Positions 1 to 64,000 of a stretch of 64,000 nt of DNA are shown here, piece after piece. Each line of letters opens with the position of its first letter. The stretch's first letter is position 1. Made by a program: the position numbers and the translations under genes. The notes below the pieces were generated by a model that ran no database searches, had not been told where the DNA came from, and saw only the letters and a program-made list of their open reading frames with translations. The DNA comes from a virus: positions 32,001-96,000 of the IMG/VR virus record IMGVR_UViG_3300036851_000176. One strand, 5' to 3'.

Positions 1-150
1 CCAGTTCGCTGTGATGAACTCATGGGGCATGCAAGACTCACCGCATTCTGGACAGCGAGGCGGGTAACTGGGACGGGTCCCGTCACAGGCGTAGTAGTCC
101 TGCCACAAACATTCGGAACAGGACACCACTCGGTAGGTTCGGTCACTCAT
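1..150 (-). CDS. Small zinc-ribbon protein (partial, runs off window)
   Basis: Hand translation MSDRTYRVVSCSECLWQDYY...PPRCPECGESCMPHEF has two CxxC motifs; ATGA overlap with the upstream gene's stop. Confidence 0.65.
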   Translation of the reverse strand, partial: MSDRTYRVVSCSECLWQDYYACDGTRPSYPPRCPECGESCMPHEFITANW

Positions 151-455
151 CGCTTCCTTTCTTTCCGTTTGCCGACCAATCCCTTTCCATCCACATCTTC
201 GATCTCTTCGAGCAGTCGGTCAAGCTTCTCCTGAATGGCCTCCGTGTCAGCGTTCTGGGACGACTGGACGAGGAAGATCATGAGGAAGGTGACGATCGTC
301 GTGGCGGTGTTGGCGATGAGTTGCCAGGTATCTGAAAAGTGAAAGGCTGGACCTGCGAGACCCCACAGCAGGCAGAGGACCAGAGCGATGACGAAGACAA
401 CCGGCTCACCGAGTTTCTCCGAGGCCCAGTCGGCAAACTTGTCGAAATGTTTCAT
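147..455 (-). CDS. Low-affinity iron permease (Fet4-like) family small membrane protein
   Basis: Signature GPAFHFSDTWQLIANTATTIVTFLMIFLVQSSQN..TEAIQEKLD; two TM helices. Confidence 0.8.
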   Translation of the reverse strand: MKHFDKFADWASEKLGEPVVFVIALVLCLLWGLAGPAFHFSDTWQLIANTATTIVTFLMIFLVQSSQNADTEAIQEKLDRLLEEIEDVDGKGLVGKRKERKR

Positions 456-465
456 GGTCCATATC

Positions 466-2796
466 CTACCGCCCCGCGTTCGGGTAAACCGCTCGGATCA
501 GTTCGTTCCATTTCTCGTAACTGGCATCGACACTCTGAGTCTCAGCGAATGCCCGTCCCTCTCGCCGGAACTGTGCTCGCTGTAGAGCGGCAGGCTCAGA
601 ATCCTCGAAGATCGCTCCCATCATCCGTAGGAATCGCGTCTGGTAATCGCTGTTGCGCGGCCACCCGGAGAGTCGAAGATGTCGGCTCGCCACGTTGTCT
701 TTCAGAGCCGCCAGATCGGTCGTGATGGGCAAGCAGCCAGCGGCCTGAGCCTGAACAGCGGTGAGACAGTATGTCTCCATGAAGTTCGTCGGATAGGCCC
801 AGATGTCGGCCGTGAGTTGGTGCTTGGCGAGAACCTCCGGAGGCTGACGACCCATCCACACAAGACCGGCCTCTTCTGCTCCTAGCGATTCCCACTGATT
901 CAGGATCGTTTCTTTGAGGTTAGCGATGTAGTGTCCAGGGTTCTGAGCGAGGATCTTATCGATGTAGTTCCACCCATAGAACACTTCGAGAGTCGCATCG
1001 GGCATCATCTGACGCAGACTCGGCCAAAGCGCGAGTAGCGTCTCCAGCCCTCGATCAGGAGAGGAAGACCAGATGAATTTATGGCCGTCATCGCTGCGTG
1101 CTTCCGGGTACAAACTAAGATCAATCCCATTGGGAATGACGACCATCTTGTCTACGGGAATCCCGTAGAGGTTGTGAAGATGTGTCCGATGCCAATTCGA
1201 GATGGGCACGATCGCATCCGGCTGACCGGCCACCTCTCGCAACGATGGACCAATGTTCACGTCGTGTAGCCAAAGGAACTTGGCCTTAGCGGCGATTGGT
1301 CCTGCGAAAGGGATAGCCGCGCGACTGGAGATGAAAACCGTGTGTGGCTCGTTTGGAATGAAGTCCTCTGACTTCCAGTATTCCACTCCGTCTGGACCGA
1401 TCCCTTCAGCGTCCCCCGGGCAGCCGAAGACGCTCACTCGCCACCCGTCCGCTGCGAATCGGGGAGCGAGTTCGAGCACGAGCGTCTCGGCGCCTCCGTG
1501 GCCTCCGGCGCGAAGGGTGTTCTGATTCCAGGGCTCGGCGATCGGGTTCGTGAAGAAGCAAATGCTCTTGTCTGGCTTCGTACCTCGCCGCTTTTCGAGT
1601 TGCTGTTCCGGCTTCGACTTCTTGCCCTGATCTGCGATCTTCTTGCGCAGAGCCTTGATACGCCCGCCGAGATCGTTGTTCGGGTCGTCCCAAATCTTCC
1701 TCGCCGCCGTGTAGTCAACCAAAGCGGGATCGTAAGCCCCCATCGCCTCAGCGGCGATTGCTCTCAGGAAGAGAGGGTTGAAGTCGTAGTTGTGCGGCTC
1801 CAGGGCCACCGTTGTCTCTGGACGCTCCAGATTGACAGCGATGTCCGCGAAAGAGTGCATGCGCGGCCAGTCTCGCAAGGACAGACAAGCCTTGGCGCAT
1901 CCGATCCAGCAGTCAGGCCAATCCGGTCGCTGACGAGCGGTCTGTAAATAGGCATCGATCGCCCCCGTATAGTCGCCCTTGACATGGAAGAGTTCTCCCA
2001 TGTGATAACCGGCCTTGTACTCCTGGTCGGGACTCTTCGGTGCATCCATCGAGAGGTAGCGTTTCCATGCGACGATCGCCGCCTCCGCTAGCATGACCTG
2101 ACGCATTGGATCCTTCTCGTGCAGCGCCGCCCCGTTCGCCTCATTGGCGAAGTAATAGGCATGACGAGGCTCGTTCGGCTCCTCCTTCAGCGCTCGCATA
2201 ATGATCTTCCGGTTCCGCTCGCGAGTCCCGCGCTCTTCCGACGAGTTGCGCAGATGCTTGATGAAAACTGGACCCTTGTACCGAAGCATCGGAGTGCCGT
2301 GCGGGGATCGAACGGTTTCATGGATCGGCCACTTCCAGGCCCAAGGCCAGTCCGTGCTGAAGATCCGCTCGCGCCACTGATCGATGACGACAGCTCCAGT
2401 CTTCGGCTCAATCGAGTAGGCGTAGCGCATGGTCGCGCCTTTGACGTAGGGGTTCTTCTCCAGGGCGTCAAACAGAGGGGAGAGACCTTCGGGTGCTTCC
2501 AGAACGTCGTCCTTGTCAACCCACAACCACCAGCCGTACTTATCCATCGGGATCATGTCGAGAGCGAGGTTGCGAGAGTAGGCAAAGTTTTCGATCCACT
2601 CACTGCGCGCCCAGGTAATCGGAGTTTCCGACCAGCGATTCCAAGAAGGGACATGAGACTTCTTGCCGTTGTAGTTGACGTAGATCGCCTCGATCTCTGG
2701 CTGTGCATCGAGAGAAGCCAAGAGGGGTTTCACTTCATCGGCGCGCCAGTCATCGCCCACGATCATGCTGATTGCTACGGTGCGGGGTCTGATCAT
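466..2796 (-). CDS. Bifunctional glycosyltransferase (GT2 + TPR + GT4)
   Basis: N-terminal NFAYSRN, WVDKDD (DxD) and PIHE; central TPR-like helices; C-terminal GGAET, WLHD, IPNGID, SSSPDRGL, ETYCLTAVQAQAAG. Confidence 0.9.
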   Translation of the reverse strand: MIRPRTVAISMIVGDDWRADEVKPLLASLDAQPEIEAIYVNYNGKKSHVPSWNRWSETPITWARSEWIENFAYSRNLALDMIPMDKYGWWLWVDKDDVLEAPEGLSPLFDALEKNPYVKGATMRYAYSIEPKTGAVVIDQWRERIFSTDWPWAWKWPIHETVRSPHGTPMLRYKGPVFIKHLRNSSEERGTRERNRKIIMRALKEEPNEPRHAYYFANEANGAALHEKDPMRQVMLAEAAIVAWKRYLSMDAPKSPDQEYKAGYHMGELFHVKGDYTGAIDAYLQTARQRPDWPDCWIGCAKACLSLRDWPRMHSFADIAVNLERPETTVALEPHNYDFNPLFLRAIAAEAMGAYDPALVDYTAARKIWDDPNNDLGGRIKALRKKIADQGKKSKPEQQLEKRRGTKPDKSICFFTNPIAEPWNQNTLRAGGHGGAETLVLELAPRFAADGWRVSVFGCPGDAEGIGPDGVEYWKSEDFIPNEPHTVFISSRAAIPFAGPIAAKAKFLWLHDVNIGPSLREVAGQPDAIVPISNWHRTHLHNLYGIPVDKMVVIPNGIDLSLYPEARSDDGHKFIWSSSPDRGLETLLALWPSLRQMMPDATLEVFYGWNYIDKILAQNPGHYIANLKETILNQWESLGAEEAGLVWMGRQPPEVLAKHQLTADIWAYPTNFMETYCLTAVQAQAAGCLPITTDLAALKDNVASRHLRLSGWPRNSDYQTRFLRMMGAIFEDSEPAALQRAQFRREGRAFAETQSVDASYEKWNELIRAVYPNAGR

Positions 2797-3431
2797 CCCT
2801 CGATCCCTTCAACACCCAGGTACGTCTCGACGCCATAGGCTTCTTCGATCATGTATGCGATCTCGCGAGGATCGATGATGGGTTTTCCGGCGTGAGCCGT
2901 CCCGTCTGCCTGGACGTAGAAATCGTAATTGTCAGGGACATAGAAATTGAGAGGGTAAGCGTACTCTGCGATGTACCCGTCTTGGTACTGAAGCACCCGG
3001 CCCCATAGTTGAACCTCGCCGATGATCGAGAACTTGGTGGTATAGAACGTGCTCCACTTGACCGCCGTCTCTACTTCCTTGACCGCGTAAATTCCGCATC
3101 CGTGCGTCTGATCCGGAGCACAATGATGAAGAGAGGACTGATCAATTCCCAGGTTCTTCTTCCACCTTCCTAGGCAGTGAGCGCGAGTGGCTCGCTTTCG
3201 GAGCCAAGGAATCGGGTGAGTGATTGATCTGATGAGAGCACGCCCTCGACCCGTTTTCTCGAAGCAGTCACAAACTCCCGGAGCGCAGACATTCCACGCT
3301 CGCCAAGCGATGATCGGTTCGATGTAGAAAGGAGCTTCGAGTTCGAAGGTGGCTTCGAGATTCTCGTCCGGCTGAGTCGATGCCATGGGTAGCGACGGTC
3401 GCCTTCCCATCATCCCCCATCCGTCAGGCAT
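2793..3431 (-). CDS. Hypothetical protein, Cys/His motifs
   Basis: AWRAW, AHC, HCAPDQTHGCGIYA, IIGEVQLWGRV motifs; overlaps both neighbours. Confidence 0.75.
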   Translation of the reverse strand: MPDGWGMMGRRPSLPMASTQPDENLEATFELEAPFYIEPIIAWRAWNVCAPGVCDCFEKTGRGRALIRSITHPIPWLRKRATRAHCLGRWKKNLGIDQSSLHHCAPDQTHGCGIYAVKEVETAVKWSTFYTTKFSIIGEVQLWGRVLQYQDGYIAEYAYPLNFYVPDNYDFYVQADGTAHAGKPIIDPREIAYMIEEAYGVETYLGVEGIEG

Positions 3432-3586
3432 TAGGCCGGAACAAGTTCGGGATCACGTTCGCGCGTGGGCGCGCGTTCGGGCAACGGATTCTCCTCAGGA
3501 ACAGGTCGTGGGTTCTCACGCGGAACCGGATCCTGCACCGGCTCAATCTCGATCTGCGGGACCTCAGAGGGCTTGCCAATCTCCAC
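3431..3586 (-). CDS. Small Pro/Glu-rich protein (51 aa)
   Basis: Not in ORF track; GGAGGA RBS, GTG start, MEIGKPSEVPQIEIEPVQDPVP...; TAATG overlap with next gene. Confidence 0.7.
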   Translation of the reverse strand: MEIGKPSEVPQIEIEPVQDPVPRENPRPVPEENPLPERAPTRERDPELVPA

Positions 3587-3595
3587 TCGTCCTCC

Positions 3596-3844
3596 TTACC
3601 CGCTGACGTACATGCCAGCAAGAGCGATTGAGCGCTTCTTCTGTGCGGCTGCGGCATCACCGGTCAAGTCGGCAATAACCGCCACATTCCGTTTGCCGAA
3701 GGTGCTGCCGTCCAGGAGAGCGGCCAACTCGGTCGCGTTGAGGGTCACCCCATCCTTGTAAGAAAACGCCTCCACGTCTACCCCGGCTCCGTTCACGTTC
3801 GCCAACTGCTCATCGGATCCGTTGATGATGGTGTAATTCGTCAC
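3596..3844 (-). CDS. Small putative virion protein (YTxxNG domain, copy 1)
   Basis: Paralogous to 7268..7507 and the C-terminus of 7527..8483. Confidence 0.8.
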   Translation of the reverse strand: MTNYTIINGSDEQLANVNGAGVDVEAFSYKDGVTLNATELAALLDGSTFGKRNVAVIADLTGDAAAAQKKRSIALAGMYVSG

Positions 3845-3855
3845 TCTAGCAGACC

Positions 3856-4293
3856 TTACGTGTAGGAGAGCTTAAAGGTCGTAACGAGGGAGAACGTGGA
3901 CTGCTTGGTCAGAGACAGACCGTCAATCCCGAACATGAGGGTGGATGAGGTGGCCGAAGGGGCGCCGTTGTGGAGCGCGATCCTCGTGATCGTCTTCGTG
4001 TTCAGGTTCACGTCGGCTGCGGGCAGCGTGTAAACGTGCGTCACAACGTGGGGAGTCGCCGCCGCTGGGCTGGTTGGCGTGGAGTCCAGAACAGCCGATG
4101 AAGACTGAAGGGTAGGTCCACCCGTGCCTCCGTTTCGGAGCGTGGTGTCCGTGTTCACGAAGTTGGTGTGCCCGCCGCCGGTTACTGCCCCGTCGTCCAG
4201 AGACATGTGCGTGATTGCGGCACCCGCTCCCGCCACACCGGAGGCGCGGTCGCCCACCATTTTGAGTCCCTGCGTGAAGTTGACGTTCGCCAT
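3856..4293 (-). CDS. Putative virion structural protein
   Basis: Thr/Gly/Ala-rich beta-type sequence within fibre cluster. Confidence 0.7.
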   Translation of the reverse strand: MANVNFTQGLKMVGDRASGVAGAGAAITHMSLDDGAVTGGGHTNFVNTDTTLRNGGTGGPTLQSSSAVLDSTPTSPAAATPHVVTHVYTLPAADVNLNTKTITRIALHNGAPSATSSTLMFGIDGLSLTKQSTFSLVTTFKLSYT

Positions 4294-4470
4294 TTAGTTC
4301 TCCGCCCGCTTATACCACGTAATGATGGCGTGACTTCCATCCTCGGCGCACTCGATGTTTTCGAAGCCAGCCAGTTTGGCGTCGGCGATGGCCTGATCGA
4401 GGGTCACACCCTCAGCCGGGGTAAGGATGCTGGAGACCTCTTCGATCCGGACTTCTGGAGTTGTTTGCAT
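4294..4470 (-). CDS. Small hypothetical protein
   Basis: MQTTPEVRIEEV...WYKRAEN fills the gap between fibre genes; the longer ORF call is an alternate frame of the Gly-rich gene. Confidence 0.6.
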   Translation of the reverse strand: MQTTPEVRIEEVSSILTPAEGVTLDQAIADAKLAGFENIECAEDGSHAIITWYKRAEN

Positions 4471-4483
4471 GGGCCACATCATA

Positions 4484-5782
4484 TCAGAGAGTAAAGGTGA
4501 TTCGAACTTCGCCCTTAGCTCCCGCCGAAGCAGCCTGGAGGGTCGAAGCCCCGCCTCCGCCCCCACCAATGATGTTTCCCGGGGTGGCAGGGACAGATCC
4601 GACCGCCGGGGAGGACGCTCCTGTGCCGCCCGTGCCAGATGTCCGGCCATCGATCGTCCCTGTTCCAGAGGCGTTCCCCATCGCCCCGGCTGTGCCGCCC
4701 GCTCCGCCAGCACCGGCAGCGACACCAGTGCCTCCCGTGCCGCCAGCGCCGTTATCACCGGCCCCTCCGCCGCCCCCGCCTCCAGACGTGTTAGCGCCGC
4801 CTCCGCCTCCGCCTGTTCCCCCGTTGAAGTTGCCGTTCGTGCCGGTACCGCCGGTCCCTCCCAGTCCGCCCGCTCCCTGTCCACCCACGGCGCCAGCGAC
4901 TCCCTTCAATCCCTTCTTGGCGACGACTACCGTGCTGTCGTAGGTGGAGTCGTTTCCGTCAGCGTCTACCGCTCCGCCTGCGCCGACGACGATGGCCTTG
5001 ACCTCACCTCCTGTGACCGTAACAGCGTTCGTTCGCCGATATTCTCCGCCTCCGCCTCCGCCGGATCCGTTAATGGTACCCATAGAGGCTCCTCCTCCGC
5101 CGCCTCCCCAAGCCTCCACCTTCAGAGATGTCACTCCGGAGGGGACAGTGAAGTTGTCGTTTGCAGTGTAGGCGAACGTATAGGTCCTGGCGGGAATCGT
5201 GATGGGGATACCAAGTTCGGTGTGAGTAATGTCGAAATTGGATACTGATGGAGCGATAGCGACCGAGTTGGTCGGTTCAATCTGGAACTTGTCCACGGTC
5301 GGAGAAACAGCGATCGAGGGCGCGTCAGGATTGATACTGATCTTGTCCACAGTCGGCGATACTGCAACTCCTAGAGCATCGTGGGTCGCCTCAAATTTGT
5401 CGATGGTGGGCGAGACAGAAACCAGCACAGCGTCCGGATTGATGGCGAACATGATCGACAGGGCAATGGCAACATTAAGAGCGCTGAAGAACATCTCCAG
5501 TTTGTCCACAGTCGGGGAAATGGAAACCCCATTGACGGTCACCACTTCAAAATTGTCAATGAACGCCGAGACCGCAATCATATGAGGATCGACTGCTCCG
5601 AAGCCAGGAATCCAGCGCACGATGGCATCGCCTCCTCCTCCTGCTCCTGGGACATCGATCCACGTTGTGCCGTTATAGAGCCTTCCCTTCTGGGAGGCCG
5701 TGTTGTAGTAGAACGCCCCCTCGTCTACTCCGGTCGGATCGGTGTCGGAAGGAGCGAGGACAAGGATGTCAAGAATCTTCAT
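4484..5782 (-). CDS. Fibre protein with SPTVDK repeats and Gly-rich C-terminal domain
   Basis: N-terminal YYNT..W knob motif, ~18-aa repeats, FTVPSGVTSLKVEAWGGGGGG...GAKGEVRIT. Confidence 0.85.
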   Translation of the reverse strand: MKILDILVLAPSDTDPTGVDEGAFYYNTASQKGRLYNGTTWIDVPGAGGGGDAIVRWIPGFGAVDPHMIAVSAFIDNFEVVTVNGVSISPTVDKLEMFFSALNVAIALSIMFAINPDAVLVSVSPTIDKFEATHDALGVAVSPTVDKISINPDAPSIAVSPTVDKFQIEPTNSVAIAPSVSNFDITHTELGIPITIPARTYTFAYTANDNFTVPSGVTSLKVEAWGGGGGGASMGTINGSGGGGGGEYRRTNAVTVTGGEVKAIVVGAGGAVDADGNDSTYDSTVVVAKKGLKGVAGAVGGQGAGGLGGTGGTGTNGNFNGGTGGGGGGANTSGGGGGGGAGDNGAGGTGGTGVAAGAGGAGGTAGAMGNASGTGTIDGRTSGTGGTGASSPAVGSVPATPGNIIGGGGGGASTLQAASAGAKGEVRITFTL

Positions 5783-5922
5783 GCTACGTCAGTCCATACG
5801 CCAGCAATGAGAATGCGCAACTTGTGTGAGGTCGTGTTGTAGTAGAGGCTTCCGTCGTCGAGTCCGGTCGTGTCCGGGTCACTCGACTTCTGTCCCAAGT
5901 AGATCACGTCAAGCAACTTCAT
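5779..5922 (-). CDS. 47-aa paralog of the N-terminus of the downstream fibre
   Basis: Hand translation [47 protein letters not shown]; TGATG and ATGA overlaps. Confidence 0.75.
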   Translation of the reverse strand: MKLLDVIYLGQKSSDPDTTGLDDGSLYYNTTSHKLRILIAGVWTDVA

Positions 5923-6839
5923 CAGTGAACCACCGCTCGGTAAGCATTGGAGGCCGGAGGAAGCAGGAAGATGATGTCCACCGTGTTCGTCGTGGTGTGC
6001 TGAACGGTCGGGAAGACCTCATCCCATGGCGATGAGTTTCGGTAGACGCGAACGTCCAAGTCGCGAGTGCCGAGGTTGTGAGTGACCGTGATGGTCGTGC
6101 TCGTTCCGTCTCCGATCGTTGCCGAGAATCGCGGGGCGTTCGATCCCGTCGCTCCTGCGGGGCCTGTAGCTCCTGTTGCTCCTTGAGTTCCCGCTGATCC
6201 GGTGGCACCAGTGAATCCTCTATCTCCCTGAAGTCCTTCTGGGCCGAGCGGTCCGGTCGCGCCTGTAGATCCTGGCCCTCCATCGCTACCAGCAGGTCCG
6301 GTCGCGCCTGTAGATCCGCTCGCGCCCACCTGTCCCGTCGCACCCGTCGATCCACTCCCGGTAGCACCAGTTGCACCGACAGTTCCAGCAACCCCGACTG
6401 GACCCGTCGCTCCAGTCGCGCCTGCGCCAGTAGCGCCCGTTGATCCCCGTGGACCAGTTTCTCCAGTCGATCCAGTTGCTCCAGTTGTTCCTGCCCCGGT
6501 TGCCCCTGTGGCACCAGTTGCTCCACCGGGATCTCCTTGCGGGCCAGTGGCTCCGGTGGCACCAGTCGGTCCACCGGGGTCTCCGGGATCCCCTTTGGGT
6601 CCTACGACAGGAGCAATTTCAACAACAGAAGTTCCCAGTTCAAGGACGCTAACTTCGGCGTCTCCCTCCTGGCGAATGACAACCTTCGTGATCGTCTCTT
6701 CAGTGACGATATCTGTATCGTCCCCCGACTCGATAACGACCTGCGCGGGAAGTTCCTCGACGCGCAGTTCGGAGCCAGAGGGGTTCTGGACTACGAGTTT
6801 CTCATCGGACTCGTTGATCTCGATTTTCGGATCGCTCAT
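5922..6839 (-). CDS. Collagen-like fibre protein
   Basis: Long G-X-Y (GAT/GST/GPT) run; C-terminal [14 protein letters not shown] domain. Confidence 0.9.
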
Positions 6840-7231
6840 GCGCCCTGCCGTCTATGAAGAACAATTCCTCCCTCCATGAGGCGAACCACGTCGCCGCTCC
6901 CGAAGGTGATGTAGAGGTCATAGACGCCCTGCGCTCGATGCTTGTCCCAATCGAGAGCGGCAGTCGTCTCGTCGTCCATCTCGATCTCGATCGTTCCGGC
7001 CACTCCTCCGAGAGTGATTCCATCTCCGGTTGTGAGGGTGAGAAGCGTCGCTGTCTCCGCGCCAGGGTTGGGACTTCTGTCGCGCTCGCGCTTCGTGATC
7101 ACCAGAGAAGCCGTGCATCCGGTGAGGTTTTCGGGGTCCCCGTTCTCGTCGAGCCAGGTTCCCTGGAAGCGAAAGGTTGCCCCCTGGTTGACCGTCAGGG
7201 CGTATTTAGCTGGTCGGGTCGGCAGAGCCAT
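6836..7231 (-). CDS. BppU N-terminal-like (Ig-type) structural protein
   Basis: [17 protein letters not shown]...YDL.IT..G.V.RLMEG pattern. Confidence 0.7.
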
Positions 7232-7267
7232 AGCACAATCCTACCAGGATCGCAAATTCCCTGGAGG

Positions 7268-7507
7268 TTACGGCAGCGTGTTCGCGTACGTCGAAGCGAT
7301 AGCGATGACTCGCTTGATGGCCTTGGCGTCTACGGCGCCCGTCTGATCCTTGATCACGGCAACGCCCTTCAGGACGCAGAGGGCAGCCAGTTCAGCGTCA
7401 GTGAGGGTTACTCCGTCTCGATAGGAGAGGGAACCCACGTCTACGCCTCCGACGTTAACGTTCAGGAGGTCAGCCTCGGTTCCGTTGATCACGGTGTAAG
7501 CTACCAT
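7268..7507 (-). CDS. Small putative virion protein (YTxxNG domain, copy 2)
   Basis: Paralogy within window. Confidence 0.8.
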   Translation of the reverse strand: MVAYTVINGTEADLLNVNVGGVDVGSLSYRDGVTLTDAELAALCVLKGVAVIKDQTGAVDAKAIKRVIAIASTYANTLP

Positions 7508-7526
7508 GGCGGCAGTGTACCACGGC

Positions 7527-8483
7527 CTAGGCCAGGGTGTTCAGGTACTTTCCGGCCTTCCAGATCGCCTTAGTCTCGGCATGGGTGAGGTCATCGGCGA
7601 AAACCATTACCCCCTTCGTGGCGCAGAGCGCCGCCAGTTCCGTATCGTTGAGAGCGACTCCCTGTCGATAAGACATGCTGGCTACATCTACTCCCGCAGC
7701 ATTCACATTCGAGAGAGTCTCCAGAGTTCCGTTGACGACCGTGTAGGTGACTGCTGCTGCGGCTGATCCGGCTGTCCACAGGTCCGAAATGTTCTGTGCG
7801 GTGAAGAGGGTACTGTGATACGAAACCTCATCCACGATCGCGTCAGGCTGGCCGAGAAGTTGGAACGAGTCGAGCGCGATGGACGTTCCGACGATGAACG
7901 GCGTGTTCGCGGCGACACCCGCCAGCACACCCTGTGACGCGCCCCCGTTCGCGCCCACGTTGTCAAAGTAGAGGTTGACATCTCCAGCGCTGTCGTACGT
8001 CACCGCGCACATATGCCGGACGCCAACAGATGGACTCACCTTGATTTGGTAATCAGTCTGCGTGGTCGGAGCCGTGAAAACAGAGAATCCCAGGAGGTCT
8101 CCGATGTCAGGGTTGGCATACTGAACTACCCATCCCTCCGCGTTCGCTCCCCCGCCTCCGATGTCCTGGTCCACGCAGTTAACGATGTCTCCGGAGACGG
8201 CCGTGCGCAGTTTGAGCCAGAAGATGAGGGTGAAGTTGGTGGGCAGGAACGCGGCCTCACCCGCGCGTCGAACTCCGCCGGAGGCGTCTCCGGTCGCGGC
8301 CTCTAGCCCAAGCGCCTTGACTGAATCGTTGACGATCCCGTCCGGGTGCGTGAACGTCTCAACGTACGTGCCGTCGCGGTTGTCGATGCCGCTGTCCTCG
8401 GCGACTGTTCCCGACGTTTCTTCTAGGCGCCAGATGAGGATCGGGTCGGCATCAATCGCAAGAAGTTCATCCAGGTAACTCAC
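7527..8483 (-). CDS. LamG/ConA-like lectin-fold protein with C-terminal YTxxNG domain
   Basis: WRLEETSGT.A.DS, FTLIFW, HMCAVTYD, LYFDN, IVDEVSY. Confidence 0.85.
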   Translation of the reverse strand: MSYLDELLAIDADPILIWRLEETSGTVAEDSGIDNRDGTYVETFTHPDGIVNDSVKALGLEAATGDASGGVRRAGEAAFLPTNFTLIFWLKLRTAVSGDIVNCVDQDIGGGGANAEGWVVQYANPDIGDLLGFSVFTAPTTQTDYQIKVSPSVGVRHMCAVTYDSAGDVNLYFDNVGANGGASQGVLAGVAANTPFIVGTSIALDSFQLLGQPDAIVDEVSYHSTLFTAQNISDLWTAGSAAAAVTYTVVNGTLETLSNVNAAGVDVASMSYRQGVALNDTELAALCATKGVMVFADDLTHAETKAIWKAGKYLNTLA

Positions 8484-8839
8484 AGTTCGTACCTCTGTAG
8501 GTATTCAGCACCGGCTTTGAGTAGGGCCGGGTCGTCCTGAAGGAGGCCCAAACCTCGATTGCAGGTGTTGCAAAGGAGTCCCCTGACCTGTCCTGTCTTG
8601 TGGCAATGATCCACTGACAGATGGCGCCGTCCTTGCGCCTGCTCCTCCGGCTTGCGAGGACAAAGAGCACAATGCCCTCCCTGAGCGGCCAGCATGGCGT
8701 AGTAGTCCTCCTGCGTCAGACCGTGCTTCCTGAGGATTCCGCGCCAGCGCGAGTTTCTGTTGTGCTCAGCGGCTCTCTCCGGATTTCGCGCGCACCATCT
8801 CTGATGTGGAGTCAGACCGTCCTCGATCTTGTGGCTCAT
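8480..8839 (-). CDS. Endonuclease VII-like HNH endonuclease
   Basis: QGGHCALC, SVDHCHKTGQVRGLLCNTCNRGLG. Confidence 0.92.
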   Translation of the reverse strand: MSHKIEDGLTPHQRWCARNPERAAEHNRNSRWRGILRKHGLTQEDYYAMLAAQGGHCALCPRKPEEQAQGRRHLSVDHCHKTGQVRGLLCNTCNRGLGLLQDDPALLKAGAEYLQRYEL

Positions 8840-9966
8840 AGCTCATACCATCCGGCTCCCCACAGCGTGTACAACTGCTTGAACCAGCGATCAAACTCCT
8901 TGCCGACCACTTCGAGGCTGTAGTTCTTCTCGGCGTACTTGCGGATCTGCGCGGGCTTGCACTTCTTGATCGCCTCTTCGGTGGCGTCCATCCCCTGCTT
9001 CAGCGTGCGGAAGCGCCGACCAGCTACCGGCTGCACGGTTTCCGCGAACGCGCCCCAGTCTGAGGCCACGACAGGCGTGCCAGAGAACATAGCCTCGACG
9101 GCCACTCCGCCGAACGGTTCGATGTAGATCGTTGGGACGATCACCGCTGCTGCACGAGACATCAAGTCAGCTCTCTGCTGAGCGCCCACCTCACCGGCGT
9201 AGAACAGATCTCCTTCCAGCCGACCTTCAGAATAGGCAATGTGATTAGGACCCCATTCCAGCGCGCCAGGTCCGGCGACAACGAGTTTGCGTCCAACTTG
9301 ACGAGCGATTTCAGCCGCGATGTGCGGCCCCTTTCGCTCGACAAGTCTCCCGATGTAAAGAAGGTAGTCGTCCTTCTTGTCCGAAACGTAGAAGTCGTCC
9401 GGATCGAAGAAGTTCGGGATCACTTGATCGAACGCCCGTCCGTTGATGAACTCTCGATTCTGGTGATAGACGCTCTGTTTGCCGTAGACGTGGTGCATCC
9501 ACGCATAGGACTCGAACGCACAGAATTTCGTGAAAATCCCCTCGTATCCAACGCCCCACTCGATCGCCAACAGGTTCGTCGCGTCAGCGATCGGCTTTTG
9601 ACAGTTACCACCGATGAGGAGAAGCAAATCTTGATCGTCTTGCACCCGCTCGCGAATCGCCGAGATGGCGCGATCGTTCATCGTTTTCCAGTAGATCTGG
9701 TTTGGATCCCAAATGAGAGGAGTCAGAACGGTGTCGAATCCTTCACCGCCAAACCAACCGGCTCTCTCTTCCTCGGTGATGAGCATGACATGCTCAGCCT
9801 GGTCGGCAGGAACCTCGTTCTGCTCACCGGCATAGAGGACGATGTCGTACATAGACGACATCATCTTGCAAAATTTGAGAACCTTCATGGTATACGCGCA
9901 ACTTAGATATTCCCTCGTTGTTGCGGTATGGGGAAGGCTCACCAGGTGCAACCTCTTCTTGCTCAT
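8836..9966 (-). CDS. GT4 family glycosyltransferase
   Basis: YIGRLVERKG, EPFGGVAVEAM (Ex7E); likely start MSKKR at 9966 after GAGGAG RBS. Confidence 0.92.
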   Translation of the reverse strand: MSKKRLHLVSLPHTATTREYLSCAYTMKVLKFCKMMSSMYDIVLYAGEQNEVPADQAEHVMLITEEERAGWFGGEGFDTVLTPLIWDPNQIYWKTMNDRAISAIRERVQDDQDLLLLIGGNCQKPIADATNLLAIEWGVGYEGIFTKFCAFESYAWMHHVYGKQSVYHQNREFINGRAFDQVIPNFFDPDDFYVSDKKDDYLLYIGRLVERKGPHIAAEIARQVGRKLVVAGPGALEWGPNHIAYSEGRLEGDLFYAGEVGAQQRADLMSRAAAVIVPTIYIEPFGGVAVEAMFSGTPVVASDWGAFAETVQPVAGRRFRTLKQGMDATEEAIKKCKPAQIRKYAEKNYSLEVVGKEFDRWFKQLYTLWGAGWYEL

Positions 9967-9994
9967 CCGCACTCCTCGAACTCGTGAAGTCGCA

Positions 9995-10687
9995 TCATGC
10001 AACCTGAGAAAAGCCGAATTGTCTTTGAACAGATGGGTGTTTGGTTTCATCAGCGACGAAGTTTGCGTCCGTTCCTTGCTTGATGAGATGACGACCGTTG
10101 CCCGAAAAGTCAGGTAGTGGAGCGGCCATGCCGTAGATCGGCGCGTAGATCATCAAACCCGATCGACGAATGAGAAGAGGAGAAACTCCCTTGTAGAGAA
10201 GACCGATCTGCGCATCCGTAAGAATTGCGTTCCAGAGAGAAAACTCAGCAATCCATCCTGCCATCCCTGATCCGGCGGAACCGCCAGAGTAGGCGTTGGC
10301 AACTCCCAACGCAACCGGCCCATCGTTAACTCCTCCAGTTCCATCTCCAGAAGTGGTCTGAATGACTCCATCCAGAGCACATGTGATCTCGTCACTTCCA
10401 CGTCTGCCGACGATGTGATGCCAAGCGTTCAGGGTAACCGCCGTCGAGTGCATCTTGTTCGGGTGCCCAGAGTTTGTCTTGGCCCCGAACTGAACTTGGT
10501 TTGTCCCTCCGCCCACACCGGCGTCCAGGTTCCAGCGCGGCTCACCTCCGCCTGGGTTCTTGCGAACCAACATCCCTGCTGTGGTCATGTAGACCCAAAT
10601 AGACACTGTGATGTTGCTGTCTACCTGCCAAGTGGTGTCGGTAGTGCCGAACCCCTTGTCGTTTCCTCCGGGAACTTTCCAGGACAT
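9995..10687 (-). CDS. LamG/ConA-like domain protein
   Basis: ITVSIWV, WHHIVG, LDGV, GWIAEFSLWN.ILT..QI. Confidence 0.85.
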   Translation of the reverse strand: MSWKVPGGNDKGFGTTDTTWQVDSNITVSIWVYMTTAGMLVRKNPGGGEPRWNLDAGVGGGTNQVQFGAKTNSGHPNKMHSTAVTLNAWHHIVGRRGSDEITCALDGVIQTTSGDGTGGVNDGPVALGVANAYSGGSAGSGMAGWIAEFSLWNAILTDAQIGLLYKGVSPLLIRRSGLMIYAPIYGMAAPLPDFSGNGRHLIKQGTDANFVADETKHPSVQRQFGFSQVA

Positions 10688-11545
10688 TTAGTTCACATCA
10701 CAGACCAGCCAAGCACCGTGCAGTTCAGTGTTGACTGTCAGATCGTCATTGGCGTGAGCGCCATCGTGTTTCACTTGGACAATGAGAAGGTCTCCGGCAG
10801 AAGGAGCGTTTGTAAGTGTAAAGGTAACCTTCTTGCGAAGACGAGCAGTCGCCGGAACGGTGATGTCCTGAGCAGTTTCGGCTGTCAACGTCGCCGGATT
10901 AAGGGATCCTCCATCAGCTACGTTCTTGCTCAGAACAATCAAACGTGTCACACCGGAAGTAGCGTTCGCACTGATTTCAAGCACGATCTTCGCAGCCGGA
11001 GTTGCGGCGAGATTCTCTGGCACGCGCACTCGTCCAAAAAGGTTGCCCAACACATCCTTCGTAAATTCCCAGTGCCAGTTCTCGTAAGCGGTCAGGACAG
11101 AAGCCGTTGGGAATACGTTTCCTTGGTTCGCATTTTGCTCAGGATTCTGAAGATCGATCGGTCGATCTTCGGTATGGGTGGCAGCGCCCGCACCCGTCGC
11201 TCCTGCGGGTCCGGTTGCTCCAGTGGATCCAACACCTCCTGATGCGCCAGTGGCTCCTGTTGCCCCAGCGGCTCCGGCTGATCCGGCTGTTCCGGTTGCT
11301 CCTGTTGATCCTTGTGGACCCGTGGCTCCCGTGTTTCCGTCAATTCCGTCTGTTCCATCCGCACCAGTCGGGCCTGTTGTTCCTTGCGGGCCAGTTGCTC
11401 CTGTTGCCCCAGCAGATCCGTTCGACCCTGCTGGTCCTGTTGCGCCCGTAACTCCCGCACCCGTCGCTCCCGTCGCACCAGTGGCACCATCTCCTGAGCC
11501 GCCCAGTGGCCCTCGGAGTTGCTCGTTGTCAATAAGAGTCGCCAT
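10688..11545 (-). CDS. Collagen-like fibre with C-terminal beta-sandwich domain
   Basis: GAT-rich G-X-Y run followed by ~160-aa globular domain. Confidence 0.88.
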
Positions 11546-11560
11546 TTCTAGATCATACCT

Positions 11561-12541
11561 CTACCACGAAATCACAATGACTTCGCCACGAGCGCCAGCG
11601 CCGCCCACTGCGGACCCTGACGTTCCGGTGCCCGCCCCACCGCCACCGCCGCCGGGGATTCCTCCCGCTCCTCCTGTTGCTCCGGTACCTGATTTCCCGT
11701 TTCCGCCACCCCCGCCACCGTTAGCCAATCCCGTGCCGGTACGGGACGCTGGTGTTCCTCCTGGGTCTCCTGCGTTTCCCCCATCCCCGGCAGTTCCAGT
11801 GACGGCAAAGTGAGATCCACCGCCTGAATCTCCCACAGATGCACTGTCATTCCCCCCGCCGCCGCCACCGCCTCCGCCATACTGAGAGATGCAAGCACTT
11901 CCGATATTTCCACTTGAACCTCCTCCGCCGCCGAAGACGGGGATGCCCATGGCTTGCCCGATAGAGTAGTCTCCTCTTCGTCCGCTTGACCCACCGAACA
12001 TGGAAGCAGGCATGTTGGCTTGACCCGCAACTCCTGCGCCGCCTCCGGGTCCTCCACCCGCTCCCGGAGTAATGGTCGCATTGTTAGTTGATCCGTTTCC
12101 TCCGACCCCAAATCGTCCGCCCCCGCCTCCGCCAGCGCCCTGAGCGGTTCCACCACCGCCGCCACCCGCTCCGCCCCCAAACGCTTTGATCCAGTTTCCG
12201 AATGATGATGGATTTCCTGCTGTTCCCGCCGCGCTTCCTGTTCCTCCAGCTGCCTGAGCGCCGACCGTGACAGACTCGGTAACTGCTAGTGAAGACGTGG
12301 ATACCAATAGCCCAGCCCAGGCTCCGCCTCCACCTCCGCCTCCGCCTCTCGTGGTAGTTGTTCCGCCTCCTCCACCACCACCTCCGATGCAGATGATGTA
12401 TGACCAACGTGCGCCGAGCGGACGAATCCAAGTTCCGTTTCCAGTGAACACCTGAACATCGACCCCTTGACCAGCATTTTTTCCCATTAGTCGGGAGTCG
12501 AGAATTTCAAGAAGCCAAGGTGGTGGTGTGATGTTCTGCAT
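11561..12541 (-). CDS. Glycine-rich virion protein
   Basis: DVQVFTGNGTW.RP...CIGGGGGGG...GARGEVIVISW. Confidence 0.85.
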   Translation of the reverse strand: MQNITPPPWLLEILDSRLMGKNAGQGVDVQVFTGNGTWIRPLGARWSYIICIGGGGGGGGTTTTRGGGGGGGGAWAGLLVSTSSLAVTESVTVGAQAAGGTGSAAGTAGNPSSFGNWIKAFGGGAGGGGGGTAQGAGGGGGGRFGVGGNGSTNNATITPGAGGGPGGGAGVAGQANMPASMFGGSSGRRGDYSIGQAMGIPVFGGGGGSSGNIGSACISQYGGGGGGGGGNDSASVGDSGGGSHFAVTGTAGDGGNAGDPGGTPASRTGTGLANGGGGGGNGKSGTGATGGAGGIPGGGGGGAGTGTSGSAVGGAGARGEVIVISW

Positions 12542-12547
12542 CGCGTC

Positions 12548-13513
12548 TTACCAGCAAATGACGATCACTTCGCCGCGACCTCCTGAGCCACTGACGCCAC
12601 CCGTCGTCGTTCCAGCCCCTCCGCCACCACCGCCACCCCCTGGAACCTGTCCGCTGCCTCCAATTCCTCCTGTGGTGGTGCTACCACCTCCGCCACCGCC
12701 ACCAGATCCCGCTAGACCAGATCCCGTTCTTGACGCAGGAGTCGTTCCATTTGCTCCGGTAGCGCCACCGGCGCCGCCTCCTCCGACGTTAGTGGTTGGT
12801 ACTCCACCACTTCCTCCTCCGGCGCCGCCAGAGACCGCTGCGTTTCCTCCTCCTGATCCTCCCCCTCCTCCGCCAAACACGGATGCCCCGGCCGAGTTAC
12901 CGGCCGCACCGGAAGCGCATCCTGCCCCGCCGCCACCGCCGTAATGGGGCACGCCCAGGTTCGTGGTAAGAAATGCCGTGCTGCTGGTTTGCCCTGCCCC
13001 TCCACCTCCGACTCCTGTGGGCATAGCTCCAGCCGCAGTAGCTCCCCCAGGGTTACCACCCGCGCCACCCGCTGTAGATCCGACAGACCCTCCGCCCTGT
13101 AGTCCTCCGCCGCCACCACCCCCAGATGTTGTGGATGATCCACCAGCGCCGCCTCCCCCGCCACCACCAGCCTGCAACCATCCTCCGAACGATGAAGTTC
13201 CTCCAGCCCCTCCTGCGCTGTTTGCAGCAGCATTTGAACCAGCCGCTCCGACCGTAACGGATTCGGTAACGCCTAGAGAGGAAACAAGAACAAGAGCATC
13301 CTGTCTAGCTCCACCTCCACCTCCACCCCCACCGGAGCCTGTTCCGGATCGACCACCACCACCTCCACCGCCGCCTCCGATACAGATGATCCATGCCCAG
13401 CGCTTTCCGAGCGGTCTCGTCCATGTACCGCTGATGGTGAAAACCTGAACGTCAACCTCGTCGAGCGATCCGAGGTTCGCGTCGAACAGACCCAGTGCTG
13501 GCTGCTTAGCCAA
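12548..13513 (-). CDS. Glycine-rich virion protein (paralog of 11561..12541)
   Basis: DVQVFTISGTW.RP...CIGGGGGG...GGRGEVIVICW; TTG start. Confidence 0.85.
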   Translation of the reverse strand: MAKQPALGLFDANLGSLDEVDVQVFTISGTWTRPLGKRWAWIICIGGGGGGGGGRSGTGSGGGGGGGGARQDALVLVSSLGVTESVTVGAAGSNAAANSAGGAGGTSSFGGWLQAGGGGGGGAGGSSTTSGGGGGGGLQGGGSVGSTAGGAGGNPGGATAAGAMPTGVGGGGAGQTSSTAFLTTNLGVPHYGGGGGAGCASGAAGNSAGASVFGGGGGGSGGGNAAVSGGAGGGSGGVPTTNVGGGGAGGATGANGTTPASRTGSGLAGSGGGGGGGSTTTGGIGGSGQVPGGGGGGGGAGTTTGGVSGSGGRGEVIVICW

Positions 13514-13516
13514 GGC

Positions 13517-13834
13517 TTAACTCTGATCGAGACCGGATACCGTGAGAGTCAAACCAGTCCCGCCCGTGTTCGCCTGAAGAGTTTCAGTTCCAGCCATGAC
13601 AATGAAGCAATCATGATTGAGAATTCCGCCTGCTGGAATCGAGATTTGAGGGATGATGAGGTTGGCGTCAAGAACTCCACCGATTCCCAACTTGAAGAGA
13701 ATTGCGGCAGCACTCCCGTTCACAACTCGGATGTTCCGCAGCGTATAGGTATGTCCAGTTGTTCCAGTAAACGGTGTGCTCGTACCGCTGGCGAGGTTCG
13801 CAGGTCCGAAGATTCGTGAAAGGATGTTAGGCAT
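13517..13834 (-). CDS. Small beta-sandwich virion protein
   Basis: LRNIRVVN...ISIPAGG...ETLQA...LTVSG pattern common in phage fibre clusters. Confidence 0.75.
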   Translation of the reverse strand: MPNILSRIFGPANLASGTSTPFTGTTGHTYTLRNIRVVNGSAAAILFKLGIGGVLDANLIIPQISIPAGGILNHDCFIVMAGTETLQANTGGTGLTLTVSGLDQS

Positions 13835-13857
13835 AGCGGTATCTTAACAGCCCGGAA

Positions 13858-15423
13858 TCATGAGATGGCCCATTGAGTAGCGAAATCCGCTGCTCCTGTT
13901 GCTCCAACGGGTCCGGTCGCTCCTGTCGCGCCCGCAACACCGGCCGGTCCAGTTGATCCGGTCGCTCCAGCGGTTCCTGTAGCACCAGCAGGACCGGTGG
14001 CTCCCGTTGCACCGTCGAATCCATCGTCTCCATCTGCTCCGCTCGCTCCCACCGGGCCTGTCGCTCCTGTTACTCCTGCTCCCGTTGCCCCGGTCGCCCC
14101 TACTGCACCAGCCGAACCAGTGGCTCCTGTGGCACCAGCCGCGCCCGCCGATCCTGCCGAGCCAGTTGCTCCTGTGGCTCCCGCTGTACCTGCGCCCGTC
14201 GCACCGGTTGCTCCAAGTGAAACAGTCGCCATCGCAAACTGGTATGTCGCCAGAAGTGTGTCTCCCGTTAGAGGGGCCGTAACAAATGTGATCGTGCTTC
14301 CGGACAGCGTGTAGTCTGCGCCACCAGCGCTCTGAAGAACTCCGTTGCGGTACAACTCCAGAGTTGTGCTTGGAGTCGGAGAATTTGCCAGCGTGTACAT
14401 GACGTTGGCTCCATTGATTGCGCCTCCGGGCGTCTCGTTCCAGATGATGTTGGCTGCTGAGAGTGCTCCCGTCGCTCCTGTGGATCCGTCAATCCCATCT
14501 GTTCCATCTACTCCCGCCGGACCGACAGGGCCAGTGGCGCCCGAGGCCCCGATGTCACCGGTTGGACCTGTTGCGCCTGTGGCGCCATTTGCGCCCGTGG
14601 CGCCCGTAGCACCGTCAATTCCGTCAATTCCGTCAATGCCCGCTGGCCCCGTTGCTCCGGTCGCTCCACCCGATCCTGTGGCGCCTGTGGCTCCGGCCGA
14701 TCCAGCCGCGCCAGTAGCTCCCGTCGCTCCGTCCACTCCCGTTCCGGTACCTCCGCCTCCGCCCGCTCCTCCAACAACCATGCTGGTCGGGCCGGGAGCG
14801 CCAATCGGGCCAGGGTCTCCTCGACGGGCTACGAGTTGCCAGTATTCGTTCGAGCGCTTGTTGTCGGCGGCGGGATCAATTCCCGCTGGAACATCCTTCT
14901 TCGGCTGATACGTGCTACCGAGACGGAAGACAAGAGGAGCAAGGGCCTTGTACTCGTCCTTGCGATTCCACGTTACGACTTCAGGGAACTCTCCAGCGGG
15001 TCCGGTCGCTCCATCCGCACCGGGCGCTCCGTCAGCGCCGTCACGACCATCCTTTCCATCCGCTCCGTCCCGACCGGCCGGTCCCGTCGCACCGGGCGTC
15101 CCATCTTCACCGTCCTTGCCATCTGCTCCGGTCGATCCCTTCGGTCCCTGCGGCCCAGTTTCTCCCTTCGGCCCCTGCGCTCCCGTTGGACCTCGACGAC
15201 CGGTCGGACCGAAGAACCCCTGCGGTCCAGGAGGGCCTTCGCCTCCCGGAGGTCCTTCTGGCCCGGTCGCGCCGGGAGGTCCAGTCGGCCCGACATCTCC
15301 TGGATCGCCCTTCTTGCCCGGAGCGCCGAACTGACCCGCAGGGCCGGTAGCGCCTGTCGCGCCGGTCTCTCCGGGCTTGGGGGCGACCACACGAGTTGGA
15401 ATCGTGTAGTTCTTCTTACCCAT
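13858..15423 (-). CDS. Multi-segment collagen-like fibre protein
   Basis: Three G-X-Y segments separated by a CBM5/12-like knob and a WNETP...LLATYQ domain. Confidence 0.9.
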
Positions 15424-15455
15424 TTTCCACGACCTTCCCCAGGCCGGGAATCACT

Positions 15456-17375
15456 TTAACCGCCCCCGTCATCGGGAGCGGTTTCCTCTGGGTCTGGAGC
15501 GATGGGAACACCATCGATGTTCACAGTGGTGTCCGGGACGTGGACATGAATGTCTGGTTCTTTGCGAGAGAAGAATGCCTTGACAGCCTCCATGAACCCG
15601 CGACGCTCTTCGGCATCTCGCTCGATCAAAGCGCGATCTTCTTCGGACAATCCGATCGGCTTCTCTTCCAGATCTGGATTCTGAACAGTAACGTTCACGA
15701 CCGGATCACGATTGAGAAGGCGAGATAGCAAACCGCTGAAACGGTTGAAGTCGCCATCGATCTTCTCCGACAGTTCGACGCTCTTGCTTTCCACAACCTC
15801 GCCAGCGACCTCTCGAATCCTGTCCTCCAGTCCGACCTTAATCTCTTCGATCTCCTCTTCCTTGAAATAGCGACCATTCTCGTCCACGCCAGCGAAGTTT
15901 CCGCGAGCGCTCTGGGGAGGTGGCTTCATCGACTGGAGATGCTCGATCAGGTCCTCCTGCTGCTTCTTCGCCTCGATTGGATTCAGGATCGGTACGCCTA
16001 GTCGCTTCAGAAGTTCACGAATGTCCACGGACGCGAGTTCTGCGGGAGCATTCTGCGCGAGCGCCTGCACGATCGCGCGACCCGTTTCCACATCCTGATC
16101 CTCGAAGCCGGTCGTGACGATCTCACACGTTGGTCCGCCAGGACCGAAGTTCGCTTCGAGCAACTGCGGGATCATGTAGCGGTTGATCTGGTCATCGATC
16201 TCGGCCTTGATGATCGCCTGCCCGTCCTCAAAGGTCGAACCAAGAGTGGCTGCGACGTTGCGCGATGATGTTCCGCCCTTGCCCTCGAAGAATGCCTGCT
16301 CCGGAACCATGAGCGCTCGGAGGCGAGATACGTCGAGATACTCAAACGACTCATTCAACGCGTCGAAGTTCGTGTTGACTTCCATGTGCTTCAGTTCCCA
16401 CGAACGGAGGTTGAGGGTGCGTCCATCCATCTGACTCTCGACAGCGCTACTCGGCAGCGAAACATTTGCGCCAGAGCGGAGTTTCTCGGCGAGACCCAGA
16501 GCCTCCTGCGTGAAGTTGCGAGGGTTGCCCTCGTCGTCAGTCGCGAGTTCGGTTGGGTGATACGCGATCACCGGCGGATCGGCCCACTTCTCGAATGCTC
16601 GGTCAGCCAAGCCGAAGCGATACCAGTACGCCCACCAGAATCGGTATGCGTAACCCAGGCGCGGCCAGCCATAGAGGGAGCCGAACACGGAGTCCTTCTC
16701 GTTGGTCGCCCAGAGCGCCCAGTCGAGACCAATCTTTCCGTCTGAATCTGCTTTCTCCTCGAATGGGAACCGGGACCCTGCCTGCGTGTTTCGGTAGTTG
16801 ATCCCTGCGAAGTTTCCATCTGCGTCCCATGCTGGAGTGACGTGGCGCGGGTTGAGAGGACTGAACGGTTTCCAGAGCAGAGGATCAGCGCTCGAACTCC
16901 AGACTCTTACCTCCTGCGCGTCCGGTCCATTTCCGCTCAGGTAGACCCAATCGACCGGAGCGCGCTCGAAGTTCTTGACCATGGCCTGAAAGCCGAAATC
17001 GAGACTGCCTCCGTACTGGAGGATGAAGCGGCCGTAGATCCTGCGCAGCGCTCCGTCGATGAACGCGGCTCGACGAGGGTCTGTACTCTTGATGTACCAG
17101 TTGGCGCGAGCGAGATACGCCTTGATGAACGATAGTCCGAACGAGAGGATCGGATCACGACGCATCTGTTCCAGGTCGCCGATCGTGACCTTCGTAGCAT
17201 CCGGGGTGCGTCCACCAGCTCGGAAAATATCGCCCCCAGTCTTCCACCGAGAGGTCGAGGAGGCGGTGCTAGGTCCCTTGTCAGCGGCCAGACGGTCTCT
17301 CAGCCGCTCACGGGCCTCTTCGCTATCACCTTCCGCGAAGTGTGCTCCGCCCACGCTGAGGTCGTCATCTGGCAT
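15456..17375 (-). CDS. Portal protein (Mu gp29/DUF935-like)
   Basis: Follows TerL; YG.PRLGYAYRFWW, FEKWADPP, INRYMIPQLLEANFG; start MPDDDL after GGGAGG RBS. Confidence 0.85.
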   Translation of the reverse strand: MPDDDLSVGGAHFAEGDSEEARERLRDRLAADKGPSTASSTSRWKTGGDIFRAGGRTPDATKVTIGDLEQMRRDPILSFGLSFIKAYLARANWYIKSTDPRRAAFIDGALRRIYGRFILQYGGSLDFGFQAMVKNFERAPVDWVYLSGNGPDAQEVRVWSSSADPLLWKPFSPLNPRHVTPAWDADGNFAGINYRNTQAGSRFPFEEKADSDGKIGLDWALWATNEKDSVFGSLYGWPRLGYAYRFWWAYWYRFGLADRAFEKWADPPVIAYHPTELATDDEGNPRNFTQEALGLAEKLRSGANVSLPSSAVESQMDGRTLNLRSWELKHMEVNTNFDALNESFEYLDVSRLRALMVPEQAFFEGKGGTSSRNVAATLGSTFEDGQAIIKAEIDDQINRYMIPQLLEANFGPGGPTCEIVTTGFEDQDVETGRAIVQALAQNAPAELASVDIRELLKRLGVPILNPIEAKKQQEDLIEHLQSMKPPPQSARGNFAGVDENGRYFKEEEIEEIKVGLEDRIREVAGEVVESKSVELSEKIDGDFNRFSGLLSRLLNRDPVVNVTVQNPDLEEKPIGLSEEDRALIERDAEERRGFMEAVKAFFSRKEPDIHVHVPDTTVNIDGVPIAPDPEETAPDDGGG

Positions 17376-17478
17376 GCGAAAGCCTCCCAGGGTCACGGGA
17401 GGCCATGGGTACTCCCTGGTTTTGCCAGTGGGTGATGTTCGAACACTCCGATCGAATTGCTAGCCACGAAAGTGTACA

Positions 17479-19335
17479 TCATCGAGGCGTAGGCCAGCCC
17501 GGTGGTCTGGGGAAATTCGTGCTTCGAGCCGGTTCCCCGCCTCCTGGGAGATACCTGCTCGGACCGGATCCGGTTCCGGTACTTCCTCCGTATCCTGATT
17601 CTCCCGCTCCTGTTGGCGCCGCTGCGGACTGCTGGCTGCGCTTGATCGTTCGCACATTTGCGATCAGATAGCGCGTCGCGTCTACTGCATGATCGAAGTC
17701 TTTGACGGGTCGATCCGGAATGTCAATCTGTCCCGGCTTTGGGTCGGGGTTGTGCCAGACCTCGATCTCGTCGCAGAGCATGTCGCAGCGCGTCACGTCC
17801 ACGTAGAACTGGTTCTCTTCGATGAGGTCGCGCCAGTAGGTCGTGTGCAGATCTACGTCCTTCGTGGCGTAGTTGACCAACGGGATAGGAGGGTCATGCG
17901 CTCTCCATTCGAGCATCGCTCCGCGAGCCTGCACGTCATAGAAGAAGCGCTTGATGTGGAACTCAGGGAATCGCATCTTCCAGTATCCGATTCGCTTGAT
18001 CACCAGATCCGCCATCTTCGATGGGGCGAGGTTGGCCTTGTAGATCTCGTCGAACACAACGTGCGATCCTGCGGGAAGAACGATCGCTGGCTCCTCTCTA
18101 TCGGCCTGGTGGAAGCCAAGCACGATCACCGGCTTGTTGAGCACCTGGACGAACTCAATAGCTGTTGGGTTCGTTCCTCCGAAGTCCACGCTCGCGAAGA
18201 CCATTCCATTCGATGGATCGGGCATGAAATGTCGGATGCCATGACGTTGGCGGTCGAAGTCAGGGAGTCTCAGACCAGATGCGGACGGGCGCGAGCACTC
18301 CTGCTGAGCCTCCCACACGTCCCTGGTCGTCGTTCGGAAAGTCTTATGGAGGTCTCCAAGCGGGAGCCATCCTCTGCTACGCGCGAGGCGACCATTACAC
18401 ACGTCCTCGAACGTGCGGTCCTCGCCCGATTCCCACTTGCCCTTGACAACACGATTGCATTCACACTTCTCCTCTTCGGGGAGATCTGGATACGCCTTGC
18501 GGCAGTTGGGCACTTCCTGAGCGCACTCGAAGATGCACCAGGTGTAGAGACGATACGGAGGATCGAAGCCCGCCTTCTCCGCGTCGCGGATTTCGTTGAG
18601 AAGCGTCTGCATCGGACCGTGCGCGCGCTTTCGTGTTGACGTAATAAGGTCTTGCGCTCGATTGCCGCCCTTGGACAGAGAGATGTTCCGTGACTCCTGG
18701 AACACGCCAGGCTTCATGAGTTCCTGCTCGTCAACGTGGCAATGAGGGTGATGCGGCCCGTTCACCGCAGCCTCGGTGCCAGGAACGATCTCGACCTTCG
18801 CCCCGTTGTTGAAAATCGTCTCTGACATGAGGCACTTCTCTACGTCGGGATGATCTTCGGCCTGCTGAACCTTACCGTCAGTCTTGATCAATTCAGTCAG
18901 TCGGTCGTAACAGCGACCGGCGTGCTCAAGAATGGCCCCGACGCTGATTCCATCGCAGCCCTTGAACTTAGCGCTGAGCATGTGCCACAGTGCGGCCATC
19001 TGCGTCTTCGATCCGCCACGGTTCGTCATCCAGAGCGCTGAATAGTCGCGTTCGAAGTAGAGATTGCTGAACGCCTCGAACGGAGATTGATGTTCAGGAC
19101 ACACGCGCGTGCGGGGAATGTCTAGCCCATATGTGTCCAGAATGTAAGCGTGTAATTCGTCGTCAGTCTGCGGCCCTTTCGCCGACTTCCAACTCTGGTA
19201 GGCCAGCAGGCAGTCGTCCTGCTGATCCGTTGTCAATGACGGAAAACTCTCCGTCCAGAATTTCTCCGCCCTCGGACGATCCGAGGCCAAGATCCCGAAG
19301 AACTCCGGCCAAGAGATCTGTTCGTTGCTGATCAT
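17479..19335 (-). CDS. terL: Terminase large subunit
   Basis: NRGGSKT Walker A, HVDEQE Walker B, TST, nuclease SVDFGGTNP...VFDEIY...DHAVDATRY. Confidence 0.92.
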   Translation of the reverse strand: MISNEQISWPEFFGILASDRPRAEKFWTESFPSLTTDQQDDCLLAYQSWKSAKGPQTDDELHAYILDTYGLDIPRTRVCPEHQSPFEAFSNLYFERDYSALWMTNRGGSKTQMAALWHMLSAKFKGCDGISVGAILEHAGRCYDRLTELIKTDGKVQQAEDHPDVEKCLMSETIFNNGAKVEIVPGTEAAVNGPHHPHCHVDEQELMKPGVFQESRNISLSKGGNRAQDLITSTRKRAHGPMQTLLNEIRDAEKAGFDPPYRLYTWCIFECAQEVPNCRKAYPDLPEEEKCECNRVVKGKWESGEDRTFEDVCNGRLARSRGWLPLGDLHKTFRTTTRDVWEAQQECSRPSASGLRLPDFDRQRHGIRHFMPDPSNGMVFASVDFGGTNPTAIEFVQVLNKPVIVLGFHQADREEPAIVLPAGSHVVFDEIYKANLAPSKMADLVIKRIGYWKMRFPEFHIKRFFYDVQARGAMLEWRAHDPPIPLVNYATKDVDLHTTYWRDLIEENQFYVDVTRCDMLCDEIEVWHNPDPKPGQIDIPDRPVKDFDHAVDATRYLIANVRTIKRSQQSAAAPTGAGESGYGGSTGTGSGPSRYLPGGGEPARSTNFPRPPGWPTPR

Positions 19336-19690
19336 TCAGCGCCCTCCTCTCTGCGAGTTGCTGTTTCTTGTGGGTCTCCAGCACCTCGACGAGACCCTTA
19401 GCGGCGCGCAACTTCTCGGCGCGCGTTCCATTAGCAAGGGCGTCAACGTATGCCTGAATGACCAGAACCTGAACATCCTCGGCTCCGGTCGCATCGACAA
19501 TCGACTTGATCAGATCGTCAGAAGTCTTCTTGACGGCAATCGATTTCTGAGCGCCGCCGAACTTCGCTCGCTCCTCTCCTGTCTCGGGATCCACCACTTT
19601 CTCGCGGTGCATCGCTTTGGCGCGATCAGAGCGCCGCTTGCGCTCCTCGTCTGACAGGTTGAGTTTCTCGCCTTTGTGTGATCGGCCCAT
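19163..19690 (-). CDS. Probable terminase small subunit
   Basis: Helical protein directly upstream of and overlapping terL. Confidence 0.55.
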   Translation of the reverse strand: MGRSHKGEKLNLSDEERKRRSDRAKAMHREKVVDPETGEERAKFGGAQKSIAVKKTSDDLIKSIVDATGAEDVQVLVIQAYVDALANGTRAEKLRAAKGLVEVLETHKKQQLAERRALNDQQRTDLLAGVLRDLGLGSSEGGEILDGEFSVIDNGSAGRLPAGLPELEVGERAAD

Positions 19691-19756
19691 GCACGACCAC
19701 CCTACGCTAAAGATTTCTCTAGCGGCGAATTAAAGTGTCGTCTTCTGACCCAAATC

Positions 19757-19951
19757 CTACTCGGCGGCCAGACCATGATTGCGAGAGGATGCCTCGTCCG
19801 AAATCGCGCTCTGTTCGGATGAATGAGACCCAACTCCGTCTCCGCCGCGCGTCGCTCGACGATGTTTCGTGGGGTTCCCGTCTCCGTCCAGGACGCCTTC
19901 GATCTCTTCGTAAGAGTCTCCGTACGGATCGTTTCCTGTTCCAGTCATCAT
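19757..19951 (-). CDS. Hypothetical protein
   Basis: AAAGGAGG RBS upstream. Confidence 0.55.
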   Translation of the reverse strand: MMTGTGNDPYGDSYEEIEGVLDGDGNPTKHRRATRGGDGVGSHSSEQSAISDEASSRNHGLAAE

Positions 19952-19976
19952 TTGCCTCCTTTCGACTCGTAAGAGT

Positions 19977-20342
19977 CTACCTGCTCAGATAGGCGAGCAC
20001 TGCTCGCGCCTCATCGATAGTGATTCCGCCGAGTAGGCGCTTGTTGTGTCGGAAGCAGAGGAGACCGCGCGCCTTGCCTGTTTTGTGGTCGTGATCGCGA
20101 TGGAATCTGCCATTCTCATTTGGCTTGCAATCGATTCCAAGATAGCGGCCGATCCAGCAGAAGTTTCCGCCATTGACTTCGACGAAGAATTCATATGGCT
20201 CAGATAGAACCGCGCGGTGTGCGGGCGGAGCTGATTTCTTCGGCTGCAAGCGCCCGCACACCACTCCATCGACAACAGCATCGCAACGCTTCTTGTTGCG
20301 CGTCGGATGCTTCGTCTTACATTTGGTGCATGTCCACGGCAC
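19977..20342 (-). CDS. Endonuclease VII-like protein
   Basis: CTKC zinc site; HRDHDHKTGKARGLLCFRHN; GTG start inferred. Confidence 0.8.
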   Translation of the reverse strand: MPWTCTKCKTKHPTRNKKRCDAVVDGVVCGRLQPKKSAPPAHRAVLSEPYEFFVEVNGGNFCWIGRYLGIDCKPNENGRFHRDHDHKTGKARGLLCFRHNKRLLGGITIDEARAVLAYLSR

Positions 20343-20344
20343 TC

Positions 20345-20605
20345 CTAAAGAGTACCGTTTCGCCTCCGAGCCAGAGTCTTGCGGCGCTTTCGCGCGCGAC
20401 GGGTATCGAGCGCGGCTCCTCCGACCACGTATGTAACGAGGCCGAGCAGGAGTCCGCCGACGATGAATGCGACCGGACCCCAGAATGGCAGTGTTACCCA
20501 CCACCATGACCAGTCGATCACGCCGACGAGTTTGAGGACCACGAACGCCACTCCGAGAAGACTGAGCGTGCTCGGTCCACCGCGAGATTGAACAGTGTCG
20601 GCCAT
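20345..20605 (-). CDS. Conserved phage membrane protein
   Basis: LGVAFVVLKLVGVIDWSWWWVTLPFW motif. Confidence 0.85.
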   Translation of the reverse strand: MADTVQSRGGPSTLSLLGVAFVVLKLVGVIDWSWWWVTLPFWGPVAFIVGGLLLGLVTYVVGGAALDTRRARKRRKTLARRRNGTL

Positions 20606-20736
20606 CAGAGTGCCCTCGAACTTCCACCAGTGAGGTCGAGAACGAGAACTACGATGAGCGACACCAGCCATGCGTTCCACTGGTGCAACGGCGGGGTGCC
20701 GCTAACCAGCCAAACGATGAGCCAGATGATTGTCAT
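20605..20736 (-). CDS. Small membrane protein (43 aa)
   Basis: Hand translation MTIIWLIVWLVSGTPPLHQWNAWLVSLIVVLVLD...; overlaps both neighbours. Confidence 0.6.
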   Translation of the reverse strand: MTIIWLIVWLVSGTPPLHQWNAWLVSLIVVLVLDLTGGSSRAL

Positions 20737-21449
20737 GTGTTTCTTACCTTTCCTGATCGCTTGTACTCATCATCCCGAAGTGTTGCTTCTCGGCTGAGTC
20801 TCGACACGTTGCCCTCATAAATTTCCTTGAGGGCCTTGTAGTCGCCGACTTGACGTTCGAGATCGAACACTTCGTCGTCGAGTTTCTTGTACTCCGGGGA
20901 TTCCTTTGCCGCCAGGTCGAGGGCTTCCTTGGTCGGCTTGACCCCGTTCTCGCGCGCCGCGACTTCTTCGGCGAGATACGCCTTGCGATAAGCGCTCTCG
21001 CGTAGTTGACGCGCACGTAGCACTCGATCCATCGTCTGCTTCAGCTGCCAGATCGCTCGGTTGAGACACGCCTGGAACTGACTCGCGAGACGACGAATCT
21101 CCTTGTCGGAGCAGTCCGAGATGTCGAACGGCATCTCCGGCGGATCGCCCTCGATCTGCCGAGGAACTGGCAGATGCTCGGCCTTGATCTCTGCCGGAGC
21201 GGGAGCGTCGTCCTCCGTCGTGGGCACGGCTTCCGGCTCCTCGTCGGTGTAGCCCGCGCCATCGCGTCCGATCGCGACGATCTGCTTGATCGTGTTGTCG
21301 GCGTCCTTCGTCTCCGCAGCCGCCTCAGCGTGCTGGAAGTAGAACTTCGCCTCCTTGATCAGTTCCTCCTCGGCCTCCGGAATCGGGTCGTCGTAATACC
21401 CGCCCTCTTTCGCACATTCGAGGATCGCGAGGGCGGTCTTAGCCTTCAC
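20733..21449 (-). CDS. Hypothetical protein with C-terminal coiled coil
   Basis: Acidic N-half, helical C-half. Confidence 0.75.
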   Translation of the reverse strand: MKAKTALAILECAKEGGYYDDPIPEAEEELIKEAKFYFQHAEAAAETKDADNTIKQIVAIGRDGAGYTDEEPEAVPTTEDDAPAPAEIKAEHLPVPRQIEGDPPEMPFDISDCSDKEIRRLASQFQACLNRAIWQLKQTMDRVLRARQLRESAYRKAYLAEEVAARENGVKPTKEALDLAAKESPEYKKLDDEVFDLERQVGDYKALKEIYEGNVSRLSREATLRDDEYKRSGKVRNT

Positions 21450-21591
21450 GAGCGTCCTCGATCCGAAGCATGCCCTCTTCCGCGATCGAGAGCAGGAGTG
21501 GAGATTCCACGTTCGCCAGTTCTGGCACAGCCGCGTTCAGGTAGCCGACGAGTTGAATGACCTCTCCTTCGGTGAAGATGCGCTCGCTCAT
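21439..21591 (-). CDS. Small hypothetical protein (50 aa)
   Basis: Hand translation MSERIFTEGEVIQLVGYLN...; fills gap with TGATG overlap. Confidence 0.6.
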   Translation of the reverse strand: MSERIFTEGEVIQLVGYLNAAVPELANVESPLLLSIAEEGMLRIEDAREG

Positions 21592-21914
21592 CAGACTTCG
21601 ATGAGGTCGATGAGGTCACGAACTCGGCTGGTCGCCTTTGCGATCAGGCGATTGTTGTCCTCGAACTTCTCGGCGAGCGGGACCTTGATCTCGCGCAAGT
21701 CCTTGTCGCTCTTCTCGCCTGGCTCGGTCTCGATGCTGCGAAGGACGCCACCGAGACGTAGTCGCATTTCGAGAGCGTCGAGGTTGTTGTGCAGCGTCTC
21801 CAGTTCCTCGACCTGACGCAGATATTCGCCGGAGACCTGACCGCGAGGGAACTCGATGTCAGGCTCGGCAGCCTTTTCCTGCTGGTCCACGTACATCTCT
21901 CCTAGGCCCATCAC
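21591..21914 (-). CDS. Hypothetical coiled-coil protein
   Basis: AAGGAG RBS, phage-like codon use. Confidence 0.7.
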   Translation of the reverse strand: MMGLGEMYVDQQEKAAEPDIEFPRGQVSGEYLRQVEELETLHNNLDALEMRLRLGGVLRSIETEPGEKSDKDLREIKVPLAEKFEDNNRLIAKATSRVRDLIDLIEV

Positions 21915-21936
21915 TTACTCCTTCGTTGGTAGGGAC

Positions 21937-22509
21937 TCACAGATTATAGCCTAAAGGTAGGCAAATGTTCTGCTCGGTGGTGCCCTCTTCTGGCATCTCG
22001 TTTGGGAGAGGCCCGCCCTCTCGGATGAAGTCCTCGCCTAGCGCCCAGCCAAGCAGGGTTCCCTCCTTGCCGTAGAAGATGAACAGCCACTTTTCTTTGC
22101 CCGACAGGTCGCAGCGCTTGACGTAGAGGTTGTACCTCTCCGGGTTGCCGATGAACTTGTAGTCGATGTCGTACCCGAACAGATGAGCCTCGGGCTTGCC
22201 GTCCCGCCCCGCTCCGTTCAGACGGGGCCGGGGATCTTGGCCCATGTGATCCAAGGCCGCAGACTCGATCACCCATCCGTGCAGCGCACTCCTCTGCCGA
22301 CCACTGAGAGCCTGCAAGACATCAAATCTAGAGGCTCCATCCTTGTACCGCCGCATCGCCAGGTAGCCAGGGTCGTATCCAAGTCCGCGCGTGCCGGGAT
22401 CGCTCCCGTTCGCAATTGCGACATCGAAGAACTGCTGGTACCCCAGTTTGTGGTGCTTCGTCTCGACGGTGATGTCGGTGAGAAGGGACAGCAACTCTGG
22501 CGGCATCAT
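21937..22509 (-). CDS. Putative PD-(D/E)XK restriction-endonuclease-like protein
   Basis: IESAA...RDGKPE...YDIDYK...LLGWA; start MMPPE overlaps the upstream stop (ATGA). Confidence 0.5.
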   Translation of the reverse strand: MMPPELLSLLTDITVETKHHKLGYQQFFDVAIANGSDPGTRGLGYDPGYLAMRRYKDGASRFDVLQALSGRQRSALHGWVIESAALDHMGQDPRPRLNGAGRDGKPEAHLFGYDIDYKFIGNPERYNLYVKRCDLSGKEKWLFIFYGKEGTLLGWALGEDFIREGGPLPNEMPEEGTTEQNICLPLGYNL

Positions 22510-23492
22510 GACAGCCCGTCCTGGTACGGAGCCTTCTCGCCCTTCTTGCTCTCCCATCGACGCAGGCCCCACCGGTCGTACCAGCCCTGGATCGTTTCTG
22601 GCCGTTGATCGGGAGGGATCGCGTCGTGGTAGTAGATGCCACGAGCCTCTCCGGTGTCCAGCGGCTCTGCCTCGTCGGGGTACACAGTGAACAGGAACTT
22701 GACGAGGCGCAACTTGGCCGACGATCCGTCGCCCCCGGTGCAAGTGCATTTCTGATCCGGATCCGGAACGATTTCGGGGACCGGCTCTCCCTCGAACCAG
22801 GCGTGCTTCAAACACGGCGTCGTGTACTTCCCTTTCGGACGCCAGCGGTTGCTGGGCAATGTCTTGGTCTCGATGTCGCCGTACCGGGCGAGCGGATGTC
22901 CGATACCCACATCGGCCTTCGTGAATCCGTCAGCGATAGCTCGAGCCTTGAGCCGCTCGAACTTTCCTGGAGTGATACCAGTGTGCGTGTGCCCGCCCTT
23001 GTCGGTGACGCCCAGGTACTCGTAGATCCGGTTGTACTGACTGCCCTTGCCCCACAGGGACGTGGTGATGATGCCGCGAAGGTCGTGCCCATAACGCCCC
23101 TCGAACACGTCTCCGAGCGTGGGTGCAATCAGCGCGAGCATCTTGCCCAGGTTCCAGTACCAGGAGACCGGCTGCGCGCCGACAAGGACGCTCGCGTTGG
23201 CGTAGTGATAGGACAACTCCTGGCTTGAAATTCCGCCCAGGCGAGCCGTGATCGGCTTCATCGCCAACGGCGACGACAGATGAATGAGTCCGAGCAGGTG
23301 CTCGTCCTGAGTCACGAGGAACGACAACTTCCGGAACGATGGCGCCCAGGGAGCCTTGCTCATCTTCGGCTGCAAGACTTTCATCACGGTCGTGCTTGTC
23401 GTGAGTACCTGCACGCGCTCAGGGATGATCTCCATCGCCGGAGTCTTGACCGGGAACTGGTCTGAGTCGGTTACATCGTACTCGTAAGACAT
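22506..23492 (-). CDS. DUF4338 / DruA-like protein
   Basis: RKLSFLV...LLGLI.LSSP...GAQP..WNLGKMLAL...YG..L.GIITTSLWGKGSQYNR..YLG.T. Confidence 0.75.
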   Translation of the reverse strand: MSYEYDVTDSDQFPVKTPAMEIIPERVQVLTTSTTVMKVLQPKMSKAPWAPSFRKLSFLVTQDEHLLGLIHLSSPLAMKPITARLGGISSQELSYHYANASVLVGAQPVSWYWNLGKMLALIAPTLGDVFEGRYGHDLRGIITTSLWGKGSQYNRIYEYLGVTDKGGHTHTGITPGKFERLKARAIADGFTKADVGIGHPLARYGDIETKTLPSNRWRPKGKYTTPCLKHAWFEGEPVPEIVPDPDQKCTCTGGDGSSAKLRLVKFLFTVYPDEAEPLDTGEARGIYYHDAIPPDQRPETIQGWYDRWGLRRWESKKGEKAPYQDGLS

Positions 23493-23511
23493 GGGGACTA
23501 CCTCATTCTAC

Positions 23512-23540
23512 AGGAAAGGCCCGCAAAGCGGGCCTCTCCC
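23512..23540 (-). terminator. Hairpin / probable intrinsic terminator
   Basis: AGGCCCGC-ttt-GCGGGCCT followed by TTCCTGT on the - strand. Confidence 0.55.
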
Positions 23541-23561
23541 TGGGTCGATCAGGTTCCCTCT

Positions 23562-24497
23562 TTAGGCGGCGCGGGCGCGCTGGGCCTTCTGCGTGATGCT
23601 CTTCTGCTGTGTGATGCTCTGATGGTTCTTGACCATCCCGCTACCGCTGAGAAGGTTGTCGATGAGCGCCTGCTTCTCCGGGGTGCGCTGCTTCTCCGAG
23701 AGACGCTTCCAGATCTCGTCGATCAGAAGTCCAGTGAACTCATCGCGCCGACCACCAGCCTGCTTCTCGCGCCATGCGTAATGACGCTCTTTCCTCTTGC
23801 CACGAAGGGCCAGTTTGTTCCCTGCGCGATCACGGTTCGGGGGATCCACCAGTTCGGCGAGTTCGCGAGCGATGGACTCGTCTCCGAACGTGTCATCGAG
23901 CAGTTCGCGGTAGATACCCATGATCTTCGCCTTCGGGGCGAGACCGTTCTGGACGAGCCAGATGAGAGCGCCGGTGCTTCCGGCCTGCGGGATTTTGAAC
24001 TCCTTGTTGAGTTCGGAGGCGACTGAGTAGATCGAGAGATCCGTGAAGATCGGATCGCTCAGAACCAGTTGCTCCCGCTCATAGGCGGAAAGAGCATCGC
24101 CATACGGCAGGCCGTTCAGTTGGTTGACGTAGTTCGCCGCGCCGGTGATGGCCGTGAACTGCTGGCTATGTCCCGCCAACCTCGTCATCTCTGCCCCTGT
24201 GCGAGCGCGACCCGTGTCCTGGAAGATGAACGTCTCGGGATCGACGTTCTCCTGGACATAGGTCTTGAGGGGCACCGCACACCGAGAAACGGCGATCAAG
24301 CGATGCCGACCGTTGTAGACCGCTCCATCGGGACCGAGGCGGATCGGGTCAGCGACTTCCCAACGCCAGAAACCGCCTTCGAGGGCGCGAATGTGCTTCT
24401 GCACCGCAACCTCCGAGATTCTCCGGGAGAACCCCGTCGCGGTGGGGATGGCAAGCGCCTCGTCGGCGAGACGCTTGGTGTAGGTACGAATCTTCAT
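23562..24497 (-). CDS. ParB/Srx-like N-terminal domain protein
   Basis: DPIRLGPDGAVYNGRHRL.AV, DTGRART; AGGAGG RBS before MKIRTY. Confidence 0.75.
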   Translation of the reverse strand: MKIRTYTKRLADEALAIPTATGFSRRISEVAVQKHIRALEGGFWRWEVADPIRLGPDGAVYNGRHRLIAVSRCAVPLKTYVQENVDPETFIFQDTGRARTGAEMTRLAGHSQQFTAITGAANYVNQLNGLPYGDALSAYEREQLVLSDPIFTDLSIYSVASELNKEFKIPQAGSTGALIWLVQNGLAPKAKIMGIYRELLDDTFGDESIARELAELVDPPNRDRAGNKLALRGKRKERHYAWREKQAGGRRDEFTGLLIDEIWKRLSEKQRTPEKQALIDNLLSGSGMVKNHQSITQQKSITQKAQRARAA

Positions 24498-24536
24498 TCT
24501 TCCTCCTGAGGGGATGGATTCCTGCTTCACGATCTC

Positions 24537-24564
24537 AACTTAGCAGAAAGGCCCGGAAAGTCAA
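24537..24564 (-). promoter_or_regulatory. Putative sigma70/SigA promoter
   Basis: TTGACT-16-TAAGTT with TGc extended -10. Confidence 0.45.
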
Positions 24565-25580
24565 CCCTCTTCTTTCCACCGCTCGATCACCTTCTGCCGG
24601 ATGGCTTCGGGGTCATAATCTGGATCCTGCCTCTGGGCGATCTTGATGGTCGTGGACTCGAACAGATCGGTCACCCCATCCTTGTTGTCCTGCTTGCAGC
24701 GCTTCTTGAAATCACAAAATTTGCAGGGATTTTCTGTCCACCGCCAATCCTTCGGGCGCTGCGGAAGTTGGTTCTTGAGGAAGGAGTCCCGCCACTCTTC
24801 GAGGAGAGCCAGCGCTCCGGCTACCTCTTCCTCGACGTAGGGAACCCAGATCGCCACGGCGTTCGATGGGTTGTCGCGCGAGACGTAGTAAACGAAGCCA
24901 CCCTGACTCCGCTCCAATCCCATTTTGTCCCAGCCCATCTCCTCGTGCCGGAGTCGGCAGACATGGATGTAGCCGATGACCTGAGCCTTGTGCTTCGGGT
25001 CGGCTACCTGATTGCGCTTGATCGAGTTGAGCACATCCTCCTTCTTCGACTTGATGTCTACCGGGACAACAAAGTTGACCTCAGGTCGAAGGTCTAGCAC
25101 GTCATCGATCGCAGACGAGTACCAGTAGCGTGGATCCTGGAGTCGGAGTTGCTGTGAGTGATCAACCGGACAGCCGATGCCGCCCTTGAGACACACGACC
25201 GGCTGCTTCGTCTCGGGATCGATCTCTTGCTTCTCGGTATGACAGATCTGCACGAGCGAGATCCCCAACTTGTCCCACAAGGCCGTGATCTGTGCTTCAA
25301 CATCGGATCCAGCCCTCGATGTGGCGAGCAGATGCGGACTTGGCTTCTCGTCGAGAGTCTTCGGGAGGTTCAGCAGCCCGTAGAGAGCCTTGCGACCACA
25401 GTGCTTCTCGTCGATACCGGCCGGAAACATGCCGCCCCAGAACGATGTTCTGAAACGTCCGTTCTCCATCTCGTGATCGCCACGCATCTGCCAAGCCTTG
25501 ATCGTCAACTTGTGCAGGCTCGGAGCGTCCGGGTGATCGATGATCCCCAGACGAGCGAAGAGTTCCTTGCGGGATACCAC
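24561..25580 (-). CDS. Cas4-like PD-(D/E)XK exonuclease
   Basis: HCGRK.LY, IDDVLD, VDIKS, QV.GY, C-terminal CKFCDFKKRC. Confidence 0.85.
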   Translation of the reverse strand: MVSRKELFARLGIIDHPDAPSLHKLTIKAWQMRGDHEMENGRFRTSFWGGMFPAGIDEKHCGRKALYGLLNLPKTLDEKPSPHLLATSRAGSDVEAQITALWDKLGISLVQICHTEKQEIDPETKQPVVCLKGGIGCPVDHSQQLRLQDPRYWYSSAIDDVLDLRPEVNFVVPVDIKSKKEDVLNSIKRNQVADPKHKAQVIGYIHVCRLRHEEMGWDKMGLERSQGGFVYYVSRDNPSNAVAIWVPYVEEEVAGALALLEEWRDSFLKNQLPQRPKDWRWTENPCKFCDFKKRCKQDNKDGVTDLFESTTIKIAQRQDPDYDPEAIRQKVIERWKEEG

Positions 25581-26074
25581 TAGTTGTCGTCGGGAGAACC
25601 CGGACCTGGACCTTCATCCTGCGGAGGAGGAACAGTGAAGATGTCTGACACATCATGAAGTTCTACTGGCGGTCCTTGCTCAGCCTCGCGAGCCTTCCGT
25701 TCAGAGCGAGCGGCTTGGGCCTGCAATCGAAGTTCTTGTTCGATGTTCTTGACCAGTTCACACGAATCTGCATATCCGGTCATGAGAGTGGACAGCATGG
25801 CAATGACCTGAGGGCGCGTTAGTCCGCTACCGCTGGCGGCAGCTGTGTCCAAACCAGCGAGAAAGTGCTCGATCATCGTGGCCGACATCGCCTGAAGGCC
25901 AAGAGGGAGATGATTCGTGTACATACGCTCCTGGGGACTGATCGGGTCATCCTGCGCATATTGCGACTCGTCTTCCTCCGAAGGCTCTCCTTCCTCCCAA
26001 TCACAGGTACAACCTTCTCCGTGTGGGCCGAATGGTCTCTTGCTTCCTCCGCCAGCGTCCATCTCGTCATTCAT
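25580..26074 (-). CDS. Hypothetical protein
   Basis: Start MNDEMD with GGAGG RBS, overlapping resolvase stop. Confidence 0.7.
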   Translation of the reverse strand: MNDEMDAGGGSKRPFGPHGEGCTCDWEEGEPSEEDESQYAQDDPISPQERMYTNHLPLGLQAMSATMIEHFLAGLDTAAASGSGLTRPQVIAMLSTLMTGYADSCELVKNIEQELRLQAQAARSERKAREAEQGPPVELHDVSDIFTVPPPQDEGPGPGSPDDN

Positions 26075-26480
26075 CTTCGTCCACCTCCCTGAGCAGTTCG
26101 GGGATCGCGGCGCGCGCCATGCGCTCCTGCGACTTGCTGTTCGGAACCGTGAGTTCGAGATCTCCGGCAACGAGCCGGAAAAACTCGTCCTTGCGCATCA
26201 TGACGAGATCCAATTCCTCTTCGCTCTCGGCGAAGAACCGAACCGCCATCAGAGCGAGCCTACCATCTCCGCCAGGGCCGAGGGTCGCCATGATCGCTTC
26301 TCGGAAATCCTCACCACTGATCTGAGCCGAGCGCGTGGCCTTGAGGCTCCAGAGGGTTCCGCGACCGCGAACGTCAAGTTTGCTGTGCCATTGATTCCCT
26401 GACCCCTGAACGCGCGAGAGATCCATTTCTTGAGCGAAGTCCTCTTCGAACTTGCGGCCGATATTGACTACGTCGCTCAC
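26067..26480 (-). CDS. Holliday junction resolvase (PD-(D/E)XK-type)
   Basis: GRKFEED.A...RVQGSGN...KLDV...SLK; adjacent to recA. Confidence 0.7.
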   Translation of the reverse strand: MSDVVNIGRKFEEDFAQEMDLSRVQGSGNQWHSKLDVRGRGTLWSLKATRSAQISGEDFREAIMATLGPGGDGRLALMAVRFFAESEEELDLVMMRKDEFFRLVAGDLELTVPNSKSQERMARAAIPELLREVDEDE

Positions 26481-26683
26481 ACCGGCTCGATCTTCACCTG
26501 GAGAGTGCTCGGGTCAGCCCAATCGATGGCTTCGCCGAGGTATCCCTCTTCGATGCTCTTCTGGTCGATCGCGGCCATCTGGGCGGGCGTCACGTCATCA
26601 TCCGGTGCGTCCCGATAGTTCTCCGGGATAGCGTCATACTCGCCGATGACGGTGATTCGTAGGCGAACCGTATCGTCACTCAT
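26477..26683 (-). CDS. Hypothetical protein
   Basis: Start MSDDTV with AGGAGG RBS, ATGA overlap. Confidence 0.7.
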   Translation of the reverse strand: MSDDTVRLRITVIGEYDAIPENYRDAPDDDVTPAQMAAIDQKSIEEGYLGEAIDWADPSTLQVKIEPV

Positions 26684-27705
26684 GCTGCCTCCTTGAACAT
26701 CTCGGCCTTGATCTTGTCCTGGAGTTTCTTGTCGCCCTCGATCAGTTCGCGGACTCCGTTTTTGCCCTGAACCTTCTGATCCCCGTACACATACCAGGAA
26801 GAGCCCTTGCCGGTTGGTTCGACGATCTTGTGGTAGATCGCGCCCTTCATAAGCGACCACAGTTCGTCGTATTGACCGGTGGCATAGTCGAGGCGGAGCC
26901 GCGCGGTTGCATTTTCCTTGCCGAACCCTCCGCTCTTGGCGACGCGAATCGCGTACTCGATCCCATCTGGCTCTTTGTCGCCAGTCAGGGATTCGCCTGC
27001 CTTCGTGTCGGGGTCGAGCACCCCGTCAGCGGTGTAGTACAGCCAGTGGGACTTGCGGAACGCCAGCGACAGACGAGAGATGTACTCGATGGCTGCGCCG
27101 CCTGTGGGATTCTCGCTCCCCCCGTACCCGAACGCGCTGCGGGTCTGGTTGATCATGATGATCGTGTTCTCGGTGTCATCGAAACGCTCGTTGACGCGCC
27201 GAATCGTCTTTCCCCACACGCGGGCACTGATGCCGGGACGCCACTCGTTCGCCTTCATGGAAAGTTCCTCCTCGGCCACGCCGAACGCGATCGAGTCAAT
27301 GACGTGGACGTGGGCTGAGGACAGGAGAGTTTCGAGCTTCGCTCCGACATGCTCGATCACCGTGCCCTCGACGACCTCCAGTTTGTTCGTGTCGATGCCA
27401 TGCTTCTTACACCACGCCTCCGAGAACTGCTTCTCGATGTTGTAGTACGCGCAAGTGAGTCCCATCGCCTGAGCATTGGCAATCACGTTATAGGCCGTCA
27501 GCGTCTTGCCACTGGCCTTCGGCCCGAAGAAGTGGCACCAGCGTCCGAGCGGTACTCCGCCGCCAATCGCGTAGTCCAGTTCCATGCTTCCGGTCGGAAT
27601 ACGCCGCAGCGCTGGCTTGTCTGAACCCTTGACGACGGCCTTCTCCCCGTACAACTTCCTGATGATCGACAGATGCTTGTCGAGATTGCTTGGATCCACA
27701 GGCAT
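26680..27705 (-). CDS. recA: RecA-like recombinase
   Basis: IPTGS.ELD.AIGGGVPLGR, GPKASGKT, VIDS, INQTR, PTGG.A. Confidence 0.95.
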   Translation of the reverse strand: MPVDPSNLDKHLSIIRKLYGEKAVVKGSDKPALRRIPTGSMELDYAIGGGVPLGRWCHFFGPKASGKTLTAYNVIANAQAMGLTCAYYNIEKQFSEAWCKKHGIDTNKLEVVEGTVIEHVGAKLETLLSSAHVHVIDSIAFGVAEEELSMKANEWRPGISARVWGKTIRRVNERFDDTENTIIMINQTRSAFGYGGSENPTGGAAIEYISRLSLAFRKSHWLYYTADGVLDPDTKAGESLTGDKEPDGIEYAIRVAKSGGFGKENATARLRLDYATGQYDELWSLMKGAIYHKIVEPTGKGSSWYVYGDQKVQGKNGVRELIEGDKKLQDKIKAEMFKEAA

Positions 27706-30700
27706 TAGTTATCCTCCTCGGCTAGTTGGGCTGCGAGACGGCTCACGGAGTCGGCTCGGGTGACGGTGAGGGAGCGACGATCTTCCTGCCACTTACCTCT
27801 TAGAAGGATAGCGTTCCCCTCGGTCAGCAGATCCTTGTATCGGCTCAATTGCTCGGACCAGAACACCGTCTCAATGTCCTGCCCGTCGAACCACAGGCGG
27901 ACGAACGCATAGGGGTCGCCCTTCTTCGTCTTCTTGCGCTTGACTTCGACGACCTCACCGGCGACGTTCACGCGCTGGCCGTCCTCTGCCTCGTCCAGAA
28001 TGTCGAGGAGGCAGAACTCGTCGAGGAACTCTCTGTACTCGGCCAGTTGAGACTTCTGGCTCGGGGAGAATCCGAGCAGGTTGCGCTCGTACTCGCCCTT
28101 CACTTCGTCGTGCATGCCGTCGCGCTGGCCGTCGAAGTCGAATGCTCCGCAGTCGATGAGCGACTGCCGAACTCGCGAATTGATCATGCGCTTGGCTTTG
28201 GCGGCGGCGATCTTCTCGTCAAACTCTTCGAGATTGGCGAAGGGACGAAGTTCCATGATCTTGCTGGCAGCGGTGTCTCCGACGTTCTGGATCCCCAGCA
28301 GTCCGAATCGGATGCTGTCGCCATCCAGCGTGAAGCCGATGCCCGACGAGTTCACGTCCGGAGGCATGACCTCGATCTTGTACGCGCGCGCCTCGCGAAT
28401 CGCCGAGTCGGCCTCCTTCGGCTTCACGGTCATGATCGCTGCGTAATACTCGACCGGGTAGTGGGTCTTGAGCCACTGATCCTGGTACGCCTGGAGCGCG
28501 TAACCGGCGGCGTGCGCGCGGTTGAACGAGTACGTGGACATCTCCAGGATGTCGGCGAAGAGTTGCTTCGCATACTCGGTCGCGACGCCACTCTTCTTGC
28601 ATCCGTCCATCCAGATCTTCCGGAACTCCTCGAGCTTCTTGCGTCCCTCGATGTCGCGAGCGACACCCTTGCCGACGACCTTGCGCGCTTTGTCCGCGAT
28701 GCCAGGGTCCACGCCCGCGAGCACGATGAAGAGCATCATCACTTGCTCCTGGTACGTGATGACTCCGTAAGTGCGTCCGAGCACGCTCTCGGCCTGCTCC
28801 GGGATCTCGTACTCCTCCTTGCCGTTCTTGCGCTTGGAGAACTTGCCGATGTAGGCCATTGGACCCGGGCGAGCCATCGCGTTCGCCGCGATCAGATGCT
28901 CAATCTCTGTCGGCTTGATCTCTGCGGCAGCGCGCATAGCGGCGGGGCCAGCGAACTGGAAGATGCCTAGATTCGATCCCTTGCCGAATCTCTCGCAGAC
29001 CTCGCGCTCTCCAACAGGAGTGACGATCTCCGGGTGGGTGATCGGATCCTCGAAGTCCACGACGACTCCGTGGCGCTCTTTGATGAACTCGATGCACTTC
29101 TGCTGGATCGTCAGCGCTTCTGTCACCAGCATGTCGATCTTGAGGAAGCCGTAGGTCGCGATCAGTTCGTTGTTCGCTCGCGCGCTCCACTGAGTCACGG
29201 CCTCCTGACCCTTGGTCTCGTCGGAATCGCCGCGCATCGACTTGAGGCCAGGGATGCGCATCGTCGGCATCAGTTCGCGCACCGGGCCGTCCGTAACGAC
29301 CACCGCTGCGGCGTGCTTCGACATGTTCTTGATCTGTCCTTCGAGACGAGTGGCCGTATCCCATGCGTCGGGATGATCCTCCCGCCACTTGGCGACCCTC
29401 TCGTGCCCCGGCTTGTCTACGACATCTTCGAGCGTCGTGCCGATCGCCTCGTCATCGAGTTCTTTCGAGACGGACTCGCCCTCCATGTACTCGAAGCGGA
29501 ACACTCGGCCGAGATCTTTGATCACAGACTTCATGCCGAACGACTGGAACGCGGCCACGTCCGCGACTTGCTCCTCTCCGTACTTGTCTACGAGGTACTG
29601 ACGCACTTCGTCGCGCCGGTCAGCCTGAAAGTCGATGTCAACGTCCGGCATCTCCGCGCGCGCGTCGTTCATAAAGCGCTCGAACAGGAGGTCGTACCCG
29701 ATGGGATCGATCGCCGTGACGCGGATCAAGTACAGAACGAGCGAGGCCCCCGCCGAACCTCGACAGGGGCCGACTCGGATACCCTGGAGTTTCGCCCAGC
29801 GTACCATGTCGCCGATGATGTAGAAGTAGTCGAACGCGTCCTTGCGATCGAACATCGCGAGTTCGTGGGCCAGGCGCTCTTCGTACTCCTGCACGCCTTC
29901 CTTACCAATTCTGGTAAGCCCTTCACGGCACCATTCGGTGATCGTCTTCTTGGCGTCAACTTCGACGCGAGGGAACTTCGGCGCATCAGAGAAAGTGAAG
30001 GCGTCTACGCTCTTCGCGATGTCGAGAGAGGTCGCAATCCCTTCATCCACGTACTTCTCTGCGACACCCATGCTTGCGAAATGCTTGCGCACCTCCTCTT
30101 CGCTCATCATCCACTGAGTCGGATAGGCATAGTCGATCGCAGTCTTATCCTTGTCCTCTTCCTTCTCGGACTTCGTTCCCATGCTCGACCTCATCGCGCG
30201 CACGGCTCCCTGAGACAAGCGCCAGTCCTCGTCGGGGTAGTGGGCATCGCACGTCGCCAGCAGCGGAACGCCACGCTCTTGAGCCATAGAAATGATGGCA
30301 TCGTTGGCGATGTTCTGTCCGTCGAAATCGTGTGGCTGGATCTCCATGTAGAAGTCATCGCCGAACAGGCCGAGGAATCGGCCGAGGATTTCTTCCGGGT
30401 CGCCGTCGATGCGCTGCTCCCACGGCTGGAGGATCAGGCGGGGGATGTACCCGTTCACGCAGCCAGAAGTGCAAATGAGACCTTCCCGGAATTTGGAAAG
30501 TAGTTCCCAGTCAATGAGAGGATTCCGGTAGAAGCGATCGTGCTCGAAGCTGACGCTCGACAGCCGCATCAGGTTCTGGAATCCCTGCGCGTTCTTCGCC
30601 AACAACAGAAGATGGTGCCCGCGCGTCTGAGTCTCTTTCGCCCATCCCTGGTACGGCTCGAAGTACGTCTCGATGCCGATGATTGGCTTGATGTCCGCGT

Positions 30701-30866
30701 CGTCGCACGCCTGCGCGTGATACAGCGCACCGGCCAGGTTCTCGTGGTCAGTCAGAGCGAAGGCGTCCTGCTTGATCTCCTTGGCGCGCTCGGCGTAGTT
30801 CTCCGCCTTGCCGCAGCCGTCCAGGAGGGAGAACTCGCCATGCAAGTGCAGGTGGCAAAAACTCAA
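27705..30866 (-). CDS. dnaE: DNA polymerase III alpha subunit (DnaE-type)
   Basis: HLHLHGEFSLLDG, RGSAGASLV, LLFERF, PDVDID, KHAAAVV, YSFNRAH, C-terminal OB fold. Confidence 0.97.
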   Translation of the reverse strand: MSFCHLHLHGEFSLLDGCGKAENYAERAKEIKQDAFALTDHENLAGALYHAQACDDADIKPIIGIETYFEPYQGWAKETQTRGHHLLLLAKNAQGFQNLMRLSSVSFEHDRFYRNPLIDWELLSKFREGLICTSGCVNGYIPRLILQPWEQRIDGDPEEILGRFLGLFGDDFYMEIQPHDFDGQNIANDAIISMAQERGVPLLATCDAHYPDEDWRLSQGAVRAMRSSMGTKSEKEEDKDKTAIDYAYPTQWMMSEEEVRKHFASMGVAEKYVDEGIATSLDIAKSVDAFTFSDAPKFPRVEVDAKKTITEWCREGLTRIGKEGVQEYEERLAHELAMFDRKDAFDYFYIIGDMVRWAKLQGIRVGPCRGSAGASLVLYLIRVTAIDPIGYDLLFERFMNDARAEMPDVDIDFQADRRDEVRQYLVDKYGEEQVADVAAFQSFGMKSVIKDLGRVFRFEYMEGESVSKELDDEAIGTTLEDVVDKPGHERVAKWREDHPDAWDTATRLEGQIKNMSKHAAAVVVTDGPVRELMPTMRIPGLKSMRGDSDETKGQEAVTQWSARANNELIATYGFLKIDMLVTEALTIQQKCIEFIKERHGVVVDFEDPITHPEIVTPVGEREVCERFGKGSNLGIFQFAGPAAMRAAAEIKPTEIEHLIAANAMARPGPMAYIGKFSKRKNGKEEYEIPEQAESVLGRTYGVITYQEQVMMLFIVLAGVDPGIADKARKVVGKGVARDIEGRKKLEEFRKIWMDGCKKSGVATEYAKQLFADILEMSTYSFNRAHAAGYALQAYQDQWLKTHYPVEYYAAIMTVKPKEADSAIREARAYKIEVMPPDVNSSGIGFTLDGDSIRFGLLGIQNVGDTAASKIMELRPFANLEEFDEKIAAAKAKRMINSRVRQSLIDCGAFDFDGQRDGMHDEVKGEYERNLLGFSPSQKSQLAEYREFLDEFCLLDILDEAEDGQRVNVAGEVVEVKRKKTKKGDPYAFVRLWFDGQDIETVFWSEQLSRYKDLLTEGNAILLRGKWQEDRRSLTVTRADSVSRLAAQLAEEDN

Positions 30867-31177
30867 CGCTCTGGCTCCGGGGGAATGTCATGAGGGAACG
30901 CGACGTGACCAAGACGAAGAGAGCAACCGTCGTAATCACAAACTGCGCTCGCTGTATTGGAGGGGGCGTTCGCCCAGTCGCGAATGTCCTGAAAGATGTC
31001 GTGCTCTGGGTCGTCCCATGGGCGCTCCATCAGTTTCGCCAAGGGATCGTTGATCGGCACGGAGATCGTCGCCGTTCGCGGGCGAGTCAGTCCGCCCTCG
31101 ATCACAACTGCTTCCTCGGGGACGTAACCCATGAAGAGCGTGTCTCCGTTCAGGTTCTGGATCTTGACTGTGAGCAT
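30863..31177 (-). CDS. Hypothetical protein
   Basis: Start MLTVK; C-terminal C..C....GH...H. Confidence 0.7.
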   Translation of the reverse strand: MLTVKIQNLNGDTLFMGYVPEEAVVIEGGLTRPRTATISVPINDPLAKLMERPWDDPEHDIFQDIRDWANAPSNTASAVCDYDGCSLRLGHVAFPHDIPPEPER

Positions 31178-31626
31178 TACGCGAAATCCTCCTCTCCCCA
31201 CATCGACAAGTGGAGTGCGGGATCCGTCGGGTGAACCAGACGCAAGATGAGGATCGCGAACTCGAACCCACCGAGCATACAGGCGACCGAGCGATGGTTT
31301 CCGTCCATGATCGTATTGCCGAGAGCGGGAAGCACAAGAGCGATCTTCTGATTCTCTCCTTCCATCTCTGCGGCGAGATCAAAGACCTCCTTGCGCCAGT
31401 CCTGACCGAACAAACTCATGTCTCCGATCACTTCGTGCAGAGAGATCTTCTGGCCTCCATCGCCCAGGATGCCACCCTTCGTGACGACGATCTTCCAGTC
31501 TCCTAGAGCCTTTCGATCATCAACCACACAATGAGCCACGCGCCATTGTTCCGCTTTTGCGCGGTCCCAGTTGATCCGGGGCATGCACCCCTTGAACAGC
31601 ATTTCGAATTCTTCGATTGAAAGCAT
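31177..31626 (-). CDS. Hypothetical protein with ParB-like DGNHR motif
   Basis: IALVL...TIMDGNHRSVA. Confidence 0.6.
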   Translation of the reverse strand: MLSIEEFEMLFKGCMPRINWDRAKAEQWRVAHCVVDDRKALGDWKIVVTKGGILGDGGQKISLHEVIGDMSLFGQDWRKEVFDLAAEMEGENQKIALVLPALGNTIMDGNHRSVACMLGGFEFAILILRLVHPTDPALHLSMWGEEDFA

Positions 31627-31633
31627 GAGAAGT

Positions 31634-31661
31634 GGGAGCGGAGTCGTGACACTCCGCTCCC
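31634..31661 (-). terminator. Strong hairpin downstream of SSB gene
   Basis: Perfect 11-bp stem GGGAGCGGAGT/ACTCCGCTCCC, 6-nt loop; weak U-tract. Confidence 0.55.
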
Positions 31662-31674
31662 TGACGTGCCGGAT

Positions 31675-32433
31675 TTACTCTTCCTTCTTCTTGTTGCGCT
31701 TCAGGAAGGGACTCTCCTCGCCCTCTTCCTCGTCGTCGTCCGGAGCCTCGGCCTTGGACTTCTTTACCTGGCCCCAGTCCTCGACGGACTTCATCGCGAC
31801 GCGCGCGCTCAGGTCCGGCTTCTTCTCGACGAGTTCCTTGTCGTCCTTCGTGAGCGGGGTCTTGACCGCATCACCCTCGTCGTTGGTTGCCGGATTGAGC
31901 GTGTACGTCGTGTCGAAGCCGGTGCCGCGCCGCTTCACGACGAAGTCGCGGGACGTGAGATCCTTGTATGTCAGGTGCGCCTGTTCCAGAGCATCCTGGA
32001 TCGTGACCTGTCGGACCTCCCACACCGCGAGTTGGTCCTTCGTCTCGTCGGTGTCCTCGTACTTGTTCGTCTTCTCGTTCTTCTTGCGCACGGGACCGTT
32101 GCGCCAGAGGACGTTCGCGTACATCACGAGCTTGCGCTTCGCGACCTCGTAGTCCTCGGCGTTCAGTTCGCAGCCGGGGCACTCGGACCCGATGCGATTC
32201 CCGTCCTCGTCCTGATCGAGGCAGATCTCCAGCCTCTTCGGACGCTTCGGCTTCAGCGGCTCCAGTTCGTGGAAGTACGCGGAGTTGGTCAGGATCGTCT
32301 CGATGTCTTCGAGAATCCTGATCTGCTCCTCTCCATCCTCGGGGACGCGGAAGAAATTGCCTCCTCCGCCGCTCGCTGCTGCCCTGGCGCGACGCTCTTC
32401 CTGAGCACCGCGCAACTTCGCAAGTCCACTCAC
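31675..32433 (-). CDS. Single-stranded DNA-binding protein (gp32-like)
   Basis: FFRV.EDGE.QIRIL, C...CPGC, DF.VKRRG.GFDT.Y, acidic tail; GTG start with AGGAAGGAG RBS. Confidence 0.8.
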   Translation of the reverse strand: MSGLAKLRGAQEERRARAAASGGGGNFFRVPEDGEEQIRILEDIETILTNSAYFHELEPLKPKRPKRLEICLDQDEDGNRIGSECPGCELNAEDYEVAKRKLVMYANVLWRNGPVRKKNEKTNKYEDTDETKDQLAVWEVRQVTIQDALEQAHLTYKDLTSRDFVVKRRGTGFDTTYTLNPATNDEGDAVKTPLTKDDKELVEKKPDLSARVAMKSVEDWGQVKKSKAEAPDDDEEEGEESPFLKRNKKKEE

Positions 32434-32477
32434 CTTATTCTCCTTCCTTTTCCTGTTTCCTTGGTTTACTGCCACTC

Positions 32478-33518
32478 CTAGGTGGCCCAAGAATTGTACC
32501 ACGAATAAGCCCCGTCAAGCCACTCGGCGACCTCCTCGTCGCTCGCGTCAGCGGGGTCGGAATCGCGCTCGGGAACGATCAGAACTGGCATCACTATCTG
32601 GATCATCTCAGCCGCGCGCTCTGCCTTTTCTTCCTCGTCGAAAAGCAAGACAACCTCGTCGGCTACGCGCGACAAAATCGCGACCTGAGCCTTGGACATG
32701 AACTGTCCAGACATGCCGAGCACTCGCCGGTGACCGTATTGCTTCATCGCCAGCCTGTTCAATTCGCCCTCGCAAAGGATGACTCGACCAGAGGTTCCCG
32801 GGATGTCGTGGATTCCATAGAGGGTCTGAGAAGCATCGAACGTGTCGAAGTTGTACCGGTCCTCCTTGCCTGGCTTGTTGCCGAGGAATCGGTACTTCGG
32901 CTTCGCCTCGGGCCACCAAGCGCGCCCCTTGAATCCAATCAAGCGACCCTCTTCATCTCGATACGGGATGCTAATCATCCTGAGGATCGGGTCGAACCCG
33001 ATCTCGGCATCTTCGAGAGTCTGCTTCGTGAAACCACGCTGGAACATGTACATCGACCACTTCGGAGGCGCCGTATCGTCCATAAGCATGGCATCCCACA
33101 CAGCCTCCCAGTCCACCGCGCGATCCTCCTGTTCCTTCTCGTCGATTGGAACGATCGCTCTCTTCTCGGCAGTCACGTCCTGGTTGATGATTTTCTCGTA
33201 GTCGGACCAAAGATCGATCGTGTCGATGAAAGACGTTCCGTAGCGCTCTCTGAGTGCGGCCTTCGCAAGGAAGACGTGGATGCCCTGCACCTTCGACCAG
33301 AATTCGATCGCCGTGCCGGAGTTGCCGCAGACGAAACAGTTGAACGTATACCAGCCATGCTTGTCCGCAGGGCGAAAGGAGTTGTTGCGGTTCCCGCTCC
33401 CCGGCTTGTGACCAGGGAACGGGCACTTGAACCAGACTTCGTCGCCTTCCTTCTCGATCTCGGAGATTCCGAGAAAGTCGAGCATATCGACGATGTCGAT
33501 CTTGACGTTGTCTGCCAC
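32478..33518 (-). CDS. DNA primase
   Basis: CPFPGH..CFVCG zinc finger, GFKGR, KY, TOPRIM CEGE, FD. Confidence 0.92.
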   Translation of the reverse strand: MADNVKIDIVDMLDFLGISEIEKEGDEVWFKCPFPGHKPGSGNRNNSFRPADKHGWYTFNCFVCGNSGTAIEFWSKVQGIHVFLAKAALRERYGTSFIDTIDLWSDYEKIINQDVTAEKRAIVPIDEKEQEDRAVDWEAVWDAMLMDDTAPPKWSMYMFQRGFTKQTLEDAEIGFDPILRMISIPYRDEEGRLIGFKGRAWWPEAKPKYRFLGNKPGKEDRYNFDTFDASQTLYGIHDIPGTSGRVILCEGELNRLAMKQYGHRRVLGMSGQFMSKAQVAILSRVADEVVLLFDEEEKAERAAEMIQIVMPVLIVPERDSDPADASDEEVAEWLDGAYSWYNSWAT

Positions 33519-34912
33519 TAGGAGACGATTTCTCCGGTAACTGCATCCACCGTCTCGTCGCCGACCTGAACGAGTTCACCGCGAGCGGCCGTGCCGAGTT
33601 TGTACGCGGCCTTCTTGTTGTCCGGGTCAGGCGCCGCCTCGGCCTCCGCCAGTTTGGTCGCCTCGCGAGTCTTGCGGATTTGCTCCATCATGTAATTGTC
33701 GGCGAACCGCATCTTCTTCATGTCCCAGTAGACCTCGGTGTCGAGAATCTCTCCGTCGCGGTTCTTGAGCAGTTTCACGTCCATGATGTTCTGATCGCGA
33801 TCCTCGTCCTCCTGATGAAGACCGATCACGATGTCGGCGTCCGCTCCGATCGAATACGATCCGCCGATGTTGTCCATCTGGGCGCCCTCTTTAGCCGACG
33901 ATCGATTCGTCTGACTGATCGCCAGGATTGGGGTTCCGGTCCGGAGAGCGATCTGCTTGAGGGATCGAGTCAGTGTTGTGAGATTCGCCCACCGCTGCTC
34001 GTCTGCTCTGTTGCTGCTCTCCATGAGCGTGAGGTAGTCGATCGCACACACGTCGGGCCTGTGCTTGAGGATCTCTCCGTGGACACGCTCCGAGGTCCAC
34101 GAACCTCCGTCCGAGACGACGATGATCTCTCGCTGAGATGCAGCCTCTTTCGCCTCCTTGGCCCATGCTCGCCAGCGCTTGATCTCCTCGTCAGTGAGGT
34201 TCAGCATCTTCAGGTGACGGTACGACGCGAACTGCTGGAACATCTGATCCCACTTGCGCATCAGAGCTTCGGCGGTCATCTCCAGCGAGATGTAGAGACA
34301 CTTCTTGTCCTGAAGGTAGAAGTTGCTGAGGATCCATTGCACGAGCGTTGACTTACCTGTGCCCTGCCAGCCGACGATGGCGACGAGTTCGTGAGGTTGG
34401 ATGCCGAGAGTGGCGTCGTCGATTTCCGGAATGCCCATCTTGATTCCGATGTAGGCATCTCCGGACGCGGCGCGCTCTTCGAACAGAGCAATGCGTCGTT
34501 CCGCATCGCTGAATCGCGACACCTCTCCGGTTGGGAGGATCTGCTTCAGTTCGCGCCCGTACTCCAACATGAGTTCGCTGAGACGACCGGCATAGGCTGG
34601 ATCGTTCGTTGCAGGTCCGAGGACTTCGCGGACGAATTCGATCGTCATGCGGCGCTCGACTGATTCGACGAACCGGTCCCGGATGTAATCGATCGGCTCG
34701 TCGCTCAACTCGAAGTTGAACTTGACGTTCTCCTGAATGGTCTGGATGGTCGGCTGCTTCGAATACTTCTCGGTGTGCGCGACCATGAAGTCCCAGCACT
34801 CGATGCAATCCTCGTGGATCATGAGGTCGGCGGTGAGTCCATCAGCGAGAAGATCGGACAGGCCCTTGCCCATATGCGCGACCTTGGAAACCAATGCTCG
34901 TTCTGCGTCCAC
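33518..34912 (-). CDS. dnaB: Replicative DnaB-like helicase
   Basis: GWQGTGKS, ISLEM, IDYL, SQTNR, DADIVI, KNRDG. Confidence 0.95.
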   Translation of the reverse strand: MDAERALVSKVAHMGKGLSDLLADGLTADLMIHEDCIECWDFMVAHTEKYSKQPTIQTIQENVKFNFELSDEPIDYIRDRFVESVERRMTIEFVREVLGPATNDPAYAGRLSELMLEYGRELKQILPTGEVSRFSDAERRIALFEERAASGDAYIGIKMGIPEIDDATLGIQPHELVAIVGWQGTGKSTLVQWILSNFYLQDKKCLYISLEMTAEALMRKWDQMFQQFASYRHLKMLNLTDEEIKRWRAWAKEAKEAASQREIIVVSDGGSWTSERVHGEILKHRPDVCAIDYLTLMESSNRADEQRWANLTTLTRSLKQIALRTGTPILAISQTNRSSAKEGAQMDNIGGSYSIGADADIVIGLHQEDEDRDQNIMDVKLLKNRDGEILDTEVYWDMKKMRFADNYMMEQIRKTREATKLAEAEAAPDPDNKKAAYKLGTAARGELVQVGDETVDAVTGEIVS

Positions 34913-34941
34913 TTAAACGCTCCTTTCGGTCGGAAGGCTCG

Positions 34942-34971
34942 ACCATAGCGGCGACAGAAATTTACTCACAA
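34942..34971 (-). promoter_or_regulatory. Putative promoter of replication operon
   Basis: TTGTGA-18-TATGGT upstream of AAAGGAG RBS. Confidence 0.5.
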
Positions 34972-34979
34972 GTCCTTTT

Positions 34980-35215
34980 CTGAACTTTCGTGTCAGGTTC
35001 AGGACGCGTGCTCTTGCGTCGCCCACCCCGCTCGCAACGGGCTGGCGCCCTGCGAGCGCGGAGCCGCGACGCCGCACGCCTATCCCGCGCACACGCTCGC
35101 GCGGAAAGAGAGGACCGAAGTACCATCGGCAAGATCTTCAATCCTCCTGGCCCATCGACATCGCTCCCGTCGCACGGGACCAGTAAGCGGCCAGGTGCGA
35201 CGGGAGCGATACGGG
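34980..35215 (-). ncRNA. Candidate structured RNA or replication-origin element
   Basis: 16-bp perfect stem, ~85-nt rod and small hairpin in an intergenic gap; strand inferred from an upstream promoter-like sequence. Confidence 0.4.
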
Positions 35216-35223
35216 CGTGCGCG

Positions 35224-35253
35224 CGTATAGCAGGAAATTCACGGTCTGCGCAA
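35224..35253 (-). promoter_or_regulatory. Putative promoter
   Basis: TTGCGC-18-TATACG with TGc extension. Confidence 0.4.
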
Positions 35254-35259
35254 GTCCTG

Positions 35260-35505
35260 CTATTTCGCCGAGTTTTCGACCATTTCGAGTACGTTCTCCC
35301 GGAAGTATTCCTTCATCCAGGATTCGACCGTCGCCGCGTTTTCCCGAATCCCAGCTGCGATCGTGTCGGGATCATCCTCGACGAAGCGAGTTACGCTTGC
35401 GCCGTAGGTGACGTTCGAGTAGTTCGCCAGACCGACCTTCTCTTCCAAGTGGGTCTGGACCTTCGCGAGCGGTTTCCCGTCCGCTCCTTCTGGCACTTCA
35501 CTCAT
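35260..35505 (-). CDS. Hypothetical protein
   Basis: GGGAG RBS; EEKVGLANYSNV. Confidence 0.75.
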   Translation of the reverse strand: MSEVPEGADGKPLAKVQTHLEEKVGLANYSNVTYGASVTRFVEDDPDTIAAGIRENAATVESWMKEYFRENVLEMVENSAK

Positions 35506-35740
35506 TGGTATCTCCCTTCAGAAGATGTCTATTTTCTAGGTACCAGATGATCTTGGGATTCTTCAGTTCAAAGTCCTTTAGATCCTGGATCGTGTGCTTT
35601 CGACAGATTCCATAACTGCCCTCCTGCTTCATCGAGACGTTACGACACCAACGACCGATCGAGCGATCGTATCGGCAGCACAGGAGTTTTCCGTTCTTGA
35701 TCTCTCGCCCGATTTTGTCCACCTTTGGCGACTTCTTCAC
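35498..35740 (-). CDS. Small Cys-rich hypothetical protein
   Basis: CC...WC...CRKH putative zinc site. Confidence 0.65.
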   Translation of the reverse strand: MKKSPKVDKIGREIKNGKLLCCRYDRSIGRWCRNVSMKQEGSYGICRKHTIQDLKDFELKNPKIIWYLENRHLLKGDTNE

Positions 35741-35835
35741 GGCGCTGTCCAGTCGTTTCGGACGAACGCATCATGAGTCACCGGCATGACCTTGCCAAGC
35801 GTGATTGCCGCCGCGTTGGCGTAGCAGCGAATCAT
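35737..35835 (-). pseudogene. Displaced duplicate of the thyX 3' end (32 codons)
   Basis: MIRCYANAAAITLGKVMPVTHDAFVRNDWTAP aligns without gaps to ThyX C-terminus EIRVYANMAERVLERYMPVTWEAFVDNGCIAP. Confidence 0.85.
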
Positions 35836-36290
35836 CGAACGCTCCGATCCCGGCCCTTAGTGTTCAAGGTCTTCAGATCTGACCACAATCTTTCTCGCTC
35901 TGCGTATTGTTCGTCGGACAAGGGACCATACCCGTGCGCGGCTTTCAACTCTACGAACTCTCTCACCACCATCGCCTGCTTTGCTTTGAGAAGAAGATGC
36001 GGCTGAACCACATCCAAGAAGGGAATGATCCTTCGATCGCTGGTTGCCCATGCAAAGGCTGGAGCGTGTTTCGACGAGGCTTGGCGCGCGGTGTTGATTT
36101 TCCAACCGCCAAACTGCTCTTTCCAGATCTCAAGAAGCCACTTTTCCCGAATCGTGATCGATGCTCGGGCCTGAAATGTCCACCCTCGCTTATGCCCGGA
36201 CCCCTTGTGGCGAGCAATGAAAAGAGTCCCTTCTCCATCGAAGAGACCGGCGACATATTTAGGGTCAAGGGGCGATACATCCATTGTCAA
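35832..36290 (-). CDS. LAGLIDADG homing endonuclease (single motif)
   Basis: PKYVAGLFDGEGTL, FGG, FLD.V.PHL.LK.KQA. Confidence 0.92.
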   Translation of the reverse strand: MTMDVSPLDPKYVAGLFDGEGTLFIARHKGSGHKRGWTFQARASITIREKWLLEIWKEQFGGWKINTARQASSKHAPAFAWATSDRRIIPFLDVVQPHLLLKAKQAMVVREFVELKAAHGYGPLSDEQYAERERLWSDLKTLNTKGRDRSVR

Positions 36291-36939
36291 CGAACGCCTC
36301 CCAGGTGACAGGCATATACCTCTCTAGGACTCGTTCGGCCATATTAGCATATACCCTGATCTCATACATGGCCTGCTCTGCGGTACGCAGACTAAGGAAG
36401 TGCATGAGGGAGCGAGGATTGCATGACCAGTAGAACTTCGTGTAGGTGGCGACCGGAAGCACCATGCGCGCCTGTTCCTTGGCAACTCCGCGCTCCAGCA
36501 GGCGCTCATAGGTCGCGAACGAGTTGATGTTCTCTTGCTCCATCTCCCACTGAGAGATCATCGCTTCTTCGCGTTCAATCTCTTCGAACGTATATGCCCC
36601 AGGCTTGCCGGTCTGGACACGAATGTGGTCGGGGATGTAGAACTCAGGCTCGATCACGGAGTAGCGTCCGGACCACTCATTGTACGAATGGCCGACACGA
36701 TGACGGTGCCACTCGCGGGCGACGAAGAGAGGACACTTCACGATGAAGCGGAAGAATCCATGCTCGAATGGAGTCCCATGCCTATTCTTCATCAGGAACC
36801 TGATCAGACCCTCGTCCTTCTCGGTCATCTTGTCGCTTCCCTGATTCAGGCTGACACGAGCCGCGTTTACTACGGCCAGATCGCTCGCGCAGTGAGCGTC
36901 AAGTTCGAGCGATCCATGATCCAGTACGTTGAACTTCAC
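36265..36939 (-). CDS. thyX: Flavin-dependent thymidylate synthase
   Basis: AARVS, HGTPFEH, REWHRHR...SYNEWSGRY, NPRSLMHFLSLR, A.YEIR. Confidence 0.97.
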   Translation of the reverse strand: MKFNVLDHGSLELDAHCASDLAVVNAARVSLNQGSDKMTEKDEGLIRFLMKNRHGTPFEHGFFRFIVKCPLFVAREWHRHRVGHSYNEWSGRYSVIEPEFYIPDHIRVQTGKPGAYTFEEIEREEAMISQWEMEQENINSFATYERLLERGVAKEQARMVLPVATYTKFYWSCNPRSLMHFLSLRTAEQAMYEIRVYANMAERVLERYMPVTWEAFVDNGCIAP

Positions 36940-37187
36940 AGGGAATCGATCTCCTGAAGATCCTTGTGCAGTTTCCACTGGTCTTCGAGACTCACACCGG
37001 CGAGTTCATGACAGGGACGCGTTCCATATCGATCCACTGGTCCGCACTCTCCATCAGCAGAACGACAACCCTCTGGATTCGCGCGACAACAGCCGATCAG
37101 GAGATCAAACCCCTTCTCAGTCAAATCCTTCAGACCTCGACCTTTCGTGTACTTCGGGTCAGCGTATTGATCCGGGGGACTCTTCAC
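36936..37187 (-). CDS. Small Cys-rich hypothetical protein
   Basis: GTGA overlaps on both sides. Confidence 0.6.
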   Translation of the reverse strand: MKSPPDQYADPKYTKGRGLKDLTEKGFDLLIGCCRANPEGCRSADGECGPVDRYGTRPCHELAGVSLEDQWKLHKDLQEIDSL

Positions 37188-37321
37188 GGTTTCGCTGCGA
37201 ACTTGCCGCCCGCCCATTGGGCGACACGGTAGGCGATGCGTTCACGCCAGGTGAGATTGCGCACCTTGCCGCCGTGGAAGCAGACGGTCTTTCCGACGCG
37301 CGTTGCGGGACGAGGGTTCAT
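37184..37321 (-). CDS. Small basic hypothetical protein
   Basis: GGAGG RBS, ATGA overlap. Confidence 0.6.
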   Translation of the reverse strand: MNPRPATRVGKTVCFHGGKVRNLTWRERIAYRVAQWAGGKFAAKP

Positions 37322-37560
37322 TGTGCCTCCGGTTCTGTTGCTCCGGCGAGCCGGAGATTCTTGATCTTGCGGTCGAGGTACCACAGCGCTTTCTCCAGAT
37401 CCTCAACCTCCTGCGCTGGCCCGCCCTTTTTGCCAGCGCGCGAAATGTACTTCACCGTGTTACCTAGGTGGAAGCCCAGACCCCAGTTCTCGATCACCTT
37501 GATCGCTTCGTAGGGATTGTCTCCACCGCCGTAATGGGCGGGGTGTTCGACGGCGCTCAC
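37318..37560 (-). CDS. DUF3310 protein (T7 gp1.7-like nucleotide kinase family)
   Basis: VEHPAHY, EAIKVI, GFHLGNTVKYISRAGKK, EDLEKALWYL. Confidence 0.9.
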   Translation of the reverse strand: MSAVEHPAHYGGGDNPYEAIKVIENWGLGFHLGNTVKYISRAGKKGGPAQEVEDLEKALWYLDRKIKNLRLAGATEPEAQ

Positions 37561-37688
37561 GCAGCCTCCGGCCGAGGTAGCAGGTCGCCGTTCCGGTCGA
37601 TGTCGCCCCAGTCAGCCTGTTCGCGATCTTCCGACTCGAACGAGAGTTGATCCTCGTCACGATCGACATCGATTAGCAGCTGATTCAT
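37557..37688 (-). CDS. Small acidic protein (43 aa)
   Basis: MNQLLIDVDRDEDQLSFESEDREQADWGDIDRNGDLLPRPEAA; AAGGAGG RBS. Confidence 0.65.
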   Translation of the reverse strand: MNQLLIDVDRDEDQLSFESEDREQADWGDIDRNGDLLPRPEAA

Positions 37689-37747
37689 GATCCTCCTTCC
37701 GCCAGGTCTGCTCTTCAAGAGTTGCGCAGCCTAGCAGTCACAGAACT

Positions 37748-38563
37748 TTACAGAGGGAACTCTGTCAGAACTTTTGGCTCGAAATTTACGACGACCGTGT
37801 GCTCGAACTGAGCGGCTAGAGATCCGTCCATCGTCCAGATGGTCCATCCGTCATCTCCGATCTTCACTTCGGGCGATCCGAGAGTGATGATCGGCTCGAT
37901 CGCGAGTGCCTGTCCCTGGTACAACTTGGCAATCTCGCCCGCGTAAAAGTTCGGGATCTGAGGTTCGTCGTGGTACTTGCTGTTGATCCCATGGCCGCAG
38001 AGTGCGCGGACAATTCCGTATCCTCCCTCCTCAACAACAGTCTCGATCGCTCGCGAAATCTGGCCGACCGTGTTGCCGGGTATGCACCTTGTGATCGCGG
38101 CTCTTAGGGCCAGATTGCAGGTGTAGATGAAGCGCTGGACCTCTGCGGATACGCCGCCGATCGAGAAAGTGAAGGCTGCGTCGGCGTGCATCCCGTCCAC
38201 TGTCACTCCCATGTCGAACGTAAGAACGTCTCCGTCCCTGAGCGACCGCGAGTTCGGGATGCCGTGGGACACCATGTCGTTCGGCATGAAGCACGTTGCG
38301 GCCGGGTATGGCTCATGGATCTCTCCTCGGTGGCGGTAGCCCTTGTTGGTCGGCGTCCCGCCAGCGGTTAGAACGAGGCGCTCTACGCGCTCGTCGAGTT
38401 CGGCTGTGGTGATCCCCGCTTTGGCGTGCTCGCGAACATACCGTGCTGCCTCGGACCAGATAGCGCCAGCCCGCGCTTGAGCCGCTGCGCGACGATCAAT
38501 GGATCCTCGTCGCCGTTCGGCTCTCGCGGCTTCCTTCTTCGCCTGGACAGCAGCTCTACTCAC
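37748..38563 (-). CDS. map: Type I methionine aminopeptidase
   Basis: VSHGIP, TFDMG, HADAA, CGHGI, HDEP, AIEP, AQFEHTV: all metal ligands present. Confidence 0.95.
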   Translation of the reverse strand: MSRAAVQAKKEAARAERRRGSIDRRAAAQARAGAIWSEAARYVREHAKAGITTAELDERVERLVLTAGGTPTNKGYRHRGEIHEPYPAATCFMPNDMVSHGIPNSRSLRDGDVLTFDMGVTVDGMHADAAFTFSIGGVSAEVQRFIYTCNLALRAAITRCIPGNTVGQISRAIETVVEEGGYGIVRALCGHGINSKYHDEPQIPNFYAGEIAKLYQGQALAIEPIITLGSPEVKIGDDGWTIWTMDGSLAAQFEHTVVVNFEPKVLTEFPL

Positions 38564-39005
38564 CTGGAGGAAGCGCTAGTTGTCCCTGTTCGAGCCGAGG
38601 GATCAGGATGTCTCCGACCGTCATGCCGCCCTGCGTTTCGATGAACGAGAGGAAAATGTCCTCGAACTTGATCAGACCGAACTGTGCGGCCTTGATCGTC
38701 CCTTCCAGATAGTGAGCCAGCCCTCGCCACGCCTGGCGCTCTCGCTGCTCCTCAGAGACTCTCCAGCCGCCTCTGGTGCCCCTCTCTGGAGCGAGCGGAC
38801 ATACTTCCAGCCTGACTACCTGCTGTAGGGCACCGTCTACGTTATCGATCGGCCAGATGAATCGGACGCGCATTCGAGGTTCGGGACCCCACTCCTCGTC
38901 AAATTGCACGCCGAGCGCTCCGGCCTGTTTGAGGAACCTCCGGATCTGGTCCTTACTCCGTTCGACGGAGACGGACGTGTCTTCGAATGGCGTGCGAGGG
39001 GCCAC
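38556..39005 (-). CDS. Conserved hypothetical phage protein
   Basis: TSVSVERS..QI...QAWR.L...IKA.QFG...FEDIFL. Confidence 0.7.
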   Translation of the reverse strand: MAPRTPFEDTSVSVERSKDQIRRFLKQAGALGVQFDEEWGPEPRMRVRFIWPIDNVDGALQQVVRLEVCPLAPERGTRGGWRVSEEQRERQAWRGLAHYLEGTIKAAQFGLIKFEDIFLSFIETQGGMTVGDILIPRLEQGQLALPPGE

Positions 39006-39157
39006 TACGTGAACAGGTTGTACGCCAGCACGCCGCCAGCGACGGCTCCGAATGCGTAGAGGAACAGGACGAGCGTGTTGAGCAGTGCAGCGATGCGCCA
39101 CCAGCGCCAATAGCCGGGATCGCTACTGCTTCCGTTGGCTTCGATCAGCCCTCTCAT
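39005..39157 (-). CDS. Small membrane protein (50 aa)
   Basis: Hand translation MRGLIEANGSSSDPGYWRWWRIAALLNTLVLFLYAFGAVAGGVLAYNLFT. Confidence 0.6.
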   Translation of the reverse strand: MRGLIEANGSSSDPGYWRWWRIAALLNTLVLFLYAFGAVAGGVLAYNLFT

Positions 39158-39390
39158 GATTCCTCCTCTGGGACGTTTAGCGTGTCGCCGGGGACGATGC
39201 GGACGGTGATGACGAGCGGGCGACCCAACTCCTCATACGTCTTGCGGCCGATGTAGACCGTCTTGTCGTGCGCGCTTCCTTCATCGTTCGAGTACCCGAT
39301 GAATTCGTCTTCTTCCAGAGAGATTTCGAGGACCGACTCGGTAGCAGCGAGTCTGCCTTCGGTGTCGATGTCCATTCTGATTGCACTCAT
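39154..39390 (-). CDS. Hypothetical protein
   Basis: GGAGG RBS before MSAIRMD. Confidence 0.7.
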   Translation of the reverse strand: MSAIRMDIDTEGRLAATESVLEISLEEDEFIGYSNDEGSAHDKTVYIGRKTYEELGRPLVITVRIVPGDTLNVPEEES

Positions 39391-39418
39391 CGTTCCTCCA
39401 GTTGTTCGCGTAGCAAGG

Positions 39419-40072
39419 TCATCTCTTTCGTAGGATCTCCCTAGCCGTGTCTTTCTCTTCGGCCGTGTAAAGAGATGTTCGGACGACGGTGATGTCTCCA
39501 CCGACGTAGTTGTTGAAGGTGATCGCAGCCTGGACGGCCTTGCGCGCGATGGTCTCCGCTTTCGCTTCCGTCACAAGTTCCTGATTCGGATCATCGCCGA
39601 GCCGCTCGTGCAGCACTCCCATCGCGTTCTCCGCTCCGGAGCCGACTGCTTCGTAGGGGAGTCGATGCATGTTGACGGAAAAGTCCGCCTCCACGAGGAA
39701 CAGCGCTCCGCGTACCGCGAGCAAGAACGCCGACTCTCCGAAGCTCTCGACCTGGTTCTCTTCCAAGATGTGCAGGTGACCGTGCATGTGGGTCACGTCG
39801 CGCAAGTAGGGAATGAACTCTCGCACTGCCCAGTATTGCTCGTCCCGGCCCTCGCGAGGCAAGAACGGATCTTCGAGACTGTCGGTCAGGTGGTACGTGA
39901 GGATCTGGCCGAAACGCCCGGAGCCGCAGTATCCGACCGCAAGGGTTTCAAGCAGAGAGTGAACCTTAGGCTGCGTCACGTCCGCCATGCGGTTGTCGTT
40001 GTCCCACGACCACTGTGCGTCAGCGGCGAGAAGGACACCGTTCTTGTGCCTGACTCCGACTACTACCGTCAT
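39419..40072 (-). CDS. Proteasome beta / HslV-like Ntn threonine protease
   Basis: M-T1VVVG...LAAD17...K35V...GYCGS...AVGSG...A.G. Confidence 0.85.
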   Translation of the reverse strand: MTVVVGVRHKNGVLLAADAQWSWDNDNRMADVTQPKVHSLLETLAVGYCGSGRFGQILTYHLTDSLEDPFLPREGRDEQYWAVREFIPYLRDVTHMHGHLHILEENQVESFGESAFLLAVRGALFLVEADFSVNMHRLPYEAVGSGAENAMGVLHERLGDDPNQELVTEAKAETIARKAVQAAITFNNYVGGDITVVRTSLYTAEEKDTAREILRKR

Positions 40073-40365
40073 CCGTCCTCGATCTCCTTGATCCCGCCGT
40101 TGTCCGCCTGAAAGATGAAGCGCTCGTCGCTAGTCGGGAAGTTTACCGCCATAGCCTCCTTTGCCCGCTGAATCCAACCCTTCGACTTGACCGGGCGCAC
40201 GACAATCACGGACAGCAGCCTCGTGTCATCCACGTCGTCGGCAGCCACGTTGCCATAGCCGAGTTCGAGCACTTTGTCGCTGATGCCGAGCGAGAGGCGG
40301 GCGATCTCTTCCGGTCCCCAGTCCTCTTCGGGAACGAAGAGATTGACCTCGATAGCCAGGTTCAC
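40069..40365 (-). CDS. Hypothetical protein
   Basis: Overlaps both neighbours. Confidence 0.7.
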   Translation of the reverse strand: MNLAIEVNLFVPEEDWGPEEIARLSLGISDKVLELGYGNVAADDVDDTRLLSVIVVRPVKSKGWIQRAKEAMAVNFPTSDERFIFQADNGGIKEIEDG

Positions 40366-40862
40366 TCGATCCCCGTTTTCTCTGCACCGGTGAGAGGGTA
40401 TCGTTTGAGCGCTCGACGCATCAGTTCGTCGAAGACGATGCTGGAATCCGCGTCGAACTTCGCTTTGAGTTCGATCAGTTCGCCGTCGTCCAGTTCTTTC
40501 ACAAGGTCGCCGAGGCGATGGAAGTCGGCGCGGATTCCTGTGTTCGGGATCAACTGGATGGCTCGGTCATCCCAGAGTTGCACCATCTGGTAGTCCTTGC
40601 CGTTCGTGATCTCCAACTCCTGCCCGATGTGCTCGATGCACCATTTGCGGATCACATCAGCTACGACGGCGGCGTCGCGACCTTCCTGCTCGCACACTCG
40701 CGCCGTCAGAATCTTGACCGTGCGTCCTTCTTCCAGCCAACGCTTGACGCGCTCGACCATGCGCGGAATCGGCTCTCCGATGTGGAACTCGTCCACCCAC
40801 TTGTCGTACCTCGCGAGGGTGCCATCGAGGTCTACTCCCCACCAGCCAGGAATCTTGCTCAT
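40362..40862 (-). CDS. HAD-family hydrolase (PNK phosphatase-like)
   Basis: VDLDGTL, ILTAR, K, WDDRA. Confidence 0.85.
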   Translation of the reverse strand: MSKIPGWWGVDLDGTLARYDKWVDEFHIGEPIPRMVERVKRWLEEGRTVKILTARVCEQEGRDAAVVADVIRKWCIEHIGQELEITNGKDYQMVQLWDDRAIQLIPNTGIRADFHRLGDLVKELDDGELIELKAKFDADSSIVFDELMRRALKRYPLTGAEKTGIE

Positions 40863-41122
40863 GCGTTCTTGGCGGCGCGCGCCCGCTCGATGTTGGCGCC
40901 GAGGCGCAGGTCATTGGCGATCATCCACTCACGGATGTGCTCGACCAGTTCCTCGGAGTAGCGACGGTCTCCTCGCGAGTTTCGCTGCGGCCGAAGATTC
41001 TCGGGAAGCCGTGGCCCAGATCCAGTGGCGCGCTCCCATTCTCGAAGGCATCGAGGCGTCCGATTGAGCCTTTTCGCCGCCTCGGAGATCGAGAGGAGGT
41101 ACGTTCCCATGGACATCAGCAT
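40859..41122 (-). CDS. MerR-type HTH DNA-binding protein
   Basis: LSISEAAKRLNRTPRCLREWER...PQRNSRGDRRYSEE. Confidence 0.85.
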   Translation of the reverse strand: MLMSMGTYLLSISEAAKRLNRTPRCLREWERATGSGPRLPENLRPQRNSRGDRRYSEELVEHIREWMIANDLRLGANIERARAAKNA

Positions 41123-41213
41123 AGCAGAGGGCTATCATGTCAACTACGGATAACCACAAGGCCACTAGTGACGGTGAGGGCTAGTTGTGGAGGCGCCGTG
41201 GGGTGGGAGTACG

Positions 41214-41260
41214 GGCCATCGTCGCCCGGTCTCGCAGCAGAGGATGGCCTGGTCTGCGAG
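41214..41260. other. Potential H-type RNA pseudoknot
   Basis: Interleaved 7-bp perfect stems GGCCATC/GATGGCC and CTCGCAG/CTGCGAG. Confidence 0.5.
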
Positions 41261-41262
41261 GA

Positions 41263-42696
41263 CTACGTGATCGTGAGGCCCTTGCGCCGGTAGACCCGCA
41301 TGCGCTCCTTCAACTGATTGTCGGAGACGCGGAAGGCGTCGAGGTAGTCGTAAACCACCGGACGCTTTTTCTCGGGGTGGTAACGAGCGATCCGACCGAT
41401 CTGCTGCTCGACCAATCCCTCCTGCCTGTTCGGAAAAGGCAGCACTAGAGTGTCAAGACGAGGAATGTCCAACGCTTCGTCCGCCACGGTCGAAAAGATG
41501 ACGATGTTCCCAGAATCGGCCAGATTCTGTGTCTCCGACCGTTCACGCGTCTCCTCTTTCCCGGACATGCGGTACACATCCTCGGGTCCGATCTCCGCGA
41601 TCACGCGGCGAGCGATGTCGTCGATCTGTTTATGACGACGAGAGATGACGAGGATCGTGCGTCCCTCTTTGTACGCAGAGACGATGTCGCGAGCGACGAT
41701 GTCGTTGCGAGCATCGTCCACGATCAACTCGTTCACGAGCGCTGAGTAGTTGTTGCGATGGATGAGACCCTTCGCCGTGCAGCCACGCTGGGCGTGCTCG
41801 CACGTCATCTCTTCCGTGTTCGGATCCTTGTATGCGCGGTGTGTTGGCAGGAAGTTGTACGTAAAGCCGGTCTCGCGGATCACCACATCTCCCTCCATCG
41901 ACTCCTCGAATTTAAAGACGGTCGGGCCGATCGCCGCTCGAACGAGAGCAGCGCGCCCTTTCTGCTTCTTGGGAGTGGCCGAGAGGCCGACGCGGTATCG
42001 AGAAGGGAAGCGCTGAATGATGTCGTAGAATGTCTCGGCGCTCGCGTGATGACACTCGTCCAGGCAAACCAGGCCCCAGGTCTCCCACCAGCCGTCGAGT
42101 GAGTCTCGCCGCGACCACAAGGTCTGCTGCATGGCGATCGTGAGATCATGCTCGACCCACTTGGCGTCTCCGACGAGACCGACCTCGCTGAGACCAAGAT
42201 GCTCACGCGCCCTTGCCCGCCACTGTTCGGCGATCGTCGTGTTGTTGACGATGATGAGTGAGCGCTGTCCGATGCGCCGGATAGCCTCCAGCATCGTGAC
42301 CGTCTTGCCGAATCCCGGCGGGGCTTGGATCACGCCCTGCGCGAAGTCTTGGATCGCCACAACCGCCGCCTCTTGTTCATCGCGCAGAATCGGGTTCTGC
42401 CACAGGGAGGTCTTGACGGGAGCCGAGGTCATCTCGTTCTCCCACTTGATCTTTGAAGCGAGCACTTCGTCGAGATCGTCTCCCACACCACGCGGGATCA
42501 GGTAGCCGATCTCGGTCTCCCGCCAGAGTTCGATCTTGTCCGGCATATCCTCTGCGCCGTAGACGTGCTCGCGCACCGCACGATCCTTGTCCGGGTTCGG
42601 GATCGTCAACGCGTCGGTGAGACGCGCGATCTGTTCTGGCCGGAGATCCTCGCCGTTCAGCTCGATGTGAGACCTCACACGAGCGCGTACACTCAT
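41263..42696 (-). CDS. Superfamily II DEAD/DEAH-box helicase
   Basis: LRDEQ, PPGFGKT, LDECHH, GLSAT, EALDIP, QQIGRI.R; start MSVRAR. Confidence 0.93.
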   Translation of the reverse strand: MSVRARVRSHIELNGEDLRPEQIARLTDALTIPNPDKDRAVREHVYGAEDMPDKIELWRETEIGYLIPRGVGDDLDEVLASKIKWENEMTSAPVKTSLWQNPILRDEQEAAVVAIQDFAQGVIQAPPGFGKTVTMLEAIRRIGQRSLIIVNNTTIAEQWRARAREHLGLSEVGLVGDAKWVEHDLTIAMQQTLWSRRDSLDGWWETWGLVCLDECHHASAETFYDIIQRFPSRYRVGLSATPKKQKGRAALVRAAIGPTVFKFEESMEGDVVIRETGFTYNFLPTHRAYKDPNTEEMTCEHAQRGCTAKGLIHRNNYSALVNELIVDDARNDIVARDIVSAYKEGRTILVISRRHKQIDDIARRVIAEIGPEDVYRMSGKEETRERSETQNLADSGNIVIFSTVADEALDIPRLDTLVLPFPNRQEGLVEQQIGRIARYHPEKKRPVVYDYLDAFRVSDNQLKERMRVYRRKGLTIT

Positions 42697-43046
42697 CGGA
42701 TTGGTCTGCCCCTTCCCCTCGGCTCCCAGCCGCACTCCAAGATGAAGTCGTCCCACGATCCAAATGCACGGATGCACGTCAGGTACGACGGCCACTTCGT
42801 GCCGGTGACCAACTTCCAGTCCTTCGCAGTCGGGGGAGCACCATGTTGACGCTGCCAGTCGTGGGCTAGATCGATGAGTCTCTGTCGCTTTTTGTCGGCG
42901 ATCGTAGCCACCCGCTCGCCGCGCAGGGATGACAGCACATCCCTGACAAGAGGCGCCACAATGTCCTCGTGTGGCCCTCCCTTCGCCAACTTCATCGCCG
43001 CTTCGAGGCGCGCTTCCGCGTCTGCGATGCGTTCCTTGGCTGTCAT
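42693..43046 (-). CDS. Protein with homing-endonuclease-associated HTH repeat
   Basis: G.PPT.KDW...WPSY.T..R.FGSW...I..CG. Confidence 0.65.
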   Translation of the reverse strand: MTAKERIADAEARLEAAMKLAKGGPHEDIVAPLVRDVLSSLRGERVATIADKKRQRLIDLAHDWQRQHGAPPTAKDWKLVTGTKWPSYLTCIRAFGSWDDFILECGWEPRGRGRPIR

Positions 43047-43070
43047 CGCGGAGTGCTCCATGCTGTTCCC

Positions 43071-43098
43071 ATCATAGGCGACAGAAAACTTCTGTAAA
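43071..43098 (-). promoter_or_regulatory. Putative leftward promoter
   Basis: TTTACA-16-TATGAT. Confidence 0.5.
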
Positions 43099-43167
43099 CC
43101 CCTCTTGCGAAATTTCCCGCCTGCCTGTGTAAGTCTTTGTAAACTCTGTCAGCGGCTCGGAAATACC

Positions 43168-43196
43168 TTGACATCCGGGGTGCTCTCCGCTACAAA
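43168..43196 (+). promoter_or_regulatory. Putative rightward promoter
   Basis: TTGACA-17-TACAAA upstream of the + strand cassette. Confidence 0.6.
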
Positions 43197-43231
43197 CAGT
43201 CTACCCCATACATCAGATGAGGAGGCTCGCC

Positions 43232-43558
43232 ATGAGCATCTTCGCAGACATGAACGTCGTGGTCATGAACCACGCCGTGTATCAGTTTGCTCTGCGATTT
43301 CCCGAAGACAGCCCGACAACGAAGGAGGATCTGACCGACCGAGACCTCCGCTCCATCAAGACATTGATCGAGTCCGAAGTACGAGAAGCGCTTGACCACC
43401 TCAGGATTTCACCCCACAAGCCATCTTCCCTCTTCCCACCAGATGATCCAGCCTGCACATACGCATGGACACCGGCCGAGCTGCGAATCTACGCGCTTAA
43501 GCCGAACTTGGACTGGACCACGTACTACGTCCACACGGTCATGAGGGCCGAGCGATGA
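43232..43558 (+). CDS. Hypothetical protein
   Basis: GAGGAGG RBS before MSIFAD. Confidence 0.75.
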   Translation: MSIFADMNVVVMNHAVYQFALRFPEDSPTTKEDLTDRDLRSIKTLIESEVREALDHLRISPHKPSSLFPPDDPACTYAWTPAELRIYALKPNLDWTTYYVHTVMRAER

Positions 43559-43827
43559 GAGTCGAACTCGGGGACTACGGCACGACGATCATCTTGTCGC
43601 GGCGCAACCTGGAATCTCTGCTCGCGAAACTCGACGGCAACCCTCCCGACTCTGTTTGTGAGATCGGGGCGCCGGACATCTACGGCTCGTTCTCCGTCAA
43701 AGCAGAGGAGAATGGCCCTCACTATGCCCATGAGTCAAGAGGCGACGTGAAGGGCATCGCGGGCCAGATGCACCCGGACACCGAAGGGATCATCGGTCAC
43801 GAGGACGTGGAGGTCGAGAAGTGGTGA
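43555..43827 (+). CDS. Hypothetical protein
   Basis: ATGA overlap; LSRRNL..LLAKLD motif. Confidence 0.75.
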   Translation: MRVELGDYGTTIILSRRNLESLLAKLDGNPPDSVCEIGAPDIYGSFSVKAEENGPHYAHESRGDVKGIAGQMHPDTEGIIGHEDVEVEKW

Positions 43828-44030
43828 TCGCCTACCTGAACGGGTGGCTAGAGTTTCTGATCGGCGTCCCAATCTTCCTCGGAGTCATGCTCGTCATCGG
43901 CCTTCTGATTGCCTATGCCTCCGAGAAGGAAATGGAGCGCCACGTCCGCAAGTTCAAGGAAACGCACGGTCGTGCTCCCGATCCGAACGATCCGGCCGAC
44001 TGGCCCGAACCTCCGAGCATGTGGCCGTGA
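43821..44030 (+). CDS. Small membrane protein
   Basis: One TM helix, overlapping neighbours. Confidence 0.7.
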   Translation: MVIAYLNGWLEFLIGVPIFLGVMLVIGLLIAYASEKEMERHVRKFKETHGRAPDPNDPADWPEPPSMWP

Positions 44031-44236
44031 CCCTTCGCGAGTACGACGTAGCTGTCCTCAATGCCCTGGTAGACCATCCAGAGTGGCGTCGGGGTCAGAC
44101 GTACTTCAACGTCCTCTACGACCTCGATCCGGATCTAGCGAACGAAGTTCGCGGTACGGAGTTCGACCCGTTCTACAACGACAGCATTTGCCCTGATTTC
44201 GCGCGCTGGCTGTACGAGAAAGTTGATCACGGATGA
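44027..44236 (+). CDS. Conserved small phage protein
   Basis: WRRGQTYFNVL...A.EVRGT.FDPFY; GTGA overlap. Confidence 0.75.
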   Translation: MTLREYDVAVLNALVDHPEWRRGQTYFNVLYDLDPDLANEVRGTEFDPFYNDSICPDFARWLYEKVDHG

Positions 44237-44349
44237 AGCGTCGGATCCGCAAGACGATCTTCTTCTTCCGAGTGCGTGCTCAGCGCCGAGGATTGTTCGG
44301 CATCGCTCGCTGGCTCACCTGGCAGGAAGAGAAGTTTCTGACTAAGTGA
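44233..44349 (+). CDS. Small cationic peptide (38 aa)
   Basis: MKRRIRKTIFFFRVRAQRRGLFGIARWLTWQEEKFLTK; 4-nt overlaps at both ends. Confidence 0.55.
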   Translation: MKRRIRKTIFFFRVRAQRRGLFGIARWLTWQEEKFLTK

Positions 44350-44543
44350 GGCACTCTCAGAACATCGGCAAGCGCGAGCGACTAGAGCGCGCGGCCAAGC
44401 GGGGAGAGAAGCAGCACAACCATCGACAGAAGATCCTACAGGGTCGCCTGATGGTGGCCTGGGGCCGTACGATCGAGGAACATGGCATCACGGACTTCAA
44501 TGACTGGGTCAAAGCTGTGAATGCGGGCCGCGTCAGAGGCTGA
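44346..44543 (+). CDS. Hypothetical protein
   Basis: Last gene of + cassette, converges on the tail module. Confidence 0.6.
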   Translation: MRHSQNIGKRERLERAAKRGEKQHNHRQKILQGRLMVAWGRTIEEHGITDFNDWVKAVNAGRVRG

Positions 44544-46350
44544 ACTCCTGTAGGACGAAGTGTCCGTAGTAGTACACGGTGATCGTGCGCCCAGTATTCT
44601 GCCAGATCTCCATGCGCAGTTGGTGGTTTGCGTCGAGGCTAACGAATCCAGGATAGGCTCCGCTCTGAGAGTCACAATGAAACTGAATCCCCCACGCCCC
44701 TGTTGGAACTAGTGTCCCGTCTGGATTTACGTCTTTCTCGTCCTCGCTCCCGACCACAGTTGCGCCAGCAGTGAGATCTCTAATTCGTCCCTTCCACTGA
44801 CTGTTCGGATACAGGCGAAAATCGACTCCTCCGTTGAAGTTGTTTTGGCTGATCCAGCGAGCATCGGGAAGGAAAAGATAGCCTGTGCAGAGATACTCCT
44901 GGCTCATTGTTGTCCAGAAAGTCTTCCCACCATCTCTGGAGGCGGGGGTGGTGTTGGCGACCCAATAGTCAGGATCGATGTACCCGCTATCCCACTTCGG
45001 AGCAGCAGGACCGATCAGCCGCTCTTGCAGTCCAGTCGGAGCGAACCAATGCTGGAAGCGGGGAATTCCCCCTTGGCCTCCTTCATACTCTGACGCAGGA
45101 ACAAAAGAATCGTAGCGATGAGTTCGATCAGGTCCAAGAAACTCAGGAGGCTCTCTCAGGATGGTTTCTTTATGGCCGTGGTTGAACCCTTCGAAGAAAT
45201 AGTCAACTCCTCGAATGTTGGAGTAAATCTGTTGCAATTCCGGAAACTCCACGGCGGTCCATGTCCCGCTTGGAACAGAGACACTCCGCAATTGGCTGTA
45301 TTTAGGAGCAGCGAACATAGACGCTCCGTGTGCGTCCCGATATGGCCAGGATTTAATGAACTCTCCCTCCGGAAAGTCTTTTGGCAACCGAGAGTCGCTA
45401 GGATCGGCCAAGTAAAATGGAGCGGGGCTGAAGTCACTACCTGCGTCTCGAATTTGCTGGGGAAGAGTTTTGAACGTCCCGGTCGAATCGATCGACTTCG
45501 GTTGAAAGAAGAGAGGGTTGAAGTAAGCGACGCACGGACCTTTGAGGAACACGTTGTTCGAGGCATCCGTGTATGGCTTGAGTTCATTCAGACCAGGAAC
45601 GTCATGCCAAACCTCCCACTGGACCAAATCTCCGGCACTTAGTTGCCCGTAGATTAGCCCCAGTCCAACTCCGCTCGCTTTCTGCCAAGTAACGTAGTCG
45701 GGACCTCCAATTCCCTCGTGCGAATTAGCCAACTGAAAGACCGTTCGAGTTTCTTCAATCTGTGGGACTCCGTTAACAGTCACTCTGGCTTTGAAAACGC
45801 TTGTTTTCGCGATGTCGTACACGAGACGACTGTTCTCATAGTGAGCCAACCTCAATCGAAAATGAAGTTCAGCCACGTATTGCCAGAAATTGTTCTTGGA
45901 CGCGCCCGAACTGACCGTTGCAGTGAAAACGTGATGGTCTGAATCAGGTAGAGTCGTCCACGATCCGGCTGGCCCTGGGACGCGTTCATTGTATCCAAGC
46001 AAAACGTACGTCCCAAAGACGTTCTGAATTCTGATCTCTTCCCTGAAGTCTGTGATACTACCGATCCGAGGAAATGGAACAGCCGTCCAGGTTTCAGGAG
46101 GACAGGAAAACGCAGCCGTGCTATATCCGACAAAACCCCTACCGGGCTGATAGAAATTCTCGGTGTCCGGACTGCTCGGATTGAAGGGATTACTGGTCGG
46201 AACCTTCTGCTTGCGGCCGATGCTGGGCACGAAAATCTCGTCCGAAGGAACAGGTCCTTCTCGGATTCCCGTGAAAATCTCCGCGATAACTGAACTCCCT
46301 CCGTAGGCTCGATCAAGAATCGCGTTTCTTGAATCTAGAGTTCCGCTCAA
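44533..46350 (-). CDS. Putative tail / receptor-binding protein with two related halves
   Basis: End of tail module; SCPPETWTAVPFP and SVPSGTWTAVEFP repeats. Confidence 0.65.
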   Translation of the reverse strand: MSGTLDSRNAILDRAYGGSSVIAEIFTGIREGPVPSDEIFVPSIGRKQKVPTSNPFNPSSPDTENFYQPGRGFVGYSTAAFSCPPETWTAVPFPRIGSITDFREEIRIQNVFGTYVLLGYNERVPGPAGSWTTLPDSDHHVFTATVSSGASKNNFWQYVAELHFRLRLAHYENSRLVYDIAKTSVFKARVTVNGVPQIEETRTVFQLANSHEGIGGPDYVTWQKASGVGLGLIYGQLSAGDLVQWEVWHDVPGLNELKPYTDASNNVFLKGPCVAYFNPLFFQPKSIDSTGTFKTLPQQIRDAGSDFSPAPFYLADPSDSRLPKDFPEGEFIKSWPYRDAHGASMFAAPKYSQLRSVSVPSGTWTAVEFPELQQIYSNIRGVDYFFEGFNHGHKETILREPPEFLGPDRTHRYDSFVPASEYEGGQGGIPRFQHWFAPTGLQERLIGPAAPKWDSGYIDPDYWVANTTPASRDGGKTFWTTMSQEYLCTGYLFLPDARWISQNNFNGGVDFRLYPNSQWKGRIRDLTAGATVVGSEDEKDVNPDGTLVPTGAWGIQFHCDSQSGAYPGFVSLDANHQLRMEIWQNTGRTITVYYYGHFVLQEFSL

Positions 46351-47597
46351 AATCCTACCGACCCTCCAATCGATCTCGGACCATCCATCACATCGTTGTA
46401 GATGAACAACTCGTCGAGCAAGCCTCGGAAGTAGCAGACAGTTCCGGAGAGATTGAGATTGAAGTCTCCCGCACCGACATGGAACTTAGCATCAGAGTGG
46501 TACTCCTCCAAATATGACGATCCGAAAAATCCTCCCACTCCCGTGTCGTAAACCCGACCGACCTCTCCCCCGTCCAGGTACATGCGATGATAGAAGCCAT
46601 CGTAAGTCGCAACTACATGATGCCATCCGCTGCCGAGCATCGTTGGCCCATAAATTGTTGATCCGTGCTGAGGAGCGGCCTGGGGACACATGCGCTGACT
46701 GACCACTTGGTACGACCCGTTTGGTCCTAGTCCATATCCACCCAGGGGCTTGATCCACAGACGATATCCATTTCCGTTCTGAAGTCCCGTATCGAATCCG
46801 CCAGCGCAGACCAAAGGTCTCGCGCTAACCGTGTTGTGCTGGAAAAAATCTCGTTCGTCCGGGGATCCCTCCGGAGGCTGCGTGATCGAGTTAGTGTCGA
46901 TGAGGAACCAGATTCCGACAGTGAATTTGCCCAGGTCCTTTGGATCAATCGGATGAAGTACCGATGATCGGTCTCCCATTCGAGACCCATCCAGGAACTG
47001 CTCCCCCGTCATGAAGAATCTTCTTGTGAAATGGCCTCTTCCGAATTGTCCAATTGATCGGTCAGTTACTCCAGGCAGTTTTGTACTACCCGGTTCTAGC
47101 GGAACCCAAGTTCCTCTCCACCCGTTGGTACCTCCCGCCGTTCCGGGAGCATTGATCGGGCTTGAAACGTGACTTCGAATGCAGTACCAGTAATTCGAGT
47201 ATCTGCCATCTCCTCCGAAACTCAGCCCCCCTCCGCCAGGATCGGTTGGGACCAATTTGTGATGCACAATGTCGCGCACATCATGATGGTTTCCTCGATA
47301 GACCTTGCCCTCTTCCCACTCCCCTCGATCGTTCTTGTCCTGTCCGTAGAGAGTTTCCGCCCACGACGTATTCGAAAATCCGCGCCTCGCCCCCGAGTAA
47401 TAGGTCTCCCCGCTACCGTCGTATCGCCAATCCATGTCGTAGTTATTGCCGGAGATGTCGTAAGCGATTCCGGACGCGTCCGGGTCCTTCAGCGTTTCGC
47501 CCAGGGGCCACCATCCCCACAGATCCGGGATGTTGATTCCCTCCCCCTCGGTCGCGGGATTGCGGAACGAGATTCCCCTGAAGTCGCCATCAGGCAT
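46347..47597 (-). CDS. LamG/ConA-like domain tail protein
   Basis: GWWPLGE...AYDISGN, FTVGIW, WHHVVATYDG, MYLDG, GLLDELFIYN. Confidence 0.85.
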   Translation of the reverse strand: MPDGDFRGISFRNPATEGEGINIPDLWGWWPLGETLKDPDASGIAYDISGNNYDMDWRYDGSGETYYSGARRGFSNTSWAETLYGQDKNDRGEWEEGKVYRGNHHDVRDIVHHKLVPTDPGGGGLSFGGDGRYSNYWYCIRSHVSSPINAPGTAGGTNGWRGTWVPLEPGSTKLPGVTDRSIGQFGRGHFTRRFFMTGEQFLDGSRMGDRSSVLHPIDPKDLGKFTVGIWFLIDTNSITQPPEGSPDERDFFQHNTVSARPLVCAGGFDTGLQNGNGYRLWIKPLGGYGLGPNGSYQVVSQRMCPQAAPQHGSTIYGPTMLGSGWHHVVATYDGFYHRMYLDGGEVGRVYDTGVGGFFGSSYLEEYHSDAKFHVGAGDFNLNLSGTVCYFRGLLDELFIYNDVMDGPRSIGGSVGF

Positions 47598-47785
47598 TAA
47601 GACTCCGTTGGTCTAGCTGAACGAAATCGGATATCTACGAACTGACGAGGAATGCTCGCCCAGATATCTTCGTCGGTGTGAGGAGCGGGAGGGTTGTTGT
47701 CGTTGACGTTCTCCACCTCACGCGATCGATGATGGTGGTAGAAAGCGTTAACGTGTCCGGGCGGTCCAGTCTCTCCTGTCGGCAT
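47597..47785 (-). CDS. Small hypothetical protein
   Basis: GAGGTG RBS, TAATG overlap. Confidence 0.6.
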   Translation of the reverse strand: MPTGETGPPGHVNAFYHHHRSREVENVNDNNPPAPHTDEDIWASIPRQFVDIRFRSARPTES

Positions 47786-47788
47786 AAA

Positions 47789-47926
47789 TCACCTCGTAAA
47801 GACCGAGACGGCTGCCGAAACGCGAGCAGGAAGATATCGCCAAATGGCGGATGCGGTGATGGTGATCTGGAGGAAGACAGAGTTTTTCGCCTTGAAACTC
47901 GTTCCGATGGCTCCCAGATCAGCCAT
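47789..47926 (-). CDS. Small hypothetical protein (45 aa)
   Basis: Hand translation MADLGAIGTSFKAKNSVFL...; TGATG overlap. Confidence 0.55.
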   Translation of the reverse strand: MADLGAIGTSFKAKNSVFLQITITASAIWRYLPARVSAAVSVFTR

Positions 47927-48897
47927 CAGTTCGTCTCCAGAGTGTTACTCGTTTCGACTGCGCAAGCCCAGTTGATTGGTGTTGATCCTGTCTTCAGGTT
48001 GTTGACGATCATGAAGGTCTTCCCGGCCAAGTCTCCGGTGCCCGAAAATGTATCTCCGTCCGAAAAGGATGTTGGCAAATGCGCCATCGTCCACAGGCCG
48101 CGCAAGCGTCCTCGAATCACACGCGCAGTCGCTCCTTCGTGAACCCAAATGGGTGACATGTAAAGACCGCCATCTGCTCCGTTTGGGTAAGTCAAGTCCG
48201 ATCCAGCTGAGGCAAGCCCCAGTTCATCCGTACCACCCGGAATGATCGGAAGAGTATGCCGCTTACCGGCTCTCAAAATTGTTGTTGCTCCGTTGTGATT
48301 GCGCGCCATCGTATTGTTGTTTCCCGCTGCTGTGCCGAGATTGGAAGCGCGTCCGATTCCTTCCGACATACCAGCGACCAAAGCCGAGTTGCTTGTCTCC
48401 TTTGCCATCAGGATCGTGTTGTAAGAATCCGCGCTCGACTTAATCGAGTAAATCTCTCCGAAGCCATACCCGATTCGGAATGAACCGGAGTCGCCAGTAG
48501 TGATGAAGAGATAGAAGGTGCGTGCGTCTGCAAACATGACCCATTCTCGTGCAGTTGTGTCCGCCGAAAATGACTTGCGGATGGTGAGCGCGGACCCTGT
48601 TGCTGGAAACTGATTTGTTCCCGTGTCCCATGCCGTCATCGCCTCGAATCCCCAAACGCTTGCCTCTTTCACGGTCACGGGCTGATTGTCATTCACCTGG
48701 AGATAATGGCGAAGGCCGCTGGGCGCGCGGTAATCCGCTGCGTTCGTGGATGAGTATTCCTTCGTCCACCCGGCTGCCGCTTTCGATCCATAGCCGTTGA
48801 CCAAGACGGCATCGAGCAGTGCGACGAGTTTCCCCACCTCACCCGTCAGAACGGGAGCGCTGGTATCCGAGCTTCTGTATACGGTGAACTGAGCCAT
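47926..48897 (-). CDS. Tail-fibre-associated virion protein
   Basis: YRSSD..AP.L.G..G.L.ALLDAVLVNGYG.K.AAGWTK, RGRLRG. Confidence 0.75.
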   Translation of the reverse strand: MAQFTVYRSSDTSAPVLTGEVGKLVALLDAVLVNGYGSKAAAGWTKEYSSTNAADYRAPSGLRHYLQVNDNQPVTVKEASVWGFEAMTAWDTGTNQFPATGSALTIRKSFSADTTAREWVMFADARTFYLFITTGDSGSFRIGYGFGEIYSIKSSADSYNTILMAKETSNSALVAGMSEGIGRASNLGTAAGNNNTMARNHNGATTILRAGKRHTLPIIPGGTDELGLASAGSDLTYPNGADGGLYMSPIWVHEGATARVIRGRLRGLWTMAHLPTSFSDGDTFSGTGDLAGKTFMIVNNLKTGSTPINWACAVETSNTLETN

Positions 48898-51557
48898 TAC
48901 GACATTGTACCTTCCAATTGGACGCTCCAGGTATCTCCGCCAACACCCATCGCCGAAACACGAATCCGGATCAAGTTTCCAGTTGTCACTGAACCGAGGC
49001 TGGTTGAGACGGCTACCTCGTTCTGTCCGGTCGTCAGCGAGAGAGTCGTGACTGTTGTGGCCGAAAATTCTCCCCCTCCCGCTGATTTCTCGATCACGAA
49101 ACTGTACGTTCCGGAGTCTGGCGAGTCCTCAAGACGCAGGATCGCCTTGTCGAGATTGAATGTCTTGGACACTCCTGCCACTTCTGGGACGCGTAGGATC
49201 GCCGGAACGACCTGCGGGTATCCGACCATGCCGCCCTGCCAATCGAACGAGATTGCGGTAGCTCCTGCCGCCCCGGTGGCTCCGGTGGCTCCGACGCTTC
49301 CCACTCCTCCCGCCCCAGTGGCTCCAGCGGGTCCAGTGGCTCCTGTCGCGCCACCTGCTCCTGTTGAGCCTGTGGCTCCTCCTGCTCCGGTTGCTCCGGT
49401 GGCGCCGTTCGCTCCGGCTGCTCCGGAAGGCCCGGTCGGACCCGTAGATCCAGAATCTCCGGGAAGTCCATCCAGTCCAGGCAGACCCATCTCGGCCATC
49501 AGGTCCCAGTACGTCTCCCAATCCACCCCGACTCCAGGCTCACTCGCGGCCGATGCTGTATGAGCCAGGATGCAAATGTAACTGGATCCTCTATTGAACA
49601 CGGCATCATTGACCGCATATACTGTTCCGGTTGCGCCCTTGATTCCGACGATCGCCGTTGCAGATGATTCTCCGGAGGCCGTAGAGCCAGTCGTCGCGGT
49701 CGGCGTTTCGGAGATCGATCCTGCGGTTGTCTGGACTTTGTCAGATGCCTCAAACGCTGTAGCGAACTGCGCACTGTTCTGGTCGAAACGCTCTGTGTAT
49801 CCAGAAGGCGGCGTGACTGCCGATCCGGATCCTCGGAACGCACAGAAGACGACGATCATCTCGCCGTCTTCGGTTGTCACAATCGAGTTTGTGGGGAAAC
49901 TGGATGTTGCTCCATTGTGCTTCTTGCCAGCGTCGTAGACATCGACATCGCTGGCGTCCTGATATGCAAGGATGTGAATGTTCCACGAGGTTGCCTGCGT
50001 GTTATCTGACCACGTATAGTCACCGGATTCTCCGGAGGCGACCTTCTTCCAGATCTGCTGTCTAGAATCTCCGCTCGCCGTCGCCCGGAAACGCACGTCG
50101 GAGAGTTTCGTCCAGCCAGTCGGTCCGGTAATGTCGTCAGTTCCGTTGGCATCGTAAACGACGACATCGGCGAGCATCACATCGCCATTTGAAAGCCCCG
50201 CTGGCGGCGATACTGCTTGTGTTGTGCTAGACGCGCTTGCGGCAGACGACACGTTTCGAAATGTCGGACTCGTTTCTGATCCGCCAACTGCTGTCCAGCC
50301 ATCTCTCCATACGATTCCACTTCCGGCTGCGCCGGATGCTCCGGTTGCGCCAGGAGGTCCGGTCACTCCAATCGAACCGGTTGCTCCCGTAGCCCCGGTT
50401 GCTCCCGTTACTCCAAGCCCCGTGGCTCCCGTGTTTCCGCGAGGTCCAGTGGCTCCAGTGGCTCCAGTGGCTCCACTCGCGCCGGTGGCTGGAACGATTC
50501 CGGTCCCGTTCTGATATGTCGCTAGAAGAACATCACCCGATTGCGGCTTTTCGCTCGCAATGAAAACGATCGTATCTCCGGTTAGGTTGTACTCGTTTCC
50601 GTCTTCGAGCAGAAGTCCATTCAGGTACAACTCCAAGGAATTCGTTGGATCGGGAGACATGTCGAGCACGAATGTGTCGTTGACTCCATCGATTGTCCCA
50701 GCAGGCGTCTCGTTCCAAATGATGTCTGACCGTGACAACGGACCAGTTGCGCCAGTGGCTCCTCCCGGTGATCCGGTAGCTCCAGCAGGGCCAGTTGATC
50801 CTGTTGCCCCAGAACCGCCAACCGCTCCTGTCGCCCCATCTTCGCCTTGCGCTCCGGCTGGCCCTGATGGCCCCATGAGTCCATCGAGACCAATGTCTCC
50901 CGGAGGTCCTGCCGGTCCTGTCGGTCCCGTGGCTCCTGTTGCGCCGCCAGGGCTTCCTGGGTCACCTTGAGGTCCGGTGGCTCCTGTGGCTCCTCCGGGG
51001 CTACCAGAGGCTCCTGCGGGGCCTGTGGCCCCTGTGGCGCCCGATCCTGTTGCTCCCGTTGCTCCCGTTGCTCCGGCAGACCCCGTGGCGCCAGTCGATC
51101 CCTTGGCACCAGGAGTTCCGGCCGATCCTGTCGCTCCCACGTTCGAAGTCGAGAGATACCACACCGAACCATCCGGATCGATCTGGACGTGTGCCACGAA
51201 TCCATCGACGGCAGGGATGACGAACTGTTCGCTCTTCTCTGGTCGGAACCCAACTGGAAGGACGAACACGACCGTATTCGGATCTCCATTCTGGAAGGCT
51301 CCTCGAATTCGAATCTCGCCATCGGCAGATCGATAGAACGACACTGCCACGTAATCTCCGCCAACATTTCCCCACCCGTTCTTGAAAACGGCGGTAAATC
51401 CCCCATTTTCTGATCCAGGATCTCCATCAGGCAAATCTGCCGTGCTGTCAACAACAGGGATCCAGCCCGTGTCCGGGAGTTTGCGAGGTCGGCGAAGTTC
51501 CTTGATCGTGTCCGTCAGGTCACGATTGAAGTGCCGAAGATCGGGACTCTTGCTCAT
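48897..51557 (-). CDS. Collagen-like tail fibre
   Basis: [10 protein letters not shown] head-like domain, three G-X-Y segments, WNETP domain, CBM-like knob. Confidence 0.88.
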
Positions 51558-52819
51558 GACTCTGGAACCTTACTGTGGAAGTCACTGGCGATTCGGAGAG
51601 ATGCCGTCTCAACACAGTTGTCAGAGAGCGACAAGATGACCTCGTAAATGCGCTGCTTCACATTCGAGACCGAGAGCGCGCCCTTGCTGGCGTTAAGCAT
51701 GACAAGATCACCGAGTCCGTAGTGATACCCGTAATAGGGAGGCTTCAGCGCCGCCTGCTCAATTGCGTACACGACTGGTTTGTCTCCGAGGCGCTGCAAT
51801 GCTTCCTTGGCCTGCTTGTCGAGGATTCCAGTCTCGTCCACCATGTCCTCTGAATCCGAGTCCACGATGAACATGTAGTTACCGACAGAGTTGACTGAGT
51901 AGTCGCCAGTGTCCTGGTTGAATCGAACCTTGCGATGCGTTTCGGGGTCGTTGTTTCCGACCGCCCAGACGAAGTTCGAGAAGTTACCGTCCTTTCCGAC
52001 AACGACCTCTTCCGTTTCTACGAAATCGTCCAGGTTCGACGCACCTGTGCAGAAATCGAAACTGACGCTACTGCTCACATCACTGCCCCTCTGTGGCGAA
52101 GTCTTGAAGTACATAAGCGCGTAGTCTCCGCGATTGATGTACTCAGGAATCAAATCAGGAGCCGGGTTGCCGTCCTCGTAGGTGAATATCATCTCCTGAA
52201 TCTCGTCCCAAACCCAATTTCCTCGACGCACGTTTCTGCCATTAGCGATCTGGATCGTTTTCTCCCAATAGGGAGGCCCAGTCGTTGGCTTGATGATGCC
52301 GGTTAGGGCTACATCTGTCTCTGATCCCAACTGATGATTTACGAGATCGATCAGGCGCCAGCAGAGAGCGGACACATCCCACTTCAGTCCGTCCATGTTT
52401 CCGCCGTCCCAGCCGTGACTGAGGTTCTGTCCCGCGTAGTCGATGACCAGTTTCCAGTTGTTGCGGTGGAATCGTCCCTGAAGACGCCAGAACGGTGACT
52501 GAGCAAGCACGGACAGAGTGTTGGCCTGTCCAGCCTTCTCGCATCTGGTGATGATCCCCGCAAAGCACGGAGTTCCTGGCGGGTCGGTATAGAAAACCGA
52601 GTTGATTGGATCGTTGATCGTGCGCCACACCTTCACAGTGCGTCGAAGCGCCTTCAACTCGTTCGCGTTCTCGTTGTCCAACCATACCGTGAACGAGCAC
52701 GAGTCGATTCCGTTGAGAGGAAGCGAGAGCGTCTGGTCTGTCGCGCCCTCGATCGTGCAGACCTCCGTTCCGTCCAGTTCGAAGATCTTGATGAGCCAGG
52801 TGAGGGTGATCTGCGCCAC
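51554..52819 (-). CDS. Minor tail protein (tail tip/hub)
   Basis: Follows Dit; [22 protein letters not shown]...RIYEV. Confidence 0.8.
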
Positions 52820-52824
52820 TCAGA

Positions 52825-53313
52825 TCACATCCAGGACTGAAACTTAGTGGTGCCTCCGACGTAATAGATGGTCGGATCGTCCGCGCGCAAGCCAACAGTC
52901 CAATCCTGTCGCCAGTTGCCGGTCGCGTCGTTCCACTCATCTGTGATCACCAGCGGCTGATTGCAGTATGCGGTGATGTATACCTGTGCGTACTTTGGAG
53001 AGAAGTAGAACGCGAGCTGATGTTCTTGAAGGTCATAGAACATTCGCATCAGTTCCAATTCTCCGTCACGAAGGTCGGTGAGGTTGCGCGCATAAATCCT
53101 TCCGGTGAGGACAACCTGCTTGCCGGAGCGCTGCACCTCTCCGTGGACCTCTCCCGGGCCGCACGGGTTCGGGTGTGTCTCGGTGCGGATCTCGTCTCCG
53201 AAAAGACCATCCGCGTTCGTAACCGGGATCCAGTAGTAGGGGCTAACCATCAGACTTGCTTTAGCGCCATCGTTGAGAGTGCCGCTGTTGAAGGTGATTG
53301 GCTTTTCGATCAT
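52825..53313 (-). CDS. Distal tail protein (Dit)
   Basis: Follows TMP; V.LTG.I...LRADDPTIY. Confidence 0.75.
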   Translation of the reverse strand: MIEKPITFNSGTLNDGAKASLMVSPYYWIPVTNADGLFGDEIRTETHPNPCGPGEVHGEVQRSGKQVVLTGRIYARNLTDLRDGELELMRMFYDLQEHQLAFYFSPKYAQVYITAYCNQPLVITDEWNDATGNWRQDWTVGLRADDPTIYYVGGTTKFQSWM

Positions 53314-53316
53314 CGC

Positions 53317-56300
53317 TTATCCGCTCTCCGCATGGATCTTGGCGACGCGCATCACATAGTCGATGTCCACCTTCGGTGATGCCGTGATGATCTCGAACGT
53401 CTGATTGGTCTGCTTCGTTGCCCCCGTGGCCTTGGGAGTCGCTCCTCGTGCCACCACTCCCCCGGCTGCAAAACTCTGGTGAGGCACGGACGCGGGCTGG
53501 AATCCAACCACGCCGCCGCTGCCGTAACTCCACAACTTGCTGCGCATGATCGCTCCGATCGCCGCCTGTCCTCCTTCTCCTTCATGGATCCCCAGGCCGC
53601 GCATGACGTGTCCTCGCTTCCAGGCATTGATCTGCGCACGCGTCGCTCCCGCATAACCCTGTGCGCGCTTCACATACTCAGGGATCCAGAATCCCTTGCT
53701 CTTGATGATGTATTGGAGATCGTTTCGCGCAAGGTTGACGTACTGACCCAGAGGCGTGTCGATGAACAGGGGTGATCGGGCTTCTCGTGCCTTCTGCTGC
53801 GCAGCGGTCCCTTCTCCGCCGGGAACTCCCAACTCTGTTCCGGCCCAATCGTCGATGTCAGGACTGAATCCGAACCACTGTCCCATGCGATCGTTGTCGA
53901 ATCCATGAGCGAGATTTCCGACGCCAGCCAGGAGTCTTCGTGCCTGCTTTCGCTTGCGGATATGCTCAGACATCGACTCGCCCCTGCTCTTACCGAACAA
54001 GAACTCCTTGATGAGTCCCACTGGCAGGCCGAGAGCGTGAGCAATCTGCGACTGCTGTCCCTGATTGAGCACCCATTCTCCAACGTGAGCAGTGATAGGA
54101 ACAGCTGCTCCCAATCCGGCGCCTCCGACTTCTCCGCCCTGGTCGTAACTTCCTCCGTATCGCTCAGCGAATCGTTTGAAGGCATCCTGTCTCTGCTTAG
54201 CCGTTGCGTGCGGGTGTGCGCGTGACCAGGCTCGATACGCCTGCATCGCTCGTGGCGACAGAGTTGCTTCTCCGCCGCTATCTCCTTTCCCGAACAGATC
54301 GGCTGCGAGTCTTCCGGGTGCTCCCAGCGGGCTATCGGCGGCTGCCTTCGCCACTCTTTTTGTCCACTGAACTGCGTCGTAGGCGAGGCTGCCAAGGATC
54401 TTTCCCAATCCCTGCAAGGCTCCTCCGAGGATGGGAATCCTTCGAATGACCTTCGAAAGTTCGTACCCCGCGATGAGCGCAACACCTGCGAGACCAGCAC
54501 GCAGACCAAGTTTCAGGATGAGGCTGTTCGTTGCTGGCAACAAGTTTCTCGTCATGATTCCACCAACGATCGGCAAACGCGCTCCCCACCTGTTGAGAGC
54601 ACCACGAAGGCGTCCGAGTCGAGTTGTAGTAGTCACGGTTTCTCGGCCCAGCGCTCTTTCGGCATCGCGAGCCTTCCAGTATGCGTCTCCTTCTGCCTTG
54701 CCCATCTTGCGTCCACTGAAACCTCCGCCTGCGCCTCCGAGAGTAATCGCCTCGACAAGAGTCGCAGTCTGAGCAGCCTTGGCGGCAAGTTCGGCTGCCG
54801 CAGTTTGCTCGATTGCTGTCACTTCTGGATTCAGAAACTTGCCAATCGCTCCTGAAATTCGAGAAGCGCCTACACGAGCGGCAAGAGCGGCTGTTCCTCT
54901 AGCCAGTCCTCTGATGATCTGTCGCAGCGCGAATCCCACGCCCGGAACGATCTTGGAAGCGAGGACCAGAGCGACAAAGATCTCTGTGATTTGCTTGAGA
55001 CCTGGCTGTGAAGCAGCGACTGCCAGAATGCGGAACAATCCTCCGTAAGCCTCTCCAACGTGCTTGAGCGCAGGAAGGCCAATCGTCTCCAGGTCAGTCA
55101 GGAATGTCGTGAAGGCCGAGTTCTGCGACAGATCGAACAGTACCTTGATCAACTTTCCGAAGAATTCGAGAATCTGACCCGAAATTTCGATTGACTTCAA
55201 GAAGAATTCGCGAGCCGCCTGGTGTTTCGGTCCGTTGAGTTCGTCAGCCCATCTCTGGAATGCTGCCGTCATTCTCTCCAGAGCCGTACCTCCCGGACCA
55301 GCAGCGACCCCGATCACGGCTCCGAGGAAGTGGAAGAACGCCCCCAGGAACTTCATGAACTGGTCCAGGAAGCCCTGCGATCGTTCGGCGAATGCTCCGA
55401 GACGATTCTGCTGGAACCCGGCACCTGCCCGGGCTGGCTGACCTGCGCGCTCATTCTGACGACCCAGGAAACCACTCACTCCGCCAAGGATGTGAGAGAA
55501 TACTGGTGCGAACGCCAATGCGATCTTTTCGACCAGAGTGAAGATCTGCTCGAAGATGCGGACGATCGTCGGCAGATTTTTGTTCGCGAGGTTGATGAAG
55601 CTCGTGAAGAAGGCTCTCTGTTCTGGACTCGTGAAAAATCGCGCCAGTTCTCGGATAGAGTTACCAATCGTCGTCGCGAGTCCTCTCCACGCCGCCATGA
55701 AGTTCTTGTCTGCGAACAACTTCTCCAGGGTTTGAATCGCATCCCCGATCGCGTCAAGGATCGCGTCTGTCAGGGGACGAGTTGCTTTCTTCCACAGAGC
55801 CTTGAATCTGTCTACGATTGCCAGGAGCCGACGCTCGGTCGGGTCCAGCCCCTTGAGTGCCTGCTGAGCCGCGTCTTCTCCGGCTGCTCCCTGAGGTTTC
55901 GTGACGTACCCTGTTCTCTTTGCTCGCGCCGCATCCTCAACAGCGCGCTGCCTCGCAATCGTCGCCTCTTTCTGACGCTGCGCTGCCTCCTGAACAGCCA
56001 ATTGTGCTCGACGCTTTTCGAGATCCTGAGTGTTGGCCGCTGCTGCGTTTTTGGCCGCGTTGAACTGCTGTTGGGCTGTGGCGAGTTGGGATAGCGCTGC
56101 GGAGATTGCCGCAGGATCTCCGGTGGCCTGTGCCAAAGCCAGAGCCTGCTGCGCCTGGGTGACGTTTCCCTTGAGGACACCCAGTTCACGCTGATCCTGA
56201 GCCTCTGCTCTAGCCATGTCGCGGAGCCGCTGCTTGGCTTCGAGCAACGACAGGCGTGCGCTCTTCTCTGCAAGGATCGCATCGATCTTCTGGTTCTGAA

Positions 56301-57078
56301 TGTCAACCAAATCGCGCGCATTCTTGCGTTCCTCGCCAGCAAGATCGCGAGTGGATCTGATGTGTTCCTTCTGGAGCAAGGTCGAAGCGTTCAGAACAGC
56401 CTTGAGGCGACCGACAGCGGCGACGAGCAGACCGACCACGGGGATAGCCTGCATCACGCCTGCGACGAGGGCACCGCCGATCGCCGCCGCTGCCAGTGTT
56501 GCCGCCGAGGCCACAGAAATCAGCGCTGCGGCTAGGTTCAATACCGCCGTGACCAGCGAGAAGATCACGGGAGCCAGAAGGGCTGCTACCGTGTTCATTC
56601 GCGTCAGGCTCTTGACGGCGTTGTCAAATCCTCTCGAAGCGTTGTAGGCGAAGTTGAAGAATGCTCCCTGCGCCTGACGAGTCGCGTAGTCCATATCGCG
56701 GACGCCTCGCCTCAGATCGAAAAACTGACGCTGGATACCGAGCGCTGCCTGGCGAACTCGTCCAAATCCCTTTTCGAGAGCATTGTTGCTTCTCAGGAGG
56801 CGCTGAGTCTCCAAGTCGAGCATGTGCATCGTATGCACCTTGTCTTTGATCACGGCCACTTCTCTGTTGGCCGCAATGACCGCTCGCTCCGCAGCCTGAG
56901 ACGAATTTCTGGAGGCTCCGGCCTGTCTGGTCTGCGAAACCGTCACCCGGTCCGTGGCACTGGACAGCCCTTCGGCTTCGGCCTTGAACGCCCTCAATTC
57001 CGCGCTCGCCTTGGCAAGCGTGGCCGTGAGGTTGTCGCGCCCCTGGAGAATAATTTCAATGAAGTATTCTGCGTCCAT
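53317..57078 (-). CDS. Tape measure protein
   Basis: 1253 aa Ala-rich helical protein, YDQGGEVGG...AHVGEWVLN; position in tail module. Confidence 0.9.
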   Translation of the reverse strand: MDAEYFIEIILQGRDNLTATLAKASAELRAFKAEAEGLSSATDRVTVSQTRQAGASRNSSQAAERAVIAANREVAVIKDKVHTMHMLDLETQRLLRSNNALEKGFGRVRQAALGIQRQFFDLRRGVRDMDYATRQAQGAFFNFAYNASRGFDNAVKSLTRMNTVAALLAPVIFSLVTAVLNLAAALISVASAATLAAAAIGGALVAGVMQAIPVVGLLVAAVGRLKAVLNASTLLQKEHIRSTRDLAGEERKNARDLVDIQNQKIDAILAEKSARLSLLEAKQRLRDMARAEAQDQRELGVLKGNVTQAQQALALAQATGDPAAISAALSQLATAQQQFNAAKNAAAANTQDLEKRRAQLAVQEAAQRQKEATIARQRAVEDAARAKRTGYVTKPQGAAGEDAAQQALKGLDPTERRLLAIVDRFKALWKKATRPLTDAILDAIGDAIQTLEKLFADKNFMAAWRGLATTIGNSIRELARFFTSPEQRAFFTSFINLANKNLPTIVRIFEQIFTLVEKIALAFAPVFSHILGGVSGFLGRQNERAGQPARAGAGFQQNRLGAFAERSQGFLDQFMKFLGAFFHFLGAVIGVAAGPGGTALERMTAAFQRWADELNGPKHQAAREFFLKSIEISGQILEFFGKLIKVLFDLSQNSAFTTFLTDLETIGLPALKHVGEAYGGLFRILAVAASQPGLKQITEIFVALVLASKIVPGVGFALRQIIRGLARGTAALAARVGASRISGAIGKFLNPEVTAIEQTAAAELAAKAAQTATLVEAITLGGAGGGFSGRKMGKAEGDAYWKARDAERALGRETVTTTTRLGRLRGALNRWGARLPIVGGIMTRNLLPATNSLILKLGLRAGLAGVALIAGYELSKVIRRIPILGGALQGLGKILGSLAYDAVQWTKRVAKAAADSPLGAPGRLAADLFGKGDSGGEATLSPRAMQAYRAWSRAHPHATAKQRQDAFKRFAERYGGSYDQGGEVGGAGLGAAVPITAHVGEWVLNQGQQSQIAHALGLPVGLIKEFLFGKSRGESMSEHIRKRKQARRLLAGVGNLAHGFDNDRMGQWFGFSPDIDDWAGTELGVPGGEGTAAQQKAREARSPLFIDTPLGQYVNLARNDLQYIIKSKGFWIPEYVKRAQGYAGATRAQINAWKRGHVMRGLGIHEGEGGQAAIGAIMRSKLWSYGSGGVVGFQPASVPHQSFAAGGVVARGATPKATGATKQTNQTFEIITASPKVDIDYVMRVAKIHAESG

Positions 57079-57245
57079 TACTGCTTAGCCCTTAGGCGTT
57101 CCAACTCCCTTCGCTTCGCTGCGATCTCTCCTTCGATCTGCGCTCGTCTTGGGAGGAGATCTGCCTCTGCTGCTAGCGCCTGATGCTGCGCCTCCAGCAA
57201 GCGGATCTCCTCCCGCACTCTGTCGATGCGCTCCTTCCGGTTCAC
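57078..57245 (-). CDS. Small coiled-coil protein (55 aa)
   Basis: Hand translation MNRKERIDRVREEIRLLEAQHQ...; GTGA and TAATG overlaps. Confidence 0.65.
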   Translation of the reverse strand: MNRKERIDRVREEIRLLEAQHQALAAEADLLPRRAQIEGEIAAKRRELERLRAKQ

Positions 57246-57676
57246 TCTGAGTCGAGTTCCCCTTCCCGGCCAGCCGCTTTGTAAGCGACGACCAGAGCGG
57301 CATCGATTGTCTCCAGACCCTTACGGGCCGGGTCGAGAGCGGCGACGGTGTCCAGGAAATCCTGGGACATGCCGAGCGCCCCGATGTTCTTCTTGCGCAG
57401 TTCCAGGCGCTTGATCTCTGCGATCTGACGCTCCTTCGCTTCGCTGAGACCGACGATGGTTTTGTTCGCCTGCATCTTGGTCTTGAGTTCAAGCAAGATG
57501 TCGGCGTCCACCTGAACGGTGTCGATGCCGTCCATCGGCGTGACAGCCTTCGTCGTCTCCAGCTCGCGCACCGCGTCCGCCGAGAGCTGCGCGTGGTTAA
57601 GCGACTTGAACTTCTTCCAGTCGCTGTACACGACGCGCTTCGTCTTCTTCAGGCCCCTTGCGGTTCCTGTGGTCAT
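57242..57676 (-). CDS. Hypothetical protein
   Basis: AAGGAGG RBS before MTTGTARG. Confidence 0.75.
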   Translation of the reverse strand: MTTGTARGLKKTKRVVYSDWKKFKSLNHAQLSADAVRELETTKAVTPMDGIDTVQVDADILLELKTKMQANKTIVGLSEAKERQIAEIKRLELRKKNIGALGMSQDFLDTVAALDPARKGLETIDAALVVAYKAAGREGELDSE

Positions 57677-57695
57677 TCGGGCACCTCCTTCGTTA

Positions 57696-57989
57696 CTAGT
57701 CGAGACCCGACATACCGAGTCCCGTGGTGAACGCCTTGCGGCGCTTGTGCTTACGGATGTATCTGCGTGCTGCTTCGATCTGTTCTGATGCTCTCCGAAG
57801 GGCTTCCTCTGCTTGCAATTCGGCGTATCCGTTCTGACCCTTCGCCAGGTCTTTGGCATGGATCAAAAGATCCTCAGCGGCATCCAACTCATCTCCGAGT
57901 CGGCTGACCTCTTTGGACAGACCAGAGACTAGAGATTCGAGTTCTCGCTCTCGTCTCCGACACTCGTCATGCACGCCTGATTTGCTCAC
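57696..57989 (-). CDS. Hypothetical coiled-coil protein
   Basis: AAGGAG RBS, GTGA overlap. Confidence 0.7.
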   Translation of the reverse strand: MSKSGVHDECRRRERELESLVSGLSKEVSRLGDELDAAEDLLIHAKDLAKGQNGYAELQAEEALRRASEQIEAARRYIRKHKRRKAFTTGLGMSGLD

Positions 57990-59010
57990 GTCTGGTCGAT
58001 CTCCTTCTTGAAATCCTTCATGAGTCTCTCCGAGCGATCTTGTCGGACTGCTGCCTCTTCCATCATCCCTGCGATGATCGCGTCTTCTGTGCCGATGCGC
58101 GGCGATTTGATGGCTGCGAAAAACGGATCTGTCCAGTCGATCTCGTTATCCTCTGGCTTAACGCCGGTACGGATTTCGACGACCGCTCTATTGAATCCAT
58201 CTTCAATCTGTTGCAGCATTCCTGTCCTTGATCCCTCCTTGCCTTCCTCCTGGGGGTCGTAGTTCGAGTTGCCCCAGACTCCAGCGATCATCATGTTCTT
58301 CACTTCGATGAGTTGTGCGATTGCTTTGCGCTTCGCGTGAGCCTCGAACATTTTCTCGAACAGTTTCCAGTAGGTCTCCTTCAGTTGTTCGATTGTCTCG
58401 GGGTGTTCGCTGCTGTACTCCTCCAGAGCCTCTACGACTGTGATGGCGGGGACTTCATCTTGCTTCCCGCCTTCTCCGCTAGTGGCGCGATCTGCTCCTT
58501 GAAAAAATCCCGCAGCACTTCCCAGTTCTGATCGAAGAAGGTGTCGAGGATCGCGGCGCCATCGGCGTCACTCAGCCCGCCTTTCTCTTCGTCCAGTTCG
58601 AAGATCTCCTTCACGATCTCGCGCTGTCCGCGCGGAACGTTCAGGATCGTGCAGTACAGATCTCCGACGATCTCTGGGGCATACGAGATCAGTTTGGCGA
58701 CACCGCGAACGAACGTGTCGGCGTCCTTTACGTCCTCGATCAGATTTCCGGATCGCTCCGGAGTATCGAGAAGGTCTCCGACCGAGATGCCGGTCGGTCC
58801 GGTCATCGCACGGTCGAGCGCACGACCCAGGACGGCGAAGAAATCGAGCTTGCCGAAGAAGGTCAGTGGCTTCTGCTGAAACGTGAACTCGTAGTCGTCT
58901 TTACCGACGACCTGAACACGCGTGGCGACACTCGGCACGAGAATCTCTGCGGGATCCACAGCCTCTGTCTCCTGGTCTTTGGTTTCTACTGCTGATGCTA
59001 CTGCGGTCAC
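57986..59010 (-). CDS. Tail assembly chaperone, -1 frameshift fusion (gpGT-like)
   Basis: Slippery T TTT TTC at 58501..58507; -1 frame is open into the 57986..58351 ORF. Confidence 0.8.
58432..59010 (-). CDS. Tail assembly chaperone (gpG-like)
   Basis: Position upstream of TMP; ends just past the slippery site. Confidence 0.8.
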   Translation of the reverse strand: MTAVASAVETKDQETEAVDPAEILVPSVATRVQVVGKDDYEFTFQQKPLTFFGKLDFFAVLGRALDRAMTGPTGISVGDLLDTPERSGNLIEDVKDADTFVRGVAKLISYAPEIVGDLYCTILNVPRGQREIVKEIFELDEEKGGLSDADGAAILDTFFDQNWEVLRDFFKEQIAPLAEKAGSKMKSPPSQS

Positions 59011-59028
59011 TTTGTGACTCCTTTCTGT

Positions 59029-59562
59029 TTACCTGGCAATCTGACGAGCCAGTCTATGAATGCGAAGCGGAATTTCTGAGCGCTTCGCGATTTCGAACGC
59101 TTCAGTCAAGAAGGGCTGTGGTCTCTGTCCCTTGTTCTCAACCCTCTTTCGGAAGTACACCTCTCCATCTCCCGCCGTCAGTTTGAGGACGTTGCCGACC
59201 GCTGGATTTCTTCGTCCTAGTCGATCGATTCCCCAGTTCGGCGGGAAGTTCGTCTGCTGCTTCTCGATCACGAACGGCCGATGAAGCGGGCCGTAGATAC
59301 CGGTTCCGCCATGAACGAACTTCGCGTGCTTTGGAAATCTCCGAACGCCAACGCCGCCTCGGTAGTGTCCTCCGCCCATCGGATGGGCCGGTGTCTCCCC
59401 GACTGCCTCTCCAAGTGCTCCCGGAGCCGCAGCGCGAGCCAGCCTCCCGATGGTTCCGCTGATGTCATCCATCGCTTCCATGAGGTAGTGCCCCGTTCGA
59501 GCGATGGTCGCATCAACGTCACGGTAGAACCTCTGTTCCCCGACGACCTTGACTTGGATCAC
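59029..59562 (-). CDS. HK97 gp10-like neck / tail completion protein
   Basis: HAKFVHGGTG.YG...KGQRPQPFL.EA. Confidence 0.75.
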   Translation of the reverse strand: MIQVKVVGEQRFYRDVDATIARTGHYLMEAMDDISGTIGRLARAAAPGALGEAVGETPAHPMGGGHYRGGVGVRRFPKHAKFVHGGTGIYGPLHRPFVIEKQQTNFPPNWGIDRLGRRNPAVGNVLKLTAGDGEVYFRKRVENKGQRPQPFLTEAFEIAKRSEIPLRIHRLARQIAR

Positions 59563-59750
59563 GCCGCCGATGTCCCTTCGTTGGCTGTCGTACTGTCGGG
59601 ACGCTTGTACGTGACCTTGCCTCGATTGATGACAACGGGAGAAGCGGGAACGATCCGCTCGTAGAAGTCGTCTCCGTCCGAGTCGGTCATGTTCGGCTCC
59701 GCCTCATAACTGTCATCGTTGTCGGCGTTATGCGGAATCACTTTCGCCAT
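59559..59750 (-). CDS. Small hypothetical protein
   Basis: AAGGAGG RBS. Confidence 0.65.
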   Translation of the reverse strand: MAKVIPHNADNDDSYEAEPNMTDSDGDDFYERIVPASPVVINRGKVTYKRPDSTTANEGTSAA

Positions 59751-59765
59751 GGCTTGCCTCCTTCC

Positions 59766-60407
59766 TTACGTTGTCGCGATCGACCCCGGATACGTGACCC
59801 ACTGATCGATCCTGTAATCAAGACGCGCTCCCTGCCAGAACCAGCGGGGTCCGTGTCCTTTCTCCTGACGACGAACAAAAACGTCAGTCTTGATGATGTT
59901 CGGTTGGTTACCGATGCGCGGCACGATCTTTCCAAGGGAGCGAGCATCGTCGCTCATGAGCACTTTGTGAGCTGCTGCGATCGTGCGGTCAAGACGGCTG
60001 CCAACAAGGATACAGGCATTGACGTTTTCGTCAACGTCCAGTCGGTCATCCGTTCCGACAGCCTTCACCATGATCTCGATCGCCAGGTTCACGAGATACC
60101 TGTCCTGGTGGTCGCTGTTAGTCGCCTGAGCATCGGCTCTCCAAGCAAACGCGGAAACGTTCGGGTAGCGCTCGATCGGAGCGTCCAGTAGCGAAGGCTG
60201 GATCCCCGGATAGAAATTCCGAGCCTCGATCTCCTCCACCTCGATTGTCGGGAGAGCACGACCAGTAAACGCCTCGAAGTCGGCGTCCTCTTCCGCCCAG
60301 TTGGCAGCGTCACTGATGACCTGGTCGTTAAGGTAGGCAAGGAGAAACCGCAGCGCTCCACGCTGGATTCGCTCGAACTCGATCTGATCAGTGATGATCC
60401 GCCCCAA
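59766..60407 (-). CDS. Probable tail terminator protein
   Basis: Position among connector genes; YP...V...I.IMV pattern. Confidence 0.55.
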   Translation of the reverse strand: MGRIITDQIEFERIQRGALRFLLAYLNDQVISDAANWAEEDADFEAFTGRALPTIEVEEIEARNFYPGIQPSLLDAPIERYPNVSAFAWRADAQATNSDHQDRYLVNLAIEIMVKAVGTDDRLDVDENVNACILVGSRLDRTIAAAHKVLMSDDARSLGKIVPRIGNQPNIIKTDVFVRRQEKGHGPRWFWQGARLDYRIDQWVTYPGSIATT

Positions 60408-60959
60408 TTACACCAACTCCTCTCCGAGGAAATGGTCCAGCGAGGGGATGACACCAGGGACACGAGGTCTACTCTTGATGACCGGTCCGAACTCCTGGGG
60501 ATCCGGGGTGATGAGGATGCCGCGACCGTTGTCTCCGTATGAAACTCCTGGCGCCCAACTGGTCTTGCCAGAGATGCCGAGAACCTCGTCCCACTCGTCC
60601 GCGACTTCTGCGCTGAGGCGCTTGAAGAGTTCCTGAAGGTGGGCCAGTCGGCTCGGGAAATCTTCCGACTCCTCCGGTCCATGAGTTTCCACGGTCTCAG
60701 ACTGATCCATCCAGTAGTCGATCGCAGCAGGGATGAACTTGAGGGTTGTGACCTTCCCGATGAACTCGATTTGTCGCGGGTTGAACTCGGCTTCCTCAGT
60801 TGGATTTGCCAATTCCGTGCTGAACAGCCGGAAGATGACGTAGTTAGCCAAGGTCTGAAGGTCGTTCAGGGAGTAGTAGTCCGTCGTTTCGGACGGCCCG
60901 ATCATGGCCTTGTAGGTCGCCGGGACGTGCCGACGCACGGATTCTGTGATTGCTCCCAT
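60408..60959 (-). CDS. Probable head-tail adaptor
   Basis: Helical ~180 aa protein, first connector-like gene. Confidence 0.5.
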   Translation of the reverse strand: MGAITESVRRHVPATYKAMIGPSETTDYYSLNDLQTLANYVIFRLFSTELANPTEEAEFNPRQIEFIGKVTTLKFIPAAIDYWMDQSETVETHGPEESEDFPSRLAHLQELFKRLSAEVADEWDEVLGISGKTSWAPGVSYGDNGRGILITPDPQEFGPVIKSRPRVPGVIPSLDHFLGEELV

Positions 60960-60991
60960 CTACCCTCCTTTCCGCTTACGAATCCGTGCTG

Positions 60992-61462
60992 TTAGGACCT
61001 TGCTGCCGCGCCGACGAGAAAGGTGTTGGCGCCTGTCTTGCCGATCTGCTTCTCCGCTGTGTAGTACACGCGACTCGGAGTGACGAACTCCTGCTGAGTC
61101 TGAGCCTCCATGGTGACGATCTTCACGTCACGCTCGTCCTCGGCATACACGAGTTCCTCGACCTCTCCCGCCTGGACCGCTTCGACCAGTTCAGGCTGGA
61201 CTTCGGCGACCGCGACATACTGGCCGAGAGCGAGAACCTTCGATCGAACCTCATCGACGCGAGGTGCTTCCGCGTCACGAGCATCCTTTTCTCTTTCCTC
61301 GTCCTCGTCCTTGATCAGATGGATCTGAATCGATCCGTCTTTCTTCGTGCAGACGAGAAAACCCGTCGTCGATGTGACTTCGGGCTGTGTCTGCGAATCC
61401 TGTTCGGGGACTTCTGCTGCCGTCGTCTCGGCTGTCTTCTTCGTATCGGTGCTCTTGGGCAC
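60992..61462 (-). CDS. Hypothetical acidic protein
   Basis: AAAGGAG RBS, GTG start. Confidence 0.7.
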   Translation of the reverse strand: MPKSTDTKKTAETTAAEVPEQDSQTQPEVTSTTGFLVCTKKDGSIQIHLIKDEDEEREKDARDAEAPRVDEVRSKVLALGQYVAVAEVQPELVEAVQAGEVEELVYAEDERDVKIVTMEAQTQQEFVTPSRVYYTAEKQIGKTGANTFLVGAAARS

Positions 61463-61487
61463 TGTGTCTCCTTTTCATTGGGGTGAA

Positions 61488-61507
61488 GCCACCCCCGAAG
61501 GGGTGGC
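61488..61507 (-). terminator. UUCG-capped hairpin after major tail gene
   Basis: GCCACCCC-TTCG-GGGGTGGC on the - strand. Confidence 0.65.
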
Positions 61508-61545
61508 CTCACTGATGACGATTTTCTTCACTTCTTCGGCCTGGC

Positions 61546-62163
61546 TTAGACCTCGTTCGTCACGTCCGTGTCGAAGATCATGAAGTACCGCTGGAGCTGG
61601 TCCGGGATGCTGGTGTCGGCCAGTGCCTTGAAGCGAACTGGCACGGTCTGCTGCTCCCCGGTCTTCGCGTACACGATTGACGACTCCTGCGGAGTGCGCT
61701 GTGTCTTCCGGAAAACGTACGCACGAATGTTTCCGTTCTCCTTCTGGAACAGCACCGCGAGGCGACGCCGCGTGTACGTGAGTGGGTTACCGACACCCAT
61801 CGTGGTCTGACCCGCTGCCGCGTCTACGACAGGAGTCGAACCTTCCCAAGCCAGCGCGAGGTGCTTCAGGCTCATCTCGGCCAGTGCGGTCGAGACTTCA
61901 CACGTCCAGCCCGTAGGCCGCGAGTCGATGTCGCCGTAGACCTGGTCCACGTCGAACGTCTCCTCCGTGTTGTTCACGGTGATGGTGATTCCGGTCTTCG
62001 TCGCTCCGAGGTCATGCCAAGCAGTCTTGGCGTTGTAGACCGTCGTATCGATGATGTCCTCGATCTCACTCGGGAACGCCACCGTAGCGCCAGCCCACAA
62101 GAAGCGGGCGGCGCCACGGATGAAGTTGTCCTCGTTGAGCTCTACTCGATGGAAGTCAGTCAT
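61546..62163 (-). CDS. Major tail (tube) protein
   Basis: W.DLGATK.GI.I...F.VDQ...V.T.LAE.S..L..AW...PV.F.AL.D. Confidence 0.85.
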   Translation of the reverse strand: MTDFHRVELNEDNFIRGAARFLWAGATVAFPSEIEDIIDTTVYNAKTAWHDLGATKTGITITVNNTEETFDVDQVYGDIDSRPTGWTCEVSTALAEMSLKHLALAWEGSTPVVDAAAGQTTMGVGNPLTYTRRRLAVLFQKENGNIRAYVFRKTQRTPQESSIVYAKTGEQQTVPVRFKALADTSIPDQLQRYFMIFDTDVTNEV

Positions 62164-62176
62164 TCAGACCGCCCCC

Positions 62177-63268
62177 TTACGCGACTGTCGCAGCGATCAC
62201 TGCGTCCGGGTAGTTCAGGCGCGGGATGCGCGCGCTGGACGCCCGAAGGTAGTGAGTCCGCGACATTCCGTCGAGAAGCACCTCGGCCTGGAAGCCCTGG
62301 CGATTCTCTGTCTTGTTCCAGTCCGTCAGGACCATGACCTGGCCGTCCAGGGTCTGCGCGATCGGCACACCCTCGATTGCCAGCGGGCCGAGCACGAGCA
62401 CCTTGTTGTCGGGCAGGTACTTCGTGAGCGACGGCCGACCGACGCCAGCCTCGCCCTCTGCTCGGTATCCGTTGTCGTAGATCGTGATGTCCTGGTTGAC
62501 CGCGAACGACGTGAACATCTCCAGGATGTCCTGCTTGCGTGGGCGCTGGATCGGTGCCGCGCCCTGCGCGAAGAAGTTGATCGTGTTGATGATCTTCGTG
62601 TTGCGGATCAGGTAGTCGAACGTCTTCGAGGTCATGTACAGATGGCGCGCGTAGAAGCCCGCGTCGTCTGCCATGAGTTCCGACCACGTCTGGATGTCGG
62701 CGACCGGATCGGCCGTCGCGACCTGACTCCATCGAGCACCTGCCGTCAGGGTTGGCAGGTGGTCAGCGGCCACGTCGTAGTCCACCTGGAGAGTGTTACC
62801 TCCGGGGTACGTGATCGTGAGCTTGCCGTTGAGCAGCATGTCCCAACGCATCGCCTCTGTGAGGCGCTCGTTGCGGAGCCGGAGAATGCGCCCACGCTCG
62901 ACCAGTTCGACACCGGCCGACCGCAGAACGTTCTCGTCGTCGCTCTCGAGCTTCATCCACTCTTCCTCCTCGATGGGGTGGATCTCTTCGAGGATGACGA
63001 GTCCGATGATCTTCTCCTGCCACGACAGCTCGGGGCTGTACACGGCAGGCGAACCGTCGGGAGCGCGGAACTGCCCAACGCCGAACGGCTTCAGCTCGCG
63101 CACGCGCTGCTTGACCGTCCGCGTCGTGACGCTCTTGTTGGGAGCGAGGGTCTCACCGAGACGAGTCTCGGCATCCTCCGCCGCCCCGGGATCGCGGCCA
63201 GCCGCCGGACGAGTGATCTCCTCCGTCAGCGCTGCCTGATCCCATACGTCAAACACTTGCATAGGCAT
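62177..63268 (-). CDS. Major capsid protein (lambda gpE-like family)
   Basis: R.ERL.E.M...L.NGK.TI...VDY.V...W.....ADP..DI; follows decoration gene. Confidence 0.9.
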   Translation of the reverse strand: MPMQVFDVWDQAALTEEITRPAAGRDPGAAEDAETRLGETLAPNKSVTTRTVKQRVRELKPFGVGQFRAPDGSPAVYSPELSWQEKIIGLVILEEIHPIEEEEWMKLESDDENVLRSAGVELVERGRILRLRNERLTEAMRWDMLLNGKLTITYPGGNTLQVDYDVAADHLPTLTAGARWSQVATADPVADIQTWSELMADDAGFYARHLYMTSKTFDYLIRNTKIINTINFFAQGAAPIQRPRKQDILEMFTSFAVNQDITIYDNGYRAEGEAGVGRPSLTKYLPDNKVLVLGPLAIEGVPIAQTLDGQVMVLTDWNKTENRQGFQAEVLLDGMSRTHYLRASSARIPRLNYPDAVIAATVA

Positions 63269-63291
63269 GGTTGTTCACACCTCCTTTCGGG

Positions 63292-63759
63292 TTACGAGAG
63301 CGGCGAACCGCTCGGGTCATGTGCGAGGAACTCGCACGTTGGGAGCGCGGTGGCAGCGCGGGTCACAGCGGGGCTGTTCTCCGACACTTCGACTCCACCT
63401 GCGATCTTGAGCTTCGACACGTCGAACGAGACCAGACGGTAGAACGCTCCGAAAGGCTCGTCGCCCTCCGTGACGTTCCCTGCAAGGTCCACGTTCTCGA
63501 TCAGCACGCCGACGATCTCGGCAGCGCTGTCTCCAGCGGAGTTGTCTCCGCCGTAGGCCGTCACCTTGCCATCCCGTGTCGAGTTGACGAGGATCGTGCC
63601 TGCCGGAGCGAAGAAGCGCGAGCCGTCAGTCGGCGACGCGAACGCACCGTCGTCCGTGGCGTCGAGCACGACGTTCTTGCGAGGCGTGCCCACCGGCGCC
63701 GCGAAACGCAGCGGCGAAACGCTGCCGTAGCTTGCCTTCTTCACGATGTTTGCTGGCAT
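63292..63759 (-). CDS. Head decoration protein (lambda gpD-like)
   Basis: PAGTIL...GK..AY...IVGVL.E.VDL; directly upstream of MCP. Confidence 0.75.
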   Translation of the reverse strand: MPANIVKKASYGSVSPLRFAAPVGTPRKNVVLDATDDGAFASPTDGSRFFAPAGTILVNSTRDGKVTAYGGDNSAGDSAAEIVGVLIENVDLAGNVTEGDEPFGAFYRLVSFDVSKLKIAGGVEVSENSPAVTRAATALPTCEFLAHDPSGSPLS

Positions 63760-63779
63760 TTGGACTTACCTCCTTTCGA

Positions 63780-64000
63780 TTACTCGGACTTCTTCTCTGC
63801 CTTCGCCTCGGCCTCGGCCTTGGCGACAGCCTCGTCGGACGACAGGCCCTCCTCCAGGAAGAGCTGGCGTGCCCGACGCTGAACGTCAGCCGAAAGTTCG
63901 ACCTCTTCGGTCGTCTCCTCGGGCTTCGTTCCCTCGGTCGTGTCCTTGTCCGTGACCTGCTTGTCTTCCAGGTTCACGGCCCCACTGAGATCGACGAGAG
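63780..64000 (-). CDS. C-terminus of scaffold / prohead protease (partial)
   Basis: Acidic helical tail upstream of decoration gene; frame is open to the window edge. Confidence 0.55.
   Translation of the reverse strand, partial: LVDLSGAVNLEDKQVTDKDTTEGTKPEETTEEVELSADVQRRARQLFLEEGLSSDEAVAKAEAEAKAEKKSE

Follow-up and report, generated by a model that had tools for sequence, protein, structure and literature searches.

A GT4 glycosyltransferase linked to threonine-rich collagen-like genes in the fibre cassette of a large uncultured soil phage

Collagen-like proteins with threonine-rich triplet repeats can be encoded beside glycosyltransferases. SgtA of C. difficile combines a GT-A domain with TPRs and, as described in PMC7157674, puts GlcNAc on Thr within the collagen-type GPT repeats of BclA3, its neighbour. 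Two cultured cyanophages, S-CAM7 and S-CBWM1, carry a homologue of the GT4 enzyme analyzed below directly after GAT/GST/GPT collagen-like genes, in a cassette that sits in the baseplate and tail-fibre region.

Here, we report a computational analysis of a fibre block in a large uncultured soil phage (95%-complete genome), centered on a stretch of 64,000 nucleotides, hereafter the window. The block consists of 19 co-oriented minus-strand ORFs after the terminase and portal genes, and includes three collagen-like, three Gly_rich_2 and one LamG protein, one GT4 and one GT2-TPR-GT4 fusion. The features discussed are the following.

466..2796 (-): GT2 (GT-A)-TPR-GT4 fusion glycosyltransferase, 776 aa (phrog_13126, 3e-23; PF13439, 5e-13)
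2793..3431 (-): 212-aa protein without family match (Pfam, PHROG)
3596..3844 (-): 82-aa protein, third copy of a small domain
3856..4293 (-): 145-aa Ser/Thr-rich (26%) protein without family match (Pfam, PHROG)
4484..5782 (-): glycine-rich fibre-like protein, 432 aa (PF21722, 5e-8)
5922..6839 (-): collagen-like fibre protein, 305 aa (PF01391, 6.9e-15)
6836..7231 (-): LtfC/p132-like beta-sandwich protein (phrog_1084, 4e-20)
7268..7507 (-): 79-aa protein, second copy of the small domain
7527..8483 (-): 318-aa protein, its C-terminal 75 residues one of the three small-domain copies
8480..8839 (-): endonuclease VII (HNH-type) gene (PF02945, 6.6e-24)
8836..9963 (-): stand-alone GT4 (GT-B) glycosyltransferase (PF00534, 3.5e-17)
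9995..10687 (-): LamG/concanavalin-like lectin-fold protein, 230 aa (PF13385, 1.7e-14)
10688..11545 (-): collagen-like fibre protein, 285 aa, with a 160-aa non-collagen C-terminal domain (PF01391, 6.4e-11)
11561..12541 (-): glycine-rich protein (37% Gly), 326 aa (PF21722, 1.2e-5; phrog_863, 1.3e-10)
12548..13513 (-): glycine-rich protein (40% Gly), 321 aa (PF21722 Gly_rich_2, 3.9e-6; phrog_863 'tail fiber assembly', 7.7e-18)
13517..13834 (-): 105-aa protein without Pfam or PHROG match
13858..15423 (-): collagen-like fibre protein, 521 aa, with four G-x-y runs (107 triplets) (PF01391, 9e-41)
15456..17396 (-): portal protein, Mu type (PF06074, 4e-11)
17479-19335 (-): TerL
48897..51557 (-): fourth Thr-rich collagen-like protein, 886 aa, inside the tail module (PF01391, 7.7e-21)

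An initial annotation, made from the sequence without database searches, had described a co-oriented block directly after the portal gene and far from the tail module, with three collagen-like and three Gly-rich proteins, a GT4 and a GT2-TPR-GT4 fusion. The layout held, the named genes all being on the minus strand at the positions given, and the profile matches listed above confirmed the assignments. The tail module occupies 44.5-61 kb of the window (tape measure, 53317-57078), the capsid gene (62177-63268) is as distant from the block as the tail module is, and the replication module lies at 20.7-42.8 kb. Of the two LamG proteins proposed, 9995..10687 was borne out; the 318-aa protein was not, having no Pfam match at E <= 0.1, no PHROG match, and no significant similarity to the LamG protein by BLAST. 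Its residues 245-317 share 48-55% identity with the 79-aa and 82-aa proteins, and the 79-aa protein has a 50%-identical homologue in a viral locus (L083) where the called genes are, in order, a collagen gene, two small ORFs and a GT4 gene. The glycine-rich protein 11561..12541 is an N-terminal paralogue of 12548..13513 (62-77% identity over 26-37 residues). The stop of the 212-aa gene overlaps the start of the fusion gene; its product is represented in the Atlas only by 'hypothetical protein' clusters, from viruses and Actinomycetota, and is unrelated to the genes at the same position in relatives. The endonuclease VII gene, absent from the initial annotation, is probably a mobile insert that interrupts the cassette; G001, a relative with a complete genome of 102,756 bp, contains a 52%-identical fragment at another position.

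The portal protein, 40-53% identical to portals in 18 related viral loci, marks the upstream border of a variable slot containing the fibre block. In relatives, this post-portal slot is a hot-spot of variation, being empty or holding other large proteins between the portal and fusion genes. Beyond the window start, the locus continues with three additional GT-A/GT2-like genes, a fragment of an FkbM-like methyltransferase, a membrane collagen poor in Thr, and a lysis cassette. The wider locus encodes at least six GT domains.

In each of the three block collagens, GAT is the most frequent triplet, accounting for 31/107 triplets in 13858..15423, 9/30 in 10688..11545 and 14/44 in 5922..6839, with Thr at the Y position in 37%, 50% and 50%, respectively. 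In 13858..15423, 48 G-x-T triplets were observed vs 17.7 expected. The earlier wording that G-A-T/G-S-T triplets 'dominate' these proteins was somewhat strong, because GAT and GST together make up only 32-41% of triplets. The tail-module collagen 48897..51557 (GAT in 25/80 triplets; weak CBM_5_12 match, 8e-5, below the family cut-off) displays the strongest G-x-T excess in the genome and is a possible substrate acted on from a distance. Across the four collagen-like proteins, one of them this tail-module fibre, there are about 146 G-x-T sites.

The stand-alone GT4 is present in a single copy in the genome (family profile search, 1.3e-182). Its ORF extends to 10050, its homologues, of which there are more than 3453, are about 365 aa long, and the family profile spans 8842-9957 of the window. 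R206, K211, E282 and E290 (EX7E motif) are invariant in 29/29 sequences, and no membrane segment was found. Its closest solved relatives (tetrahydrobiopterin glucosyltransferase, AviGT4 and PimA) have small molecules, lipids or glycans as substrates, and no protein O-transferase is among them. In this phage, the LamG gene lies between the GT4 gene and the nearest collagen gene on one side, and four genes intervene on the other.

Linkage was scored as a collagen-like gene or ORF within 10 kb of a glycosyltransferase homologue in 80 viral (of ~559 relatives) and 80 bacterial (of ~195 relatives) GT4 loci, with fusion-glycosyltransferase loci of similar GC (medians 0.45 and 0.46) as the control. 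A collagen neighbour was found in 62 of 80 viral GT4 loci vs 2 of 79 control loci, although these loci share kinship and Fisher p-values for such counts overstate significance; collapsed by flanking context, the counts are 13/18 GT4 contexts vs 1/11 control contexts. Among the 62 linked pairs, 61 are on the same strand, the collagen gene is upstream in 54, and the distance is within 100 bp in 24 and within 1.5 kb in 43. Bacterial GT4 loci contained a collagen-like ORF in 51/80 cases, and all ten such ORFs tested match PF01391. No collagen was found in 18/80 viral and 29/80 bacterial loci, the latter including all 11 listed Nocardia loci. The pair occurs in phages and genomes of cyanobacteria, Bacillota, Saccharibacteria, Chitinophaga and Alphaproteobacteria. 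Thus, the block GT4 is specifically tied to Thr-rich collagen-like genes, as the initial annotation had proposed for both transferases.

This link could partly reflect a shared preference for tail-fibre modules. In an alternative that we consider rather unlikely, the block would simply be a displaced tail-fibre and host-range cassette in which no virion protein is glycosylated and GT4 is present for another reason, for example, making or trimming a glycan used in adsorption. The variability of the post-portal slot is consistent with such a displacement, as is the lack of conservation of the fibre non-collagen domains: only collagen repeats, the LtfC-like protein and GT4 are common to GT4 loci. 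Moreover, a GT4 homologue was near none of 80 sampled viral collagen genes, 18 of them Thr-rich, in flanks that were often short. Conversely, Thr at Y reached at least 0.4 in 56/62 GT4-linked collagens vs 18/80 pattern-sampled viral collagens, a contrast independent of GC, and this bias, the close spacing of the two genes, the presence of the pair in bacterial chromosomes and the invariant catalytic residues all weigh against this alternative.

The fusion behaves differently. Its GT2 domain has no Pfam match and was identified through phrog_13126 and profile matches to the protein glycosyltransferases GmaR (1e-12) and SunS (3.7e-10), which the N-terminal domain resembles; further matches are to OGT TPRs (6.5e-13) and MshA/GlgA. 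The GT-A plus TPR layout is that of SgtA, and D94, D96, D97, H159, E160 and E674 are invariant in 34/34 sequences. Nevertheless, the fusion was not dedicated to collagens: it lacks a collagen neighbour in 77/79 loci, and G001 carries the fusion but neither a collagen nor, by the profile that detects this phage's own copy, a GT4-family gene. Co-occurrence in relatives, the lack of which the initial annotation had named as evidence against its proposal, was accordingly seen for GT4 and not for the fusion. Phages that lack collagens keep the fusion as a neighbour of the portal or the major capsid gene, which it follows; the order TerL-portal-[0-8 kb]-fusion is kept in 18 loci, and the order MCP-small gene-fusion recurs across the loci compared for layout, with the MCP family in 36 loci. 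In the distant clade, the capsid proteins adjoining the fusion have no Ser/Thr-rich tail. A conserved multi-transferase module begins with the fusion gene and extends past the window start.

Two further alternatives concern what the transferases modify. Glycosylation of phage DNA against restriction, the textbook role of phage transferases in PMC9614988 and PMC12619734, is highly improbable here: the 95%-complete genome encodes no thymidylate-synthase-family hydroxymethylase (PF00303), the TPRs and GmaR/SunS-type domain indicate a protein acceptor, and the genes lie in late structural and lysis blocks, outside the replication module. It is unlikely, but less so, that the transferases act on the host envelope (cell-wall glycopolymers) at a late stage of infection, for instance, to block superinfection or keep progeny from sticking to debris, the collagens being ordinary unglycosylated receptor-binding fibres. 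Published genome papers, PMC7029224 and PMC10202952 among them, usually interpret phage transferases in host-recognition regions in this manner. Furthermore, PimA, one of the closest solved relatives of GT4, is a lipid mannosyltransferase, and in the close clade, the remaining GT-A genes of the module are separated from the fusion gene by lysis genes, an arrangement that would also fit cell-envelope action. However, no membrane segment was found in any of the locus transferases, the GT2 domain of the fusion groups with protein-modifying enzymes and carries TPRs, and the collagen-less G001 is also without GT4. The GT4-collagen pair is kept across organisms with very different envelopes, so that a shared protein acceptor fits better than a shared wall polymer.

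The initial annotation had proposed that GT4 and both fusion domains jointly assemble a single oligosaccharide on Thr residues of collagen fibres attached to the head or neck, which would form a coat like an exosporium. The SgtA-like fusion and the single co-oriented block after the portal gene are compatible with this, as is the collagen 5922..6839, which consists of a beta-rich N-terminus, the collagen stretch and a 70-aa C-terminal domain, its C-terminus matching that of phrog_2647 (1.3e-17), labelled 'head decoration'. We regard the proposal as quite improbable, given the retention of the fusion without collagens, and the head or neck placement had only gene position as its basis. Gene position says little about fibre attachment because the same cassette lies between TerL and portal in viral loci L095, L102, L113 and L140, and follows TerL in a fifth, L153, where the contig ends before the portal. 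The protein encoded next to collagen 5922..6839 points elsewhere: the family profile of 6836..7231 matches DT57C LtfC (6.3e-4) and T5 p132 (0.012), and PF23926 is matched at 4.8e-5, below the family cut-off; a protein of this kind indicates a tail collar (PMC10713586), and 6836..7231 is a candidate collar or docking protein for fibre 5922..6839. Homologues occur in 28/80 GT4 loci and, where both genes were called, directly before the collagen gene. Together with the baseplate and tail-fibre context in S-CBWM1 and S-CAM7, the LtfC-like protein speaks for lateral tail fibres rather than head fibres.

We therefore favor, with moderate confidence, two late-gene modules: a fibre cassette whose GT4 is collagen-linked, inserted beside a separate conserved glycosylation module. 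Beyond the gene content, domain homologies, conserved catalytic residues, synteny and co-occurrence observed here, we infer the sugar, its site, the fibre location and, from gene linkage alone, the acceptor. The second module, comprising the fusion, the three GT-A/GT2-like enzymes and the methyltransferase fragment, accompanies the genes for head and packaging in many uncultured phages; the GT2-TPR part is built like enzymes that place the first sugar on proteins, and the module would start and extend a glycan carried by at least one virion protein. Here, it may serve the collagens too, although they would not be its required substrate. The fibre cassette (about 3596-15423), in the slot between the portal and fusion genes, would produce trimeric Gly-Ala-Thr-rich collagen-like fibres with glycine-rich and lectin-fold partners, one fibre probably being anchored to the tail by the LtfC-like collar protein. 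The soluble GT4 would move a sugar from a host nucleotide-sugar to the collagen stalks, either to Thr directly or to a first sugar, in the cytoplasm before assembly, and the outcome would be glycosylated lateral fibres. Since GT4 adjoins such collagens in many other phages and bacteria, the collagen fibres of this phage are probably sugar-coated.

The record is a single virus contig of 146,625 bp (GC 54-63%) with a CheckV completeness estimate of 95%, of which the window covers bases 32001-96000; its last ~170 bases copy its first bases with one mismatch, and IMG/VR classes it as linear. From window position 19335 down to 466, every long ORF lies on the minus strand. Pfam and PHROG scans gave the following order of genes, with positions in the window:

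Minus strand: TerL, then the Mu-type portal
13858-15423, minus strand: collagen (521 aa)
Minus strand: 105-aa ORF, then two Gly_rich_2 proteins
10688-11545, minus strand: collagen (285 aa)
Minus strand: LamG protein
8836-9963, minus strand: stand-alone GT4 transferase
8480-8839, minus strand: endonuclease VII gene, between the GT4 and the remaining fibre cassette
7527-8483, minus strand: 318-aa ORF
Minus strand: 79-aa ORF
6836-7231, minus strand: LtfC-like protein
5922-6839, minus strand: collagen (305 aa)
Minus strand: Gly_rich_2 protein (432 aa), then ORFs of 145, 82 and 212 aa
7268-7507, 3596-3844 and 7527-7760, all minus strand: a ~78-aa domain present three times, with 48-55% identity among the copies
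466-2796, minus strand: 776-aa transferase (the fusion)
147-455, minus strand: low-affinity iron permease family protein, 102 aa (PF04120, 1e-33), with one strongly hydrophobic segment, directly after the fusion gene

The tail module, with a gene for the fourth Thr-rich collagen-like protein (886 aa, 48897-51557), occupies 44.5-61 kb of the window, and the major capsid gene lies at 62177-63268 on the minus strand (phrog_29, 3.3e-36); the fibre block is therefore remote from both, as the initial annotation had stated for the tail genes. The replication module is placed between the capsid/tail structural block and TerL. This layout, in which the whole replication module parts TerL and portal from the capsid and tail genes (window 17479-66800), is shared with G001, a complete relative of 102,756 bp (the contig that holds L021), and is unusual. 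An Ig-domain protein gene (61546-62163) adjoins the capsid gene, and an open frame of 463 aa without a family match (62051-63442, plus strand) overlaps it on the opposite strand and is preferred by longest-ORF calling. Searched against 50,697 phage records, the portal had its best match at only 22% identity, in Gordonia and Rhodococcus phages, and this query thus revealed no close cultured relative. The glycine-rich protein at 12548-13513 had no match among the phage records, probably owing to the low-complexity filter.

The 318-aa protein, originally listed as a second LamG protein, was not confirmed as one: there was no Pfam match at E <= 0.1 and no PHROG match, and a BLAST comparison with the LamG protein yielded only E >= 1.1. 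Its C-terminus is one copy of the ~78-aa domain, the other two copies being stand-alone small proteins. A 50%-identical copy occurs in L083 (L-numbers denote viral loci of homologues), where two small ORFs separate the collagen gene from the GT4 gene, and the domain may serve as fibre tip or chaperone. Apart from the recurrence of this 79/82-aa small domain in that one locus, the non-collagen tips differ among loci, as expected for host-range modules.

The three collagens of the fibre block match PF01391 with 137.9, 42.3 and 55.0 bits (cut-off 27.2), and their Gly-x-y runs are long and uninterrupted. The described dominance of Thr-bearing triplets was borne out in part, with GAT the commonest triplet in each of the three and Thr at Y in 37-50% of triplets. 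A wider 'G-x-T tag' on structural proteins was considered and rejected because the G-x-T excess in this genome is limited to the four collagens.

The stand-alone transferase is predicted to be a GT4 enzyme, in agreement with its first assignment: PF00534 (62.9 bits, cut-off 26.4) and PF13692 (58.1 bits) both match above cut-off, and E282 and E290 (EX7E), R206 and K211 do not vary among the 29 aligned sequences. The EX7E motif and the conserved Arg/Lys of the donor site are features of GT4 transferases. The ORF extends to 10050, with homologues of ~365 aa and a family profile spanning window 8842-9957. The family comprises more than 3453 proteins, and viral contigs contribute at least 559 relatives; 80 viral loci were kept for neighbour counts. 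A collagen-like ORF, meaning 10 or more triplets in runs of 8 or longer, lay within 10 kb in 62 of these 80 loci; the same detector recovers all five collagens of the phage's own genome. Among the 62 linked collagens, 61 are on the same strand as the GT4 gene, 54 lie upstream, 24 are at most 100 bp away and 43 at most 1.5 kb away. Their median Thr fraction at Y is 0.65, with 56 of the 62 at 0.4 or more, compared with only 18 at that level among 80 viral collagen loci sampled by pattern. None of those 80 sampled loci has a GT4 homologue, and, their flanks often being short, this shows only that most phage collagens are without a GT4 nearby. High GC as the cause of the Thr bias was rejected: GC of the GT4 loci spans 0.34-0.68, Thr richness does not increase with GC, and the linked collagens are equally Thr-rich at locus GC below and above 0.45.

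The linkage extends to bacteria. A search of one genome per species yielded 195 GT4 relatives. Eighty loci were kept, and in 51 of them a collagen-like ORF is present, which as a rule terminates shortly ahead of the GT4 gene; 10 of 10 such neighbours tested by Pfam were collagens. The collagen-bearing loci come from Bacillota, Saccharibacteria, Chitinophaga, Alphaproteobacteria and Acidimicrobiia; those of Nocardia are without a collagen-like ORF. Among cultured phages (tblastn against the 50,697 records), only Synechococcus myoviruses encode the GT4 family (51 records, 34% identity). In S-CAM7 the homologue directly follows two GAT/GST collagen-like proteins (gp014 and gp015), and its S-CBWM1 counterpart comes after a GPT/GAT 'tail fiber protein' (gp076), in both cases amid baseplate and tail genes. 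Two genes past the GT4 homologue and the two collagen-like genes, and just ahead of a 1958-aa tail fibre gene, S-CAM7 encodes a 2OG-Fe(II) oxygenase, gp018 (L162 10975-11571), possibly a collagen hydroxylase.

In viral genomes the recurrent cassette encodes, in this order, the LtfC-like protein, the collagen, the GT4, a 300-aa protein (phrog_7578) and tail-fibre-like proteins, sometimes with a small transferase between collagen and GT4. Its place varies: in some loci it follows the capsid gene and three small genes, in others it separates TerL from the portal (L095, L102, L113 and L140; the contig of L153 ends before the portal). In this phage, the LtfC-like gene directly precedes the collagen gene 5922-6839 with a 4-base overlap, and 28 of the 80 GT4 loci have a homologue, directly ahead of the collagen gene where both were called. 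The protein scores 24.3 bits against PF23926, below the cut-off of 27; the best match of its family profile is 26dk_M, a 'Structural protein' (4.6e-11), with weak matches to DT57C LtfC (8hqz_Q, 6.3e-4) and T5 p132 (7qg9_R, 0.012). According to PMC10713586, LtfC is a dodecameric collar that anchors the lateral tail fibres. In T5/DT57C a small beta-sandwich protein (LtfC, p132) is encoded directly before the fibre gene (LtfA), the position that the LtfC-like gene has here; there, however, the fibre is a coiled coil, whereas the genes here indicate a collagen-like one, and the profile matches are weak. The fibres had been thought to be attached to the head or neck. The position of their genes after the portal is no evidence for head fibres, and the LtfC-like protein suggests, weakly, that the collagens may be lateral tail fibres.

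The 776-aa protein had been described as a GT2-TPR-GT4 fusion, and the domain analysis confirmed this architecture. Pfam detects only the GT4 half plus weak TPRs (TPR_1, TPR_2), while phrog_13126 spans residues 66-395. In a profile of 34 homologues, residues 6-245 match Listeria GmaR (PDB 22ao, 1e-12) and SPbeta SunS (PDB 7msp, 3.7e-10), the best solved matches of this domain; residues ~230-342 match TPRs, with human OGT as the best natural match (6.5e-13), ranking below an engineered protein (consensus TPRs up to 2e-17); and residues 500-757 match GT-B domains of the MshA/GlgA type. The Asp-x-Asp type metal site is represented by D94, D96 and D97, which all 34 sequences share. In the GT4 half, this protein and 10 of the 34 homologues have Gln in place of the second Glu of EX7E. 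Catalytic residues are conserved in both enzymes, and all the transferases are free of membrane segments. Judged from its sequence, the fusion has the predicted layout of protein O-transferases.

As a single-protein query, the fusion found no match in viral contigs; with an alignment of homologues as the query, relatives were recovered. The protein collection holds 65 full-length homologues, one of which is the phage's own copy and the other 64 are 35-58% identical, and viral contigs contain at least 296 relatives, of which 79 loci were kept for counts. Both transferases had been proposed to be dedicated to the collagens, with GT2-TPR enzymes and collagens expected to co-occur across related phages. 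The GT4 does track collagens, whereas the expected co-occurrence fails for the fusion: a collagen-like ORF lies within 10 kb of it in only 2 of the 79 loci. When loci were collapsed by common flanking gene families, a collagen was found in 13 of 18 GT4 contexts versus 1 of 11 fusion contexts. G001, which has direct terminal repeats and a CheckV completeness of 100%, keeps the fusion at 43% identity, and its whole genome yields neither a PF01391 match nor any run of six or more triplets; the two observations together imply that the fusion is not collagen-dedicated. A profile search for the GT4 family found nothing in G001, the same profile finding the phage's own copy at 1.3e-182. An endonuclease VII fragment, 52% identical, is present in G001 at another place. 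Across the 79 fusion loci, homologues of the fibre-block genes are absent save for collagen-repeat matches, one endonuclease match and two weak matches, namely the LtfC-like protein in L012 and a segment of the collagen 13858-15423 in L067.

The conserved neighbours of the fusion are head and packaging genes. At least one such family is present in 62 of the 79 loci, counting one unannotated family that is 'portal' by position alone; a capsid family occurs in 36 loci and a TerL in 41. In the close clade, where the portal is 40-53% identical in 18 loci and TerL is found in 15, the series runs from replication genes through TerL and portal, then across a gap of 0-8 kb to the fusion, lysis genes, the 287-aa GT-A protein and the two GT2 genes, and in nine loci the fusion abuts the portal gene. 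In the distant clade (~25% identity), TerL, portal, a scaffold-sized gene, the major capsid protein (phrog_1328, 8e-33) and a small gene precede the fusion, and more transferases and methyltransferases follow it. The HMM of that capsid family did not match the capsid gene of this phage. In a search for a substrate of the fusion, the adjoining distant-clade capsid proteins showed no Ser/Thr-rich C-terminal tail, and the 212-aa gene just upstream of the fusion had no relationship to the genes that relatives carry in its place.

The slot between portal and fusion is a variable hot-spot of 0-8 kb (L003, L004, L011, L012, L013, L019, L021, L024), holding very large proteins of 569-2412 aa in relatives. 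The slot proteins of G001 (66995-73115) are Ser/Thr-rich, at 20-28% compared with ~10% elsewhere. In three loci (L015 5124-6077, L018 9055-10041, L020 9390-9989), a gene between portal and fusion encodes a conserved Gly-Asn-Pro-Trp...Gly-Arg/Gln-Phe motif near the N-terminus, which resembles head-morphogenesis (MuF-like) proteins.

Past the window start, the phage's own locus, L001, runs on along the same strand, beginning with a small membrane protein and including:

L001 17052-17663, minus strand: LAGLIDADG-like ORF separating the fusion gene from the transferase that follows (our own reading of the sequence, no family match)
L001, minus strand: 287-aa protein whose family profile matches chondroitin synthase and SpsA (GT-A fold)
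L001, minus strand: weak GT2, then an FkbM-like methyltransferase fragment, then a GT2
L001 13208-14089 (genome 27208-28089), minus strand: Thr-poor collagen-like protein, 293 aa, with a membrane segment, at the head of the lysis cassette

The lysis cassette follows. The 293-aa collagen has Thr at only 9% of Y positions, is rich in Pro, Arg and Glu, and has short homologues of its non-repeat part at the same location in L005 and L007; it may be a lysis or spanin-like protein. The LAGLIDADG-like ORF and the endonuclease VII gene look like mobile endonucleases at module junctions.

Several known systems bear on these two enzymes. GmaR acts on Ser/Thr of flagellin and SunS on Cys of lantipeptide-like substrates; both are GT2 enzymes that glycosylate proteins or peptides and, unlike the fusion, both are without a C-terminal GT4 domain. 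BclA of Bacillus anthracis is an exosporium surface fibre whose Thr-rich G-x-T collagen stalk carries O-linked oligosaccharides. In a Bacillota MAG, the C-terminus of one collagen encoded beside a GT4 homologue weakly resembles BclA_C (9e-6, short of the family cut-off), but the Pfam scan found no BclA_C domain in the phage's collagens. Clostridioides difficile SgtA, as presented in PMC7157674, consists of a GT-A domain and TPRs, is encoded beside bclA3 and modifies Thr in the GPT repeats with GlcNAc. As here, a transferase gene adjoins a Thr-rich collagen-like gene, in that case for the exosporium of a spore and in ours for a phage virion; however, the collagen-tracking enzyme here is a GT4 (GT-B fold), not a GT-A-TPR protein. 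In layout, SgtA resembles residues ~1-400 of the fusion, which shares the GT-A domain, metal site and TPRs but has an extra GT4 domain and does not track collagens in relatives.

Phage-encoded transferases that modify virion proteins and form a glycan shield are known from mycobacteriophage Che8 and its relatives (Freeman et al. 2023), the counterpart here being deduced from genes. The acceptors there, according to papers that cite this work, are the C-termini of capsid and tail-tube subunits, not collagen repeats, and among the matches of the fusion (20 records) and the GT4 in the tblastn search there was no mycobacteriophage. Mimivirus likewise encodes both a collagen-like protein (L71) and an enzyme that glycosylates it (L230), a pairing only predicted here; L230, as outlined in PMC9614988, hydroxylates Lys and glucosylates the resulting hydroxylysine, whereas the repeats of this phage are Thr-rich. 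A literature search, covering listings and main-text passages with few subscription journals among them, returned no work on glycosylated collagen-like fibres of bacteriophages or on either enzyme family.

Searches of the 95%-complete genome found no ThyA-family, epimerase, nucleotidyltransferase or PF13640 2OG-Fe(II) oxygenase genes. The donors would therefore be host nucleotide-sugars, and a special sugar made by the phage is unlikely, there being no epimerase or nucleotidyltransferase. Glycosylation of DNA through hydroxymethyl bases is unlikely given the missing ThyA family, and so, in the absence of PF13640, is a hydroxylysine route. Three points count against glycosylation of the fibres: the GT4-collagen link may in part reflect a common preference for fibre modules, the GT4's relatives with solved structures use acceptors other than proteins, and the loci counted are not independent of one another. 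We nevertheless consider fibre glycosylation the best explanation of the linkage and judge its prospects to be about even. On our reading, the phage carries a fibre cassette with a collagen-linked GT4, inserted beside a separate, conserved protein-glycosylation module that travels with head genes.

A broader reading is put forward only tentatively, and we think it rather unlikely to hold in full. Tailed phages of several bacterial phyla, and many bacteria, would possess an undescribed 'glyco-collagen' cassette, comprising an LtfC-like collar, a collagen fibre with Gly-x-Thr repeats and, dedicated to O-glycosylation of the fibre's Thr, a GT4. Separately, in hundreds of uncultured phages, a GT2-TPR-GT4 enzyme encoded beside the portal or capsid gene would start a glycan on a virion protein. 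Having both, this phage would coat its head or virion core and its fibres with sugar by two independent enzyme systems.

The locus sets the collagen-linked enzyme apart from the head-linked one, with G001 as a natural collagen-less contrast, and the idea is directly testable because the cultured phages S-CBWM1 and S-CAM7 have the same gene pair. The head-linked fusion, with its hundreds of viral relatives, is a second, uncharacterised candidate for protein glycosylation. If phage enzymes do glycosylate the collagen fibres of their own phage, sugar coats on virions would be common across phages of cyanobacteria, actinobacteria and others rather than an oddity of a few mycobacteriophages, and could influence host recognition, particle stability and the view that antibodies have of therapeutic phages. 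The GT4 family would then also be a candidate for the still-unknown decorators of collagen-like surface proteins in many bacteria.
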